IMG/VR virus record: IMGVR_UViG_3300023184_000083 | Location: 13,725-77,724 of that record | DNA length: 64,000 bases | Strand: one strand, 5' to 3' | Source of the DNA: a virus | In this document: positions 1 to 64,000 of the stretch, piece by piece | Position numbering within the stretch: position 1 is the stretch's first letter | How the letters are laid out: each line of letters starts with the position of its first letter | Program-made: the position numbers and the translations under genes | The notes under the pieces: generated by a model | The model's input: only the letters and a program-made list of their open reading frames with translations | The model's database searches: none | Told to the model about the DNA's origin: nothing

Positions 1-90
1 GGTGGTTCCACCGGTGGTGGCGGTGGTCCGAGCGGTGGAGGAGATTCCAGCGATGGTTCAAGCAATAGAAGACGCCGGGGGGCAAAGTGA
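1..90 (+). CDS. 3' end of upstream gene, Gly/Ser-rich tail (partial)
   Basis: Frame 1 open from window start (GGSTGGGGGPSGGGDSS...RRRRGAK*); stop overlaps GTG of next gene. Confidence 0.6.
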   Translation, partial: GGSTGGGGGPSGGGDSSDGSSNRRRRGAK

Positions 91-272
91 TTTTAAGACT
101 AGTAAAGAAGTTGTTGAAAGAAGCGCATAATCTTGCGTGGACTCTTGCCGGTACGGCGCTTGTTCTGATTACTCTTTCTGGAGACGTAAAGAAGATTGGT
201 ATCTGGATTAGTGGCGTCACATTAACCATCCATCTATTAGGTATTCTGCTTACTCCCAATAACGAAGAATGA
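87..272 (+). CDS. small 2-TM membrane protein (holin-like / lysis accessory)
   Basis: Two hydrophobic helices; immediately upstream of endolysin. Confidence 0.55.
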   Translation: MILRLVKKLLKEAHNLAWTLAGTALVLITLSGDVKKIGIWISGVTLTIHLLGILLTPNNEE

Positions 273-306
273 TAAAATTGACTATTCGCTTTTAAAAGGA
301 ATTGTC

Positions 307-837
307 ATGGCCAGAAAATATTCTTATTACCCCAGTTTTGACGGAAAAGGTGCAAAGCCTGGAACTGAAAAACTCGCAGAACTCTGCAACAAGAGATGGA
401 AAGCCTCTAATATGGGGATTTACCAGGCCAGATTGATGCGAAACTCTCACACCGAAGGTAAGAAGATTGGCGACCCTGGTATGGAAAAGTGGATGTCCGT
501 TCATGCCACCGGTGCTGCTGTTGACCTTGGATACGAAGACCGCAAAGTTGGAGTTGAAATGTGGGATTGGTTATTGGCACACACAGCCGAACTCGGTATT
601 GAAGAAATTCACGATTACTCATTTGACAAAGATGCCAAAGACGGCAAGCCTGGCTATGGAAGAGGCTTCCGCTGTTCAAGAGGTGAAAATTCTGCAGGGG
701 TAAAATTGTTTACTGTTGATGACAATGCTGGAAGTTTTGGCGGCAAGTGGTTGCATGTAGAACTTTCTCCAGAGATGGCAAAAGATGCTGCAAAGTTTGA
801 AGCAGCATGGCGTGCACTTCCTAAGCCTGGTGCATAG
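307..837 (+). CDS. endolysin, M15-type Zn peptidase fold
   Basis: SVHATGAAVD (SxHxxGxAxD) plus WLHVE Zn-ligand motifs; AAGGA RBS; flanked by small membrane genes. Confidence 0.75.
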   Translation: MARKYSYYPSFDGKGAKPGTEKLAELCNKRWKASNMGIYQARLMRNSHTEGKKIGDPGMEKWMSVHATGAAVDLGYEDRKVGVEMWDWLLAHTAELGIEEIHDYSFDKDAKDGKPGYGRGFRCSRGENSAGVKLFTVDDNAGSFGGKWLHVELSPEMAKDAAKFEAAWRALPKPGA

Positions 838-840
838 TTC

Positions 841-1068
841 GTGGAAGCAATTACAGTTGCCATCATCACTATGGTTGGTGCAGTCATTGTTGCTCTTGTT
901 GAAAAAGGGCGACGCGAGAACAAAGCAGACCACGGCGTTGTTTCAGGCAAATTAGACCTTATTGGAAAGAGCCTTGGCCGCTCTATTGACCGCGTTGAAG
1001 AAACAGTTATTCGTAATGAAGTAAAACTTGACCAACACATTCGTGACCACGTAAAGGGAGATGCCTGA
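841..1068 (+). CDS. N-terminal TM + coiled-coil lysis-cassette protein
   Basis: One TM, heptad-rich tail ending HIRDH; usual position next to actinophage endolysins. Confidence 0.6.
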   Translation: MEAITVAIITMVGAVIVALVEKGRRENKADHGVVSGKLDLIGKSLGRSIDRVEETVIRNEVKLDQHIRDHVKGDA

Positions 1069-1274
1069 TGGCCGGCAAAAAACCAGCAAAACCAATGGCA
1101 GGACAAACTAAGCAAGCAATCCTTGACCCTTCTGTTTATGGAACTCAAATTAGATATTACGGAACCAAGGGCGCATCGGCAAAATGCCCTTCATGCGGTA
1201 AAGAAACAATCAAAGGGATGGTTCGTATCAAGAACGACCTTTTCTACTGTTCTTTGGTTTGCGTTAGTAAATAA
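1068..1274 (+). CDS. small Zn-finger protein
   Basis: CPSC...YCSLVC; translationally coupled. Confidence 0.55.
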   Translation: MAGKKPAKPMAGQTKQAILDPSVYGTQIRYYGTKGASAKCPSCGKETIKGMVRIKNDLFYCSLVCVSK

Positions 1275-1297
1275 ATAAATCATGCTGGGGGGCATTC

Positions 1298-1528
1298 ATG
1301 AAAACATTGTTACTTAGAATTCTTGCAGTTTTTGCTGCGTCTGGATTAAGCGTTATTGGTGCTGGAGCAATCGCCGGCGTTGAGTTATGGAAAGCATGTA
1401 TGATGGCAGGGATAGCCGGAGTAGCAACAGTTATTGAAGGACTTTCTAGGGCTTTTCTTGATGATGGAAAATTATCCCTGCAAGAAATCAATGAAGTTTT
1501 CAACAAGGTTGACAAGAAGGCTGGCTGA
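1298..1528 (+). CDS. holin-like membrane protein
   Basis: Two TM segments, charged C-terminus, lysis context. Confidence 0.6.
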   Translation: MKTLLLRILAVFAASGLSVIGAGAIAGVELWKACMMAGIAGVATVIEGLSRAFLDDGKLSLQEINEVFNKVDKKAG

Positions 1529-1636
1529 AAAATAGTAAAATATACATAGCGGGAATTGCATTTTCCCTGTATAGAGATAAGCCACTAAATCTAAATCTAT
1601 CCAATAATCAGATTGGGATTGAGATAGTGTGAATCC

Positions 1637-1969
1637 ATGAGCCTCACAAATGAAATGGTCTGGCACAACGACGGCCACGTAATCCATTTAAAAATCAACA
1701 AATCTGAACTAGAAGTAGTTGAAGTTTTTTGTCCGAATGAAGATGTCGGCGAATGCAAAAATGAATGGTACGGCTGTGTCGTTAAGTGGTTTATTGACAG
1801 TTTTGGCATGGAGTGCAACGTTGGCTCATGCCCTGCTTTACCAGAAATGGAAATTTGTTGGACAATGTCTGGAGATGGGCGCGAGATAGAAACTGGTCAA
1901 CTGTGGTTTATGCCTCTTGCTGACGAAGTTTTTAATGCTTGGTTTATAAGCAGGGTGAAACCTGAATAA
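1637..1969 (+). CDS. hypothetical protein
   Basis: 110-aa ORF, convergent with next gene. Confidence 0.6.
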   Translation: MSLTNEMVWHNDGHVIHLKINKSELEVVEVFCPNEDVGECKNEWYGCVVKWFIDSFGMECNVGSCPALPEMEICWTMSGDGREIETGQLWFMPLADEVFNAWFISRVKPE

Positions 1970-2281
1970 TTAATCTTGGGCAAGGACTGAGCGTCTAGAC
2001 GCAAAGTCATAAATCTGCTGTAGTCCTACTGGAGTGACTATCCAAGATGTTTCGGTAACTTTTTTAATAGAGCCGTTTTTTAACAAAACCTCTATTGCCC
2101 TATTAACGTCACGACTATTACTTATCTTTGATGTGAACCCTAAAACGTTTTCCACCGTAAAAGGTGCTTTTTTTATCTTTGCGTAAGCCAGGACTACATA
2201 CGAACTTCCACCATATTTAAAGGTAGGAGCCTTCATTACTGGCTTCATCTTGGCTTTGGCTATGTGTCTACTAGGCATCAT
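1970..2281 (-). CDS. winged-helix-like protein
   Basis: RDVNRAIEVLLKNGSIKK..W.VT..G wHTH-like pattern. Confidence 0.5.
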   Translation of the reverse strand: MMPSRHIAKAKMKPVMKAPTFKYGGSSYVVLAYAKIKKAPFTVENVLGFTSKISNSRDVNRAIEVLLKNGSIKKVTETSWIVTPVGLQQIYDFASRRSVLAQD

Positions 2282-2291
2282 TAGAGTCTAT

Positions 2292-2729
2292 CTAAAATGG
2301 CTCATCTTCCTCGGTGACCACCGGCACGTTAAGCCTGTTTACCGCACTGATAACACTCTGAAGACGACGTATATCAGGGTGGTTTTTTATTTTTGAAGCA
2401 TTGAAGGCGTAGACGTTTTTGCGTTCGTATTTTGTCTTTGTAATTAACCCTTGTTCTATAAGGGTTTTAATCGTTCGCTCAATCATATTTTCACTTAAAT
2501 CTAAATAGACAGCAAGTGCGCGATGGGTAATTGTTGGGTCTTCCATCAAGGTGTAAAGAACCCTTCCTGGAGTAGAGAACAAATCAACCTCGCCGGCCGT
2601 TGAATAATGAAGGAGTCTTTGAGTATCTAGAAGCCTCATAACTTCTTCAACTAAATTCTTATTTCCTTTGACACCCTCAAGCCCGCTCAACGCTAGATGT
2701 ACTTCTGCTGATTTACTTTCATTCTTCAC
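2292..2729 (-). CDS. MarR/ArsR-type winged-helix regulator
   Basis: PTITHRALAVYLDLSENMIERTIKTLIEQGLI; GTG start 2729 with GGAGG RBS. Confidence 0.7.
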   Translation of the reverse strand: MKNESKSAEVHLALSGLEGVKGNKNLVEEVMRLLDTQRLLHYSTAGEVDLFSTPGRVLYTLMEDPTITHRALAVYLDLSENMIERTIKTLIEQGLITKTKYERKNVYAFNASKIKNHPDIRRLQSVISAVNRLNVPVVTEEDEPF

Positions 2730-2824
2730 AGGTTCCTCCGATAGACACAGACGAAAGACTAGCATTCTTGCATGCTGTGGAAATTGCATGTAAGTTATCC
2801 ACAACCACTAGGGAGGAAAGCCTA

Positions 2825-3091
2825 ATGCTCAAAGAAAAACTACTTGAACTAAACAAGCCATCCGCAGGAAAGAAGTGCACTGTGTGTACCTATTATGAAG
2901 CAATGGATACCGAGACAAAGGCCGCTTTTGCAAGCATTATGACTGGTACAACAATATCAAATCGCCGCATTGCTGTCCTGTTAACCTCAGAAGGATTGCG
3001 CGTTAGTGAAAACACTATTAACCGTGTACGCAAGACCTGCTTTGCTGATGGACTTATTGCTGGATGTTTAACTGGAGAAAATAATGTCTGA
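2825..3091 (+). CDS. Zn-binding HTH protein
   Basis: CTVC plus ISNRRIAVLL..G..VSENTINR; GGGAGGA RBS. Confidence 0.55.
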   Translation: MLKEKLLELNKPSAGKKCTVCTYYEAMDTETKAAFASIMTGTTISNRRIAVLLTSEGLRVSENTINRVRKTCFADGLIAGCLTGENNV

Positions 3092-4262
3092 TAAAAAAAC
3101 ACTTGTTGAAAAACTTACTGAAGTTTCGTCTGCTGAAGCAAAAGGCGAAATAAAGAAGAAAATGCTTGGAACTCTAGCGGACATGCTAGAGCGAAAAAAT
3201 ATTGACATTACGGAGATTGGTGACATCAAGCGTATCTCTCTCTATCAGTCAATGATTAAAGACGACCAAGGCGAGGCTCAGATTCATGACCTTGCGGCTA
3301 TCCAGTTCTCTCCTAGTTGGGAGTCTGGTCCAGAATGGCCAGTAGTGCAACAAGGGCCTTCCGTACAACTACCAAAGTTAACGACAAAAGCATCCGAGCC
3401 AAAACAGTTCAAAACGTGCGTCGTAGTGCCTGATATACAGATAGGTTTCTACCGAAATCAAGACGGAACACTAGAACCAACCCACGATGAAAAGGCTATT
3501 TCTATCTGTTTAGCGATGATTAAGCAGTTAAAACCAGATGTTGTGGCTTGTGTTGGGGATAACTTAGACCTTCCGGAGATGGGAAAGTACCTCACTTACC
3601 CAGCATACGCTCAAACTACTCAGGCATCTATTGACAGAGCCACTGTATTTTGTGCAGAAATGCGTGCTGCTGCCCCTAATGCCAAGATTGTTTGGCTTGC
3701 CGGAAACCATGAAGAGCGCATGCCTAAGTATCTTTTGACCAACGCCGGCGCTGCCTATGGGTTGCGTAAAGGAAACACCCCAGAATCCTGGCCGGTGCTA
3801 TCAGTGCCATATCTTTGCCGAATGGACGAGTATGGCGTTGAATACAAGCCTGGATACCCTGCGGCAGACCTTTGGATTAATAATAAACTCAAGATTATTC
3901 ACGGTGACCGCGTTAAGTCTTCTGGCTCAACCGCACATGTATATCTCAACAATGAAAAGGCTTCGGTAATCTATGGACACATTCACCGCATTGAGACGGC
4001 GTTTAAAACACGTGAAGACTACGATGGTGCTCGGACAATCATGGCTGCATCTCCTGGGTGTCTTGCTCGTATTGATGGCGCTATACCTAGTACAAGAGGT
4101 GGGGTAGACCTAGACGGTCGCCCTTTGACTCGTATTGAAAACTGGCAGCAAGGTGTTGGCGTAGTTACTTACGAAGACGACGGAGACCACAAGTTCTCCT
4201 ACGAAGTCGCCACCATCTATAACGGTTGGGCAATGTTCCGTGGCAAGGAATACGTAGCATAG
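3084..4262 (+). CDS. calcineurin-like metallophosphoesterase
   Basis: PDIQ, GDNLD, GNHE, HGD, GHIHR motifs. Confidence 0.85.
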   Translation: MSDKKTLVEKLTEVSSAEAKGEIKKKMLGTLADMLERKNIDITEIGDIKRISLYQSMIKDDQGEAQIHDLAAIQFSPSWESGPEWPVVQQGPSVQLPKLTTKASEPKQFKTCVVVPDIQIGFYRNQDGTLEPTHDEKAISICLAMIKQLKPDVVACVGDNLDLPEMGKYLTYPAYAQTTQASIDRATVFCAEMRAAAPNAKIVWLAGNHEERMPKYLLTNAGAAYGLRKGNTPESWPVLSVPYLCRMDEYGVEYKPGYPAADLWINNKLKIIHGDRVKSSGSTAHVYLNNEKASVIYGHIHRIETAFKTREDYDGARTIMAASPGCLARIDGAIPSTRGGVDLDGRPLTRIENWQQGVGVVTYEDDGDHKFSYEVATIYNGWAMFRGKEYVA

Positions 4263-4891
4263 TGACAACACTGGTAGGAATACAGGGAGACGGGTACGCA
4301 GTTATCGGCTGCGATACTCAGATATCGTCTTTTGACGACTCTGGAAGTTCCTATCAGATTTCCACACTAGGAACAGGCTCAGCAAAGATTGCCATTAACA
4401 GCAAGTATTTGCTAGGTGCTGCTGGGGACATGAGGGCAATTAACATCCTTCATCACGTATTCCAGCCACCTATTCCTACTCCTGGTTTAAGAGGAAAGAA
4501 ACTAGATGCATTCATTACTGCTAAATTTATCCCGTCTTTAAGAGCGTGTTTTGATTCTCAGGGATACTCACCTCCAGACGGTAAGGATAAAGAACACTCA
4601 GCAGAGCAGGGCTCGTCAATTGTTGTAGTTATTAATGCTTCTATCTACCTAGTAGAGCATGACTACAGTTGGACTTCCGAGGCTAATTGCATGTACGCAA
4701 CTGGGTCTGGGTCTTCATACGCACTAGGGGCGATGCAAGCCCTTGCTTCTGGCAAGAAACTAACCATTCAACAGGCTAAGACCACATGCCTAAAGGCGTT
4801 GAGTATCGCCGGCAAGTTTGACGCCTATACCGGCGCACCGTTTCAGACGTTTACACAGGAAGTTCCTAAGAAGAAAACTACTCCTGAATGA
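4262..4891 (+). CDS. proteasome-beta/HslV-like Ntn threonine peptidase
   Basis: GTG start gives N-terminal TT(L)VGI; CDTQ, AKI, AAGD, ATGSG motifs. Confidence 0.75.
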   Translation: MTTLVGIQGDGYAVIGCDTQISSFDDSGSSYQISTLGTGSAKIAINSKYLLGAAGDMRAINILHHVFQPPIPTPGLRGKKLDAFITAKFIPSLRACFDSQGYSPPDGKDKEHSAEQGSSIVVVINASIYLVEHDYSWTSEANCMYATGSGSSYALGAMQALASGKKLTIQQAKTTCLKALSIAGKFDAYTGAPFQTFTQEVPKKKTTPE

Positions 4892-5018
4892 ACGACGCGC
4901 GCTTATATGTGAGCCATGTTCCCGAACAAGGTGTAAAGAACACCGTAGGGGAAGAGACAACTAACAAGGGACGGAGAGACTATCTGTTTGCTCCCTGTAA
5001 GGCTCAGGAAGGCTTCTT

Positions 5019-5354
5019 ATGACCGTTAATAACAATACCCAGAAAAAAGTTGCCCAACCAGAAGGATTACTGGATATACCCAAAAAGGACTGGTTTGACC
5101 ACGCAGCATGCAAAGGAAAGACCCTACTAATGTTCCCCAAAGAACATAAGGATATTACCTACATCGCACAGGCAAGAGCCATCTGCAAAGGATGCCCAGT
5201 AAGAGACCACTGTTTAGAGTACGCATTAGAGTTTCCACCTGCAGATATGCATGGAGTATGGGCAGGGCTTACATCAAGACAACTAGCCGCAGAGCAAAGA
5301 CGTAGGGGAGTTAAGCCAGTAAGGCCAACCCTTAGTCAACTGTGGAGTATCTAG
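5019..5354 (+). CDS. whiB: WhiB-family Fe-S transcription factor
   Basis: AACKG...ICKGCPVRDHC...GVWAG. Confidence 0.9.
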   Translation: MTVNNNTQKKVAQPEGLLDIPKKDWFDHAACKGKTLLMFPKEHKDITYIAQARAICKGCPVRDHCLEYALEFPPADMHGVWAGLTSRQLAAEQRRRGVKPVRPTLSQLWSI

Positions 5355-5692
5355 CCGATTCGGAATGAACAGGTGCGACAGAACTCGGCGTTATCAAAAG
5401 TCACTATCTTCATATCGCACTCTTCCTTGCCACAGGGCATCAGAATCTTTTCACCTAGAAGGTAACTACGCAGATACTCATCGGGTGTGGGTTTGGGATG
5501 AGGAGCAGGACCCGCTGGGAGACCCTTTGCTTGCTGGCAATAGTCAAAAATGGTCCAGTCTAAGAAAGCCGAGAGCGTCATTCCTTGAGACTCTGCTGCT
5601 TTTATTAAGAGATTCTTTTGGGCTCCGGTCACCTTTACGGTGATGACGTGAATAGCCTTTGGGGTTCTTGATTGTTTAGGTTTACGCCCCAT
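5351..5692 (-). CDS. ribbon-helix-helix protein with C-terminal Zn ribbon
   Basis: ITVKVT..QKNLLIKAAESQGMTLSAFL; PCG..C...FCRTC. Confidence 0.6.
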   Translation of the reverse strand: MGRKPKQSRTPKAIHVITVKVTGAQKNLLIKAAESQGMTLSAFLDWTIFDYCQQAKGLPAGPAPHPKPTPDEYLRSYLLGEKILMPCGKEECDMKIVTFDNAEFCRTCSFRIG

Positions 5693-5849
5693 CGCGTTCC
5701 ACCAGAAGAGTTATATATTCGGTAAGGGTCATACCGATGGCTTCGGACTGATTCATAAGGCGGATTTTGAAGGCTGCAGGGATACGCAGAGTCAAGGTGA
5801 CTACTGGTTTCGTAGGAAGAGAAGGCGGTCTACCTGTATTGTTCTTCAC
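5682..5849 (-). CDS. small ribbon-helix-helix protein (55 aa, below ORF-track cutoff)
   Basis: Hand-translated: MKNNTGRPPSLPTKPVVTLTLRIPAAFKIRLMNQSEAIGMTLTEYITLLVERDGA; overlaps both neighbours. Confidence 0.65.
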   Translation of the reverse strand: MKNNTGRPPSLPTKPVVTLTLRIPAAFKIRLMNQSEAIGMTLTEYITLLVERDGA

Positions 5850-6112
5850 TTGGTCTCCATTCGGTTACGGGCGAACTCGCCACACCAATAATCAGACTCT
5901 ACTACTTCTTCTTTAGGGAAGCGGTGACAGATACCAGAGTCAGTTCCAGGGATAGCGTCGTAGTAGACACACTCTGGGCAGTTACGGGAAGGCTTAGTCC
6001 AGTCAGTCCACGTGACCTCTATCCGAGCAGGATTGGAAGTCTTTACTGGGTAAGGAGAGATGCTTTTTGATACATCCTCTACTTGCGGTTCGTATTTGGT
6101 ATTTTCGGTCAT
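5846..6112 (-). CDS. small 4-Cys protein (HiPIP-like spacing)
   Basis: CPECVYY...GICHRF...WCGEF; ATG 6112 coupled to upstream stop. Confidence 0.55.
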   Translation of the reverse strand: MTENTKYEPQVEDVSKSISPYPVKTSNPARIEVTWTDWTKPSRNCPECVYYDAIPGTDSGICHRFPKEEVVESDYWCGEFARNRMETK

Positions 6113-6594
6113 TTTGCTTGCTCCTGTGCTTTCTTTTCTGGAATTTCGTAGAGTTGTCGTTGTAGGCCGGCGACTACGGATTCGTAAACTCGGATAAAGT
6201 TCTTCTGCGCTTCCCATCCGTCTATGTTCCACGCAGCGTCCCCAAGTAGATTAATCGTCTCTTGTACCCCAACTGGAATTGGGGCTTCGTTTGCTACTCC
6301 GGAATTAACCTTCTTCACGACCCCAACTAAAATTGCCCAAGCAACTTGGGGTAACGGTTGTTCCCCAACTTTATTCAGGGTATCCATATAGGTACGTCGG
6401 ATGTCTGCTGGCTTCGGCATGAACTTGTCAGTCGCTACGATTCGCAGGAATGCTTGCTTGGCGTCTCGGTACTCCACATCATGGAGGATGTCAAACCATG
6501 CGCGTAAGACAACCTTCTTATCTGTCTCGTAAAGAGTTTGGTTGTATGATGCAAATACTTGCATTACCAGTTCTTCTAGTTCAGGCTTGGTCAC
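6109..6594 (-). CDS. replicative helicase loader/inhibitor, SPP1 G39P-like
   Basis: MT..E...L...ASY...AW..IL.D..Y.....A........KFMPKPADIR pattern. Confidence 0.7.
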   Translation of the reverse strand: MTKPELEELVMQVFASYNQTLYETDKKVVLRAWFDILHDVEYRDAKQAFLRIVATDKFMPKPADIRRTYMDTLNKVGEQPLPQVAWAILVGVVKKVNSGVANEAPIPVGVQETINLLGDAAWNIDGWEAQKNFIRVYESVVAGLQRQLYEIPEKKAQEQAK

Positions 6595-6953
6595 CAGTCT
6601 GTTCCCTTCTCACGTTTGTCGTATAAGTCCAGAAAGCGCTCTATGTGTTCTGCATCCCTAAGGATGAGACTAACATCGTCGTACTTCTTGTTTGCGCGGT
6701 TGCGTCCCATGTGGAAGTCAGAGAAGGTACAGCCCTCTATGGCGTTTTGTACTCTCTCTAATCCATAGTCATGAATTGCGGCTCCTATACATTGCCGACG
6801 TTTATCATCAAGAATTGGCCGCGACTTCTCCAGCATGTTGGTCCAGAAGTTAAACGCGTTGATGATGTCTTCTTCCGCCACCGCTGCAGTCTTTGAGGCT
6901 TGAGACATTTTGTGAGCAGACTTACGTCTACCCCTCTTAGTAGGTTCTGTCAT
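6591..6953 (-). CDS. replication-initiator C-terminal-like protein
   Basis: F..W......LDDKRR..I......YG.E....AI.G.....F..G.N....Y....ILR; directly upstream of G39P-like gene. Confidence 0.5.
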   Translation of the reverse strand: MTEPTKRGRRKSAHKMSQASKTAAVAEEDIINAFNFWTNMLEKSRPILDDKRRQCIGAAIHDYGLERVQNAIEGCTFSDFHMGRNRANKKYDDVSLILRDAEHIERFLDLYDKREKGTDW

Positions 6954-7399
6954 AGTTTCACTATACCGTTCAATCGGTAATTAGAGCAATGTCTTAAAGA
7001 AATAACGTTACTAACAATTTAGTGTCACTAACCCCTTTGAAGGGGGTCCGGGGGAAACTTTACGAAATTCAATTTGAATTCCGCGCAGCACAAAAAGGAT
7101 TCCATTTTTCAGGAATGTTTTTTGTAGATGCTTGGCGCGCCATCTGTTGTGTCTCCGAAGTTACCATCAAAAGTCCCGAGACGCAAGTCAAGGAGAAAAA
7201 TATTTTTATTCCGTGTGGGGAACAGTACCCTGTGGATAACTACTTGTAGTGTAGTCTAGTCGGCAGCCGGGGCATTTCCTCCTTTCGTACCGGCTACGTT
7301 CCCGGGTGTGTAGCAGATGTAGAAGTAGGTGGCTCATCCGTCTCCGCCCGGGAACACTTTCGCATTCCTTTCCACCACCGTCGCTGCTTACGATAAATT

Positions 7400-7924
7400 T
7401 TACGCCGACGCCGGCGATTCAAAATCCTCCAGCGGTAGTAGGAACGTATCTGTTTCCCACAAAATTCCAACAGCCGCGTAACCGATGACGTCCATAAAGT
7501 TGTCAATCATGGATTCGTTCCAGGGGTTCTTGAGATTTGATGTCAAGTTCTCCAGGCGTGCAATCTTGTCGTGCATTCGGACGACGAGGCCGGTAGTCCC
7601 GAATCTCGCGATGTTCTCTGGACCATAGTCTGACTGCTTACGAATCAGTGTCTTGAGTAGCAGGTCGTCTTCCTGGAGGTAGTTTTCAAATTGGCAATCG
7701 GATTGCGTATGCCCCGCGTGCATCCCCAGGGCCCCCAGTTCAATCCAACATTTTTCACGATTTTCTTTAGACATGGCCGCCGGCCCTTGAGGCTGCATGA
7801 TTATGTCAATAAATTTATCTAAACATTCTCGCACGTCGTAGAGTTTTACTTCTTCAGCCATCTCTGCCGCGCGCCAATAAATCTTCTGCACCGCAAAGCG
7901 CGCTGCCTCGTTCCAAGTTTTCAT
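7400..7924 (-). CDS. DUF1599 / nucleotide-modification-associated domain 1 protein
   Basis: RKQSDYG...GLVVRMHDKIARLENL...ESMIDNFMDVIGYA. Confidence 0.75.
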   Translation of the reverse strand: MKTWNEAARFAVQKIYWRAAEMAEEVKLYDVRECLDKFIDIIMQPQGPAAMSKENREKCWIELGALGMHAGHTQSDCQFENYLQEDDLLLKTLIRKQSDYGPENIARFGTTGLVVRMHDKIARLENLTSNLKNPWNESMIDNFMDVIGYAAVGILWETDTFLLPLEDFESPASA

Positions 7925-8349
7925 AGCCATTTCTCCCAGTTAATCTTCGGTAGAGGGTTGCCCTCCAACATTTCCACAACAGTTTCCAGCATCCTGCCTA
8001 GAATCTTTTGCCAGATGTAATCTCTGTAGTCTTTTTCGTAGTTGTTTTCTAATTTTTCCATGATGGCTGTTACCAGAGAATCTGGGAACGCTGCGATTAT
8101 TTGTCCTTTTTCAGTTCCTGGGAAAAGGTTGGGGCAAACCGTCATGTCCAACGCGCTGTCTTTATAATGCATTCCCTGGATGACGACATCTGGTCCGGCA
8201 CCTACGAAGAGTAAGGAACCCATTTCGTCAGGAGTTATTTCTCTGATGGCCTTAGACGTGGCAGGGTATTTTTTTGAGAATTCGCGCAGCGCCTCAAGGG
8301 CCTGTTCCGCTGTTTCATATTCAGAAATTTCGTAGGGTTCGTCTGTCAT
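7921..8349 (-). CDS. hypothetical protein
   Basis: 142 aa; TTGACA-N18-TACGGT upstream. Confidence 0.6.
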   Translation of the reverse strand: MTDEPYEISEYETAEQALEALREFSKKYPATSKAIREITPDEMGSLLFVGAGPDVVIQGMHYKDSALDMTVCPNLFPGTEKGQIIAAFPDSLVTAIMEKLENNYEKDYRDYIWQKILGRMLETVVEMLEGNPLPKINWEKWL

Positions 8350-8470
8350 GATTGCTTTCCGCCACCGTAGCGGCTTGGGGAGTGTTTTGTCAAGTGCTGA
8401 AGAAAAAGATTTTTTAAAAAATCCTATTTCCTTCGCGCTCGTTGTATTTTGTTGTAATAAAGTTCACTCC

Positions 8471-8842
8471 ATGGATAACACTACACGTTTTGAACTTTAT
8501 ATCCGAGCCTTGGAACAATTCGCCGGACGTGAGGGTCATACCAGAGTCCCGGCCGTTCACGTTGAGAACGTTGACGGCACTGATGTGCATGTCGGGGCTT
8601 GGGTGGGTTACACTAGACAGCGTCGCAAGAAGGGATTCCTTCCCGCGGAACGAATCCAAAAACTTGAAAATTTGCGTGAATGGACGTGGGGCCCTCTGAA
8701 GCCAGGGCCGGCGACCAATAATAATAGAAATTCTGAGATTCTTGGGATGCGCAGCCAGGGGATGACGCTTCGTCAAATTGCAGATTCGTTTGACTTGAGC
8801 CGTCAGCGCATTCACCAGATTGTGAAGAAAACTAATGCCTGA
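8471..8842 (+). CDS. helicase-associated (HA) domain + sigma70-region-4-like HTH
   Basis: ALEQFAGREGHTRVP...VGAWV...R...L..ERIQKLE...W.W then GMTLRQIADSFDLSRQRIHQIV. Confidence 0.75.
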   Translation: MDNTTRFELYIRALEQFAGREGHTRVPAVHVENVDGTDVHVGAWVGYTRQRRKKGFLPAERIQKLENLREWTWGPLKPGPATNNNRNSEILGMRSQGMTLRQIADSFDLSRQRIHQIVKKTNA

Positions 8843-9092
8843 CTGGGGACCTCCCGATTGGGATGAAGACTTCGGCGATGTGGATGATTTAGATTTTACT
8901 GCTGTACGCACGGGTTTGTATTTCTTTTTAATTGGAACGTTCTTCCAGGCGGCCGGCGCTTTTGCAATTTTTAAAATTTTGCATAATGCAGATGTTATAT
9001 CTGGTGCTCCGGGATGGCGGGCTTGCTACGTAGCGGTCTTGTCACTGAATATTTTGCGACTTTTTGACCGTGTCTTCTGGCGTCGTCGCTGA
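8835..9092 (+). CDS. membrane protein
   Basis: Acidic N-terminus, two TM segments. Confidence 0.55.
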   Translation: MPDWGPPDWDEDFGDVDDLDFTAVRTGLYFFLIGTFFQAAGAFAIFKILHNADVISGAPGWRACYVAVLSLNILRLFDRVFWRRR

Positions 9093-9094
9093 GA

Positions 9095-9301
9095 TTAATT
9101 AACTCTATTGCGGACAGGCCACTGGTCTACCGGTTCACACGCTGTGCCGGCGAAGTTAATCATTGCTTCTTCAACACCGCACGCTGAGCAAATCTCAGTT
9201 TTATTATCGGAACGCGATATCGCTCCAGGGTATTCCGCTGGCTGTTCATTATTTGGAATCCACGAGTCAGCGCAACGTGGACAAATGTGAGGGACGTTCA
9301 T
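9095..9301 (-). CDS. Zn-finger protein
   Basis: CPRC...PGAISR.DN.TEICSACG; AAGGAG RBS. Confidence 0.65.
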   Translation of the reverse strand: MNVPHICPRCADSWIPNNEQPAEYPGAISRSDNKTEICSACGVEEAMINFAGTACEPVDQWPVRNRVN

Positions 9302-9559
9302 AAGTCTTCTCCTTTAGTAAGTGGTTTAAGTTTATCGCCGGCAATTAGTTTTGCCAACCTCTTCCGCCACCGTCGCACGTTGTAAACACTTACCACGTAG
9401 CGCAGCGGCGCTGTTGTTTTTTTCATTTTTTTTGATGACCCCTGGAGGTCTGGGGGAGAAAAGCCAGTGCCCCTTGGCCGTGAGCCGAAAGAACTCACAA
9501 CCAAAGGGCTGGCTACACACATGCTGGGGGGCAGTTCACGTGTGCGAACGTTTTTCACT

Positions 9560-11053
9560 TTAGCGCACCTCATCGTCGGCTAGTGAAACACCTTGCTTAT
9601 CTTGCCAAGTGCGCTTAAACATATGTCCCCACTGGCGACGAGCAGACTGTCCACGCTGGAGAGCCTTCAACTGAACTAGTGCTTCTTCAACATGAGGAAG
9701 AACGATGATGCGGTTTTTCTTGCAGTAGTTGATGCATTGCATCGCCAGCATTTCAGAGAACCCTTGGTTAGGTCCGCAGACGCCACCATCGGTCACCCAC
9801 ACCACTGGAGCGTTAGAGCGTTGCCGATGCTTCACTGCCCATTCAAGTGCAGGGAAGTCAACGGAGTTGCCACCACCCACTGCTGGGAGTTCGTCAACCA
9901 TTTTGCCTTTATCAGCGACTATCCACATGTTCGTACCACCAGCCGAGTAATCCATGTCGGCGTAAATTGCGACAGTTGCACCGGGGGAGGCTTCAACGAT
10001 TTGACGAATTTGGTCATGAGTAAATGACATTGAACCTGAACCGTCAATAACAACAACGCCACCGAGACCACGAGACACCTTGTCAAAGATGCGCTTGTCA
10101 GGGTCGGTGAGCATGCGATGTAAACGACGAGGAGAGCGACCAACATTAGAAGCAACACGCTTCTTACCGATGTTCCCACGAGTCTGTTTTGGCATTGGCA
10201 ACTTTTCAATTACTAGTTCAGCCCAATAAGGGACGTTGCTATGCATTGAATCGGGGGTGATGTTCTTAAAGCGTTCAGACTCTTCTGCCTCTGTCTTTGG
10301 TGACACGCCTTTGTTGGAGTGTTCACGCTTAGAAGATTTATCTTCACCCTTTGTTGCGAGTGATGATTCTTCCGATGAAGATTCTTGTTCTTCTTGTTCG
10401 TCAGGTGCAGGCATTCCTGCAAGACGGTCTACCCATTCAGCAATTTTTTCTGTATAGACAAAGCCTGATGGAGCAAGTTTAATTTGAGTGTGAACGCTAG
10501 TTGAAGCGAGACGACCAGTACGGTATGCCTTTTCCATTTCCTTTACTGCTCGCTTAGAGATATCAGCAAGTACTTTGCCCCACAAACGATTATGACGACG
10601 AACGCCATTAAGGTATGCCTTGTTAGACGCAGTGCCAGCAGTGGTGATTGCCATATGAACAGCAGTCTGCCAGTTGTTTTGTGCAGTGATGCGTTCTCCG
10701 TCAGCAGTTTCTCCACCGTCCGTAAGATGTTCCATTACTGGAAAGCCAGCCTTACCACACAGAAAGTTGACACGAAGTTCTTCTACAACAGTGAGCGCTT
10801 GGATGGAAGCGATTCCACGCTTCTGCCATTGCTCCCACTCTCCAGCAGGAGAAACTTTTGCATGCATCATTTCGTGCGCACGAACACAGCGTTCCATTTC
10901 GTTGTTCGCAGTCGGTACACGCATTGCACGACCGACGATTGAAGTCGCTGGAATACCACGGCGTGGCTCACACGATTCAACGAGCCACTGTCCGTGTTCC
11001 GTGTCCTTGCGAGAAAGCCATTCAGGCTCCGCAATGATTTGGATATCAGTCAT
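9560..11053 (-). CDS. metallopeptidase-like + vWA domain protein (MoxR partner)
   Basis: HEMMH...EE.RVN; acidic linker; MIDAS DGSGS, GGN, VTDG. Confidence 0.8.
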   Translation of the reverse strand: MTDIQIIAEPEWLSRKDTEHGQWLVESCEPRRGIPATSIVGRAMRVPTANNEMERCVRAHEMMHAKVSPAGEWEQWQKRGIASIQALTVVEELRVNFLCGKAGFPVMEHLTDGGETADGERITAQNNWQTAVHMAITTAGTASNKAYLNGVRRHNRLWGKVLADISKRAVKEMEKAYRTGRLASTSVHTQIKLAPSGFVYTEKIAEWVDRLAGMPAPDEQEEQESSSEESSLATKGEDKSSKREHSNKGVSPKTEAEESERFKNITPDSMHSNVPYWAELVIEKLPMPKQTRGNIGKKRVASNVGRSPRRLHRMLTDPDKRIFDKVSRGLGGVVVIDGSGSMSFTHDQIRQIVEASPGATVAIYADMDYSAGGTNMWIVADKGKMVDELPAVGGGNSVDFPALEWAVKHRQRSNAPVVWVTDGGVCGPNQGFSEMLAMQCINYCKKNRIIVLPHVEEALVQLKALQRGQSARRQWGHMFKRTWQDKQGVSLADDEVR

Positions 11054-11778
11054 TACGACACTCCGTTGATTGCGATTGCGTCAAGGATTGATTCTGCACG
11101 GTCACGAAAGACGATTTGAGCAGCACGTTCTTTACCGAGCGTCTTGCGCATTTGGTCAAACGCCATGAAGGCACGAAGCGACAAGCGACGAGCGCCAGCG
11201 TCAGCCATTTTCACAGCGTAGTCACGAAGGTCAGGAGACAAACGAGCGAGAGCGTTCGGGTGAGGCTGATTAATGCGAACACGAATTGGGAAACGGTCAG
11301 TCAGCGCAGTTGGCAACTCTTCCATGTTTTCCACATTAGTCGTCATAACAACAGAGAAGCCTTGGCGAGGACGATGCATACGACCAGTCTCAGGGTTTTC
11401 CCATGATGCTGATTCAGGAGAGTCCATCATTGCTAAGAGCGTTGACGACACATCGCCCGACGCCTTGTCAATTTCGTCAGCGACGAGACGACCACCAATG
11501 ATGCCGTTGCCTTCCCAAGCCTTTAAAGCGGCTCCAGCGACCCAAGAGAATTTACCTTCTCCGTCAGGCATGAAAGCGCCAGTGACGTCCATGTTGGTCA
11601 TATCTTCTGTGCAGACCATGCGAAACGCACCGCCTTGTGTATCTCCAGTAGTGAGACCAGCGAATGTCTTGCCAGTTCCTGGAGGACCGAACAGGATGAC
11701 ACGGTCAATGCCAGCGTCCATGCAGTCTTGTACTTCTTGCCAACAGTCGGGCAATGGGGTTGATGTTGAGTTTTCCAC
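11053..11778 (-). CDS. MoxR/CbbQ-type AAA+ ATPase
   Basis: GPPGTGKT, VADEIDK, MTTN, ALTDRF. Confidence 0.85.
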   Translation of the reverse strand: MENSTSTPLPDCWQEVQDCMDAGIDRVILFGPPGTGKTFAGLTTGDTQGGAFRMVCTEDMTNMDVTGAFMPDGEGKFSWVAGAALKAWEGNGIIGGRLVADEIDKASGDVSSTLLAMMDSPESASWENPETGRMHRPRQGFSVVMTTNVENMEELPTALTDRFPIRVRINQPHPNALARLSPDLRDYAVKMADAGARRLSLRAFMAFDQMRKTLGKERAAQIVFRDRAESILDAIAINGVS

Positions 11779-11859
11779 GGTAGTAATCCCTTTCGGATGT
11801 GGTTGTTTATTACATGTACCAAGTTATCCGTTATTAAGAACAACGACAACCTTGGTTAG

Positions 11860-12357
11860 TTATTTTTTTTCTGCTTTTCTATCAGCCTTCTCGTCACGAA
11901 TTTCCCACAAGCCTTTTTTAACTTTGCGGAATGTCTGTGACTCGGAAACAAACTTAAGTGTCGTCTGATAAGAGAAGCCAGCAATTTCTGTCAGTTGTTC
12001 TGTAGTGAACTGTTCAAACAAGTGGTCTTTAGTCCACTCCAAGAAGGCGTCGTACTTATCTGCACGTTTCGGAATCGGGGTTATGACTACGCCATCTTCA
12101 AGGGTCTCGTCACAAAACTGAGGTACCAGTTCTTCAATGATGTCTGTAGGTATCCCATACGACCCAAGGAAGCGAGAAGCCTTGCCACGACCGTCCCATA
12201 CCTGTAAACAATAGAGGGCACGAACACGACTAGATATGGAGAACGTGACAGTGCGGGGCACGGAGAACACGTCTCCGTACTCTTGTTTTGCTTCGTCCCA
12301 CAAAGACTTATGTGTCTCTAGTATCTCTGTATCTGTAATCATTTTCTTTAATGCCAT
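11860..12357 (-). CDS. hypothetical protein, C-terminal HTH-like (leaderless)
   Basis: ATG at +1 of repeated early promoter. Confidence 0.65.
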   Translation of the reverse strand: MALKKMITDTEILETHKSLWDEAKQEYGDVFSVPRTVTFSISSRVRALYCLQVWDGRGKASRFLGSYGIPTDIIEELVPQFCDETLEDGVVITPIPKRADKYDAFLEWTKDHLFEQFTTEQLTEIAGFSYQTTLKFVSESQTFRKVKKGLWEIRDEKADRKAEKK

Positions 12358-12537
12358 ACCTTTAACCTATCCGTTATTAACCATAATGACAACCCGCAGT
12401 ATTAAATATTCGCATATTTTTTTACACTCTGGCAGCAAGTGAGGCATCATTCAACCCTTTATTAGGGCCGGCTGCAACCTGAGCCCCGAGATAATGTTAG
12501 AATTTTAAGACAATCTTTCACCAGAACGGGACTCGTC

Positions 12538-12792
12538 ATGAAAAAGAAAAGCCAACTTCACGCACCAGTAGAAGCAATCTCATATCTCTTGGAGCCTTCT
12601 CCGATTGTTGAAGGAGTTCAAATGGGAGCCCCGGCGGCACCGGCGGCAGAAGAGCCAAAGAAGAAGCCAAAGAAGGTTGAAGAACCAGTAGCCGAAGCAG
12701 TGGTAGAGCCAGTGGTTGAAGCAGCAGCAGAAGTTGTTGCAGAGCCAGTCGCAGAAGTAGTAGAAGCAGCAGCAGAACCCGCTGCTGAATAA
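12538..12792 (+). CDS. acidic low-complexity (E/A/V/P) protein
   Basis: Repetitive EPVAEAVVE; hairpin + T-run follows. Confidence 0.5.
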   Translation: MKKKSQLHAPVEAISYLLEPSPIVEGVQMGAPAAPAAEEPKKKPKKVEEPVAEAVVEPVVEAAAEVVAEPVAEVVEAAAEPAAE

Positions 12793-12875
12793 ATAAACGT
12801 AAAAAGGCAGGGTCTTCCGCCACCGTCGCCGCTTTCAATGAGCAGCAGACGGGGCCAAGGGCCCTGCTTTTTGTT

Positions 12876-13136
12876 TTAGTAAGTTACGTCGCGCTCGTCA
12901 GCGCATTTTAAACAACATGCGTATTTGACCGGTACATCTTGAGAGTCAATTGCATATTCCCAGATGGGCTCATCGTCTACAAACTCGTCTACGCACCAAG
13001 CGCAGTATCCGGAGTCCCGCCCCCAGACGATTTGAATCGGGGACGCCTCAGCACAGGAGGGACACTGTTCATCTTCGTTAACCCATCCAGTCTTCTTGCA
13101 AGTGAAGCAATCTTCCAGTGCGTTCATCTCAGGCAT
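12876..13136 (-). CDS. Cys-rich Zn-binding protein
   Basis: Four CxxC pairs; GAGGAA RBS. Confidence 0.55.
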   Translation of the reverse strand: MPEMNALEDCFTCKKTGWVNEDEQCPSCAEASPIQIVWGRDSGYCAWCVDEFVDDEPIWEYAIDSQDVPVKYACCLKCADERDVTY

Positions 13137-13407
13137 CGGCTTCCTCTGTGAATTCAACGACGATTTCGTCATGCATCCCAGCGAGAGCGTTACCGTCAAT
13201 GAACATGTCTTGGTCATTAGTGATTTCAAAGAAACCTTTGGTCCAGTAGCCGTTGTCGTTTAGGAAGTCGTACTTGTCGTTCCAAGTTAGGTCTACCCAG
13301 TTTTCAGGGAGCACCGATGTGTCGGGGACCGAGAAGTAATCCCATTTCAGGGGCATCTCGCCAATCATCTTGGGATAGCGAAGTTCTGTGCAGGTGCGGT
13401 AGTTCAT
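13129..13407 (-). CDS. hypothetical early protein (leaderless)
   Basis: ATG at +1 of repeated promoter. Confidence 0.65.
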   Translation of the reverse strand: MNYRTCTELRYPKMIGEMPLKWDYFSVPDTSVLPENWVDLTWNDKYDFLNDNGYWTKGFFEITNDQDMFIDGNALAGMHDEIVVEFTEEADA

Positions 13408-13416
13408 ACATTCAAC

Positions 13417-13659
13417 CTAACCGTTATTAGGGTCAATGACAACCTCTGAGTGGTCAATGATTGCATCAGCGAGCCAGTTGCAGATGTCACGGTCAGAGCC
13501 TTCCCATTCTTCAAACTCTTTTACGACGCGAGCCCAGCCTTCGTTGGTGAGTTCAAGTTCGTCGTTCCAGAATACTTCTGGTTTTTCCCAGAACAGAACC
13601 ATCAGTTCGTCGTCTGGGTTCATACCCTCAACGAGGTGGCGTAGTTGTGAGACTTTCAT
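13417..13659 (-). CDS. acidic hypothetical protein
   Basis: Coupled ORF; C-terminus encoded by promoter repeat. Confidence 0.6.
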   Translation of the reverse strand: MKVSQLRHLVEGMNPDDELMVLFWEKPEVFWNDELELTNEGWARVVKEFEEWEGSDRDICNWLADAIIDHSEVVIDPNNG

Positions 13660-13853
13660 TCAGCCTGCTCCCACGCCATGTAGTCGCCGTCCATGTCACG
13701 ACAGATGCCAGTGACCCAGAAAGGTTTAGGGTGTGGAGCCTCAGGGTCTTCCCCGATTGCTTCACGAACCTTAATGAGTGCTTTAGTCATGGCTTCACCA
13801 TCTGTGAGGGCGTCTACATCAACGCCAACTTGTACTTGTACACGGTAAGTCAT
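13656..13853 (-). CDS. hypothetical protein
   Basis: Coupled to neighbours. Confidence 0.55.
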   Translation of the reverse strand: MTYRVQVQVGVDVDALTDGEAMTKALIKVREAIGEDPEAPHPKPFWVTGICRDMDGDYMAWEQAE

Positions 13854-14110
13854 TACTGCTCCATAAATTCTAGTGATTCAACCAAGTCAATAAACCATTC
13901 CTTGTTTACGGAATAGACGTCACGAGACTCCTCAATAGCCTTTAGAAGACCTTTCGCTTCATCATCAGTGAAGTAGTAGAAAGTTTCTAGGTCTGATGGA
14001 GTGTCAAACTCCTCAGGTTGAAACGAGATGAAAACATCGTTGTAGCCGTCAGGTGAGTCTGTCCAAGTAACGGCACACTCAACCCCTTTATATTTATCTG
14101 AAATACTCAT
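13853..14110 (-). CDS. acidic hypothetical protein (leaderless)
   Basis: ATG at +1 of repeated promoter. Confidence 0.65.
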   Translation of the reverse strand: MSISDKYKGVECAVTWTDSPDGYNDVFISFQPEEFDTPSDLETFYYFTDDEAKGLLKAIEESRDVYSVNKEWFIDLVESLEFMEQ

Positions 14111-14119
14111 ACCTTCAAG

Positions 14120-14581
14120 TTATCCCTTATTACCCTTAATGACAACCTCAGTGAAGTAATAAAAAAGATTGCTTGTGAAGATGGTGCGATATCCGTTCCA
14201 TGCGTCGTCAGTCCCGATGCATAGTTCTCCGATTGTCTTCAACTCTTCGTCGGTGGCTTCGGTAGTAACCCACTTGAGCCAACCCATCAGACGTTCTTCT
14301 GTCGTGTCGTACTCAAGTTCTAGAAGAACCTCAGCCTCGTCGCGCAGAGCCCCGGGAGAATATGACACAGATGTAAAGCGTGTTACTTCTCCGTACAGAG
14401 TGTCTTCCATGATTTTGAGAACGCTCTTGCCTGTGCGAACTGCCATCTGAGATATTTCAGAGTCGCTCGCAACATCTAAAAAATGTGCGTCGTTTTCATC
14501 TAGTTCAGATAAATCTACGACATAGCAGTAATCCAGCGGGACTACCGTCCCAGACTGGGAGTCAATAATAACTTTCGTCAT
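14120..14581 (-). CDS. acidic hypothetical protein
   Basis: ATGA overlap with upstream gene; C-terminus encoded by promoter repeat. Confidence 0.6.
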   Translation of the reverse strand: MTKVIIDSQSGTVVPLDYCYVVDLSELDENDAHFLDVASDSEISQMAVRTGKSVLKIMEDTLYGEVTRFTSVSYSPGALRDEAEVLLELEYDTTEERLMGWLKWVTTEATDEELKTIGELCIGTDDAWNGYRTIFTSNLFYYFTEVVIKGNKG

Positions 14582-15195
14582 TTCGCCATCTCCTCTGCCC
14601 AAAACTTTAGAAGCAGTGCTTCCACCTTGTCTTGCTCTTGTTCGTTCCAGTTTTCGTGCTCTGCTTCTTGCTCATCGTAGTCAAATGGGTTTTCACACGG
14701 TTCGTACATCGCCTCAAAGACGATGGAGCCGTTACGAAAGACATGGTATCCAGCAAAGAAGCCAGCCTCTTCATCGTAAGAGAACTGAAAGGACAGTTCA
14801 GGAAACAACTCTGAGATTTTTAGCCATGCCTTATCGGCTGGTCCCCATGCAGTAGTGAAGTTTATGAGCGCAGTGCCATCGGCACGGTCAAGAAGTTCAG
14901 TGTCGCAGTCGCCCCACTTGGTGCCCCAAGTGTCGTACTCCCACTCGTACCAGTCCGAGTAACCGAACTTAGCGATGTTCTCTTCCTTTTGTTTTAGCCA
15001 TGTCTCGTGCTCAGGGTTATCTGAAGACATTGACCCTGAAAGGATTTTGAGTTCCTCAGGGCAAGGCAAAAGAGACGGGATGATGTTTAGTTTTTCATTA
15101 CCGTTTTCGTCTTTTACAGTAGAGGCAGTTAGGAACCTTTGTAGTTCCTGCTCGTCTCCAGTGATTGACGCTGATGTATGAACCCAGTTGGGCAT
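14578..15195 (-). CDS. YubB/DUF1281 ferredoxin-like domain protein
   Basis: MPNW...DWYEW....WGTKWG...F.TAW.P...FPEL.F...YDE. Confidence 0.75.
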   Translation of the reverse strand: MPNWVHTSASITGDEQELQRFLTASTVKDENGNEKLNIIPSLLPCPEELKILSGSMSSDNPEHETWLKQKEENIAKFGYSDWYEWEYDTWGTKWGDCDTELLDRADGTALINFTTAWGPADKAWLKISELFPELSFQFSYDEEAGFFAGYHVFRNGSIVFEAMYEPCENPFDYDEQEAEHENWNEQEQDKVEALLLKFWAEEMAK

Positions 15196-15270
15196 GATTA
15201 CCTTCTTTCGGTGATAGTAAATCCGATAAGTAAAACTCTATCCGTTATTAGGGATAGTGACAACCTTACT

Positions 15271-15591
15271 CTAAAGTTTTTGTTCACTCCAGTGAGTAGC
15301 AAATGTCTTTGCGTAGGTGTCGGCGATGTGTGCTGCCGGCAGTCCCGCGACTGGGTCGCTGTGAAGAGTTACATTCTTGAACTCTGTCCATCGCTCGCCA
15401 CTACCTGAAACAGGAACGACAAGGAAGTCCAAGTGTCCATAACGACGGCGTGTATCTACAATGCGCACATCAACGACGAGTCCCGTTTCTTCTACGGACG
15501 CCGTGAGACCTTTGTAAATCTCATAGTCAATTTTCCCGTCACTTGTAAGTGCGTAACGGCTTTTATCTGGTTTGGGTGTATCTACCAACAT
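15271..15591 (-). CDS. hypothetical protein (SH3-like beta fold)
   Basis: V.VRIVD.R.RYG..D.LV.PV.GSGE.W; own promoter. Confidence 0.6.
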   Translation of the reverse strand: MLVDTPKPDKSRYALTSDGKIDYEIYKGLTASVEETGLVVDVRIVDTRRRYGHLDFLVVPVSGSGERWTEFKNVTLHSDPVAGLPAAHIADTYAKTFATHWSEQKL

Positions 15592-15687
15592 GGTGAATAA
15601 CTTTCTTTGTAGGGGGTTTGTTTTCAGCGTAGCGGTTATTATCCATAATCACAACGCCAAACTTGGTCACACTCAGAGCGACGGGGC

Positions 15688-15945
15688 CTACTCGGCTGGG
15701 AAACACCCTGCTATGAAATAGTGTCCGTTTTCGTCCTTGCTAATGCGCCACTCTAAATGTGAGTAGCGATAGCGAAGGCGGTGGACAACTGAACTAGCAC
15801 TCACGTAAGTCTTGTATTCTCCGTCTTTGAAACGGTGGGATACCGCCCACGTCCCTTTCGGTTGTTCTGAAAGTTCGTTTACTAGGTTGCGGATACGATA
15901 TCCGGGACTAGCGACTGCTGGGGTGGGGACGATTTCTAATGCCAT
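15688..15945 (-). CDS. hypothetical protein
   Basis: 85-aa ORF in operon. Confidence 0.55.
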   Translation of the reverse strand: MALEIVPTPAVASPGYRIRNLVNELSEQPKGTWAVSHRFKDGEYKTYVSASSVVHRLRYRYSHLEWRISKDENGHYFIAGCFPAE

Positions 15946-15949
15946 GTTG

Positions 15950-16417
15950 TTACCAAGAACTTTGATATGTAAAGTCGTAGTCGGTTGGGACGTTCACTAG
16001 TGCCTCATTTATCATGAGCACCGTATCTTCTAGGTCACCGAAGTAGAACTCGTCATACTGTGTGCTTCCAAAAAAGAAACCACTAGCGGTTGGTAGTAAC
16101 TCATCAGCGAGCCCGTGGTCGGCGAGAACCTTCTGACAGATGTCACGAAGTGCAATTAGATGGTCACGAGACACATAAGCCTCACGACAATCGTCTACGC
16201 CGTCTTGGCAGTTATCTACAAACCATTGGTGAACTTGGTTTGACTTGCGCCATTGTCCGACCTTGATTTGTATTTGTGCGCTAGGCATCTCTTTGGTCAT
16301 GAACTTCTGTGCGCCAGTTGCTTCCACAACTTTTTCAAACAGTTCTGTTCGCTCTTTTCCGAGCCAATCGCCAGAACTTGTGTAGCACTTGGCATAGAGG
16401 TATTGGTCTAATCCCAT
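15950..16417 (-). CDS. conserved phage protein (MGLD..WRK.N..H.WF..LPT..GFFFG..Y.SSW family)
   Basis: Recognisable widespread phage family of unknown function; promoter + AAGGAG RBS. Confidence 0.75.
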   Translation of the reverse strand: MGLDQYLYAKCYTSSGDWLGKERTELFEKVVEATGAQKFMTKEMPSAQIQIKVGQWRKSNQVHQWFVDNCQDGVDDCREAYVSRDHLIALRDICQKVLADHGLADELLPTASGFFFGSTQYDEFYFGDLEDTVLMINEALVNVPTDYDFTYQSSW

Positions 16418-16689
16418 AGTGGGTGTACTCCTTTGTTAGTAGTGATAGAAACTCTATCCGTTATTAGCAATAGACACAACCTTTGTTTTGTATTTCCTTT
16501 CCGCCACCGTCACTGCTTGAGAAACACCATACACCTCTTGCGTTTTGTGATTTCACAAATGGGTGTGTCATGGTTATTTGAACCTTGCAAATAGGGGTAA
16601 AAGGGTCTAAAAATAATCTTTGGGGGCGAGTTGTCATTGTTCCTAATAACGGATAACTTGAAGGTATCGCAAGTGTTAGGAGAAACACA

Positions 16690-17079
16690 ATGTCCACAAT
16701 CCAAGAAAAGGTAGCCATTCAGTACCTCGCCGCAAAGCAGGCAGTTGAAATGGCAGATAAAGCAATGGCAACAGCCAAGCAGTTGCTTGAAGAGACCTAC
16801 GCCGAAATGGGCGTGACTGATGTCGTCATTGACGGGGTTAAGGTCGCAATCGTTGAGGCAACTCGTCGCAACTTTGATACAGAGGCTCTAAAGGGTCTCA
16901 TTGTCGCTACAGCGTTTGAGGCAGTCACTAAGACCTCGGTTGAGCCGAAGGCATTTGATAAGGCTATTAAGGCTGGCACAATCGCCCCCGAAGTAGAAGC
17001 ACAAGTCGTTACAGGCACATCGTACACTCGCATTACAACCCTAGAGGTTGAAGCGGTTGCTGTCGCTGTCGCCTCTTAG
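16690..17079 (+). CDS. hypothetical protein with N-terminal coiled coil
   Basis: First rightward early gene; AGGAG RBS. Confidence 0.65.
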   Translation: MSTIQEKVAIQYLAAKQAVEMADKAMATAKQLLEETYAEMGVTDVVIDGVKVAIVEATRRNFDTEALKGLIVATAFEAVTKTSVEPKAFDKAIKAGTIAPEVEAQVVTGTSYTRITTLEVEAVAVAVAS

Positions 17080-17091
17080 GGAAGGAACCCA

Positions 17092-17502
17092 ATGGAACAA
17101 CACGAAATCGCAGAACTCGCTAAGAGGGTAGAGGGCGCACTTGCTCACGACATGATGTTAGAGGACTCGTACGCTTTCGGACTTTCCGACGGTGCCGAAG
17201 TCCCGGTGATGATGGCAGAGTGTGCAGATGTCTACGACTTACTAGACGACCCGATGACCCCGATGACTCTTGACCTGTTCGGTCATGTGGCTATCGTTTC
17301 GCACGGTTGGGCGCAAGACATGACTGACCACAAAGCACCGCCAGTTCGTGTACGCCTACTTGTTGCTGTGTCTCGCAACGGGGCTCGCTCGTCGGTTGTT
17401 CGCTTCATGGACGATACTGACCATGTTCTCTATGACGAACAAGGTGAAGGTAACGGTACTCTCGCTGACGCAATCCTCGCTCTCTGTGAAAACGGGGAGT
17501 AG
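17092..17502 (+). CDS. hypothetical protein, paralog of 21645-22064
   Basis: DVYD..GWA..RVRL..S..F.D....DE.G...G.LA.AI shared. Confidence 0.65.
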   Translation: MEQHEIAELAKRVEGALAHDMMLEDSYAFGLSDGAEVPVMMAECADVYDLLDDPMTPMTLDLFGHVAIVSHGWAQDMTDHKAPPVRVRLLVAVSRNGARSSVVRFMDDTDHVLYDEQGEGNGTLADAILALCENGE

Positions 17503-17540
17503 AGGTTGTCATTGTCGCTAATAAAGGATAACTTGAAGGT

Positions 17541-17888
17541 ATGACATCACAAGTAGAAGCAGTAGCAGATAGCAACGCAAAGACGGAGCCTGAGTATCAG
17601 GTTATTTGCGAGGGTCTGCCAATGGAATACGGCGAGGACGAGTTTGTCCGAGTTCGTAGATACCACAAAATCCGTGAACGAGTGAAGGGCGACACCTACG
17701 CCACTTGGGAAGTCTTGTGTGAACGAGACCACTACAGCAAAGACGAACTCGTTCTCCACCCCTTCATCGTGTGGACACTTGTAGCCCGCCCCGATGGTTG
17801 GTCGTTCGCTGGTGGAGAGTATTACAAAACTTACGAAGAGGCTCTAAAAAACTACAAGAAAAGGACTCTAGGTGCAACTGATATCTGA
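17541..17888 (+). CDS. hypothetical early protein (leaderless)
   Basis: ATG at +1 of repeated promoter. Confidence 0.65.
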   Translation: MTSQVEAVADSNAKTEPEYQVICEGLPMEYGEDEFVRVRRYHKIRERVKGDTYATWEVLCERDHYSKDELVLHPFIVWTLVARPDGWSFAGGEYYKTYEEALKNYKKRTLGATDI

Positions 17889-18051
17889 ACTCATAGCAAA
17901 AGAAGTTGAGAAACTGGCTGCTGCCGGGGCTGGCGTGACCTGCACCTACTGTGCCAAGCCGTTCCATGATGACGAAGGCGACTGGAACCAAGTGTTCCTA
18001 ACAACTGGCACGCTCACCGAGTGGGTGTGTTACGAGTGTTACGAGGAGTGA
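17872..18051 (+). CDS. small Zn-finger protein (59 aa)
   Basis: Hand-translated: ...CTYCAKPF...WVCYECYEE*; AAGGA RBS. Confidence 0.5.
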   Translation: MQLISELIAKEVEKLAAAGAGVTCTYCAKPFHDDEGDWNQVFLTTGTLTEWVCYECYEE

Positions 18052-18103
18052 AATCTTTTTTACCGAGGTTGTCATTGCTACTAATAAAGGATACATTGAA
18101 GGT

Positions 18104-18472
18104 ATGAACAAAGCACTTATTATTCCAGCAAAAGGTACGCCATACACGACTATGGTTGCTCACCCCGAAGGCGACTTCATCAACAAGACCGTAGGTGGTT
18201 GGTTTGACTGTGTTCGCTCTGAGACATTTCATGGCTATGTAAACGATGAAGGACTACTTATCGGTCTTGAACTCAACCCCGTTGCCTCTATCATGTTCGG
18301 ACAGATACTCGCAGGCGACTGCATCGTGTTCGGCTCGTGTAACGCACAGGGCGAGTATGACGGTTACGAACACACCATTGACCCCTCTGTTGTTGTAATG
18401 GCTAATCACTTTAACTTCCTATGGGAGACACAGCCTGAAAACTTCCGTGTCGGCATGAAGGAGACAATCTAA
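18104..18472 (+). CDS. DUF3846-like protein (leaderless)
   Basis: VGGWF..V......YVNDEGLL.GL..N..AS......LAGD. Confidence 0.7.
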   Translation: MNKALIIPAKGTPYTTMVAHPEGDFINKTVGGWFDCVRSETFHGYVNDEGLLIGLELNPVASIMFGQILAGDCIVFGSCNAQGEYDGYEHTIDPSVVVMANHFNFLWETQPENFRVGMKETI

Positions 18473-18605
18473 TGTTGGCTTTATTAGCGTTCGTGCTGGG
18501 CTTCTACATCGCTAAACACGACTGGTCTGACCTGTGGCAAGACGAAATTGACTGCACTCATGCGTGGCGTGACGACCATTGTTTCGTCTGTGGAATGGAC
18601 AAGTA

Positions 18606-18809
18606 ATGCCTCTAGACCTGAAAGCAAGTGCTTGTGACTGGTTTGTGTGCCTGTGTGGCAACAGCCCTGCAAGCGATGGGTTTGAAACCTGCAGCCCCGA
18701 TGGCAAGGTTGTTGAGCCAATCGTAAAAGCGTGGGACGGTATTCACTACCTATGCTTGCGCTGTGATGCTGTCTACAACCAAGACACGATGGACGAAGTA
18801 ACTCTCTGA
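18606..18809 (+). CDS. Cys-rich hypothetical protein
   Basis: VCLCGN.P..DGF..C...YLC.RC; TAATG coupling. Confidence 0.55.
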   Translation: MPLDLKASACDWFVCLCGNSPASDGFETCSPDGKVVEPIVKAWDGIHYLCLRCDAVYNQDTMDEVTL

Positions 18810-18904
18810 GTCTTCCGCCACCGTCGCCACTTCAGAAACACTTTTGACCCCCGCCCCCCGGGGCTAGTAAACACGTTCAGAAAAACGTTCTCTGTACCCA
18901 GTCC

Positions 18905-18923
18905 GAATGTTAGGCATACCTAA
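18905..18923. promoter_or_regulatory. IdeR/DtxR-like iron box
   Basis: GAATGTTAGGCATACCTAA, 16/19 to TWAGGTWAGSCTWACCTWA. Confidence 0.55.
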
Positions 18924-18924
18924 T

Positions 18925-18940
18925 TGTTTCACGTGAAACA
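18925..18940. promoter_or_regulatory. parS site (ParB/Spo0J binding)
   Basis: TGTTTCACGTGAAACA, perfect match to the universal bacterial parS palindrome. Confidence 0.8.
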
Positions 18941-18988
18941 TTCCTTGATGAGGTTGTCATTGTGCCTAATAAAGGATACATTGGAGTT

Positions 18989-19159
18989 ATGAGTTACGAA
19001 GAGTACATTATCCAAACCCACCTAGACATCCGCAAAGCCATTGAGGCTTATAAAATGTTGCCCGACCTAATCCCTGCACAAGTTAAAAAGGACTTGTGGC
19101 AAGGCATCGTTGAGGCACTTAACTTGGTACAAAACGAGATGGCAAAACTTCCTGCCTAG
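18989..19159 (+). CDS. hypothetical early protein (leaderless)
   Basis: ATG at +1 of repeated promoter. Confidence 0.6.
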   Translation: MSYEEYIIQTHLDIRKAIEAYKMLPDLIPAQVKKDLWQGIVEALNLVQNEMAKLPA

Positions 19160-19198
19160 CAGGTTGTCATTGTCCCTAATAAAGGATAGATTGAAAGT

Positions 19199-19402
19199 AT
19201 GAAAGAACCAAAGTATCCCGATATAACAGTCCCCCTATTTGGGGAAGACGGTAACGCCTTCTCTATTCTTGGTCGGGTCATGCGAGCCATGCGACGCAAC
19301 GGAATCTACACAAACAAGTGGGACGAGTTCCACGCCGAAGCCACAGCAGGTGATTACGATAATCTGCTCGCCACGGTGATGACATGGTTCTCGGTCGTAT
19401 GA
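19199..19402 (+). CDS. conserved small phage protein (GEDGNAF.I.G..GDYD.LL family)
   Basis: Recognisable motif; leaderless. Confidence 0.7.
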   Translation: MKEPKYPDITVPLFGEDGNAFSILGRVMRAMRRNGIYTNKWDEFHAEATAGDYDNLLATVMTWFSVV

Positions 19403-19519
19403 TGCGCCCTGAACAGCCCCGGGACCACGAAAGCAAGTGCCCCTGCAACGAGTGTGAAACTTGGGCGTGGGCATTGCTTGATTGGGAAGACGCAGAACGC
19501 AAGGAAGGGCGTGACCCAC

Positions 19520-19732
19520 ATGACCGTAATCGTTGAACTCATAAATACCTCAGACCCGCACACGGGGCTAAAAGCCGGCGATAGAGGACTGCTCGTTCGT
19601 CGTCGCCAAGACCCTTGGGGTGAAGTCATAGACGTAGCGTGGGATAGTGGCTCAACGCTCTCACTCGTGAAAGGTGAGGACTCATGGACTGAGCGAGCCC
19701 CGCACCCCGACGACGACTTCATGTACGACTAA
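19520..19732 (+). CDS. DUF4314-like protein
   Basis: VEL....DP...L..G.RG....D..G..I.V.WD.GS.LSL..G.D. Confidence 0.7.
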   Translation: MTVIVELINTSDPHTGLKAGDRGLLVRRRQDPWGEVIDVAWDSGSTLSLVKGEDSWTERAPHPDDDFMYD

Positions 19733-19786
19733 AAGTTTGTTTGTTCTAATGTTGTTATTGCGTCTAATAAAGGATAGTATGAACAT

Positions 19787-19927
19787 ATGAAGAAACGCAC
19801 AATAACCTCATGGTCTGATGAAGACCGTCAGGCATTTGCTGACCGCAACATTCTAAAAGCGCAACGCATACCTGACAAAAAAAAGCAACAGTCTCGCAAC
19901 GCTTGTCGTCAGGTTCGCTTCGCATGA
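19787..19927 (+). CDS. small basic protein (46 aa, leaderless)
   Basis: Hand-translated MKKRTITSWSDEDRQAFADRN...; ATG at +1 of promoter. Confidence 0.55.
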   Translation: MKKRTITSWSDEDRQAFADRNILKAQRIPDKKKQQSRNACRQVRFA

Positions 19928-20091
19928 TATTTATTCTCGTCATGCTTGCTGGGCTTCTGCTCGGACTGGTCGCACGGTTTTTTCCTGCCGATAAAGGTTG
20001 GGGAAAAGATGATGACTAAGGTTGTCATTATCACTAATAACGGATAGAGTGATACTACCAAATACTAATTCCCACCGAAAGGGGAAATCAA

Positions 20092-20520
20092 GTGGCTAAT
20101 ACTAGCAAGTCCATAAATGTAAAGGTGACTACATCTAAAGTCATCACCGCCTTAGAAAAGGCTCTCGCTGACCGCCAGACGGAAATCGCCGACTACGCAA
20201 AAGCGAAAAAGGAATACCAAAAGGAAGTTAAAGACTTCCAAGACACTCTTGCTGAGTTGTTTCGTTCAGGTAAAGGAAAAGTAACAGATGTTTCTAAGTA
20301 CAACACCTATCGTCACGATGACGAAAAGAACAAGTACCAAATCACCGTTGAGTTCCCTGCTTCCATAAAGTCGCCAGTAGAACCTGAACAGAACCATAAT
20401 GACTGGGCTATTAAGTCCGACATTGAGGAACTAGAAAACGCTATCGCTCTGCTTAAAATGACAGACGAGGAGTATGTATCCACTTCTACCTATAAGGGTG
20501 TGGCTCGCCTCATTAAGTAG
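20092..20520 (+). CDS. coiled-coil hypothetical protein
   Basis: Promoter, AAGGGG RBS, hairpin downstream. Confidence 0.7.
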   Translation: MANTSKSINVKVTTSKVITALEKALADRQTEIADYAKAKKEYQKEVKDFQDTLAELFRSGKGKVTDVSKYNTYRHDDEKNKYQITVEFPASIKSPVEPEQNHNDWAIKSDIEELENAIALLKMTDEEYVSTSTYKGVARLIK

Positions 20521-20586
20521 GCAAACCAAGAACAAAACGATAGTGTGGGGTGGGGAAACTCACCCCATTACTACGGAGAGGAATAA

Positions 20587-20829
20587 ATGATTATTCAACC
20601 AAGTCTCACGGAGGCTTTTCTTCGGGGCTCCCGTCTCGGGAAACAAGATAGGTCTTTGGACATTTCTAACTACGAACCACTCAACAGTTCATGGGAAGGT
20701 AAGACCGCCTATCAAATTATTGACGAACTGCTTAGTGGTGGTGAAGTAGAACAGTTTTACCATGAGTTATGCGACACTTTCTGTGCTGGTTACTTTGAGG
20801 GAAACAGGAAGCCCCGTGTCTCTCTTTAG
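20587..20829 (+). CDS. hypothetical protein
   Basis: GAGGA RBS. Confidence 0.55.
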   Translation: MIIQPSLTEAFLRGSRLGKQDRSLDISNYEPLNSSWEGKTAYQIIDELLSGGEVEQFYHELCDTFCAGYFEGNRKPRVSL

Positions 20830-21013
20830 TTGCGAAATCTGCGGGAACACAGTAGACCCCAAAGGCAAAAGCACGGTTCAACTAGTGAACGCTTGGATAC
20901 GGGGCGGCTCACGTGCGCTGTTCTCTATTGAAGATAGAACTTATCGCTATCGCCACGAAGTGTGTTGCGCTAGACCTGACGATAACGGACAACAGGAGTC
21001 ACTGTTCGGATGA
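20816..21013 (+). CDS. Zn-finger protein
   Basis: CEICG...RHEVC. Confidence 0.5.
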   Translation: MSLFSCEICGNTVDPKGKSTVQLVNAWIRGGSRALFSIEDRTYRYRHEVCCARPDDNGQQESLFG

Positions 21014-21190
21014 GTAAAATAATTACCGCTTGGGCGGCTCTAATATCCGCACCTTTAATGTTCCTGCTTCCGCCGGGGCTCCAGATGTACGCCGTTCTGG
21101 TTTTTGCTTTTTCGTTGCTGAAATTGTTTGTAGTCAAATAATCTTTTGCTCAAGGTTGTCATTGTTACTAATAATGGATAACTTGAAGGT

Positions 21191-21421
21191 ATGACATATT
21201 TTGAAACATTCCAAGGCTTGCTTGATAGCGAGTATTACTCTATTGGCGTGACGGGCGCAGAAGCCCTCGTGAACATGCTTGACGACCTGAACCAAGGTCG
21301 TCTCGTGGAGTTCTTCTTAGAACAAGAAGTCACCGAAGCCGAGTTCCTGATGACCGTGAACCGTCTCGCTGTTAAGTGGGCTTCCGAAAACGTACTTAAC
21401 GTAGTCGTAGGGGTGAAGTGA
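21191..21421 (+). CDS. acidic hypothetical protein (leaderless)
   Basis: ATG at +1 of promoter. Confidence 0.65.
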   Translation: MTYFETFQGLLDSEYYSIGVTGAEALVNMLDDLNQGRLVEFFLEQEVTEAEFLMTVNRLAVKWASENVLNVVVGVK

Positions 21422-21609
21422 TGGGACAAGCCCCGGCTATTGACAAGCAATGTTTCAAGCACCTGATGCTGATGTTGTGGAACGCCTACCTGATGCTACT
21501 GCTACCCTCGGGGCTGCTGTTCGTCGTGCCGATGGCGTTTAGCGCATACCACGCATACCACGCACTAAAACTTCTTCTGAAGGTTGGCATTACGCCTAAT
21601 AACAGATAG
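21418..21609 (+). CDS. small membrane protein
   Basis: Hydrophobic; C-terminus encoded by next promoter repeat. Confidence 0.5.
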   Translation: MMGQAPAIDKQCFKHLMLMLWNAYLMLLLPSGLLFVVPMAFSAYHAYHALKLLLKVGITPNNR

Positions 21610-21644
21610 AGTGTAACTATCAACTACTACCGAGAGGAAATCTC

Positions 21645-22064
21645 ATGACCCCTATCCAATACGCAACAGAATTACTAACTAAATCAGGTGACACTTGGGA
21701 AATCCCTACGCCACTTTTGTACGGAGTTACAGACGCAGGTGAGTTCCAACTTCTTTCTTCTGACATTGCCGACATTTATGAAGCCATTGACGAAGTCACA
21801 ATCCCTACCTACATGGTTGCGTTCGGCGTAGTCACGACTGGCTGGGCTGCGCCACTCAACGCAGATGGCACAATGGAAGGCGCACCTTCTAAGCACGCTC
21901 AACGCCGTCGTGTGAAGTTGGTATCGGTCATAAACGACAACGGTGCTGGCTCGGCTATGTCTTTCGCAGACGAACCCGAAGATGTAATCACAGATGAAGG
22001 TAGTGCTACTGGCTCACTCGCAGAGGCAATCACCGAAGCGTGGGAAAACAAGGCAACAGCCTAA
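21645..22064 (+). CDS. hypothetical protein, paralog of 17092-17502
   Basis: Shared motifs; promoter + GAGG RBS. Confidence 0.65.
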   Translation: MTPIQYATELLTKSGDTWEIPTPLLYGVTDAGEFQLLSSDIADIYEAIDEVTIPTYMVAFGVVTTGWAAPLNADGTMEGAPSKHAQRRRVKLVSVINDNGAGSAMSFADEPEDVITDEGSATGSLAEAITEAWENKATA

Positions 22065-22224
22065 GTGTTCGCTACGAGGGGTGGGGATACCTGCCCCTCA
22101 CAGCACATTGGTGGCCCCGTGCATTTGCTATCCGCCACCGTCGCTACTTGAGAAAAGCGCACACCCAAGCCCCCGGGGCTCACGCGTCGCATTTTGACTT
22201 TGTTATGTGTTTATGTCTGTCTCT

Positions 22225-22257
22225 TTTTCCACAACCTGTGGATAATTCTGTGGATAA
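22225..22257. promoter_or_regulatory. three DnaA boxes
   Basis: TTTTCCACA 22225, TGTGGATAA 22237 and 22249 (12-bp period). Confidence 0.7.
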
Positions 22258-22310
22258 GTTTTCTTGTTGGCGAGGTTGGCATTATGCCTAATAACGGATA
22301 ACTTGAAGGT

Positions 22311-22580
22311 ATGAAGTTCACAGACATCACCACCCCATCAGGCATAGTAACCATTGACCAGACAGACGGTTACATGACCTCTACTCCAAACTCCGAGGCT
22401 GTCACTCGTTGGTCTTTCTTTCCTAAATATGATTATCTCCATGTGACTTGGGGGCAGACAAAGTACATCTATTCGGGTGTGCCGTTCTCTGTTATCGCTC
22501 GTCTCTTGGCAACAGATAGCGTTGGTCGCTTCCTTAACACGGAAGTTAAGCCGAACTACGAAGTAACAAAGGTGGACTAA
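22311..22580 (+). CDS. KTSC-domain protein (leaderless)
   Basis: S.AV.......L.V.......Y.Y.GVP......L....SVGRF.N..VK..Y. Confidence 0.7.
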   Translation: MKFTDITTPSGIVTIDQTDGYMTSTPNSEAVTRWSFFPKYDYLHVTWGQTKYIYSGVPFSVIARLLATDSVGRFLNTEVKPNYEVTKVD

Positions 22581-22662
22581 TGAAAACACTGCTCGCAATT
22601 ATCCTTAGCCTGCCTCTCGGGGCTGTAGTCTTCATGGCTGTCGTTCTTGCAGGGGGTGACAA

Positions 22663-23043
22663 ATGACGCCTGCCGAGTGTCGCTCTCGTTTGTTTGGCTA
22701 TGTCCTAGCGAACCATAGGTACGGAGACTTCCACCCATCTCGTGTGTTTGTAGAGTTAGCCCTCATTGCTGGAGAGAACGCCTTTGACGACTCTGACCTC
22801 ATCATGGAGTTCGTTGACGGGGCTCTCGCCGGCTATAACCCCAACACTGTTGTCGTAGACCCACCCTCTCTCATGGCTGGCTTTGACGCACTTCACCAAG
22901 ACGCTTGGCTTGCTGGTCTAGCATGGGGCGAGAAGAAGGACTCCGAACAACACGAGTGGGATAAGTTGCCCACCTACGATGAGTTCCGTGAATGGTTAAA
23001 CTCTCCGTTTGACGAGGAAGAAGAAGAACTTGAAATGCTGTGA
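22663..23043 (+). CDS. acidic hypothetical protein
   Basis: 126-aa ORF; GGGGG RBS. Confidence 0.55.
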   Translation: MTPAECRSRLFGYVLANHRYGDFHPSRVFVELALIAGENAFDDSDLIMEFVDGALAGYNPNTVVVDPPSLMAGFDALHQDAWLAGLAWGEKKDSEQHEWDKLPTYDEFREWLNSPFDEEEEELEML

Positions 23044-23446
23044 TAACTGCGGGGTTGAAGCCCCGGACTCCCAACAACAGGGAGGCTATATTGACTACGG
23101 CTGGTCGTTGAACTGGCTTGCACTCGGTCACTACGGTGGTTTTACGGACTGTGTTCCCGAACGAGACTACGAAGTAGATAGTCCTCGTTACCTCGCTCAT
23201 CTCTGTCACGACTGCTGTATTAAACTCCTGAACGTGCTGCCGGGACTCGCAAAGTTGATTTTCCCACAAGAAGGTGGGGGTCACCCGAACATCAACGAAC
23301 ACGATGCAGACGATGGAACCTTGACTCCACCCTGCTGTCAGTGGGCGTGGACGTGGAAACGTAGCCCCGCTGGCGCACCGAACGCTGGTCAGTACGAGAC
23401 ATACTTTGCTACGGCTGATGGTGGCTGGAAAAAAATTAACGACTAA
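23030..23446 (+). CDS. Cys-rich hypothetical protein
   Basis: CDNCG...LCHDC; GAGGA upstream. Confidence 0.55.
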   Translation: MKCCDNCGVEAPDSQQQGGYIDYGWSLNWLALGHYGGFTDCVPERDYEVDSPRYLAHLCHDCCIKLLNVLPGLAKLIFPQEGGGHPNINEHDADDGTLTPPCCQWAWTWKRSPAGAPNAGQYETYFATADGGWKKIND

Positions 23447-23484
23447 GGGTTGTCATTACCCTTAATAACGGATAGTCTGAAGGT

Positions 23485-23706
23485 ATGAGTGAATACGAAA
23501 TACCAGAAATGCCCGACTACTGCCATTGTAGTAGCAACGGAGAGTGCGCCTACTGCCTCTCCCAAGACGAACTAGAACTAAAGGTTTCCTTCCATGTTCA
23601 GAACGCAGGAAAAGAAGTGCTGTTCACAGGGTCGCTTGCGCAGTGTAGAGCCTTCATGGAGAAGAACGAAATTGCCCGTAGAGAGTTGCTGTGGGTTAAA
23701 CAGTAA
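23485..23706 (+). CDS. hypothetical protein (leaderless)
   Basis: ATG at +1 of promoter; terminator follows. Confidence 0.6.
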   Translation: MSEYEIPEMPDYCHCSSNGECAYCLSQDELELKVSFHVQNAGKEVLFTGSLAQCRAFMEKNEIARRELLWVKQ

Positions 23707-23718
23707 CGTCACAAGAAT

Positions 23719-23746
23719 TACCCCTGCCTTCGGGTGGGGGTTTTTT
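23719..23746 (+). terminator. intrinsic terminator
   Basis: ACCCCTGCC-TTCG-GGTGGGGGT + T6. Confidence 0.75.
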
Positions 23747-23757
23747 ATTGCCCGAAC

Positions 23758-24021
23758 TCAGTCCGCCGCGGGACTGCCGGAAGAACGACGTATCTTCATT
23801 ACTTGACTGTAGACAGACATCATGGCATCGTTGAGTTCTTTGTTGTTGTCAGAAGCAACGAACTTCATGTCGGCTCTTGTCCAACACGTGACGTTCCAAC
23901 GCCCCGCTTGCCGGAGTATTTCAAAGTCAAGGTTCATTAGGTCAAACCACTTCGTAAACTGGGCGATGTCGTTCCCTGATGTGGCGAGTTTCTTTTCTTC
24001 TGTTCCCCAAGATGATGGCAT
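23758..24021 (-). CDS. hypothetical protein
   Basis: Convergent ORF; start uncertain. Confidence 0.45.
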   Translation of the reverse strand: MPSSWGTEEKKLATSGNDIAQFTKWFDLMNLDFEILRQAGRWNVTCWTRADMKFVASDNNKELNDAMMSVYSQVMKIRRSSGSPAAD

Positions 24022-24116
24022 GCTTTTACTGTAGTGCATCGGGACCCCTGGCCGGCCGCACAAACAAACCAAACATGCAGGTTGTGATAAGCCCTAATAA
24101 GGGATAGAGTGTAAGT

Positions 24117-24324
24117 ATCGGTAAAGGACACCGAGTGGAAACCAAAGACTGAGTAATCTCCTAAGGCAACTCGGCGATTGGGAGTGCCACAAATATGCAG
24201 AGAAGCCCTACCTGCTGGATTGTTTCACGACTAATAACCTCGTTCTTCTCTCAGAGCGTCAATGGTGAATCACAGAGAACTAGAACCCCATCACAGTCTG
24301 GCGATTGTGTTGGGGTTCTTTTTT
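24117..24324 (+). ncRNA. candidate structured small RNA (~208 nt)
   Basis: Full early promoter (-35 at 24082, -10 at 24105) with no ATG at +1; several stems; ends in AGAACCCCA..TGGGGTTCT + T6 terminator. Confidence 0.55.
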
Positions 24325-24536
24325 GTCCCCTACCGGCCGCAGCCCCGTCGTTGTCTTCTTGGGTCTAGTTTTTCATAGCCTTTCCGCCACCGTCACTGCT
24401 TCAGGAAACAACAACACTCCGCTGCGGCGGGGCTAGGGGCCCCAGACTGAGAGTCAGGATTTGGGTGGCAGGAAAGAAGATTTATTTCTTTCATTTTGAC
24501 GTTGTAATAACGACTAATAATGGATAGATTGAAGAT

Positions 24537-24851
24537 ATGAACATTTCACTTGACAACGAAAACCTAAAGATAGATGGTCGTGTGGTTGCAAAAATAACCT
24601 CAAAGGCTTCATTTATCCTTCTTCGTGACACACTCCTAAAAACACTCCCACCAACCGAGGCTGTTTATTTGGCTCTCGCAATGATGGGAGAGTCTCGCAC
24701 GACAGACATTGCTGACTTTACTGGACAGGATAAGTCAAACTGCCTTCGTCGCTTGGCTGAGTTGGAAGAAGCGGGGCGCATTGTGCTCACAGATAACGCT
24801 TACAACAACGGACTTCGTGGTCGCCCAACCCGTATGTGGGCAGTCGCCTAG
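24537..24851 (+). CDS. winged-helix DNA-binding protein (leaderless)
   Basis: RTTDIADFTGQDKSNCLRRLAELEEAG...GRP...W. Confidence 0.7.
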   Translation: MNISLDNENLKIDGRVVAKITSKASFILLRDTLLKTLPPTEAVYLALAMMGESRTTDIADFTGQDKSNCLRRLAELEEAGRIVLTDNAYNNGLRGRPTRMWAVA

Positions 24852-25029
24852 AGTCGTTCTCCCTCTTGTGTTGAGGTATCATCTTGGTACAACGACACGA
24901 GAGGGTAGTTATGACTAAGAAAGACGACGACGGGGCTGACAAGAAGCAAGAAAAGCCCAAGAAGCAGGAAAGACCACGCTTCGTCCAACGAGTTTGGGGA
25001 AGTAATAAATGCTGTGGGAGACCACCCGT

Positions 25030-25275
25030 ATGATAGTCCCCATCTTTGTTCTGAACCGCATCCCCGAGACAACCTCTTTGTGGGTGTGTCAGAACTGCGA
25101 AGACTACTGGTGGGAGTCCCGAGATTGCGAAGTATGCAACGCAACGGGTGAACTGGTTGCTTCTCCAAAACAAACTGTCGGTTGCAACATGGGCGATATG
25201 TTCGGGGCTGATTTCTTGTTCCACAAGCAAATGAACAGACACATCAAGAAAAACATACTGTGGGCACCTTGGTAA
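25030..25275 (+). CDS. Zn-ribbon protein
   Basis: CQNC...CEVCNATG. Confidence 0.5.
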   Translation: MIVPIFVLNRIPETTSLWVCQNCEDYWWESRDCEVCNATGELVASPKQTVGCNMGDMFGADFLFHKQMNRHIKKNILWAPW

Positions 25276-25331
25276 AAAATCTTTTTTTGTCAGAGGTTGT
25301 CATTGTTCTTTATTAAGGATAGATTGAAGAT

Positions 25332-25616
25332 ATGAAAATACTTACAGACGACGATATGGAAGTTGTAGCCAACGCTAACGATGGCTTCGGTTCCTTATTC
25401 ATCACACTCGCTGGTCTAATGGATAGACTCGGCATTAAGACACTAAAGTCAGCCCTCACCTATTTGCCTGAAGAAATTGCAGGCGATGTAGAGATGGATA
25501 AAGCACTAAAGTGGGTTCGCTGGGCTATGGGTCAAAAAGGCGATTGCCCAACTCCTGAAATTGGAACGGCTTGTCATCACTTTCTTGCTGTAGGATTGCT
25601 TGAGGAAACAGAATAA
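25332..25616 (+). CDS. hypothetical protein (leaderless)
   Basis: ATG at +1 of promoter. Confidence 0.65.
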   Translation: MKILTDDDMEVVANANDGFGSLFITLAGLMDRLGIKTLKSALTYLPEEIAGDVEMDKALKWVRWAMGQKGDCPTPEIGTACHHFLAVGLLEETE

Positions 25617-25915
25617 TGGTCGGCAAAAACGCACCCAACTTTGACCCACAGCCAATGATGGATAGGCTCACACAGCCGATGTCATTTGACGAGTGGATTG
25701 TCATCGGCATGAACAGCGGTTGGTGTAGCCCACCGTTGTGTGAAACCCACGACGGGGTCCCGCAAACTAAAGCCGAAGAAGAGCAGTGGGAAGAAGGTGG
25801 CGACCCATGTATTCATGTGATTCGCCTGTTTGACTCACCCGAAGATAAGGCTGAGGCAGAAGAGGGTCACTCACCCTCGCAGTGGCGCAACCATTGGAAG
25901 CAGTCAGATGTCTGA
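25616..25915 (+). CDS. conserved actinophage-type protein (GWC.PP.C.THDG.P..E..G.DPC.H..RL)
   Basis: Motif pattern; coupled. Confidence 0.65.
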   Translation: MVGKNAPNFDPQPMMDRLTQPMSFDEWIVIGMNSGWCSPPLCETHDGVPQTKAEEEQWEEGGDPCIHVIRLFDSPEDKAEAEEGHSPSQWRNHWKQSDV

Positions 25916-26096
25916 GCACTCATACTTTCGTGCAGACTTAGAGAACGACATGAAGTTCCTCGTCGGTGCTGGGCTCATAGAAGTCGCCGGCATTGACGAA
26001 GACGGGGACTGGCTGTACCAGCCGACTGCTAAAGGAAAAGCAATGTCACTAGAAATGATGCAACAAATGATTGAAGCCTCTGGGGAAGAAGAATGA
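25908..26096 (+). CDS. small wHTH-wing-like protein
   Basis: GLIEVAGIDEDG.WLY..T.KG. Confidence 0.55.
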   Translation: MSEHSYFRADLENDMKFLVGAGLIEVAGIDEDGDWLYQPTAKGKAMSLEMMQQMIEASGEEE

Positions 26097-26326
26097 CCGT
26101 GGCCCCGTTGTTCAAAGAATTCGCATCAGCCGAGGAGTTTGAGGAAGCGGTTAAGTCTGCTTACGGACACCCATCATGTACATTGCGTTACGGACAGTTG
26201 TACTTCAACATGCTTACAAAGTGTCGCCCTGAAATCGCTAAAGCGTTACAAGGCGGGGCACTAGACCCGTTCTACAAAGAGGGCGTATCAGACGCAACAC
26301 GCAGTGTCGTAGAGTCTCGTTGGTAA
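26093..26326 (+). CDS. conserved small phage protein (LRYGQ..FN.L..DPFY)
   Basis: Motif; ATGA overlap. Confidence 0.6.
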   Translation: MTVAPLFKEFASAEEFEEAVKSAYGHPSCTLRYGQLYFNMLTKCRPEIAKALQGGALDPFYKEGVSDATRSVVESRW

Positions 26327-26363
26327 GGTTGCCATTGTTGCTAATAAGGGTTACACTGAAGTC

Positions 26364-26540
26364 ATGAACATACCAGCACCATTTAAAGGTACAGCAGAAC
26401 AAGCGAAAGCAAACTTTGCAACTCATCGTTTTAGTAACGACGACGACTTTAGATGTGGTCAGTGCGACTGCAAACCATGGCACATAACAGCCAGTTATCC
26501 GTGCGGTGAGGAACCACCTCGCATTTTCGTAAACGAATAA
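26364..26540 (+). CDS. small Cys protein (58 aa, leaderless)
   Basis: Hand-translated ...RCGQCDCKPW...YPCG; ATG at +1; terminator 26557-26593. Confidence 0.6.
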   Translation: MNIPAPFKGTAEQAKANFATHRFSNDDDFRCGQCDCKPWHITASYPCGEEPPRIFVNE

Positions 26541-26787
26541 ACCATCTCCACTCAGAGCGAAAGCCGGGACTCTTCGGGGTCCTGGCTTTTTCGCATTATG
26601 GGTTTGCTTTCCGCCACCGTCACTACTTGAGTAAACATTTGTTCCGGCTGCTGCCGGTCCCGCGCGCCATCTTCAGATAATGAGTCAAACGGGGGGCAAA
26701 AAAGGCAAATAAAAAGTTTCTATTTAAGGTTGTGTTTACCCTTAATAACGGTTAGAGTGTTCTTATGAGTGGAGAGGGGGTGAAAAA

Positions 26788-26928
26788 ATGATGACAACCA
26801 CGACTTGCTGGTTTTGCGGCGTACTGTGCCCAATCCAAGGTTCTGCGGAACTGCCCGAGGGCGGGGCCGAGCCTGCGGGTACTTGCCCTGCCTGCGAAGC
26901 GGAGCAGGCGCTAGAAGCACTACTCTAG
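26788..26928 (+). CDS. small Zn-ribbon protein (46 aa)
   Basis: CWFCG...CPAC; GGGGGTG RBS. Confidence 0.5.
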   Translation: MMTTTTCWFCGVLCPIQGSAELPEGGAEPAGTCPACEAEQALEALL

Positions 26929-26982
26929 CCTTCCAACCCCCCAAAGCCCTCCGACAGGACAGGCTAGGGGTACGGGCGGGGC

Positions 26983-27213
26983 TCAGTTCTCCCAGGGGGT
27001 GCCATTCCAGTTGCCTAGCCGCTTAGCCATTGAGCCGAGCGTGTTCGCTCCGCCTTCCCATTTGATTTCCTTAGCCCCGGTTTCCATCAACTTAAGTTGA
27101 CGCCTGATGTCTTCAAGCATTTGTTCAAGGAGACGCAAGCGCCCCTCCAGTCGCTTGATGCGCTGTTCGTGCAGTTCGTCAGGAAGTTCAGGGTTGTCGT
27201 TCTGTTCGCTCAT
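26983..27213 (-). CDS. coiled-coil hypothetical protein
   Basis: Heptad pattern; GAGGA RBS. Confidence 0.5.
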   Translation of the reverse strand: MSEQNDNPELPDELHEQRIKRLEGRLRLLEQMLEDIRRQLKLMETGAKEIKWEGGANTLGSMAKRLGNWNGTPWEN

Positions 27214-27329
27214 TTCCTCAGACTACACGCAGCGGGACTCAACGTCGGGGGACACGCCCCCATAAAACCCCTCAAAACTTTCTTGCTCATAATGTTGTAA
27301 TTGTTACTAATAAAGGATAGAGTGTTCTT

Positions 27330-27458
27330 ATGAGTGGTGAGGAGGTGAATATGGGAATTGATTGCGAAGAAACTTGCAAGTGTGGTATTACTTACCAAAC
27401 GTGGCTAGTTTACGACGTTGAGTGCATTGACGATAAAGTGCACGTGTGGGAAGACTAA
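27330..27458 (+). CDS. small Cys/His peptide (42 aa; alternative start 27351)
   Basis: Promoter upstream; terminator 27479-27510. Confidence 0.5.
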   Translation: MSGEEVNMGIDCEETCKCGITYQTWLVYDVECIDDKVHVWED

Positions 27459-27562
27459 ATAGTCACCCACAACAAAATAACCCGTCTGTGCCCTCCGCAG
27501 ACGGGTTTTTGTTTGCCCTGATTCACGTCGTATCTGGGGCCCCGCGATAGACTGAGAGCATC

Positions 27563-29479
27563 ATGATTCATCTCTATCTGTCGGACGACCACCTTGTGTT
27601 TGACTTCCCGTATGACGCAGAGCAGGTTGCAGAGATAAAGCGCATCAAAGGGGCTAAATGGGACAAGGTTGCCCGAGTTTGGCGCTTGCCCATCACGGCG
27701 TTGGAGGAGAGTCGGGGCTTCGCCGGCCGCCACAACTTCGTCATCTCCTCAGAAGTCATGCTTTTTACGCTGCCCAAGCACAACAACTCCGAAACCAACG
27801 GCGTATATATCAAGGGCGATTGGGTATATCTTGCTTTTGACTACGACCCAGTACGTGTTCGTTCAGTAAAACAAATTGCTGGCATCACTTGGCATGCGAA
27901 GACCAAGGCGTGGAGAGCCCCGATGGCGAGCATCTCCGAGGTAGTGGGTTGGGCAACCACCTTCAAGCAGCCTATTGAAAGCAATGTTACTGACATGCTC
28001 AACCAAATAGAGAGTTCTCTTACAGAACTAAAGGACGCATCACGAATGGTTGATGCTGAACTTGAAGTGGCGGGACTACCGCTGCTGCCGTACCAGAGGG
28101 CTGGAGTTGCATACGCATCTAACGCACGGCGCACATTCATTGCCGATGAAATGGGATTGGGGAAAACTCTACAGGCGATTGCGACACTGGAGTATGTTTA
28201 TGATTCCTACCCAGCAGTTGTCGTGTGTCCTGCAACGCTCGTTCTTAACTGGAAAGCCGAATACAACAGGTGGCTTCCTTCTCGCAAGGTCGCAGTAGTA
28301 ACTGACCGCAAGGAATTTCCGACAGAATATGATGTAGTTGTTATAAGTTATTCTAACCTTAATCACTGGGAAAAGCAACTTCTAAATCACCAATCTTATG
28401 TTTTTGATGAAAGTCATTACTGCAAGACCCCAACAGCACAGCGAACGAAGTCAGCCGTGAAGATTGCACGGACAGCCCCGGCGGCGGGAATTGTCTTGTG
28501 TTTGACGGGGACACCAGTAACCAACCGACCAGCAGAATATGCAAGCCAACTTAGAATCATTGGTCAGTTAGACAAGTTCGGTGGGGAGTGGGGTTTCTAC
28601 AGGAGATACTGCGCTGCGTTCAAAGACAAATGGGGACAATGGCATCTTGAGGGTCACTCTCATCTTGATGAACTCAACGAACGACTGCGTTCTACTTGTT
28701 ACATCAGGCGTACAAAAGAGCAGGTTCTTACTGATTTGCCACCCGTGATGCACGACCCCATCGTCGTTGACGGGACTGCTGCCGGCCTACGTGAGTACAA
28801 AAAGGCAGAAGATGACATTGTTGAATACTTGGTACAGCGCGCTAAAGAGATTGCGTTGGAACTTGGTAAGTCTCCTAACTCGGCAGCGGTCGTAGCGAGA
28901 ATCAAAGCCGAATCAAATCAACACCTCGTTCGTCTCTCAGTTTTGCGTCGCTTGTCAGCAAAAGCGAAGATGCCAGCAATTATTGACTGGGTAGAGTCCC
29001 GTGTGGCGGAGGGCCGCAAAGTCGTAATCGCCGCTCACCACAGAGATGTAGTTGATGAGTTAGCCAAGAAGTTCGGCAACTTGCGAATCCAAGGCGGCAT
29101 GGACATTGAGGAGATTGAGAAGCAGAAGAACCTGTTCATGACTTTGCCGGCCGCAGAGGCCCCGTGCATCGTGCTGAGCATCCAAGCAGCCAAGACTGGT
29201 CACAACCTTCAGGTGGCTCAGGATGTGCTGTTCGTGGAACTCCCATGGACGCCTGCTGATGTAGACCAGACTTACAGTAGATGTCATAGATTGGGGCAGA
29301 AGTCGTCAGTCACGGCTACATACATGTTATGTGCTGGAACGATTGATGAAGAAATCTACTCGCTGATTGAACGTAAGCGGGGCGTAGTAAACCAAGCAGT
29401 TGATGGTGTTGCATACACAGAGTCAGATGCTGTGTCTGACTTGGTTATGAGTAGATTGTTTAAGGAAATTAACGATTAA
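27563..29479 (+). CDS. SNF2-family helicase with N-terminal HARP-like repeats
   Basis: ADEMGLGKT, DESH, LTGTP, Q..SRCHRLGQ; two N-terminal F.YD....IK.I.G..W....K.W repeats. Confidence 0.9.
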   Translation: MIHLYLSDDHLVFDFPYDAEQVAEIKRIKGAKWDKVARVWRLPITALEESRGFAGRHNFVISSEVMLFTLPKHNNSETNGVYIKGDWVYLAFDYDPVRVRSVKQIAGITWHAKTKAWRAPMASISEVVGWATTFKQPIESNVTDMLNQIESSLTELKDASRMVDAELEVAGLPLLPYQRAGVAYASNARRTFIADEMGLGKTLQAIATLEYVYDSYPAVVVCPATLVLNWKAEYNRWLPSRKVAVVTDRKEFPTEYDVVVISYSNLNHWEKQLLNHQSYVFDESHYCKTPTAQRTKSAVKIARTAPAAGIVLCLTGTPVTNRPAEYASQLRIIGQLDKFGGEWGFYRRYCAAFKDKWGQWHLEGHSHLDELNERLRSTCYIRRTKEQVLTDLPPVMHDPIVVDGTAAGLREYKKAEDDIVEYLVQRAKEIALELGKSPNSAAVVARIKAESNQHLVRLSVLRRLSAKAKMPAIIDWVESRVAEGRKVVIAAHHRDVVDELAKKFGNLRIQGGMDIEEIEKQKNLFMTLPAAEAPCIVLSIQAAKTGHNLQVAQDVLFVELPWTPADVDQTYSRCHRLGQKSSVTATYMLCAGTIDEEIYSLIERKRGVVNQAVDGVAYTESDAVSDLVMSRLFKEIND

Positions 29480-29584
29480 GGAATTCCTTTCCGCCACCGT
29501 TGCCACTTCAGGAAAAACTATTCTGGGGTTCTCCTCCGGGGCTTTTGCTTTTAATATTTAATTTAATGCTTTTATACCCTAAAG

Positions 29585-29618
29585 CGAACATACGTTCTGT
29601 TGATAAATCTGTGGATAA
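29585..29618. promoter_or_regulatory. LexA-type SOS box + two DnaA boxes
   Basis: CGAAC-ATAC-GTTCT; TGTTGATAA 29598; TGTGGATAA 29610. Confidence 0.65.
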
Positions 29619-29669
29619 TTTTTTTGAATAAAGGTTGCAATTACCCTTAATAACAGATAACTTGAAGGT

Positions 29670-29873
29670 ATGAAAGAAGCAGTAAAGCAAGTAGTCCAAG
29701 CCGCAGAAGCCCTTACTCAGGCACTCAAGGCGCTAAACCCCGAAGGGGCTCTCCCTTCCTACTGGAACCCACACCCAACGGGCTGGTCGGACACGGCGCT
29801 CCCTTGGTCGGACACGCTGGTCTCCAACGCTCTCCACTACGCATCAGCGCTCACAACGGAAGAGGAAGAGTGA
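29670..29873 (+). CDS. hypothetical protein (leaderless)
   Basis: ATG at +1 of promoter. Confidence 0.55.
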   Translation: MKEAVKQVVQAAEALTQALKALNPEGALPSYWNPHPTGWSDTALPWSDTLVSNALHYASALTTEEEE

Positions 29874-29955
29874 CGGCGGTCTAGTGCCGAGAGTTGCAAT
29901 AAGTGACGGGTGCGGTGCTATGCTCGTTAGATAGATTTAACCGAGAGGCAAAGAT

Positions 29956-30981
29956 ATGGCACACGAACTTGAGATGACCAGCAGCGGGGCTGCAAAGATA
30001 GCATATGCAGACCGAGAGGTTCCTTGGCACAGACTGGGGAAGCCGATGAAAGGCTTGCAGACAGCAGAGGCGATGCTAGAAGCCGCCGAAGCCGACTTTG
30101 ATGTTGTGCTCACAAAGGTTGCATCAGTAGACGAAAATGGGAACTTCATTCGGAACCCAGATGGTAGTCCCGTCATTGTTGAAGACAGCCGTGCAACGGT
30201 CAGGGTTAATCAAGATGGAACGTTTGATGGTTTAGCCACAGTTGGAACACGTTTCGTTGTTCAGCAAAACAAGGAGTGTTTAGAGCGAGCATTGTCTATC
30301 GTTGGCGCATCCAAGGGCGATGCTCTCGTAGACACTTGCGGTGTACTCAACGGCGGTCGTGAGTTCTTCGCCTGCCTTGACCTCGGTGCTTTGGTTATTG
30401 ACCCCAAGGGTGTGAACGACAAGATTGAGCGATACATCCTCGTTCGCAACGGTCATGACGGCAAGACAGCAATCACCTACGCAAACACGTCTATCCGTGC
30501 CGTTTGCAAGAACACCGTTATCTCCGGTCTCGGGGCCTCGTCACGTGTGTTCACAGCCAGACACACTCGTAATGCCGAATCAGCACTGGAAGACGCACAC
30601 ACGGTATTAAACATCTCCGTTGAATGGGCTTTAGAGTTTCAAAAAATGGCAGAGCAGATGCTTTCTATTCCCGTATTGACAGGTTCACCACAACTTGATA
30701 AACTGATTTTCGGGATATTCCCCGAGAAGCCAAGCGAGACAGAACGTCAACGCAAGAACCGAGAAGAAGTACACCTTGCAGTTCGTGGCTTGTTCCTCAG
30801 CAATAAAAATGCTGGTGGTTACGGGTTTAACGGTTGGTCGGCATACAATGCAGTTGGTGAATACCTTGACCACTACCGAGAAGCCCCGGTTAAAGATAGA
30901 GCAATGTCTTCAATGGACCTCAACTCGTGGGTGTCAAAGAAGAAGTTGGAAGCGCAAAGCCGTATCCTTGCGCTCGCATAA
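29956..30981 (+). CDS. DUF932 / TIGR03299-like protein
   Basis: MAHE...PWH.LG...QN.E...NGHDG...R.VC.NT...RHT...W.AYNAV.EY.DH. Confidence 0.85.
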   Translation: MAHELEMTSSGAAKIAYADREVPWHRLGKPMKGLQTAEAMLEAAEADFDVVLTKVASVDENGNFIRNPDGSPVIVEDSRATVRVNQDGTFDGLATVGTRFVVQQNKECLERALSIVGASKGDALVDTCGVLNGGREFFACLDLGALVIDPKGVNDKIERYILVRNGHDGKTAITYANTSIRAVCKNTVISGLGASSRVFTARHTRNAESALEDAHTVLNISVEWALEFQKMAEQMLSIPVLTGSPQLDKLIFGIFPEKPSETERQRKNREEVHLAVRGLFLSNKNAGGYGFNGWSAYNAVGEYLDHYREAPVKDRAMSSMDLNSWVSKKKLEAQSRILALA

Positions 30982-31025
30982 CGGGCTCAAGTGGGACAAT
31001 GGTATTGTCCTAGTAAGGAGGGGTT

Positions 31026-31454
31026 ATGGAACCCGATGATGAAGATTTTTTCTTTGGATTAGAAAATAACGTTCCACCCGAAGTGTTGGCTGAGTTTATT
31101 AGCACCTTCATGAGTTCGGCATCCCTCGCTGAAGGGCTTTACCGCAGGGCGTTTTGCGATGTTGTTGCTGGTCGCATTTACCACGACTTTGGTGCAGAAG
31201 GTCTTTGTGACCTGATGATTTCACTGGATAAACGGGGCTCGTGGATTTCAGACATTCTGTTTGAGTCGCCAGACCTAGAGGACATTGCCTTCAATAAGTA
31301 CGGCGTATACGATGACGACATCACCATTAAGGCACGCAATACAAAAGCAATGCAAGAGATGAACGTCAAGATGTGGCGGTTACGTAAGAAGTATGCCAAG
31401 TTGATTGTTGATGAAATCATTGCCGGCGAATCTGGAGTCCCGAAGCCGCAATGA
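31026..31454 (+). CDS. hypothetical protein
   Basis: AAGGAGG RBS. Confidence 0.65.
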   Translation: MEPDDEDFFFGLENNVPPEVLAEFISTFMSSASLAEGLYRRAFCDVVAGRIYHDFGAEGLCDLMISLDKRGSWISDILFESPDLEDIAFNKYGVYDDDITIKARNTKAMQEMNVKMWRLRKKYAKLIVDEIIAGESGVPKPQ

Positions 31455-31735
31455 GCATTCGCTGGTGGATACATCAAGATTGGGTTCCCCCATTTAGCAA
31501 GCGGGTGGAAGAGGAGATGAAGAACTTCCTCAGTCACGAGTGGGAGAAGCGGTACATAACCAGCAACCCAAAGGCTACTTTTGTCCCTTTCTACACAGCC
31601 TGCAAGAACTGCACCGCCGTTACTAGCGATGAGTCCCAGAAGTATCCGTGCGGGACTATCCCGCCAAAGGTTTCTTACTCGGAGTACGCCTCACGAATGA
31701 AAGAACTTGGCAGAGAGTCAGAACTCCCCAAATAG
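31451..31735 (+). CDS. hypothetical protein
   Basis: ATGA overlap. Confidence 0.55.
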   Translation: MSIRWWIHQDWVPPFSKRVEEEMKNFLSHEWEKRYITSNPKATFVPFYTACKNCTAVTSDESQKYPCGTIPPKVSYSEYASRMKELGRESELPK

Positions 31736-31773
31736 AAAAGCCAGCCCCCATTACGAGGCTGGCTCCCTATCGG

Positions 31774-31980
31774 TTAGACCGTTTGTAGTGGGATATGTAC
31801 TGGAAGTCCCCATGTCTCGCACCAAATGTTTGCGAGGTTTTGAGCCTGAGTCTCGTCTAGGCAGGGGATTGTGTAGGTGAAGGAGTCTGATGCGTCTCCC
31901 GTGGGGGATGATACCCACACTTCTACTTGCTGTCCAATCGCTTGAACATGTACTGGTGTGCCTTTATATGCTGTTTTCAT
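31774..31980 (-). CDS. hypothetical protein (leaderless single-gene cassette)
   Basis: ATG at +1 of repeated promoter; hairpin 31739-31764 downstream. Confidence 0.6.
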   Translation of the reverse strand: MKTAYKGTPVHVQAIGQQVEVWVSSPTGDASDSFTYTIPCLDETQAQNLANIWCETWGLPVHIPLQTV

Positions 31981-32017
31981 ATCTTCAATCTATCCCTTAT
32001 TAAGGGTAATTGCAACC

Positions 32018-32362
32018 TTATACAAGAGGATATTTTCGCCAACCGATGGGCATTCCATCCTCATCATCGGGCGCATCATCGTCCCAGAAGGGAATCTCTC
32101 CAAGAAGTCCCGCTGCACGTGCAATATCTCCAAAGTTGGTGGAGCGATTTTCGTTAGTAAGCAAGTCTTCTAGGTTCTGCATCCAAGATGCTGCCCAAAA
32201 CTCCTGCGAGTGAAACTTCATAGCGATAGGGAGTAGTTCACGCAGGCTCGCACGGAGTTGTCCAATTTGTTCTTCCTGATGGTGACTGTGTTGAATCCAC
32301 CATTTTAGAGCCTTGCGTTGCTCTGCTGATTTTTCTGCTGGTGGCAGGTCAGGCATTTCCAT
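32018..32362 (-). CDS. hypothetical protein
   Basis: GGAG RBS. Confidence 0.5.
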   Translation of the reverse strand: MEMPDLPPAEKSAEQRKALKWWIQHSHHQEEQIGQLRASLRELLPIAMKFHSQEFWAASWMQNLEDLLTNENRSTNFGDIARAAGLLGEIPFWDDDAPDDEDGMPIGWRKYPLV

Positions 32363-32531
32363 TATTTACTCCGTAGTATTTGTCGTGGTTTGTCATGAGT
32401 GTTTCCATGGTCTCTTTGCAAACGGGGCATCTCGGCGGCCGCCAGTCCAATGCGTGTGATGGCACTTCTCCGCACTGGCAGGAAAGTATTACTTCAACAC
32501 CCCATGTGTCAGCAAGAGACTTGCGACTCAC
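32349..32531 (-). CDS. Zn-ribbon protein
   Basis: CQCG...CPVC. Confidence 0.5.
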   Translation of the reverse strand: MSRKSLADTWGVEVILSCQCGEVPSHALDWRPPRCPVCKETMETLMTNHDKYYGVNNGNA

Positions 32532-32642
32532 TTACGCTTCTTTTTAATTACATAGCCATTTGCTTTGAGGTCTTTGATAATCATTTCAGGCATGCCGTGC
32601 CATAAAGGGATACCGCAACGAGTCAGTGAGCGAGCAATAATG

Positions 32643-32873
32643 TCAAGTTTTTTCTTTGAATGTAGAATCATTACGCCATTGTATTCCATTTTTTGCGTGA
32701 ACACAACCGTAAGCAAGTGCTCCGAAGATGAATCCATACTGCTTGGTGACGATTGCGTAGACCATCCACAAGCACTCGTTAGTGAAAGCAATGCCCCAAG
32801 CCCACCAGTGCTTCTTTCCGACAAGCCAGAGTCCCGTGACACCCAGACCACTAAGTAGCCACGACCACCACAT
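32643..32873 (-). CDS. PnuC-like small membrane protein
   Basis: WSWLL...G..G.WL.G.K.WW.W......LW..Y; coupled to thyX. Confidence 0.6.
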   Translation of the reverse strand: MWWSWLLSGLGVTGLWLVGKKHWWAWGIAFTNECLWMVYAIVTKQYGFIFGALAYGCVHAKNGIQWRNDSTFKEKT

Positions 32874-33574
32874 CAAGGGCAGACTTTGCCGTTTACTACC
32901 CACGCTTCGTAGGTGATTGGCATTATTTCAGCAAAAACATTCTCAATCTCATGGACATACTGACGGATGTCGTACTGAGCAGAGTTATCCGTACGCAGAG
33001 ACAGAAAGTTCAGTAGCGACCTCGCATTGACTGTCCAGTAAAACTCGGTGTACATGCCGACAGGGAGCACTGTTCTAGCCAGTTCTTTTGCTACGCCCAT
33101 CTGAAGCAGGGATAGATAAGAGGCATAAGCATGCTCGTTGGCATCTTTAATGACCTTGATAGCCGACTCAGCCAACTCAGAATCAGTTTCATACATAGGT
33201 TCAAAGGAGTAAGAACCAGGCTTGCCAATCTGTGTTCGGACATCTTTGTACTCTGGAACAAAAAACGTATTCGGGGCCTCTGAATAACGTGCGGAGAATT
33301 CGTTGAAGGAGCCGATGCGGTGACGAAACCATTCACGGGCTACAAAGATTGGACACTTCACATGAAAGCGAAAGGCGTTGTGCTCAAACGGAGTTCCATG
33401 ACGCTCACGCATCAAGAAGTTAATTAGGCCGATACCTGACTCGTCAAGTTCCTCAGATTTTTTACCAAAGGACACCCGTGCAGAGTTGACCACGGAAAGG
33501 TCGTCTGCTAAACAGCCGTCAAGCCTAATAAAACCATTACCAATATCTGCGTAGAAATGTTCGTAACTCTTCAT
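32873..33574 (-). CDS. thyX: flavin-dependent thymidylate synthase
   Basis: ARVS, H.TPFEH, PIFVAREWFRHR.GSFNEFSARY, ELAR.VLP, NARSL.NF..LR...AQ..IR. Confidence 0.95.
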   Translation of the reverse strand: MKSYEHFYADIGNGFIRLDGCLADDLSVVNSARVSFGKKSEELDESGIGLINFLMRERHGTPFEHNAFRFHVKCPIFVAREWFRHRIGSFNEFSARYSEAPNTFFVPEYKDVRTQIGKPGSYSFEPMYETDSELAESAIKVIKDANEHAYASYLSLLQMGVAKELARTVLPVGMYTEFYWTVNARSLLNFLSLRTDNSAQYDIRQYVHEIENVFAEIMPITYEAWVVNGKVCP

Positions 33575-33593
33575 GAGAAGAGCATAGCGAATA

Positions 33594-34655
33594 TCAGCCT
33601 TTCCCGCTAGAGGTACTCCAGTTTTTAATGCCATCATCCGTGTTATCCATAAGGTATTTAGCGACCTTCAGGTTGCAGTTAACATTGAGTAGAGCAGTCA
33701 TATCGCCGTACTTTGACTTGCACACATCTGATGTGACTGCCTTCCAAGAACTATTGATTTGTACCAGCCCATAGTCTCGTGAACCATTGGCGTTCGGCTT
33801 TGACACAATCTTTTCGTTGCAGCGGGACTCTCTCCATGCGATGTAAGAAAACTGCTCAACAGGAAGCCCATAAAAGCGAAACTTTGGTTCCCACTTGGAG
33901 CATCGCTTTGATTTGTCGCTTGGCACACCCGTGAGATATGATGGAAGCATCGGAACATTTGCTGTGTGAATGTTGTGCTTCTTTAGATAAGCAAGATGTG
34001 CTCCTCGTGTTTTCATCCCGTAATGACCGTCAGATGTTATTCGGAGATACTTTTGCAAGTCGCCCACCATGACACTCTTCTCATTGAAAGAGTAAGGCAT
34101 GTCAAGAATCAGAGCAGGGTTGTAGTAGTAGGTATTGGGTCTGCCACCAGCGCAATGCAATGCTCCCCATCCATTGAAACCAACTGGGTCTTTTTTGTGT
34201 AAGTAGGTTGCAGGCACTCCGTGGATTCTGGCCCATTCGGGGTCCCGGGTTATCGTCGTTGAATAACCAAGCGTTGACACACGCTGAGCAACTATGATTT
34301 GTTCTTCCTTGGTTGCTTTGTCAGGAGTAGGAGCAAACTCTTTTCCTCCCCAGTTTTCCCAAGTACCTTGATAGATGCCTAAACCACCTGCAAACTTGCC
34401 ACCGTTTTGCCAGTTGCTATTTGTTTCACACCTAGCGAGTTTGTCCCAGAAGATTCCGAACGCACGGGGCTTGTCAGTCCGGGGGAGATTGTTTTTGTCA
34501 GCAAGAGTTGGAACCGTCTTGGCTTCTTGTGCGGGTGCAACTGAAGCAGGCACCTCGGGCGATGCTTTACTTTTGCTCACCCCCAACAACATGAATATTG
34601 TTAGTAATGGCAATAAAGATAAAGCGGTAGCCCGAAGGCGCAAGTGGTTTCTCAA
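33594..34655 (-). CDS. exported two-domain lytic transglycosylase: Rpf-like + PG-binding + SLT
   Basis: Signal/TM; WDKLARCE...W...GG...TW...GG...AT.EEQI.VA; LQ..L....DG.YG..T; IAWRES...DYGLVQIN. Confidence 0.8.
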   Translation of the reverse strand: MRNHLRLRATALSLLPLLTIFMLLGVSKSKASPEVPASVAPAQEAKTVPTLADKNNLPRTDKPRAFGIFWDKLARCETNSNWQNGGKFAGGLGIYQGTWENWGGKEFAPTPDKATKEEQIIVAQRVSTLGYSTTITRDPEWARIHGVPATYLHKKDPVGFNGWGALHCAGGRPNTYYYNPALILDMPYSFNEKSVMVGDLQKYLRITSDGHYGMKTRGAHLAYLKKHNIHTANVPMLPSYLTGVPSDKSKRCSKWEPKFRFYGLPVEQFSYIAWRESRCNEKIVSKPNANGSRDYGLVQINSSWKAVTSDVCKSKYGDMTALLNVNCNLKVAKYLMDNTDDGIKNWSTSSGKG

Positions 34656-34850
34656 GGGTGACTCCTGTGTTAGGCGGATAGGTCAACAGGCTTAGTAGTA
34701 GCGCCTGCCTATGTCATAACAGTTGTTTTAACTGGGTAATACAAGTTTATCAAACGGTCACTCGTTGTCAACCACTTGGAAATGCTTGGTACATAAGGGG
34801 TTTATGAAAGCACCTCGGGAAACCCTTGTGCGGTAAGGGTTTAAAAACGG

Positions 34851-35102
34851 CTATTCGCCAATAATTTTATCCATATATTCATTGATGTCTGCAAGGCGCA
34901 ATGTAGCCGTGATTAGCCCATTTTCATCAGTATTAAGTACGTTCAGGTCTAAACATCCGAGGAGATGCATAGCCATGACCTTAAAGTCTCCAATAAGTTC
35001 TTCGTCAGGAATACCTTTAACATCGTCAGGGTCGGTCATGTTGAGCAACATCTCCGCCATGTGATTGATGATTCCGATGCGTGTTTCAAATGTGTCAGCC
35101 AT
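34851..35102 (-). CDS. hypothetical protein
   Basis: 83-aa ORF divergent from ssb. Confidence 0.5.
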   Translation of the reverse strand: MADTFETRIGIINHMAEMLLNMTDPDDVKGIPDEELIGDFKVMAMHLLGCLDLNVLNTDENGLITATLRLADINEYMDKIIGE

Positions 35103-35171
35103 GTGTTGCAATCTATCAGACGGGCATGTAGAGTTCAACCTCGGGAAACTAAAAGAGATAGAGGTAACTAG

Positions 35172-35609
35172 ATGTCACAATCCCAGTCAACAATCATCGG
35201 TAACGTAACGCGGGACCCAGAACTCCAGTACACAACTGGTGGAACCGCAAAGTTGTCATTCAGCATTGCCAGCAACTACGGCTTCAAGGATGCCGCAGGA
35301 GAATGGCAGGAGAAGGTTTCATACTTCAACGTTGTCGCATGGCGCTTTCTTGCAGAGGACACAGCCGCTGTCCTTGAAAAGGGCGTAGGAGTAATGGTCT
35401 CAGGTCGCTTGGAACAGCGTTCATGGGAGGACAAGGAAGGCGAGAAGCGCACCACTGTTGAACTCATCGCTGACTCTATTGGTATCCAAACTCGTTCAAT
35501 TGAGTCATTTGCTCGTAAAGCACGCAAAGACGGAGATGCCGGTAAGTCTTCAGCCCCGAAGCGCACTGCACCAGCAGCAGCAATGGCACCCGAGGACGAG
35601 CCTTTCTGA
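35172..35609 (+). CDS. ssb: single-stranded DNA-binding protein
   Basis: GNVTRDPEL..T..G...V.GRL..R.WE..EG.KR; acidic EDEPF tail; terminator 35654-35682. Confidence 0.95.
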   Translation: MSQSQSTIIGNVTRDPELQYTTGGTAKLSFSIASNYGFKDAAGEWQEKVSYFNVVAWRFLAEDTAAVLEKGVGVMVSGRLEQRSWEDKEGEKRTTVELIADSIGIQTRSIESFARKARKDGDAGKSSAPKRTAPAAAMAPEDEPF

Positions 35610-35680
35610 GCAAGCCCTAGAGGCAGTGTCCGAACATAGCCTCAAAGATAGAGAGCCCATCCCATTAGGGGTGGGCTTTT

Positions 35681-35965
35681 CTATTCCCCCTGAACCCAAT
35701 CCCATGTGCCATCCATTGAAAGGATGACATCGTCAGGCTGACGACAGTCGTTAAGTGTCATGTTAGGGTTAAGTGAAGCAAAGTCATCTGCGTTCCATGT
35801 GAAGTTAAAGTTAAGGTGCACATCGCACTCGGGCTTATCACCCATCTCTGAAACTTTTATGACTCCGATTGTTAGAGCAGAGAGAATACATCCCCAAAAT
35901 GCGAAGCGAACTGTAGAACGAATTGCGAAGTAGATAGGTGAGTGAGTGGTCTTTTTGTTCTTCAT
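35681..35965 (-). CDS. single-TM protein (leaderless cassette)
   Basis: ATG 7 nt after -10 of repeated promoter. Confidence 0.55.
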   Translation of the reverse strand: MKNKKTTHSPIYFAIRSTVRFAFWGCILSALTIGVIKVSEMGDKPECDVHLNFNFTWNADDFASLNPNMTLNDCRQPDDVILSMDGTWDWVQGE

Positions 35966-36016
35966 GTGTATCACTGTATCCGTTATTAGTAACAATTACA
36001 ACATTAGGTAAGAAAA

Positions 36017-36436
36017 ATGTCAGGCTCAACAGAACATAGACGAGCGCCAAGAAGGCAGATAAAAGAGATACAAAAGGTCGGAACATGGGGAAACATTGAG
36101 TACCGCCATATTTTGTCATGTGGTCACATAGAGATTCGTCCACGTGCATCCAGAGCCCCGAAACTTGCATGTGCTTGGTGTTTGCGGGCAGAGGACAAGC
36201 AAATAGAAATGATTGCATTAGCACAACAGCCTCCACGCATTATTGACGACATAGAGTTTTCCAACGAAGAACAGGAAGTGCAGATGATTCGTGGTGCTAT
36301 TGCTAAGAGACTAAATGTTTCTTCGGAAGCAGTTGATGTGGTAGTTCGTGATACTGGTGGTCGTCTAGAAATAATTAACGTCAGGGTATTTCTTTCTGCG
36401 TCTGAAGCACGTAGGATTGCGGGGCAGTCAGCCTGA
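36017..36436 (+). CDS. hypothetical protein with Zn site
   Basis: LSCGH...CAWC. Confidence 0.6.
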   Translation: MSGSTEHRRAPRRQIKEIQKVGTWGNIEYRHILSCGHIEIRPRASRAPKLACAWCLRAEDKQIEMIALAQQPPRIIDDIEFSNEEQEVQMIRGAIAKRLNVSSEAVDVVVRDTGGRLEIINVRVFLSASEARRIAGQSA

Positions 36437-36445
36437 GGAGGTCGC

Positions 36446-45828: not shown

Positions 45829-46134
45829 ATGAAACCCCGTATATGCCAATCAAAAAAGAAAGACGGAAACCCCTGTAAAGGAAATGCATTAGGTGGCGGC
45901 TATTTCTGCTATGTACATCAAAACTCCAAAGACCCAATATTAATTAGAGACCCGTTACTAGAAGCAACGCGAGAATGGCACAACTCAATAGTAGCCCTCA
46001 TTGACTGGCACTACCGCACAGGCGGAGATGTCTCTGAAATTTTCGGAAAATATGTTCCGCCCCCAGAAAAAAACCCTTATCGCAAACAGGCAAACTTCAA
46101 CAAACGCGACACTTCGCCAAAACAAGGAATATAA
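45829..46134 (+). CDS. N-terminal C-x-C-x-C-H Zn-finger protein
   Basis: CQ..KKDG.PC......FC..H; AAGGA RBS. Confidence 0.6.
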   Translation: MKPRICQSKKKDGNPCKGNALGGGYFCYVHQNSKDPILIRDPLLEATREWHNSIVALIDWHYRTGGDVSEIFGKYVPPPEKNPYRKQANFNKRDTSPKQGI

Positions 46135-46338
46135 ATGTCTTACGATTTTTCATCAGACGGAATCAAGATTAAGGGCGACGACTCTTTCCATGTAATGAAG
46201 TTGACTGACGTAGACGAGTGGATTCTGCTTCGTCTTCGCAACGGAATCTCTTATAAGGCTGCATCGTTTGTGTCTCCAGACGAGGCACGGGCGTTCGCTC
46301 ACTCAATGGGGCTGGAACTCACTAGAAAAGAACAATAA
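46135..46338 (+). CDS. hypothetical protein
   Basis: AAGGA RBS. Confidence 0.5.
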   Translation: MSYDFSSDGIKIKGDDSFHVMKLTDVDEWILLRLRNGISYKAASFVSPDEARAFAHSMGLELTRKEQ

Positions 46339-46343
46339 GTATT

Positions 46344-46949
46344 GTGTATAAGTTACTAACAGTTGCACTGCTCTCTTTATTCCCCGCCTCTTCACATACG
46401 GCATGCTCAAACATTGTTCATGTAGGAGATTCGGTGACTCTTCACTCCATGAAGTACCAGTATTTGGAATATAAAAAAATTGGATACAAGAAGGCGGTTA
46501 TTTCTGCTGCCGGAAGTCGGTCTATTTTTACAAAAATGCCGAATGACAACTTCACTGGTTTAGAAGCCGTAAAACATTATAAAAAGCATTCGGATAAAAA
46601 TACATGCTGGGTTATTGCTCTTGGAACAAACGACTCAGGACTGATTAAGTACTGGAGCGCCAAGTCGGCAATTATGGCGATAGTTCATGAGATACCGAAC
46701 GCCAACATACTGTGGATAAATATTTGGAAGAGCAGTAGCAAGCACAATGGCCCTAGTGCTACTGAGTGGAACGATGCGCTTGACACAATTTCGGGTAATT
46801 ACGAAAATATGATGGTCCTAGACTGGGCAAAAATAGCATCAAAACATAGGAAATGGTTGAATCCAGATGGAGTTCACTACAATATGCTCGGTTCTCAGAA
46901 TCGCGCAAGGATTGTTGCTAGGGAAGTTAATAGTCTTTGGGGAAACTAG
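46344..46949 (+). CDS. exported SGNH/GDSL hydrolase (OatA-C-like esterase/acyltransferase)
   Basis: Signal peptide; GDS, G.R, LGTND, DGVH blocks. Confidence 0.8.
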   Translation: MYKLLTVALLSLFPASSHTACSNIVHVGDSVTLHSMKYQYLEYKKIGYKKAVISAAGSRSIFTKMPNDNFTGLEAVKHYKKHSDKNTCWVIALGTNDSGLIKYWSAKSAIMAIVHEIPNANILWINIWKSSSKHNGPSATEWNDALDTISGNYENMMVLDWAKIASKHRKWLNPDGVHYNMLGSQNRARIVAREVNSLWGN

Positions 46950-47431
46950 GACTTGCCGGCGATGTAGGCAATAAGTTCATCCATGCTTCGCAGGTCACGT
47001 TTGTTGACAATATAGAAGTTGTCTGTTAACTCCTGTTTTTTGTCGTAAAGATTCTTCTGCCCCCATCTATCTTTTGAAGACGGTCCGACAGCCAGCATTG
47101 CTCCTGTTTTTTTGCTTCGCAGAATATAAGCAAGCGGCTTTTGTTGTTTGTCTTCGTAACTGTTTACGGTATCAACGATGGTTGTAGGGAAAGGAAAGTC
47201 TTTTGGGTCCCATCCAAACTCTATGCTGACGTTCTTCACCTCTAGAACATGTGGAATTAAGTCCAGAACGATGTCTTTTTCTGTAAGGGTCATATGGCGA
47301 CGCTCGCTACTGTTTTTGGCTATCTGAAGTTCTGGGACAGTGCACGGTATGCCGTTATCAATCAGATATTGCGCAACTATTTTGTTGTAGGAGTGACCTT
47401 CTGTAAAAGCCTTCACATAGTCGTAACTCAT
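46946..47431 (-). CDS. PD-(D/E)xK-like protein
   Basis: KDI......LEVK. Confidence 0.5.
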   Translation of the reverse strand: MSYDYVKAFTEGHSYNKIVAQYLIDNGIPCTVPELQIAKNSSERRHMTLTEKDIVLDLIPHVLEVKNVSIEFGWDPKDFPFPTTIVDTVNSYEDKQQKPLAYILRSKKTGAMLAVGPSSKDRWGQKNLYDKKQELTDNFYIVNKRDLRSMDELIAYIAGKS

Positions 47432-47483
47432 TGTTACCCTTCTTGCATGTTTGAGATAGTCGGGCTAGATTAAACCAATATAA

Positions 47484-47556
47484 GCCCTCGTGGCGCAGTG
47501 GATAGCGCAACGGACTTCTAATCCGCAGGTCGTTGGTTCAAATCCAACCGAGGGCG
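47484..47556 (+). tRNA. tRNA-Arg(TCT)
   Basis: GCCCTCG/CGAGGGC acceptor; anticodon loop CTTCTAA; T-arm GTTGG-TTCAAAT-CCAAC; no encoded CCA. Confidence 0.9.
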
Positions 47557-47808
47557 CTGAGTGGAAAATTTTTTTCCTTGAGTAGTGATACGTATCGCTC
47601 TAGGTATTTTGGGGTCAACTTCAATAAAACCTGCTATCACGCATTTGTTTAATACTTTATAGGCTGTAGCAGATGACCGTAAATCAAGCGCATCTGAAAT
47701 ATTTCTGATAGACGGTGGATAACCCTTTTCAGTTATGTAGGAGGAGATGAAAGAAACAGTCTTCTTTACTTCCTTGTCAAAGTCGTAAGTGTGTTTAGGC
47801 GGTTTCAC
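47518..47808 (-). CDS. LexA N-terminal DNA-binding domain protein (no S24 peptidase domain)
   Basis: FI..YI.E.GYPPSIR.I...L.L.S.AT....L......GFI..DP..PRAI. Confidence 0.8.
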   Translation of the reverse strand: MKPPKHTYDFDKEVKKTVSFISSYITEKGYPPSIRNISDALDLRSSATAYKVLNKCVIAGFIEVDPKIPRAIRITTQGKKFSTQRPRLDLNQRPAD

Positions 47809-48112
47809 TTTTCTTCTTCTTTCGTAGGTTTGCAGTCTTTGTTCTGTCGTATTCGCGCTTGCGTAAGAACTCAGCATCACAAGCGAAGTAGTACTCCATC
47901 CCCCAGATAGCAGAGGGGTGTAGCCCGAGGGAGTCAGACATATCTTCCGCCCTATGAATGGGTACTCCAGAGGTGCGCCAAGTTATCAGTGCTCTCCTGC
48001 CGCATCCACACATTGCTGCGATATGTTCCCATCCAATGTCTGCATCTGCAAATAGTTCAATAACGGGCTCAAGAGGGAGCGTTATTGGCTTTAGGTGTTC
48101 AGGAGCAATCAT
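47795..48112 (-). CDS. XRE-like HTH protein
   Basis: IAAMCGCGRRALITWRTSG....A......LGLHP..IWG. Confidence 0.6.
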   Translation of the reverse strand: MIAPEHLKPITLPLEPVIELFADADIGWEHIAAMCGCGRRALITWRTSGVPIHRAEDMSDSLGLHPSAIWGMEYYFACDAEFLRKREYDRTKTANLRKKKKSETA

Positions 48113-48196
48113 TCTTGCCTTTAATGAGGCCGGCAAAGAATCCAACAAAAAACCCAATTAGAATCCCGGCAAAATATAGATAGAATCTTTGAAACA

Positions 48197-48424
48197 TTAT
48201 TTTTCCTTCCAAAGAGGGTCAAGTTCAACACCGTACAACTTGCGAAAATCGGAGTAAATAGCCTTTATTGATTTGGGCGTTCCGTGAGTTGAGTAAATTC
48301 TACCAGGAATGTGTTTTGGTGGCGTTATTTTGAAGGTGTTGTTAACGTGACGAACAGAGAAACCAAGTTTCTCTATCTCTCTTAGAAGGTTTTTTACTTC
48401 TTTGCTTCCGTGGGCACGTGCCAT
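48197..48424 (-). CDS. HicA-like dsRBD-fold protein
   Basis: KEV..L....EK.GF.V.....KI.PP......TP; AAGGAG RBS. Confidence 0.55.
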   Translation of the reverse strand: MARAHGSKEVKNLLREIEKLGFSVRHVNNTFKITPPKHIPGRIYSTHGTPKSIKAIYSDFRKLYGVELDPLWKEK

Positions 48425-48601
48425 TTGGGTGCTTCTCCTTATTAGTAATACCCGCTTATGGGGTATAAGAGAAAGATACCCGTAATTGGCAATTTTGACA
48501 ACCTATTGTTGAAATAAAATTCAAAGTGAGGGTTGGTGATTTTTTAAAGACTCCGTATATTGGTCTTACACCTATTGTCTACCTGCAAAGGATTGCTAAT
48601 T

Positions 48602-48817
48602 ATGACTAACTACAACGAACTCAAGCGCTCAGGGCTAGGACGTGGACGACCGCGACTTTCTGATGAAGACAAAGCAGAGCGCAAGCGTACAAATGCTATT
48701 CGTCAAGAGGCGAGGCGTCGTGCGCATATTGTTTTACAACATCGCCATAGCGATGAGTACGAACAACTGTTTAATGAAGAGTTGTTTAATCTTCTAGGAA
48801 CAGAAGAAAACGATTAA
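48602..48817 (+). CDS. AT-hook-containing basic protein
   Basis: GRGRPR. Confidence 0.55.
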   Translation: MTNYNELKRSGLGRGRPRLSDEDKAERKRTNAIRQEARRRAHIVLQHRHSDEYEQLFNEELFNLLGTEEND

Positions 48818-49122
48818 CTGCGAATAAAAGCGCGAATACGGGCAATAATTCCCTTTTTGGCTTCATTGACATTCTTGTCAAAAAAGTCTTCCGCAAACGC
48901 AAGAACGTGCTCAACGTTTTGCTCAACAGTATTATCGTCAAAACCAAGCAAGTCGGCGACGTCCTTGACTGCCTTTGGTGCAGCCTTCTTTGATGCGGCC
49001 TTCTTTGGTGCGGTCTTCTTCTTAACGGGAGCCTTCTTTGCTGCTGCTTTTTTCTTTGCAGGAGCCTTTTTTGCAGGAGCCTTCTTCGCTTTTGTCTTCT
49101 TTTTTTGTGGTTCTTTTGCCAT
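48814..49122 (-). CDS. histone-H1-like Lys/Ala-rich protein
   Basis: Repeated KKAPAKK N-terminus. Confidence 0.65.
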   Translation of the reverse strand: MAKEPQKKKTKAKKAPAKKAPAKKKAAAKKAPVKKKTAPKKAASKKAAPKAVKDVADLLGFDDNTVEQNVEHVLAFAEDFFDKNVNEAKKGIIARIRAFIRS

Positions 49123-49200
49123 GGCGGAAATACTAATACATTGTTGTAACCATCGGCGGAACTTCCATATTTTTACGAGTCCTTATACTAGGATTTTTTT

Positions 49201-49836
49201 ATGGAAGACATTTATATTGATGACCTTCAAAAATTAGCATTAACATTGACTTCGGCGCAATTGGCAAAAAGAGCCTTTGTATCGGATATGGGCATCGGTG
49301 AAGATATTGCTTTCAACTTTTTTGGATGGCAGAACAACAGAATTGCGCTTATAGCGCAGTTAAACAGGCCTTTAATGAGTCTCAAGCCAGAACAGAGGTT
49401 TGGCGTCTGTGCTGACCTATGCATGGCTATGCGGACATATTGGGGGGTGGATGCCATTTCTATGGTCGCAGAGGGCTGGATTTCAAAAGACCCCGAAAAG
49501 ACCAAGGGTTTAGACCTTCAGAAGGCTTTTGCTAAAAAAGACAGCGAAGTAAGGGAGTGCATCACTATTACTCACGCTGAACTTGATGAAGATGGCGAGA
49601 CTTCAGTTCAATTACTGGCTTGCCCATACGAATACGAATTGGGAAGAAAAGTAAATTTCAAAGATGTTGTTTACTACCGGGATGGTGCCGTCAAGATTAT
49701 TAGAGATAAAAAATTTCCCGCAATGATGATTAAGTGCTTGATGGCAGAGGTTGTGGATAACGTCCCAAGAAATTTAATTGATGATGTAATTCTTGACTTT
49801 CAAGACAAAGGAATTTTCACGCAAGAATTTGCCTAG
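49201..49836 (+). CDS. hypothetical protein
   Basis: 211-aa ORF. Confidence 0.65.
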   Translation: MEDIYIDDLQKLALTLTSAQLAKRAFVSDMGIGEDIAFNFFGWQNNRIALIAQLNRPLMSLKPEQRFGVCADLCMAMRTYWGVDAISMVAEGWISKDPEKTKGLDLQKAFAKKDSEVRECITITHAELDEDGETSVQLLACPYEYELGRKVNFKDVVYYRDGAVKIIRDKKFPAMMIKCLMAEVVDNVPRNLIDDVILDFQDKGIFTQEFA

Positions 49837-49908
49837 TACCCCCGGGTGGAATTGAACCACCTTAACGACCTTATAAGAGTCGCGTCTTAACCAGTAGACG
49901 ACGAGGGC
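49837..49908 (-). tRNA. tRNA-Ile(TAT)
   Basis: Minus strand: GCCCTCG..CGACT-CTTATAA-GGTCG..GGTGG-TTCAATT-CCACC-CGGGGGT-A, 72 nt. Confidence 0.85.
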
Positions 49909-49924
49909 GTGATAAAATCAAAGT

Positions 49925-50224
49925 ATGTACGGAGACGAGCCAGTAAGACTATTTGATGGCGTTACGCTCCTTAGGGCAACAAGACAGCCTTGCCCTGTCT
50001 GTGGACAAGCGAATGGTGATTGTATTGGTACTTCTGCACCTCCGTCACATATTTCTGGCATGGGTGGAGTTTATGAGTCCCAAAAAGAAATTGCAACAAT
50101 GCTTGTTGAAAAAGATATTTTTGAGGAAAGACAAATAAATCCTTATTTCAAAACACGTGTTTTGCTTCACCCTAAGGGTTCTTACATCACTGTTGAGCAG
50201 GCTAAAAATTTAGGACTACTTTAG
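49925..50224 (+). CDS. hypothetical protein with CPVC
   Basis: 99-aa ORF. Confidence 0.55.
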   Translation: MYGDEPVRLFDGVTLLRATRQPCPVCGQANGDCIGTSAPPSHISGMGGVYESQKEIATMLVEKDIFEERQINPYFKTRVLLHPKGSYITVEQAKNLGLL

Positions 50225-50295
50225 ACGCTTTCACTATTTGTTGATACGGTATCATCTACTACTCACCTTAAAAAATAGATAAGAAAGTTGGACAG

Positions 50296-52227
50296 ATGGC
50301 TACCATCTTGAGCCCTGAATTTGTAAGTTCCTATTCCCAAACACCGGTTCCTTGGGGTTTTAACGGAATGGGAGAGATTGTTTATCTCCGCACTTATAGT
50401 CGTCCTAAAGAAGATGGCGACAACGAAACCTGGGCAGAAACTCTTGAGCGAGTAATTAATGGTGCTAATGAAATTGGTGCAGAACTTACTCGTGAAGAAG
50501 CAGAAAAACTTTTTGACCATTGCTACAACTTGCGTTGTTCTTTGTCTGGTCGTTCGCTTTGGCAACTCGGTACACCTCTTGTAAAGAAGTTCAATGCAAC
50601 CTCTCTTAACAACTGTTACTTCACAAATATTGAAAAAATTGAAGACTTTGAAATTTTATTTGACTACCTCATGCTTGGTGGCGGAGTCGGTTTCTCTGTT
50701 GAGCGTTCAAAGATTCACGACCTTCCAAAAGTTAAAATGAATGTATCTGTTACTCATGAGCGCACAAATGATGCTGACATCATTGTTCCCGACTCTCGTA
50801 CTGGTTGGCGTCGTCTTCTTCATAGCGTATTGAAGTCATACTTTGAGACTGGCAAGTCTTTTACGTATTCCACAATTTTGGTTCGTGAATTTGGAGCACC
50901 ACTAAAAACTTTTGGTGGAACAGCGAGCGGACCTGGTGCACTCATTGACGGCATTGAAGACATTTCTAAAGTTTTGAAAAACCGCGAAGGAAAAAAACTT
51001 AGGTCTATTGATGTTTTAGATATATGTAACATCATTGGAAAAATTGTTGTTTCCGGTTCATCACGTCGTTCAGCACAAATAGCGATGGGTGACCCAGATG
51101 ACGTTCTTTTCCTTCGTGCCAAAAACTGGGCATCAGGCAATGTTCCAGCATGGCGCGCAAACTCAAATAACAGCATTTACGCAGACCATTTTGATGAAAT
51201 CATGCCAGAACTATGGAAGGGTTATGACGGCTCTGGTGAACCTTACGGTTTATTGAATCGCCGTCTTGCTCGTACTTATGGTCGCCTTGGCGAAAAGAAC
51301 CAAGACAATTCAATTGAAGGCTTTAACCCATGTGCAGAGATTGCTCTTGGAGACGGTGAGTCCTGCAACCTTTCAACAATCTTCTTGCCGAACATTGCGT
51401 CAAAAGAGCAGTTGCTTGAAATCTCCTATCTTCTCTACCGAGTTCAGAAGCAAATCACTCAACTTGATTATCCATATGAAAAGACGACAAACATCGTAAA
51501 GAAGAACGCTCGTCTTGGACAGTCCGTAACTGGTGTTCTTCAGTCAAGCGAGGAGCAGTTGTCATGGCTTGAAGATGCATACATTGCCTTGCGTGCTGCT
51601 GATGCTTCTTGGTCAAACATGAAGAAGTTTAGTAAGTCAATTCGTCTTACAACTGTTCAGCCTTCGGGAACTCTTTCTCTTCTTCCTGGAGTAACTCCAG
51701 GAATCCATCCAGCGTTTGCTCGTTTCTATATTCGCCGTGTGCGTTTTGGTGCTGCTGACCCTCTTGTGGAGTCGTGCCGCAAGCGTGGATACAAGGTCCA
51801 GTGGGATATTGGAATTGATGGACGCGAAGACCACACACGTTATGTAGTTGAGTTTCCTTGTGAGTCTCCAGAAAAAGCAATTCTTGCAAAAGACATGACT
51901 GCAGTAGAACAACTTGAGTGGGTAAAGAAGATGCAAACAGACTGGGCAGATAATGCTGTTTCTGTAACTGTTTATTACCGCAAGGAAGAATTGGGACTAA
52001 TTAAAGATTGGCTCGCTGCTAACTATGACGACAGCGTAAAGTCTGTTTCATTCTTGCTGCATGCTGACCACAACTTCCCACTTCCTCCATATGAGGAGAT
52101 TGACGAAGAAATGTACAAGAAGTTGCTTAGCAAAATTGACTTTACGATTCCTCTTTATGTTTCTAAGGCAACAAAAGATGAAATTAATCTTGATGATTGT
52201 GCTACTGGCGCTTGCCCAATTAAATAA
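50296..52227 (+). CDS. nrdJ: class II (AdoCbl-dependent) ribonucleotide reductase
   Basis: RTYSR, LNNC, NPCAEI..E.CNL, TTVQPSGT, C-terminal CATGACP; no small-subunit gene. Confidence 0.9.
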   Translation: MATILSPEFVSSYSQTPVPWGFNGMGEIVYLRTYSRPKEDGDNETWAETLERVINGANEIGAELTREEAEKLFDHCYNLRCSLSGRSLWQLGTPLVKKFNATSLNNCYFTNIEKIEDFEILFDYLMLGGGVGFSVERSKIHDLPKVKMNVSVTHERTNDADIIVPDSRTGWRRLLHSVLKSYFETGKSFTYSTILVREFGAPLKTFGGTASGPGALIDGIEDISKVLKNREGKKLRSIDVLDICNIIGKIVVSGSSRRSAQIAMGDPDDVLFLRAKNWASGNVPAWRANSNNSIYADHFDEIMPELWKGYDGSGEPYGLLNRRLARTYGRLGEKNQDNSIEGFNPCAEIALGDGESCNLSTIFLPNIASKEQLLEISYLLYRVQKQITQLDYPYEKTTNIVKKNARLGQSVTGVLQSSEEQLSWLEDAYIALRAADASWSNMKKFSKSIRLTTVQPSGTLSLLPGVTPGIHPAFARFYIRRVRFGAADPLVESCRKRGYKVQWDIGIDGREDHTRYVVEFPCESPEKAILAKDMTAVEQLEWVKKMQTDWADNAVSVTVYYRKEELGLIKDWLAANYDDSVKSVSFLLHADHNFPLPPYEEIDEEMYKKLLSKIDFTIPLYVSKATKDEINLDDCATGACPIK

Positions 52228-52326
52228 AGTAACAATTGACATAAAAGTTATTAGGACGTAATCGGACATGTTGTATTATGTATTGGTACGGCGTTGTGTG
52301 CAGTACAAAGTAAAATAGGAGACCAC

Positions 52327-52719
52327 ATGTCCGCAATTACCCCCCCATCAACCGTCACGTTAGAGATGGAAGGCGTTCTCTCTACCAGTCTGGTAGCAAA
52401 GGTAGCACTTCCTTACGCTGGAAAGATTGTTGCTGCTTACGCTAACGTTTCAACAGCCCCTACTGGTGCCGCTCTGAACTTCCGCCTTGTTAAAGGCAGT
52501 GCTATTGCTGGAGTTTTCTCCATTGCTATTGGCGCAGAAAATGACGAAGCAACGCTTACTGAAGCAAATTGCACATTTGCTAAGGGCGACATTATTGCTG
52601 TCACCGTTCAGCAAATTGGTAGTTCCTACGCAGGCAAGGACCTTACGGTTTCCTTGGCAATCTCCGGCGTAAGCGATGCAACACCAAAGACTGCATACGT
52701 AGACTTCTACGGCAATTAA
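52327..52719 (+). CDS. small beta-rich structural-type protein
   Basis: TAPTGA....GD.....V.QIGS...G.DL.V pattern seen in virion accessory proteins. Confidence 0.5.
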   Translation: MSAITPPSTVTLEMEGVLSTSLVAKVALPYAGKIVAAYANVSTAPTGAALNFRLVKGSAIAGVFSIAIGAENDEATLTEANCTFAKGDIIAVTVQQIGSSYAGKDLTVSLAISGVSDATPKTAYVDFYGN

Positions 52720-52734
52720 AAACTCTTAAAGAGG

Positions 52735-52768
52735 AAGCCCCATGTTGTTTGATGCAGTGTGGGGCTTT
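52735..52768. terminator. bidirectional hairpin between convergent genes
   Basis: AAGCCCCA...TGGGGCTT. Confidence 0.6.
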
Positions 52769-53099
52769 ACTTTTTTACAAGACCGTCCGGAATAACCGCA
52801 AATCTGCATATTCCATCTGGGTGTACTTCCGCTGCGATAATCTTGCAATTCGTACCGCCCTGATACAGGACACAATTTGAGCACTTTACGCCAATGCCGG
52901 CGTCTTCGTTGTCTTCTGGCTTTTCATACCCTGCCCAGATTCCGGAATAATCTTCATTAAATTTCCCATACTTTTGAGCAATTGCTGAAAGTGCTTCTGC
53001 AAGTTCACGTTCTTCAGGAACAAGGACAGGTTTTTCTTCCTGCGAAATATGCACAGACATTCCGGGAAACATTAATTTGATTAGTTCTTCAGCATTCAT
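52767..53099 (-). CDS. HiPIP-like 4-Cys domain protein
   Basis: Y......KCSNCVLY....C.II...V.P.G.C. Confidence 0.6.
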   Translation of the reverse strand: MNAEELIKLMFPGMSVHISQEEKPVLVPEERELAEALSAIAQKYGKFNEDYSGIWAGYEKPEDNEDAGIGVKCSNCVLYQGGTNCKIIAAEVHPDGICRFAVIPDGLVKK

Positions 53100-53100
53100 T

Positions 53101-53958
53101 TTATTGCCTCGCTGCCCATGCATTGTCTATGAGATTCGGGTATCTACGACCAGCCTTTTTTGCACGAGCCTTTGCTTTTGCTTTTTGCTCATCTGAAAGC
53201 CCGTGAGAATCATCGTTAGAATTTAACGGTTTTTCCCAAAAAGGCTTATCCCCTGCTTTTGTTTCAATCTCTTCTTGCAGGTCGTCTTTTTTCTTTTTGC
53301 TCGCTTGGTATCTGTCAAGCATTCGGCGACCTTTGGCTGCCAGCGCTGCAGCATCTTCGGCGTTTTGGGGAACTGGTTCACCCCATGCGGCAGCAGATAG
53401 CGCTAGGCGTGTTGGCTTGCCGTTTTCGTCCTTCATGGGACCCGATGGATTGGTGAAGAACCTGGTCAGAAATGAACCCTTGCGACGCATCTTCTGTGGC
53501 GTGTCAGCAGCGCCCATAACTCCTGGTTTGAGGTTCGCCCCCTCTGTTCTCTTGAAGTGCGCTCTACCGGCCGCTGTGAGGCCTCCCTTGGGATTCTTGA
53601 AGGGGCTTTTGGCTCTCTTTTGGTGAATAACATCAGTCTGTGCGGCAATGAGTTTCTTCATTGACTTTTCTCCGATTTGCCCAACCGCAAGCCATTTAAC
53701 TTGTGCTACTACGCCAGCAAGAGTGTGGTCATTTTTGTGACGGGCAATCCATGAGTCACGGAGTTCAAGAATGTCTGCTTGCTCTGGGGTGAGTGCGTAG
53801 CCGTTCTGTGTCACTATTTCTGACAGTGCAGAGAAAGCATTATTTCCATATGAACCGCCAGCCATATCCCATATTTCAGGAAACATTGTCTTTAGTTGAA
53901 CAGCGTATTCGTAATCAAATACTGCGGTTTGTCTTTCGTGTAGGGAAAACTCATCCAT
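53101..53958 (-). CDS. mosaic head-region protein (DUF6321-like middle domain)
   Basis: KNPKGGLTAAGR..F....G.NLKPGV...RR.SF..RF; C-terminal A..AGR.YPNL.DN. Confidence 0.65.
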   Translation of the reverse strand: MDEFSLHERQTAVFDYEYAVQLKTMFPEIWDMAGGSYGNNAFSALSEIVTQNGYALTPEQADILELRDSWIARHKNDHTLAGVVAQVKWLAVGQIGEKSMKKLIAAQTDVIHQKRAKSPFKNPKGGLTAAGRAHFKRTEGANLKPGVMGAADTPQKMRRKGSFLTRFFTNPSGPMKDENGKPTRLALSAAAWGEPVPQNAEDAAALAAKGRRMLDRYQASKKKKDDLQEEIETKAGDKPFWEKPLNSNDDSHGLSDEQKAKAKARAKKAGRRYPNLIDNAWAARQ

Positions 53959-54205
53959 TTGATTTCTTCTTGTCAAACTCTTCTTCTGCTTTTATAAATG
54001 CTTCCATCAGTTTCTTAACTTCTTCTGTTGGTTCAGGGTCTATGCCGTATATCTTTTGATTTGCGACATCTATCCCGGCAGCCTCTGCTATTACGTCAAA
54101 TTTTTCGGCATTTTCTTGCCAGTCTCTCCACATACTGTACGCTTTTAAGGCTTTTTCTTGCCATTGCGCTTCAGTTTGGCCTTCATACCTTGGGGGTATT
54201 TGCAT
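53951..54205 (-). CDS. hypothetical protein
   Basis: AAGGGG RBS; coupled. Confidence 0.55.
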   Translation of the reverse strand: MQIPPRYEGQTEAQWQEKALKAYSMWRDWQENAEKFDVIAEAAGIDVANQKIYGIDPEPTEEVKKLMEAFIKAEEEFDKKKSNG

Positions 54206-54332
54206 TTGCGTCCCCTTGTTTTTTTCTGCGTTCAATAAGCGCCTCAATTTGAGACACGTTCATGCCACTTTTTTTTGCGACCTTTTTCATTTCTTCAGGT
54301 TCATCAAGAATCTCATAACTAGGCGTTGTCAT
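54183..54332 (-). CDS. small protein (49 aa)
   Basis: Hand-translated MTTPSYEILDEPEE...; AAGGA RBS. Confidence 0.45.
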   Translation of the reverse strand: MTTPSYEILDEPEEMKKVAKKSGMNVSQIEALIERRKKQGDANANTPKV

Positions 54333-54477
54333 CTGGCATTCCTTTTTCCATCTTTTTCTTTGCCACTAGTTTCTTGCCGCTATCTATGACCCAGTCTTCA
54401 AACTCATCTGGAATACCTCTTGATTGCGATGCAAACTTAATATATGCGTCTAATGAATCGTCATCATCAGGGGACAT
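54319..54477 (-). CDS. small acidic protein (52 aa)
   Basis: Hand-translated MSPDDDDSLDAY...; AAGGA RBS. Confidence 0.45.
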   Translation of the reverse strand: MSPDDDDSLDAYIKFASQSRGIPDEFEDWVIDSGKKLVAKKKMEKGMPDDNA

Positions 54478-54494
54478 TTTTTTAATTCCTTAGT

Positions 54495-54974
54495 TTATTT
54501 AGATGTTACTTTTTTATCGGTAGTAGTTGGTCCACCAACTACCCAAGCGTCACAAGTACGTTGAGAATGGCACTTGAAGTCAAAGGCTTCGCAGTAACCT
54601 ATCTTGCCGGCGTCAATGATGTCCCACGCGGCACCTGATTCATTTCCAAGCGCCTTATCAATGCAGTCAAGAATACGTGGAGAGCGTACAAAAAGAAGAC
54701 AGTTTCCACATCGTGACTTCTTTGCATCTTCTTCAGAAACGCTCCATCTCTTTGCTTTTGCTGGCCAAAACTTAGCATCTGGCTCCATTGGGTTCATTGG
54801 TCCATAGGCTGCGGTATCAATCGCATTTTGGCGATTCTTTATGTTTACAGCAATGCTTTGAGTTGCTGGGGGGCAAGACTCCCCAGAGTCTTTTGTTGAA
54901 ACCTCTGTGTTAAATAAAAACTTAACGCTAGTGATTTTTTCGCTTAAAGCGCTAAATGTGTTTTCTATTGTCAT
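54495..54974 (-). CDS. Cys-rich head-region protein (HiPIP-like spacing)
   Basis: CP.AT...N.KNR...YGP.NP...CGNC..F...GYC...DFKC...RTCDAW. Confidence 0.65.
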   Translation of the reverse strand: MTIENTFSALSEKITSVKFLFNTEVSTKDSGESCPPATQSIAVNIKNRQNAIDTAAYGPMNPMEPDAKFWPAKAKRWSVSEEDAKKSRCGNCLLFVRSPRILDCIDKALGNESGAAWDIIDAGKIGYCEAFDFKCHSQRTCDAWVVGGPTTTDKKVTSK

Positions 54975-55056
54975 GTAATAATTCTACTTCATAAATGAAC
55001 AGCCCCAGCAACCATCTCTGATTGCTGGGGCTGCCGCCTAAGGTAGCGGATGTTTA

Positions 55057-55617
55057 TTAAAAGAGGGTGTTTGGACGTTGAAGGCCAAGCGATGCACGTA
55101 GTTGCCATGCCCACTTTTGAGCCTCATCAAGATATCCAGCAATAAAGTTGCTAATACCTTGCTCGTCAAGTCCGTTTGCGATATCAAAAGAGTCTTTGAG
55201 GTTCATGCAAAGTTCGTTGATTCCGCTTAAAAGGCTCATTGCCATTGCTTGTGGAGTATCTTCAGGGTCGTATTCAGGAATGGTTCTCAACTTGATGAAG
55301 TCTGACATGTGGAATGGTGCATCAAATCCACATTTGAGGATATTCTCCGCAGTCGGGTCAATATTTCCAAAAAGGAATTCATAAATTTCGCCAAATAGTT
55401 CGTGATATTGAGCAAAGTCGGTTCCCTTTACGTTCCAGTGAAACCCATGGGCTTCGTGGTAAAGAGATGCTGTATTTGCTAACAGGACGTTTAGTGAACG
55501 TACCAGTTCTATATTACTCTTGTTTGAGCGGGGGCTTTCTTGCGGCATTGGGGTAGTAATCTTTCCCTGCACTGAAAGCAGTTGATTGTAAAGGTCTTCG
55601 GGTGTCATGTTGCTCAT
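55057..55617 (-). CDS. dps: Dps / ferritin-like DNA-protection protein
   Basis: HGFHWNVKG..F...HELFGEIY......D..AE.I; K..WQL. Confidence 0.85.
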   Translation of the reverse strand: MSNMTPEDLYNQLLSVQGKITTPMPQESPRSNKSNIELVRSLNVLLANTASLYHEAHGFHWNVKGTDFAQYHELFGEIYEFLFGNIDPTAENILKCGFDAPFHMSDFIKLRTIPEYDPEDTPQAMAMSLLSGINELCMNLKDSFDIANGLDEQGISNFIAGYLDEAQKWAWQLRASLGLQRPNTLF

Positions 55618-55660
55618 ATGTATATTTTACCTTACTATGGTTTCTGTGGGCATAACAACA

Positions 55661-55705
55661 AAAAACCCCCGCACTAACCAATTAAGGAAAAGTACGGGGG
55701 TTTTT
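55661..55705 (-). terminator. terminator after major capsid gene
   Basis: AAAAACCCCCG...CGGGGGTTTTT. Confidence 0.7.
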
Positions 55706-55719
55706 ATTAGTTGTTATGA

Positions 55720-57030
55720 TTAGGCTGTAGGAGCCGCGTCAAATGTGACCTTCACGAACGACTCTGGACGCTTGACAGCAAGCGCAAGGCGCTGCTCAGC
55801 AAGAATTACAATTGCGTTACGGATGAAGAAGTCTGCATGCTGTTCCGAAATACGGATGCTTGCTTGTTCACGGTCATAAAGTTGAGCACCCTGGCCGAAT
55901 GAACCAACGAGTGCAACACCCTCGGTCATTGCTGGGGTTTCAACGATTGGCAAACGCCAAACCTTTGGCTCACCACCGAGTGCAACTGAGATTGCAATGA
56001 GGTACTGACCGAAGGAATCCTTCGTCAACTCAATGTCTTCCCAATCGTTCGGGTGAAGAACAACACCAGATGGTTCGTAGTAAGCAAGGTACGACAGTGT
56101 AGCCGCACGACGAATCGCATCAGCCTTGTTGTCGGGGACCGGTGTTACTGCACCGTCTGACCAGTTGTAGGTCTGGATTCCGGAAGTCTGAAGAATACCA
56201 TGAAGGTTTTCGCCAGTTCCGTCACCGTTGAGGATTTGTGCATCTTCCTGAAGACGTAGACCGTACATCAATTCATTGTCAATGATTGCACGCAATTGTG
56301 GCTCATCGGCAAGAACGTTACGGTGTGCTGCTTCCCAGTGCGCAAGCGTACGGGTAGAAGTCTGAACACCTTCAAATGACATTGTTGACTGTGGCTTAGC
56401 ACCAAAGTTTGTGTTATCACCGTTACGGTCAGCAACCATTGCTGCGTTACGTGTGAAACCGCTCAAACGGAAGTACTCAATGATTGCCGAGGTTGTGGTG
56501 CGAACTGGGAACAGGTCGCGCACGCGCTTGGTACGCATTGGAGGAACAACGATTGGGTCACGCTGGACGGTACCGAATTGTGTTGGGAAACCTGAAGGCA
56601 TAGCCGAATAGATGTCCTTAACTTGGTAACCGCTCGTCAATGAAGCCTTAACTTCAAATGGCGATGTCATGTTTGCGCCGTTCTTGCCATTTTGAAGTGA
56701 CTTGAACTCTGCTGATTCAAGGAACATTTCACCAATGGTTGTTCCGCGCTGCAAGCCTTTTACTGTGTAACCAGCGGCTGCTGCAGTAGCAATTGATTCC
56801 ACAGGTGCCTGTGAACCCCATTGCTCAACTGTGTTGAGTGCTTCAAGACCGTCAATAAGACTCTTGATTTCCTTGATGTCGCCCATGTTTTTATCAAACG
56901 CGGTCTTCTGTTGCTGAGAAACGATAACTGTACCGTCCTCAATTTTGAATGAATCTGCAATGGCTTTATTGTCAGCCATCTTTGCGCGAAGAGCGCTTTG
57001 CAGTTCATTTAGTCTGCCTGTATCGGACAT
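55720..57030 (-). CDS. major capsid protein, HK97 family, with N-terminal delta/scaffold region
   Basis: VRDL..TS..I.Y..KPQS...T.AHW....L.D...L...I...L..GL...ED.QILNGDGTG.NL.GI...F..N...I.AE.R.ALAV.RP.SFV; AAGGAG RBS. Confidence 0.95.
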   Translation of the reverse strand: MSDTGRLNELQSALRAKMADNKAIADSFKIEDGTVIVSQQQKTAFDKNMGDIKEIKSLIDGLEALNTVEQWGSQAPVESIATAAAAGYTVKGLQRGTTIGEMFLESAEFKSLQNGKNGANMTSPFEVKASLTSGYQVKDIYSAMPSGFPTQFGTVQRDPIVVPPMRTKRVRDLFPVRTTTSAIIEYFRLSGFTRNAAMVADRNGDNTNFGAKPQSTMSFEGVQTSTRTLAHWEAAHRNVLADEPQLRAIIDNELMYGLRLQEDAQILNGDGTGENLHGILQTSGIQTYNWSDGAVTPVPDNKADAIRRAATLSYLAYYEPSGVVLHPNDWEDIELTKDSFGQYLIAISVALGGEPKVWRLPIVETPAMTEGVALVGSFGQGAQLYDREQASIRISEQHADFFIRNAIVILAEQRLALAVKRPESFVKVTFDAAPTA

Positions 57031-57174
57031 GTTGTCTCCTTAAAAGACTAAGTGGGTTTGGATTGTTTTGCTGGTCTAGGTAAGCACCCAGCCCCATGTA
57101 CCGATGATAGATGATGATTTTTACTTATTGTGCAACCTTTAAGACTTTATTTTACTTCTTTAAAAATTGCTTGT

Positions 57175-58917
57175 TCAGTCGGCTGCCTGTGAAGAGGTTG
57201 TTTTAATTGCTGCGTCTCGCTCATTTGCTATTTTTTCCCATAAATCGGCCGTTCTTTTACTTTGAGCAAAAGACTCAAATTTTTCTCTATCATGAACAAT
57301 CATTGGTTTTCCGGGGGATTTCTGAGCAATAAGTTTAGGTTTTTCACCCTTGGTCATATCGCCAGAATTATCCCAAAGGTAGAACTCGTCAAGGAGGTCA
57401 CGCTCAAACATTTGGGTTACGTAGGCAGGGATTTCTCCAGCAATTAATCCTGGGAAATATGAAGGAAGGTCCCTTCCTGTCTCTTTGCCACGAGCACTTT
57501 GACGTTGCTCGGCAATAGCAGTTGGAGCGTAAACAAAATGACCAACAGTTTCGTCGCCATTTTTTCTAGCCATTCCCAGATGTTCTATTCTTTTTCCAGT
57601 TCCCTGAATGATGGTATCCATCCCGCCTGCTTGCGCATCGCGGATTACGTGGTCTGTAGCAACACGGGAAGTTTCATGAACCCTACTAGCGCCTTTACCG
57701 TCATTGTATCCAGGCAAACCAAGTTTAATGAAGTCTGGGTCTATGTGTGCAGCCTCATCATCTTTTGGAATAATTCCAATTTCTTGCAGGTATTTTACTG
57801 TCTCGCCTTTTCCTGCTCCAGTTGTTCCACCAATAAAGTACATCTTGCGCTTTGGTTTATTTTTTTGTTCTGCTTTAACTTGACCAAGAATCAATCCACC
57901 CATTGTTTTGCCACCTAGTTCGGCGTAGGGGTTGTTTTGAGTGGCGTTAGAGTTATCAACCTTTGGCATAGATGAACTTTTAAGTCCACTTGCTGGGGTA
58001 AATATCTTTGCAATCTTTTCTCTGTCACGAGGTTTTGCATGTTCTATAAAGTCAGATGGTGCACCAAACTGTTCAATTTTTTGAGGTTCGGAAAGCGAAG
58101 CAAACCAAGATGGTCCACCGTTGTTTTCTGCTTTAAAAGGTTTTGTAACAAGTTTTTCAACAGGCTTCACGTTTGGTGTTGCTGGTCTTTGGAAAGGAGT
58201 TCCTTCTTGAACAACCATGTCTCCATCGGCGTCAACTGCCATGGGGTCAAATCTGTCCATTGAGCGAGCGGAGTTAGATAATGAACGACCTATAGATTTG
58301 TATTCATGAAGTTCATAAGCAAGTGATTTCTTACGTTGTTTTCCAACATCCCTGAGCACTGTTCTTACCACGGAGTTTCTTTGCTCTTGTTGGTGACGTC
58401 TACCAAGTGCAGTAGTGCCAGAAGCGTTTGCATAGTCGGTCATGTTGGTGCATGGCATCCATACGACTTTTCCATTTTTTGAAACTCTTCTAGAAACACC
58501 AATGCAACCAATTTGTCTTGACCTGGCACGAGCGGACTCAATATCTGAAAAAACATCAACATCGTTATCACGAGGAGAATATGGTCCAGTGATTGATTTG
58601 GTCATTATTGGCCCAGAAGCAGGTGCAGAAACCATTCCGCCGCCTTCTATGGATTGAATACCATTTACTCCACGCTCACGAAGGTTTTCAAAGCGCTTCT
58701 TCGCTTTCTTTCCCTTTTTCTTGCGACGCGAATTCCATGTAACTATTTCATCAGTTGCAATACGTGACTTTCCTTCAATTCTTAGAACGGCTGATTTATA
58801 TTCGCCGAAAGAAGAACACGGCATCCATTCGCCATTGTGCGCAACGTGCGCGCCAGAGCAACCCATTTGTTGGGCGTCTCTCAAGGCTTTTAATTGAGCG
58901 CCTATATTTTCTTCCAT
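57175..58917 (-). CDS. tagged protein: 2 GC.G..WMPC repeats + tag + zeta-toxin-like P-loop kinase
   Basis: GGTTGAGKG, HIDPD.IK..LP.Y, VH.TS, R....GR..P, LWDN. Confidence 0.75.
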   Translation of the reverse strand: MEENIGAQLKALRDAQQMGCSGAHVAHNGEWMPCSSFGEYKSAVLRIEGKSRIATDEIVTWNSRRKKKGKKAKKRFENLRERGVNGIQSIEGGGMVSAPASGPIMTKSITGPYSPRDNDVDVFSDIESARARSRQIGCIGVSRRVSKNGKVVWMPCTNMTDYANASGTTALGRRHQQEQRNSVVRTVLRDVGKQRKKSLAYELHEYKSIGRSLSNSARSMDRFDPMAVDADGDMVVQEGTPFQRPATPNVKPVEKLVTKPFKAENNGGPSWFASLSEPQKIEQFGAPSDFIEHAKPRDREKIAKIFTPASGLKSSSMPKVDNSNATQNNPYAELGGKTMGGLILGQVKAEQKNKPKRKMYFIGGTTGAGKGETVKYLQEIGIIPKDDEAAHIDPDFIKLGLPGYNDGKGASRVHETSRVATDHVIRDAQAGGMDTIIQGTGKRIEHLGMARKNGDETVGHFVYAPTAIAEQRQSARGKETGRDLPSYFPGLIAGEIPAYVTQMFERDLLDEFYLWDNSGDMTKGEKPKLIAQKSPGKPMIVHDREKFESFAQSKRTADLWEKIANERDAAIKTTSSQAAD

Positions 58918-58920
58918 CGC

Positions 58921-59301
58921 TTACCCAAAACGCATTAAGTGAGGGCTATCTGGTGGAATATTGTTTAATTCCATTGCCGCTTTTTGGGCATCTGCATGAT
59001 TGCCGTAACGTTTTTTGTAAAGCATCGCTTCATCAAGGTCGTCGGCAAATTTAACGCGAATAGTTGAATGCGGACGAGATTTGTCGTCTGCAGTCATGAA
59101 CCTATTTTCTTCATCCATCATTGCTGAACCAAGTTCTGCCGCTTTGCCTTCGTGAGTTGAAAACGGAGGATAAGACGCTAAGTCTGAAAGTTCTTTATGA
59201 GAATCAACAAAAATTTTCTTTTCTTCATCAGTAGCATTATTTTCTATTACTACTGGGTCTTCGTCATATTCACCAGTCTCGTGATTAAATTTTCTGTTCA
59301 T
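58921..59301 (-). CDS. acidic hypothetical protein
   Basis: 126 aa, tightly packed between two effector-like genes. Confidence 0.6.
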   Translation of the reverse strand: MNRKFNHETGEYDEDPVVIENNATDEEKKIFVDSHKELSDLASYPPFSTHEGKAAELGSAMMDEENRFMTADDKSRPHSTIRVKFADDLDEAMLYKKRYGNHADAQKAAMELNNIPPDSPHLMRFG

Positions 59302-59304
59302 TAT

Positions 59305-62300
59305 TTATGCAGCCTTTTTCTTTGTACGCATTTCTTTGCCATTTGCCCTAATTTGCAGAACCTCTGTTTGGCCCATGCTGTGGTCAACTGCCACTATAGC
59401 GCCTCTGTTGTGGACAAGTTCAACTCCGCCTCCAGCATCAATAGAGTCATAACCAAGCAAAGGAGCAATATATCCGGCCCCACCATCGCCACCGTCGGTA
59501 TGTCTGACTGTTCTATTTAGTTGCTGTAATGCAGCCCATGTATCTATTCGTGTTCTGTCACTAGTGTTGTCTGGAGTTTGGGCATATGCATCTAATGTCT
59601 GTTTGTAAATCTGACCAAGAGGTGTATCCCATACGGGGCTATCTTCCGGTAAAGACCTACCTAAGGACCGTAGCAATTCAGAAACATAATCTGCTGGGTT
59701 CATATTGGATGCTTCGTCTCCAGGGTGTCCAACATCAAATGCCCTAATTCCTTCCTGGATTTTCATACCTTCTGTTTTTATTTGTTGCAATTCGCTCATT
59801 TTTATACGACGAGCAGAGGGAGACAAGAATCCAAAAATATTTACGCTTCCGTAACTAAATGTATGGCTTGAGTTTTCAGGAGCCCAATATTCACCAACAC
59901 CATACACGCGGCCGCCTTGTCCGGGGATAAACCTGTCTGGGTCGGAAAGATACGCTTCACCAAAACCTGGGTTGTCTCCAACTCCTCTGCTCATTGGAGC
60001 CCATCCTGCTCCAATGAGTCTTTCTGCAACTTCTGAAGAAATTGGCGTTGGAAGGGCATTGAACTCATTATTTTCCCATAGGTTGAGCAGGTCTGTGTCT
60101 CTTGTTGAACGGCTCCTTTTCTTATCTCCAGTAAGTGCAGCACCTGTTTCATTAGCAATAACAGCCATCTTTTTAATCCACGATTTAGTAATCGTGTATT
60201 TGGATTCCATCGGGGTGTCACCCTCTGTAATTTTCAAAGGATGTTTATTGACTGCTGCTGTTGCTGCTGAGCGCTTTGCTACGTCTGCTGGCGATTCATC
60301 TCCACGTATCTTGGCTTGAACTGCACGTCGTGCCCTACGAATACGAGCCTTTGCTGCATCTACTGGCTTTGCTTGCTCTGCAGCACGACCTTCTCCGGCT
60401 TTCCTGGCTTTGCGACGCTCGCGCTTGGCTGCACGCTCTGGGTTTACATCAAACAGACGACGAGATAGTTTTTTAAGTTTTTGGTCTGTTTGTTTTTTGA
60501 CAATTGCGCGCTCGCCTGTAGCAAGTTTTTTATCATCAACGTATATTTTTTCTCCAGCGCCTTTACCAAATATTGTTGATTCTTTTGTTTTTGCAAGAGA
60601 AGGAACTTTGTCACCTTCTTCAAGTGCTTTTTCGTAAACATACTTAGTTCCCGCCTTACGGGTTCCTCTACCAAGAGCAGCATCACGAGACGCCGGGTGA
60701 AGGTGCTCAAGAAGACTGTAGTCTCCGCCTTCTTTATTCATATTATTGATTGTGCGAAGGTCGTCAAACTGACGCTGCACCATCATGATTTTATTTACTG
60801 CTGCGGTTCTCTTCTTGTCATCATCAATGACCTTAGCAGCATCAAGGTTATCTTCAATAATTCTTTGAAGTTGAACAAGGAAGTCATCAGTCAAGTCGCT
60901 TGAAGCATTTATGCCTCTATGTCTTTGAATATTTCTAGGATTCCGAAGATATGCATTCCATGCATCCGATGATTCCTTTAGTGCATCTTGAATCTCTTGT
61001 CTTCTGACTTGAAGGTTTTTCTTAATCTTGTCGTGCTGCTCTGGTTTTAGAGATTCCCATGCCGTTCCGTCTGAAGCGTCAACCTTGTCAATACCTGGTG
61101 CACCGCGCTTTTTACTCTTTACTTTACGTGAAGCAAGACCATTTTGAACAGTTGCACGCTCTCTTCTTGCGCGAGAACTAAGGGTTGTTGATACGGACCT
61201 GCGAGACCCCAGACCGCTACCGCCGTCTAATTGAATGACGTAATCTCCAAATCTCATTTCCGTATTTGTTTTAGGGTCAATTATTAAAGCATTCTTGAAA
61301 AGTTCTTTATAAATGCTTTCATCGCCACTAAGTAATTTCTTTTTAAATGCTTTTCTCTTTTTTTCATTGGTAACAGTATCTAAATCAATATCAAGACCGA
61401 GAAATTTTCTGATGTTGCCGAGCATCAACTTCCCACCATGGGGGTCATCAAGTATGCTTTGATGAGCACTAGTTCTTCCGCTCCTATTTGTTTTTGGCAA
61501 AAGAGGAATTACATTTTCCATAAAATATTTTTCTGCTGGTTCCGGAAGTCTCCATCCCCATGTATGTCCATCGCTCTCCCAGGTGACCAGACCTGCGTCC
61601 TTGAGCGCTTTTTTGCCTTGTTCACCGCTGAATCTCATTTTTAGACCTGAAGACTCCGTGCGTATTTTTACTCCACGTGCTGCTTCTTCGGTTCTTTTAG
61701 CCATACCAACAACGTTTGGTGTTGCAGGGCGTTCAAAAGAAGTTCCTTCTTGGATTATTTTGTCTCCATCGGCGTCAACTGCATTGGGGTCAAATCTTGC
61801 TGTTACAAATTTGCCTGCTCTTCTTCCTGCACGCGCTCCAGTACCTGCAGAACCGCCGATAGTTACGCCAAGTCCTTTTGTCTCAAGAGTTTCTTCAAGA
61901 CCTTTGGCAATGCGCTCCGAGCCGTATTCGCTAACCTTGAGCATCTTGAGTCCAAGCCTACGCTCAAAAGAATTAGAAGTATTTTTTTCAATTCTATTTC
62001 TGACTAGCGATTTTACTTCAATACTTGTTGGAACATTAAACTGTCCTGACTCAATATCAAATGCGTATCTATTTGATTTTATTTCTCTTAAGAAACTTGA
62101 ACGCTTTACATCGCTCTTGAAAGATGATGCCTTATAAGAAACAGCATTAAGAAATTTATCATTTGAAAAATGTTGTAGAGGAGTATCTGCAACTGCTGGA
62201 ACACGTGACTTTGAAGAAATTTGACCAGTAAGTTTAAGAACTTGTTTTTTGCCGGTTCTTCCAAACTGCTTGACGCTAGTTGCTTCTAATTCATTATTGC

Positions 62301-62529
62301 CTGCATATCGTGCGAACTCTAAGTTGTCAACTTCCTTAAATGGACCAATTATTACGCCTGGCGGAATATCTAGACCGTCAAGAGACTTAACTGAAGAGTT
62401 GTTTGCCCAGTTTGCCCACTCGTTGCTTCTTGCACCAGAGCCAAAAAATTCAAGCCCTGACTCGCTCTTTACTGCTATTGCAAAATGCTCACCCTGCAAT
62501 GCATCGTGAAGTACGGCTACTGTTTTCAT
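59305..62529 (-). CDS. 1074-aa tagged protein with C-terminal ADP-ribosyltransferase-like domain
   Basis: SRGV...G.GG.VYG.G.Y.A...GYD.I.....V.NR.A.V pattern of phage head-associated ART domains. Confidence 0.65.
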   Translation of the reverse strand: MKTVAVLHDALQGEHFAIAVKSESGLEFFGSGARSNEWANWANNSSVKSLDGLDIPPGVIIGPFKEVDNLEFARYAGNNELEATSVKQFGRTGKKQVLKLTGQISSKSRVPAVADTPLQHFSNDKFLNAVSYKASSFKSDVKRSSFLREIKSNRYAFDIESGQFNVPTSIEVKSLVRNRIEKNTSNSFERRLGLKMLKVSEYGSERIAKGLEETLETKGLGVTIGGSAGTGARAGRRAGKFVTARFDPNAVDADGDKIIQEGTSFERPATPNVVGMAKRTEEAARGVKIRTESSGLKMRFSGEQGKKALKDAGLVTWESDGHTWGWRLPEPAEKYFMENVIPLLPKTNRSGRTSAHQSILDDPHGGKLMLGNIRKFLGLDIDLDTVTNEKKRKAFKKKLLSGDESIYKELFKNALIIDPKTNTEMRFGDYVIQLDGGSGLGSRRSVSTTLSSRARRERATVQNGLASRKVKSKKRGAPGIDKVDASDGTAWESLKPEQHDKIKKNLQVRRQEIQDALKESSDAWNAYLRNPRNIQRHRGINASSDLTDDFLVQLQRIIEDNLDAAKVIDDDKKRTAAVNKIMMVQRQFDDLRTINNMNKEGGDYSLLEHLHPASRDAALGRGTRKAGTKYVYEKALEEGDKVPSLAKTKESTIFGKGAGEKIYVDDKKLATGERAIVKKQTDQKLKKLSRRLFDVNPERAAKRERRKARKAGEGRAAEQAKPVDAAKARIRRARRAVQAKIRGDESPADVAKRSAATAAVNKHPLKITEGDTPMESKYTITKSWIKKMAVIANETGAALTGDKKRSRSTRDTDLLNLWENNEFNALPTPISSEVAERLIGAGWAPMSRGVGDNPGFGEAYLSDPDRFIPGQGGRVYGVGEYWAPENSSHTFSYGSVNIFGFLSPSARRIKMSELQQIKTEGMKIQEGIRAFDVGHPGDEASNMNPADYVSELLRSLGRSLPEDSPVWDTPLGQIYKQTLDAYAQTPDNTSDRTRIDTWAALQQLNRTVRHTDGGDGGAGYIAPLLGYDSIDAGGGVELVHNRGAIVAVDHSMGQTEVLQIRANGKEMRTKKKAA

Positions 62530-63998
62530 TGCTTGTTCTCCAATACACGGACCAAGATGTCTTTGCTATTTGTTAGCAATGTAATTCTTTGTTCTAGGAT
62601 TTTATTAACAATATCCAAGTGGTCCTTTTCAGCCTCACTTAGATGTCCATCGCTATAAAGTCTTGTTTTAAAATTTGTAAAATTAAATGAGCGAGCCTTC
62701 TTGAGAAGAGAGTCAATCTCTTTCTTGAAAGAAAATCTCTGATTCTCACGAAGTTGAGCCCAGTATTGCCTGTACTGAGCAGTGCGGTCTGCCGAGAATA
62801 AGTCATCAATTTTCATGTTCATTCTATTTGTTATATCTATTTTATCTAGAGCAACAAGGCCCGAGGTGAAGTTATTCACCAAAACGGGTCGTGCGGCGTT
62901 TCCATCCGACATTGGAATTATTGAGCCAGGACCCCTGTCTCGCTGGTCCGTAAGTATGTCGGCGACGATAATTCGCGCCACATCAGCAGGAGAGAAGTCT
63001 TTGAACACTTTGGAGTTGTCGGGCTTAAATCCTCTAAGTGCTGTTGACGGGTCTTGAACTGCATACTTTCGCGTATCTCCTTGACCAATAAAGAAAACAT
63101 CTGGAGACTCAAGTCCAAGGTGTTGCTGAACGTCTGATGCAAATTTTTGACCGATGTGCTCAAATGGTTTTGCCTGTGAGTAGACGGTGTACTTATCTCC
63201 ATTTGGAAGAGTAATAAAAGTTCTTCTGGCATCAAGTTTTTGAGACTTAATGATTGATGCCTGGGCAAGAACTTGCTGCAAGATGAGTGGGTCTATTTCG
63301 GCAATTGAACCATTTTTGTTCAGGTGAGAAATAGCGTCATCAATATTTGATATCTTTTTGCCAATTTCTGAAGAGACATCATTGCCGCCGCGTGTTTCAG
63401 AAATCGCAGTTGCTTTTTTGCCTTTACCAAAAGCAGCATCAACCCATTTGATAACTGGCTTCTTGCCAGGTTTTGAAACCATCTCATTTGGATTGCTTAT
63501 GTTTACAAAAGACTCCGTGTATCCGATTCCGTCTCCGGTTTGGTTTACTACTTCTTGAAGTCTTGCAACTGGGTTATTTTCTACAGAAACGGCCGAGGCG
63601 GTATTTACTGTTCTTCCTAATTTTCTTCTTTCGCCAACCGTGAGAGGGCGCTTCTTTTCCAAAGAAAGAGATGAACCGCCAGGAAGGACATAACTAAGTT
63701 TTGTTACTCCAGTGTTTGAAAGAAGGCCAAGTTCCTGTCCGCCCAATTGGTCTACGGACTGAACCGACATGAGATAATGAGCACCTTCCATGTCTCTGTT
63801 ATCTGGGATTGCTCTAAGAACCTGAGCAGAAACTACAGGCTCAAGTACAAAGCCGTCACGACGTACCATTCTTACGGTTGGTGCCTCAACACCACCGAGA
63901 GCGCTGATGAGTTTGCTTGCCTCCTGGGTTGCTAGTTTGGGGTTTGCGATGCTTACACGAGGGATGACAGGTTTTCTTGATTGAATAACCGACTCGCC
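62526..63998 (-). CDS. large protein (5' partial) with C-terminal PI3/4K-HipA-like kinase fold
   Basis: Frame open to window edge; E......LGL..P.V...D.L....DR.PGS. Confidence 0.55.
   Translation of the reverse strand, partial: GESVIQSRKPVIPRVSIANPKLATQEASKLISALGGVEAPTVRMVRRDGFVLEPVVSAQVLRAIPDNRDMEGAHYLMSVQSVDQLGGQELGLLSNTGVTKLSYVLPGGSSLSLEKKRPLTVGERRKLGRTVNTASAVSVENNPVARLQEVVNQTGDGIGYTESFVNISNPNEMVSKPGKKPVIKWVDAAFGKGKKATAISETRGGNDVSSEIGKKISNIDDAISHLNKNGSIAEIDPLILQQVLAQASIIKSQKLDARRTFITLPNGDKYTVYSQAKPFEHIGQKFASDVQQHLGLESPDVFFIGQGDTRKYAVQDPSTALRGFKPDNSKVFKDFSPADVARIIVADILTDQRDRGPGSIIPMSDGNAARPVLVNNFTSGLVALDKIDITNRMNMKIDDLFSADRTAQYRQYWAQLRENQRFSFKKEIDSLLKKARSFNFTNFKTRLYSDGHLSEAEKDHLDIVNKILEQRITLLTNSKDILVRVLENKQ

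Positions 63999-64000: not shown

Follow-up and report, generated by a model that had tools for sequence, protein, structure and literature searches.

A strand-fixed 17-bp repeat in the early-gene block of freshwater actinophages: a candidate asymmetric operator site

The stoperators of cluster A phages follow the direction of transcription and lose their function when inverted (PMC9283540, PMC6550527). A precedent for recognition of this kind comes from repressors that have two domains, act as monomers and recognise 13-bp asymmetric operators and stoperators (PMC9283540). The element described here resembles the cluster A operators and stoperators (L5 gp71, Bxb1, TipsytheTRex repressor) in being short, asymmetric, built around a GGTGG/CCACC core and repeated many times in an actinophage. 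As in cluster A, its sites occupy both the region of an early promoter and short gaps between genes, all in a single orientation, and its plausible reader would likewise be a small protein that acts as a monomer and combines an HTH with another DNA-binding domain.

The differences are equally clear. L5 has more than 20 copies, whereas the element occurs 7–12 times per relative (ten times in the window) in one early block of an apparently lytic phage of ~155 kb. Stoperators turn with transcription, whereas the element keeps its orientation where genes reverse, and its candidate reader carries an HA (helicase-associated) domain rather than the stoperator domain. Nor is an immunity function apparent. 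A Pfam search for tyrosine integrases (PF00589), which we took as the mark of a temperate phage, gave no match in five complete relatives, while the control genomes were matched. The phages look lytic, and prophage silencing therefore cannot be the purpose of the element.

In T4-type phages, the promoter-early stem-loop (PeSL) combines an early promoter with a stem-loop and is oriented with transcription. Like PeSL, the element is a repeated regulatory module bordering small variable early genes, and mosaic breakpoints tend to fall at its borders. Unlike PeSL, only a fifth of its copies are promoter-like, its orientation ignores gene direction, and its GC-rich hairpin lies 100–155 bp away. Ter/Tus and other polar barriers share with it an asymmetric site of 14–23 bp, a low copy number and a direction-dependent logic; here, however, no Tus- or RTP-like protein was found, and all sites point one way and lie at promoters and unit borders. 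Chi and KOPS are 8-mers that cover whole replicons, with a skew that switches at ori and dif. The element is also strand-polar, with a G-rich complement containing GGTGG, but it is a 17-mer confined to 10% of the genome. In each of five complete relatives (156–170 kb), 7–9 copies were found, all inside one 15–17 kb early-gene block. This confinement means that the element is not Chi- or KOPS-like, and the chromosome-wide signal of that type proposed in a first-pass annotation of the sequence is not upheld.

One strand across an early-gene block

The stretch of DNA analysed here (the window, 64 kb) is part of a ~155 kb uncultured freshwater actinophage encoding WhiB; an actinobacterial host is indicated by the WhiB-family gene at the border of the block (Table 1). 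The first-pass annotation had reported ten intergenic copies of the repeat, all on the + strand. Searching both strands of the window with the 20-mer at up to three mismatches recovered exactly these ten, with no match on the − strand, against a chance expectation of 0.03, rather than the comparable minus-strand numbers that would speak against polarity. Our own gene calls place 10/10 copies between genes. A weaker copy noticed earlier inside a coding sequence proved real, and the rest of the window past 29.5 kb indeed holds no further full copy; none was found either on scanning the 13.7 kb of contig upstream of the window.

Table 1. The element, promoter motif A and two early genes in the window
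Feature	Position	Strand	Context
WhiB-family gene	5019..5354	+	left border of block
Weak element copy TCCGCCACCGC	6873..6892	+	within leftward CDS
Element copy TTCCACCACCGTCGCTGCTT	7370..7389	+	intergenic
Element copy	8357..8376	+	between divergent genes; 95 nt upstream of HA-HTH gene
HA-HTH gene, 123-aa product	8471..8842	+	HA domain, flexible linker, sigma-70-region-4-like HTH
Element copy	9362..9381	+	pairs on + strand with downstream GC-rich stretch, then T-run; z −2.4
Motif A, eight leftward copies	11825..16479	−	tracks gene direction
Element copy	12815..12834	+	23 nt past stop of small + strand gene
Element copy	16499..16518	+	at divergence point; 16 bp upstream of leftward motif A −35 (16455–16479)
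Motif A, eighteen rightward copies	16631..29659	+	tracks gene direction
Element copy	18813..18832	+	rightward block; 4 nt past ORF stop; CGGGGCT 18859; rightward motif A 18954
Element copy	22130..22149	+	rightward block; CGGGGCT 22174; motif A 22276
Element copy	24382..24401	+	rightward block; CGGGGCT 24428; motif A 24502
Element copy	26609..26628	+	directly after + strand terminator-like hairpin; reverse strand GTGACG-17-CATAAT
Element copy	29489..29508	+	10 nt past helicase stop; then terminator-like hairpin with T-run 29521–29541; CGGGGCT 29537

The phage's own promoter motif, here called motif A (TTGTCA-N17-TAgnnT, then ~6 nt and ATG), provides an internal control. Its 29 copies in the window lie on the − strand from 11.8 to 16.5 kb and on the + strand from 16.6 to 29.7 kb. 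The flip of transcription reported at ~16.5 kb is thus borne out by the gene calls and, independently, by the strand switch of motif A, across which the element keeps to the + strand; five of its copies sit in the rightward block. In six cases a rightward copy of motif A is found 117–143 bp to the right of an element copy. Promoter work in the window is done by motif A.

The repeat had also been described as bipartite, and this claim was sustained in part. The heptamer CGGGGCT is present downstream of four copies, but it is 9-fold over-represented on both strands (39 copies versus 4.1 expected), and its link to the element is therefore weaker than it appears. By a rough estimate, four matches within a 5-bp window are still above chance. 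The partner is lineage-specific, and the family-wide comparison is without it.

Across the family the consensus of the element is sTCTTCCRCCACCGTCAa, or TTGACG-GTGGYGGAAGA when read leftward. Its logo is asymmetric and 17 nt long, with 11 near-invariant contiguous positions and a sharp drop beyond ~17 nt, where the flanks become lineage-specific. A motif scan of relatives extended the fixed strand well beyond the window: the counts were 578 versus 2 across 80 related loci and 506 versus 3 across 80 loci collected through a different gene. About 300 contigs of a lake actinophage group carry the element with a strand fidelity above 99.5%, which implies that something reads the element, in one direction.

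In most relatives the whole early block runs leftward and the element is simply co-oriented with transcription. Copies among rightward genes nevertheless keep their strand, both in the window and in at least five further lineages (loci L137, L142/143, L145/146, L214/215 and G002), so the independence from local gene direction first seen in the window extends beyond it. Lineages differ in the number and placement of copies; orientation is constant.

Overlap with predicted leftward promoters

Among 360 unique copies, 68 (~19%) present, in the leftward sense, TTGACG followed at 16–18 bp by a (TGn)TAnnnT −10. At 17 bp, such a −10 is about ten times as frequent as in the background, often with TGn, and a start codon lies 6–8 nt further. 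Judged by their sequence, these −10-bearing copies would be leftward sigma-A-type promoters to which the element supplies the −35 and the spacer. The remaining ~80% of copies have no −10 at a usable distance; among copies without TTG, 5% have one. In other copies, the −10 of the lineage is located 17–25 bp away, is absent or is supplied by the element itself. Because the −10 distance varies, the same word occurs in varied registers in or near promoters, as is the case for operators. In the window, only the copy at 26609 has a −10-like hexamer at 17 bp. The overlap with a −10 noted earlier for the copy at 8357 was confirmed in another register: its reverse strand reads TTGACA-N18-TACGGT, with the −10 within the element, and leads to the ATG at 8349.

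A simple leftward promoter was the explanation against which the proposed polar signal had been set. It comes close, in that about a fifth of the copies fit as −35 and spacer, whereas the majority are without such a −10. In its full form, this explanation reduces the element to the −35 and spacer of a single class of leftward early promoters used by the host RNA polymerase (sigma-A, perhaps with the phage WhiB or another factor). Copies that lack a −10 or lie in rightward units would be decayed or hitch-hiking remnants, directed by descent. The properly spaced hexamers and leaderless starts of the 19% argue for it, as do an AT-rich stretch directly upstream in the leftward sense, at the position of an UP element, the location of most copies 0–135 nt upstream of a leftward gene start, and the wholly leftward block of most relatives. 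We nonetheless consider it rather unlikely. Conservation peaks in the spacer and in ACG rather than in the TT of the −35, and 80% of the copies are without a usable −10. The window's ten copies are nearly identical across 25–30 nt although they are not promoter-like, and are conserved as well as anywhere despite a degenerate −35 (GYGACG). Remnants should decay, yet while copy number and positions vary, orientation never does. In several independent lineages, moreover, copies lie directly past the stop codons of rightward genes.

Unit borders and gene exchange

An earlier suggestion was that breakpoints in gene content among relatives might map to the repeat, and they do so in part. Of 114 intergenic homology ends, 22 fell within −15 to +30 of a copy, where 4.8% were expected, the loci being related and not independent. 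This is a ~4-fold enrichment at the left edge of the element, some of which is expected for any conserved island in divergent spacers. Two boundaries are exact. The HSP of the window against its closest relative ends at the copy at 7370–7389, and in a related strain variant (run X6) the 3′ end of the helicase gene is joined at the copy at 24382 to the unit on its right. Genes of the units between copies may run either way, but the copies themselves remain co-oriented.

All three observations would fit an element whose primary role is recombination. It would then be a portable joint, comparable to PeSL cassettes and cassette borders, for the gain, loss and reordering of early units by homologous or site-specific recombination, with direct-repeat orientation required. 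We regard such a primary role as improbable. At 17 bp the element is short for efficient homologous recombination, a tyrosine recombinase was not found in the five complete genomes, and the X6 strains have other joints that fall at motif A copies. The enrichment is, as noted, partly that of any conserved island, and 11 near-invariant positions at proteome identities of 40–70% point to a reader rather than to mere homology.

A candidate reader and the direction of the sites

The HA-HTH protein is, among the phage proteins, the most likely reader of the element, a candidate by co-occurrence within a single family in which everything co-occurs. In 81 of 83 loci its gene lies inside the cluster, without exception on the strand of the element; a copy lies 7–85 nt past its stop codon and often a second one 24–114 nt upstream of the gene. 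Pfam assigns it an HA domain (6.5e-13) and Sigma70_r4 (25.9 bits, cut-off 24.1). An AF2 model (pLDDT 87) predicts two domains connected by a flexible linker, the second being an HTH of the LuxR/sigma-4/resolvase type. No sequence or fold match of this protein to any stoperator repressor turned up.

Our best explanation, which we hold tentatively, is that the HA-HTH protein recognises the element as an asymmetric operator or stoperator-like site, and that the element is also a joint for the exchange of gene units. We infer protein binding at the element, the identity of the binder and the effect of binding from the features described above. The element would be a protein-recognition site of ~17 bp on double-stranded DNA in the early-gene block. 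A single HA-HTH molecule would contact it, its HTH placed on the TTGAC(G) end and its HA domain on GTGGYGGAAGA. Some junctions have the element embedded in the −35 and spacer of a predicted leftward promoter of the host (sigma-A) type, where it would act as an operator. At others, it would stand alone at the left edge of a long intergenic spacer between transcription units and, once bound, may act as a stoperator-like roadblock or insulator. Since every unit border bears the same word in the same direction, it could also serve as homology for the swapping of units between relatives, which would preserve direction.

Two features sit awkwardly with a conventional operator. Stoperators fail when inverted, yet copies within rightward units point the 'wrong' way, so that either a barrier there would work on something besides the local sense transcript or these copies have another job. 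The variation in −10 distance (17–25 bp and more) is odd for a simple steric operator. It is conceivable, though we think it unlikely, that the copies form a one-way array on the DNA, in which monomeric HA-HTH protein bound in a fixed orientation gates RNA polymerase, the replisome or an injected helicase by its direction of travel, whatever the local genes. Such an array would combine features of stoperators and Ter sites in a lytic phage and would, in addition, mark out the gene units that can be exchanged.

If the HA-HTH protein is the reader, it would provide the first function of an HA domain as a sequence-specific DNA reader and a second, independent case of monomeric two-domain recognition of an asymmetric operator. 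It would also open a route to understanding the insulation and shuffling of early transcription units among phages with leaderless, promoter-per-gene cassettes. Should the polarity reflect replication or DNA entry, the element would represent a type of polar signal new to phage genomes. The group that bears it comprises widespread, uncultured, large lake actinophages.

We give little credence to a genome-polar signal for a one-way machine, be it a Ter-like fork barrier, a site that loads or orients a translocase (possibly injected polyvalent helicase proteins), an entry signal or, as in T5, phiKMV and tf, a place where one particular strand is nicked. In its favour, orientation is fixed relative to the genome and not to the genes in six lineages, the block that holds every copy is probably the first to be expressed, and relatives code for giant, capsid-targeted polyvalent proteins that contain UvrD-type helicase domains. 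Against it, a block amounting to 10% of the genome holds all copies, the word is long and keeps close to promoters and unit borders, and no Tus-like or nickase candidate was identified.

A signal at the RNA level of the + strand or directed rightward, either a promoter driving short rightward RNAs or the 5′ arm of a hairpin that terminates rightward (sense or antisense) transcription, is very improbable, since the family-wide complementarity between core and downstream flank shows no excess (−8.8 versus −8.3 kcal/mol for shuffled sequences), there is neither a positional terminator signal nor a + strand −10, the spacing to the purine-rich, lineage-specific 'block 2' sequences downstream that might support it differs by lineage, and T7-type RNA polymerase (PF00940) had no match in five genomes, the control likewise being without a match, and Pfam showed no RNAP domain in the giant polyvalent proteins, even though copies closely trail the stop codons of rightward genes and several in the window pair with downstream GC-rich stretches and T-runs: the copy at 9362, the terminator-like one at 29489 and, most strongly, that at 12815, which supplies the 5′ arm for a hairpin and T-run on the + strand (12808–12872, −36 kcal/mol, z −4.6).

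Strand polarity and position of the element

The first-pass annotation had described a polar intergenic repeat. A scan of the window for its 20-mer returned ten copies, all on the + strand, against 0.03 expected. By gene calls all ten are intergenic, and a weaker copy does lie inside a coding sequence. The other 34 kb of the window and the preceding 13.7 kb of the contig hold no further copy. The gene calls also reproduce the flip in gene direction, from leftward (~5.3 to 16.4 kb) to rightward (16.7 to 31.7 kb). Motif A, the phage's own promoter motif (TTGTCA-N17-TAgnnT), serves as an internal control: it changes strand with the genes at 16.5 kb, whereas the element, a word of about 17 nt, keeps its strand. 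CGGGGCT had been proposed as a downstream partner of four copies; it is present at all four, but all through 12-31 kb both strands show a 9-fold excess of this heptamer.

Scanning viral contigs for the 14-mer turned up relatives with several co-oriented copies. Across 80 loci fetched via the ATPase, the window's + strand carries 578 copies and the opposite strand 2; a second, overlapping set of 80 loci, fetched via a different gene, gave 506 versus 3 copies and no locus without the element. The logo of 369 distinct instances reads sTCT-TCC-R-CCACCGTCA-a; eleven of its positions are near-invariant, and conservation drops sharply beyond ~17 nt. The core is invariant and A/T and A/G variants are mixed within single genomes. 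The downstream flank is lineage-specific (CTTGAGAAAC in the window; ATTAGAAAAC, GTTGAAAGAC or N5-CTAACG in others).

The entire block is leftward in most relatives (771 kb of leftward versus 111 kb of rightward coding sequence), and there the element's complement precedes the next leftward start by 0-135 nt and comes 100-300 nt after the preceding stop. Six lineages, that of the window with L137, L142/143, L145/146, L214/215 and G002, have a rightward sub-block, whose genes have leftward homologues in other relatives and whose element copies are still on the + strand. A single large inversion is therefore excluded as its origin, since the internal copies would have been inverted too. In many of these cases a copy follows the left gene's stop codon by 4-15 nt (~66-70 nt in two window cases), and the next rightward start lies 150-230 nt beyond the element. 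In every context the element adjoins the left unit and a long spacer begins on its right. On that side a GC-rich hairpin has its peak at a distance of 100-155 nt.

Positions of features in the window, in the contig where stated, and in the relative G004
Feature	Position	Strand
Element copies (starts)	7370, 8357, 9362, 12815, 16499, 18813, 22130, 24382, 26609, 29489	+
Weaker element copy in coding sequence	6875	
HA-HTH gene (true start 8471)	8471-8842	+
Motif A copies	11825-36001	
CGGGGCT heptamers	12482-31239	both
84-aa tandem-repeat gene	12538-12792	+
TTGTGA-TT-TCACAA inverted repeat	16540-16553	
GTTTCACGTGAAAC palindrome	18926-18939	
Segments missing in related strains	13402-13655; 18943-19161; 20054-23727	
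DUF1599 domain, thymidylate-synthase-like protein and glycosyltransferase (listed jointly)	7400-7924; 32873-33637; contig 6164-7225 (L136)	
Very large proteins, window	39677-44527; 59305-62529	
Very large proteins, G004	79459-92211; 110339-118276; 120118-130227	

Leftward promoters and a candidate reader

Read leftward, the element is TTGACG-GTGGYGGAAGA. A TAnnnT hexamer lies 16-18 bp after TTGACG in 68 of 360 distinct copies; at exactly 17 bp it is found in 12% of copies versus 1.1% in the background, with TGn in 9%. Where the -35 is non-TTG, only 5% of copies have such a -10. In conserved promoter-type copies the start codon comes 6-8 nt after the -10. Judged by sequence, the copies with TAnnnT at 16-18 bp appear to be good leftward sigma-A-type promoters for leaderless genes. 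In some lineages a local -10 (TAGATAAGT) stands 17 to 25 bp from the element. Copy 16499 precedes a motif A promoter by 16 bp, and copy 8357 itself supplies a -10, in agreement with an overlap reported earlier at 8359. The window copies read GYGACG and have no -10-like hexamer at usable distance, except 26609 (GTGACG-17-CATAAT). As most copies are without a usable -10 and the -10 registers vary, the invariant part is dispensable for promoter function as such. That the element is purely a promoter class, its other copies being remnants, we consider unlikely. Its register relative to promoters varies, both within and near them, which is how an operator would be placed.

The reading that we favour, tentatively, is that of an asymmetric binding site for a phage regulator. 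Copies overlapping leftward promoters would act as operators, copies at other unit borders as stoperator-like barriers or insulators, and the element would secondarily offer homology for unit exchange. The candidate regulator is HA-HTH, a 123-aa protein whose gene runs rightward, in nearly all relatives, within an otherwise leftward block. It is present in 81 of 83 loci, every time on the element's strand; in most loci an element copy lies 7-85 nt past its stop, and in many another lies 24-114 nt upstream. Pfam matches comprise the HA (helicase-associated) domain and, above cut-off, Sigma70_r4, and the recognition-helix residues LSRQRxHQI are invariant. In an AlphaFold model (pLDDT 87) residues 67-83 form a flexible linker between the N-terminal HA domain and a three-helix HTH of LuxR/sigma-4/resolvase type.

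The repressors of cluster A mycobacteriophages are two-domain monomers that read 13-bp asymmetric operators and stoperators (PMC9283540). This precedent makes it plausible that a protein of the HA-HTH architecture reads an asymmetric 17-bp word, one end of which is -35-like. Although the element would work like the cluster A sites, it departs from the defining orientation rule of the stoperators and from their lysogeny context, and is therefore not a member of that family.

Possible unit exchange and other readings of the element

It had been asked whether gene-content breakpoints map to the element. Of 114 intergenic ends of high-identity alignments between relatives, 22 fall within -15 to +30 of a copy, versus 4.8% expected, although these counts are small and the loci compared are related. 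Most of the ends near the element are found on its left edge. Alignment to the closest relative stops exactly at copy 7370-7389, and in the DNA run X6 a strain 90-95% identical has its helicase 3' end joined at copy 24382; the borders of other variants in the same runs are motif A copies. These alignments point to the element as one of the joints for unit exchange. Recombination as its primary role is improbable. Among the segments missing in related strains of runs X6 and X7, two of three are bounded by motif A promoter copies, so that individual promoter-gene cassettes evidently come and go in natural populations.

Each of five complete relatives (156-170 kb) carries 7-9 copies, all in one 15-17 kb block of small genes. 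This confinement rules out the replicon-wide Chi- or KOPS-like word proposed in the first-pass annotation. We give little likelihood to a polar signal used in replication, translocation, entry or nicking. New in this analysis are the promoter subset, the measured restriction of copies to one block of complete genomes, and HA-HTH as a candidate.

A signal acting in + strand RNA is very improbable: copies 12815, 9362 and 29489 are part of + strand terminator-like hairpins in the window, but no + strand -10 lies near the element, no intrinsic terminator sits at a fixed offset family-wide, and pairing of the core with downstream CGGGGC-type sequence, seen at some window copies, is family-wide not above shuffled controls.

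Several look-alikes were dismissed. A T7-like promoter, prompted by CATAGGAAGA in the relative G002, was dropped because its spacing varies by lineage and Pfam gives no RNAP domain in the giant proteins of a complete relative; a search for T7-type polymerases (ssRNAP) gave no match, its positive control being likewise silent. ECF, sigma-54 and PafBC (RecA-NDp) promoters were set aside, since the element has no conserved partner at the distance that these require. Shine-Dalgarno, anti-SD and 16S mimicry were rejected, as the element resembles the 16S tail in mirror image rather than as a complement and the start-codon distance is variable. Most lineages are without the fourth GG run of a G-quadruplex on the G-rich strand, and the likeness to a DnaA box is broken by the A/G position.

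Source phage and neighbouring signals

The window makes up 64 kb of a 77.7-kb IMG/VR phage contig, whose completeness is estimated at one half. Its genes code for an HK97-type capsid, a class II ribonucleotide reductase, DnaB-like and SF2 helicases, a CobS-like ATPase, a thymidylate-synthase-like protein, nucleotide-modification proteins and WhiB (5019-5354). Besides HA-HTH and WhiB, the window has small DNA-binding proteins at 2292-2729, 5351-5692, 24537-24851 and 38528-39142. The nearest capsids, of Gordonia and Brevibacterium phages, are only 48% identical; together with WhiB and the leaderless promoters they indicate an actinobacterial host. Among cultured phages, megablast (23 kb) and tblastn of a 497-aa protein and of HA-HTH found no close relative. 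The DNA runs that contain the phage are lake or freshwater metagenomes, and a search of five complete relatives found no tyrosine integrase.

A DUF1599 nucleotide-modification-associated domain (below the Pfam cut-off), a thymidylate-synthase-like protein and a glycosyltransferase give a hint that the DNA is hypermodified. Among the very large proteins, the 1616-aa and 1074-aa proteins of the window have no confident Pfam match, and a 4250-aa protein carries an RNase T exonuclease domain. In G004 a 3369-aa fusion of a prohead protease S78 domain, ArdC-N, MPTase-PolyVal and UvrD-type helicases resembles a capsid-delivered polyvalent protein.

Motif A (GGTTGTCA-N17 with a conserved CTAATAAnGGA spacer, TAgnnT, ~6 nt, ATG) has 29 copies versus 0.5 expected, is limited to the window's lineage (L137, L142/143), and always points along its gene, which implies that the mRNAs are leaderless; conservation of the spacer suggests that a second regulator has its site there. 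The window has 39 occurrences of CGGGGCT versus 4.1 expected, mostly between 12 and 31 kb, often as half of a GC-rich palindrome or hairpin (AGCCCCnGGGGCT); G004 has GAGCCCCG...CGGGGCTC hairpins in the corresponding spacers. Tandem 12/24-nt repeats (GAAGCAGCAGCAGAAG-like) make up the 84-aa gene, which lies within the leftward block; in four lineages an element copy directly follows it. The perfect palindrome, a single copy just upstream of a motif A promoter, resembles a ParB parS core; with up to 2 mismatches allowed, one match also turns up in 34% of shuffles, so it may be a chance occurrence. The perfect inverted repeat lies in the control region from which the leftward and rightward blocks diverge, and looks like an operator.

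Follow-up and report, generated by a model that had tools for sequence, protein, structure and literature searches.

Small stable RNAs with transcription signals of their own are found in several phages, among them the species 1 and 2 RNAs of T4, the CI RNA of P4 and the oop RNA of lambda. The oop and CI RNAs are antisense or processing-derived, and the T4 RNAs lie in tRNA clusters. Small RNAs (sRNAs) with promoter-to-terminator anatomy are also known from phages. In Listeria, SreA and SreB are examples of transcription-terminating riboswitches with a trans-acting terminated product. Another group of abundant and stable regulatory RNAs, 6S and Ms1, binds RNA polymerase and acts by shape. Almost all that is known of the phages infecting the abundant low-GC actinobacteria of fresh water comes from metagenomes.

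Here we describe an RNA gene of one freshwater phage which, on the strength of its homologues, is very probably a real structured non-coding RNA (ncRNA) gene. It is well supported that the RNA and its relatives form a previously undescribed family of phage-encoded structured RNAs. An earlier note on the same DNA had read the locus as an early-promoter-driven, terminator-bounded structured RNA with a possible pseudoknot; the core of this reading is upheld by the homologues, by covariation and by the failure of every coding frame, while the pseudoknot proposed there is not.

The phage and its early promoters

The window, that is the whole stretch of 64,000 nucleotides analysed, makes up the final 64 kb of a linear viral record of 77.7 kb with G+C content of 46% and completeness of about 49% (CheckV); complete related genomes measure 128-145 kb. 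DNA of the phage is present in lake and freshwater metagenomes among public runs, and no RNA run containing the sequence is listed among them. Two matches to the WhiB family lie above the Pfam cut-off (PF02467) in the record:

5091-5282, + strand, WhiB-family gene (PF02467)
36473-36685, + strand, WhiB-family gene (PF02467)

The capsid shares 48% identity with its counterparts in Gordonia and Brevibacterium phages, and the nearest relatives of the SNF2 helicase belong to Arthrobacter phages. The assignment to actinophages follows from the two encoded WhiB proteins; with these genes and a capsid related to known actinophages, the phage is, judging by its gene content, a freshwater actinophage.

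A conserved sigma-70-type promoter recurs in the phage. With the consensus GGTTGTCATT-N4-CTAATAA-N-GGATAG-N8, a strict pattern gives 15 matches in the window against 0 expected, and a looser pattern yields about 25 copies. In most of them an ATG stands exactly 7 nt past the -10 box, a spacing which implies that the mRNAs started there are leaderless; the ATG falls exactly at the predicted +1 in about two thirds of the early promoter copies. Such mostly leaderless early mRNAs fit an actinobacterial host. The copies comprise:

17504, 18067, 19162, 22274, 24500 and 29633, + strand, examples of promoters with ATG at +1 (pattern scan)
14147, 13444, 12394 and 32017, - strand, examples of promoters with ATG at +1 (pattern scan)
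36003, - strand, promoter with ATG within 3 nt of +1 (one case)
16629, 20020, 21582, 26728 and 27293, + strand, promoters with SD-led ATG or GTG downstream
16481, 15265 and 11851, - strand, promoters with SD-led ATG or GTG downstream
24082-24110, + strand, early promoter of the RNA (-35 TTGTGA at 24082-24087, 17-nt spacer, -10 TAGAGT at 24105-24110)

The last of these had been singled out in the earlier note as the only copy followed by neither an ATG at +1 nor a gene led by a ribosome-binding site, and inspection of all about 25 copies agrees: the 24082 copy is the sole one without a gene and has ATC at +1 (24117). Its spacer holds the family core CTAATAA-GGA, and a sigma-70 scan gives it the same geometry as other copies.

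Transcript, homologues and fold of the RNA

The unit driven by this promoter was expected to be closed by a strong terminator about 208 nt further on, and a hairpin with 17-nt arms and a run of six T is indeed found there:

24117-24324, + strand, predicted transcript of about 205-208 nt, from A24117 to the U-tract
24282-24324, + strand, intrinsic terminator (17-nt arms 24282-24298 and 24303-24319, 88% complementary, then TTTTTT)

Transcription should start at A24117, the place taken by the A of the ATG in leaderless genes, and is predicted to end at the 24282-24324 terminator. The homologues described below are preceded by five differing promoter sequences (TTGCAA...TAGAGT, ...TACGAT, ...TAAAGT and, in L094, TTGACA-N17-TAATGT among them), all of which keep the A of AUC at a distance of 6 nt from the -10 box, with the RNA starting as AUCGG or AUCAG. 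This constant spacing across differing promoters argues for the predicted 5' end. At the other end, relatives carry after the same core either a hairpin of the window type or an unrelated GAGCCUCAGCC-UUCG-GGUUGGGGUUC hairpin. The record contains a single copy of the RNA gene.

Homologues were sought in 80 related IMG/VR loci, fetched using the helicase 3.4 kb downstream as query (1312 helicase homologues were counted), by blastn, nhmmer, three DNA patterns and a covariance model (CM R1), which scores the RNA of the window at 167.9 bits (24117-24279). Eleven further contigs, viral or from metagenomes, carry the RNA and represent about seven independent sequence types. Full-length copies are present in L001, L011, L081/L082, L020, L006, L031, L014, L200, L002 and L094/L095, the last pair carrying a divergent form that reaches 77-80 bits with CM R1; L187 holds a fragment at the contig end, and two further variants, X6 and X7, about 93% identical, come from contigs of two lake-metagenome runs. 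Scanning of metagenomes by pattern returned one contig, L200, and a scan with a pattern of the 5' domain returned only contigs already known. Pattern TCGGNAAAGGACACCGAG gave five chance matches besides the true ones, and pattern ATGGTGANTCACANNGNA was too loose. The one match of a genome pattern scan, in a Terracidiphilus MAG, is unrecognised by the covariance model and was rejected as chance.

Five large related genomes lack the RNA, and the phage collection of GenBank holds no DNA match to 23000-26000. Among the 4227 families of Rfam 15, searched at gathering score over the whole window, only two tRNAs are matched. The Infernal search of the RNA itself, advised in the earlier note, matches it to no family even at E<=10: four chance-level matches fall within 24000-24540, none over the RNA core, the best of them scoring 15.6 bits where 58 is the gathering score. 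In the literature we found no description of the RNA. It is so far confined to one group of freshwater WhiB-encoding actinophages.

The MFE z-score of the RNA region (-2.3) is modest when taken alone, and support for structure therefore comes from the comparison of homologues. The predicted elements, all on the same strand, are:

24118-24134, + strand, P1, 5'-terminal hairpin UCGGU/ACCGA with loop AAAGGAC, in all homologues
24135-24190, + strand, 5' domain (P2, P3, G24147-C24175, P4)
24135-24138 with 24187-24190, + strand, P2, GUGG/CCAC (G-C to U-A in L094/L095)
24142-24145 with 24178-24181, + strand, P3, CCAA/UUGG (UUGG has an alternative partner in PK2)
24149-24153 with 24170-24174, + strand, P4, CUGAG/CUCGG
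24197-24215, + strand, P5, hairpin GCAG/CUGC with conserved loop AGAAGCCCUAC (G-C to A-U in L094/L095; G-U variants)
24221-24272, + strand, P6, UGUUUCAC (24221-24228) with GUGAAUCA (24265-24272), enclosing J6/7, P7 and J7/6
24241-24258, + strand, P7, hairpin CGUUC/GAGCG with 8-nt loop UUCUCUCA, 100% of cells paired
24246-24279, + strand, PK1, P7 loop UUCUCU (24246-24251) with 3' tail AGAGAA (24274-24279)
24178-24234, + strand, PK2 (possible), UUGG (24178-24181) with CUAA of J6/7 (24231-24234)

Pairs were counted on the alignment of the covariance model, in whose fitting PK1 and PK2 had no part. In the nine helices, 96.9% of cells hold standard pairs, compared with 38-45% (about 42%) when partners are slid by 1-3 columns. 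Changes on both sides affect 11 of the 42 pairs, against 0-3 in the slid controls, and none of 500 shuffles reached the covariation score. The covariation rests on about seven independent sequence types, with P1, P2, P5 and PK2 each resting on one lineage. Collection of homologues with a covariation analysis had been named in the earlier note as a check, and it yields compensatory changes above both slid and shuffled controls, as expected of a structured ncRNA, across these about seven independent types.

P1 leaves just 1 nt free at the 5' end of the RNA, and its pair 4-16 is changed from G-C to A-U in L094/L095. P2, P3 and P4 together form a long irregular hairpin. Within this domain pair 32-60 turns from GC to CG in L002, and the loop of P4 measures 16 nt in the window and 6 nt in L002, most relatives having a GCAA tetraloop instead. 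In the 3' part, pair 161-207 of P6 changes from U-A to C-G in 7 of 11 rows, relatives and the X6/X7 variants have G-U or A-U where P6 of the window has its U-U mismatch, and two pairs of P7 are altered on both sides (AU/CG/GC). Substitutions in the two metagenome variants all fall in unpaired bases or yield G-U or repaired pairs, as does C24215T of X7, by which a P5 pair becomes G-U. Many invariant bases sit in loops and junctions. No likeness to a K-turn, a T-box or an anticodon arm is seen by eye; the P5 loop weakly resembles CR-I of RNase P.

A 5' hairpin much like P1 (UCGG...CCGA) also occurs elsewhere in the phage, in the SD-led mRNA from the minus-strand promoter 15265, which starts AUCGGAUUUACUAUCACCGAAAG. 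P1 may be one instance of a general means of stabilising 5' ends in this phage.

The clearest helix is PK1, which the comparison makes a well-supported pseudoknot: its strands read UUCUCU/AGAGAA, UUCCUU/AAGGAA or CCCCU/AGGGG in different lineages, with three pairs altered on both sides. In PK2, 100% of cells are paired, the J6/7 partner reading CCAA, CCGA, CCGG or CCAG in relatives; it shows one compensatory change (U-A to C-G in L082) and three wobble variants, in few sequences. PK2 competes with P3 and is possibly the favoured pairing, given the change in L082 and the finding that L094/L095 hold GAUUGG in a hairpin loop with no CCAA partner. Their competition could reflect a switch.

Two of the pairings listed in the earlier note, TCGGT/ACCGA and CTGAGT/ACTCGG, reappear as P1 and P4 (CTGAG/CTCGG) and are kept in homologues. 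A third, TTCTCT/AGAGAA, is conserved as PK1, where the AGAGAA partner is the 3' copy at 24274-24279. For GAGAAG/CTTCTC no covariation was found, as relatives retain GAGAAG yet read CTTCCT. The pseudoknot suggested between CTCCTAA and TTGGGAG finds no support either: CTCCTAA lies within a 12-nt insertion that only the window, L001 and the two close variants from metagenomes share, and both PK1 and PK2 differ from the suggested pairing.

Cassette context and possible roles

In the window and in L001, the RNA cassette follows a reversed 93-aa ORF and precedes a wHTH gene; in L006, L011, L014, L020, L031 and L002 it lies about 0.8 kb before the helicase and follows another gene. Genes downstream of the cassette differ among phages and have leaderless promoters of their own. 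This variable position, together with the differing downstream genes and their own promoters, argues against both a cis-regulatory leader and cis-antisense control. Among 82 loci, proteins encoded within 10 kb on either side of the RNA show no co-occurrence with it; the sole perfect co-occurrence is a spurious ORF inside the RNA.

The 93-aa ORF (23758-24039, - strand) is preceded by an SD-like AGGGG and is opposed to the surrounding rightward early genes. Its homologues stay reversed (74% identity in L001, about 44% in L006, L014 and L031), it has no PHROG match, and its promoter would need to overlap the promoter region of the RNA. Cis-antisense control of this ORF was considered and rejected, since in L006, L014, L020 and L031 some 3 kb separate its homologue from the RNA.

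The unit of promoter, RNA and terminator is flanked by a direct repeat: the 9-mer CCGGCCGCA is found at 24052-24060 and at 24333-24341, 281 nt apart, embedded in cccctggCCGGCCGCA and cccctaCCGGCCGCA. Insertion of the cassette, or recombination, may have left this repeat behind.

In relatives, other small RNAs fill the equivalent slot between promoter and terminator, always followed by the repeat TTCCGCCACCGT...:

L016:9440-9545, short form, 5' domain only
L007:9400-9495 (L007-9), RNA form of about 95 nt
L010/L021 and L012 (L012:9060-9225), RNA forms of about 165 nt
L013/L015, yet another RNA, about 150 nt

The RNAs of L007-9, L010/L021 and L012 have in common a closing helix GGUGG...CCAC and a UUUCCGCUAACGGGAAAUGGGAAA hairpin, the latter carried also by L002 besides its type-A core. 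Modules common to the cassette RNAs of relatives are the GGUGG..CCAC helix, GGACACCGA, AAGCCCU and the UUUCCGCUAACGGGAAA hairpin. Rfam has no match for the cassette RNA of L012 and none for five related loci.

The repeat that closes the cassette lies outside the RNA gene as its neighbour:

24380-24410, + strand, copy of the intergenic repeat cctTTCCGCCACCGTCrCyrCTTsAGrAAAC

This repeat of about 30 nt has eleven copies, on the + strand only (6873, 7370, 8357, 9362, 12815, 16499, 18813, 22130, 24382, 26609 and 29489); it closes each early cassette, is conserved in related phages and is often followed 15-30 nt on by a GC hairpin of CCCCGGGGCT type. In the rightward early region, 118-144 nt separate it from the early promoter that follows, and in the leftward region two copies are located just upstream of minus-strand start codons. 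From the exchange of RNAs in one slot we infer modular, swappable cassettes with an accessory and fast-evolving function, a pattern that, by analogy, resembles accessory loci of host take-over or counter-defence.

We propose that host RNA polymerase would transcribe the RNA early, from one copy of the repeated sigma-70-type promoter. P1 and the terminator hairpin would seal both its ends, which suggests a stable RNA, and the 5' domain (P2-P4) and the 3' domain (P5-P7) would be tied together by PK1 and possibly also by PK2. The gene would be an accessory, movable cassette consisting of promoter, RNA and terminator. Working in trans, its folded product would bind a protein of host or phage, or else a small ligand, by virtue of its shape while the host is taken over; long antisense pairing, coding or control of a downstream gene would play no part. 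A protein or small-ligand partner recognising shape is suggested by the compact pseudoknotted fold with its invariant loop and junction bases, and a role in take-over or counter-defence by the early promoter class and the accessory distribution. As a whole, a stand-alone structured early ncRNA gene of about 205 nt acting in trans by shape is the best explanation and a moderately probable one; its central part, that the RNA is a trans-acting, shape-dependent binder, we consider evenly balanced. More tentatively, the RNA may found a new class of compact, doubly pseudoknotted actinophage RNAs, serving as protein- or ligand-binding decoy or aptamer for take-over or counter-defence or being catalytic, and held in a swappable slot of alternative small RNAs built from shared modules.

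Among the alternatives, a base-pairing sRNA stands up best, and is still unlikely. The P1 loop AAAGGAC, the P5 loop or GGAUUG of J5/6 would then be a seed for host mRNAs or for a stable RNA of the host, in agreement with the promoter-to-terminator anatomy, with the conserved single-stranded stretches and with the established existence of phage sRNAs of such kind. Within the phage genome, however, complementary 10-12-mers occur at chance number only, and the RNA does not pair with the repeated neighbouring motif, the duplex energy with the adjacent TTCCGCCACCGT repeat being within the range of shuffles. Its size and double pseudoknot well exceed the needs of a seed-type sRNA, and Actinobacteria, to our knowledge, lack Hfq and ProQ.

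About 160 nt long, pseudoknotted and rich in invariant junction bases, the domain that ends 3 nt before the terminator is aptamer-like in its anatomy, and the RNA might be a cis-acting leader (riboswitch or attenuator) in which a ligand decides between a stop at 24282-24324 and read-through, or a riboswitch whose terminated form acts as an sRNA. We regard this as improbable. The downstream gene differs between phages, so that the conserved class of regulated genes typical of riboswitches is missing, and it has its own promoter; since it is leaderless, a read-through transcript would offer it no SD. Two unrelated terminator hairpins follow the same core with no conserved antiterminator pairing seen by eye, complements to P4 being only 6-7 nt long by eye and not conserved in register, and no known riboswitch family is matched.

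An RNA associated with replication, acting as a primer or regulating an origin close by, is less probable still. Genes for the helicase, DUF932 and AAA_25 lie 3-12 kb downstream of the cassette, in what is a region of replication genes, and relatives carry TGTGGATAA repeats between the cassette and the next promoter. Such boxes, however, also stand upstream of other early promoters (22225-57, 29598-618 and 44897-918), with none beside the RNA in the window; cumulative GC skew turns near 16 kb and not at 24 kb, the position of the cassette varies, and the terminator ends the RNA before any such element.

As an observation in its own right, these DnaA-box-like TGTGGATAA sequences form pairs or triplets directly upstream of some early promoters (22225-22257, 29598-29618 and 44897-44918, and L016:9690-9730), and 27 sites with at most one mismatch were counted against 14.5 expected. 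This suggests regulation of promoters by DnaA or a phage factor, rather than a single origin.

That the RNA is an mRNA for a small protein is highly improbable. Two frames come into consideration, a 57-codon ATG frame (24195-24368), put forward in the earlier note as an alternative, and a GUG mini-ORF of five codons after the SD-like AAAGGA. The ATG is conserved in type-A homologues, with the 57-codon frame open in most, and AAAGGA-N6/7-GUG has good SD spacing. L002 nevertheless reads ATG TAG, L094/L095 are without the ATG, and a 1-nt indel between the window type and the L020 type shifts the frame past codon 13; the invariant block AATGGTGAxTCACA is translated as NGES in some homologues and as MVSH in others. 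The longer frame crosses the terminator to variable ends, with ORF lengths from 1 to 88 aa. The peptide of the mini-ORF is unconserved (METKD here, MAPKRRV in L002, no peptide in L094), and the mini-ORF is made up of bases that form strands of P1 and P2. No frame is kept open and in register among homologues, and conservation of a codon pattern is not borne out. With ATG TAG in L002 and one-base indels placing invariant bases in differing frames, coding is excluded as far as sequence comparison can tell, and the RNA is predicted to be non-coding.

No more credible is a mimic or decoy of the early promoter, the speculative role suggested in the earlier note, sequestering RNA polymerase in the manner of 6S or capturing a factor that binds the upstream half: RNA and promoter have the 11-mer ACGACTAATAA in common (24510-24520 in the latter), but the match is restricted to the window, homologues reading CGACCAAACAU or CGACCGAAAAC, the conserved part of the promoter-like letters is the 5' strand of the covarying helix P6 with the rest in J6/7, and the RNA has neither a 6S family match nor a rod with central bubble. 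The likeness of TTGTTTCACGACTAATAAC to the promoter, pointed out earlier, is likewise peculiar to the window (relatives have CACGACCAAACA or CACGACCGAAAA), its conserved part being a P6 strand.

The preferred reading is a structured RNA acting in trans by its shape. The gene is well delimited, combines a complex fold and comparative support with the promoter class of early leaderless genes, and its product is small enough for direct biochemistry. Should the RNA bind a host factor or ligand, it would present an RNA-based tool of take-over or counter-defence in a lineage without sRNA biology of the Hfq type; the different small RNAs in the cassettes of relatives hint at a diversifying RNA locus.

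Comparison with known RNAs

Action by shape, as in 6S and Ms1, would fit phage take-over in an actinobacterial host. The long rod with a central bubble resembling an open promoter, by which these RNAs are recognised, is replaced here by a multi-helix fold with pseudoknots, and neither the 6S nor the Ms1 model of Rfam gives a match over the RNA.

With SreA and SreB the RNA has in common a pseudoknotted, junction-rich domain and an intrinsic terminator directly after it. It differs from them in having no conserved regulated gene, no conserved antiterminator seen by eye and no match to a known aptamer class.

Like the T4 species 1 and 2, P4 CI and lambda oop RNAs, it is a predicted short early non-coding transcript extending from promoter to terminator. 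Unlike them, it has no antisense target that we could find in the phage genome, and its fold is pseudoknotted and composed of two domains.

The last group to be compared are orphan structured ncRNA candidates that comparative genomics has brought to light in phage and metagenome sequence, such as the Freshwater-1 and Freshwater-2 motifs of Rfam or the larger ROOL and GOLLD. The RNA matches none of the 4227 families of Rfam 15 and is much smaller than ROOL or GOLLD. It shares with these candidates its occurrence in uncultured viral and metagenome sequence only, its covarying helices and pseudoknots, and the possession of its own promoter and terminator.
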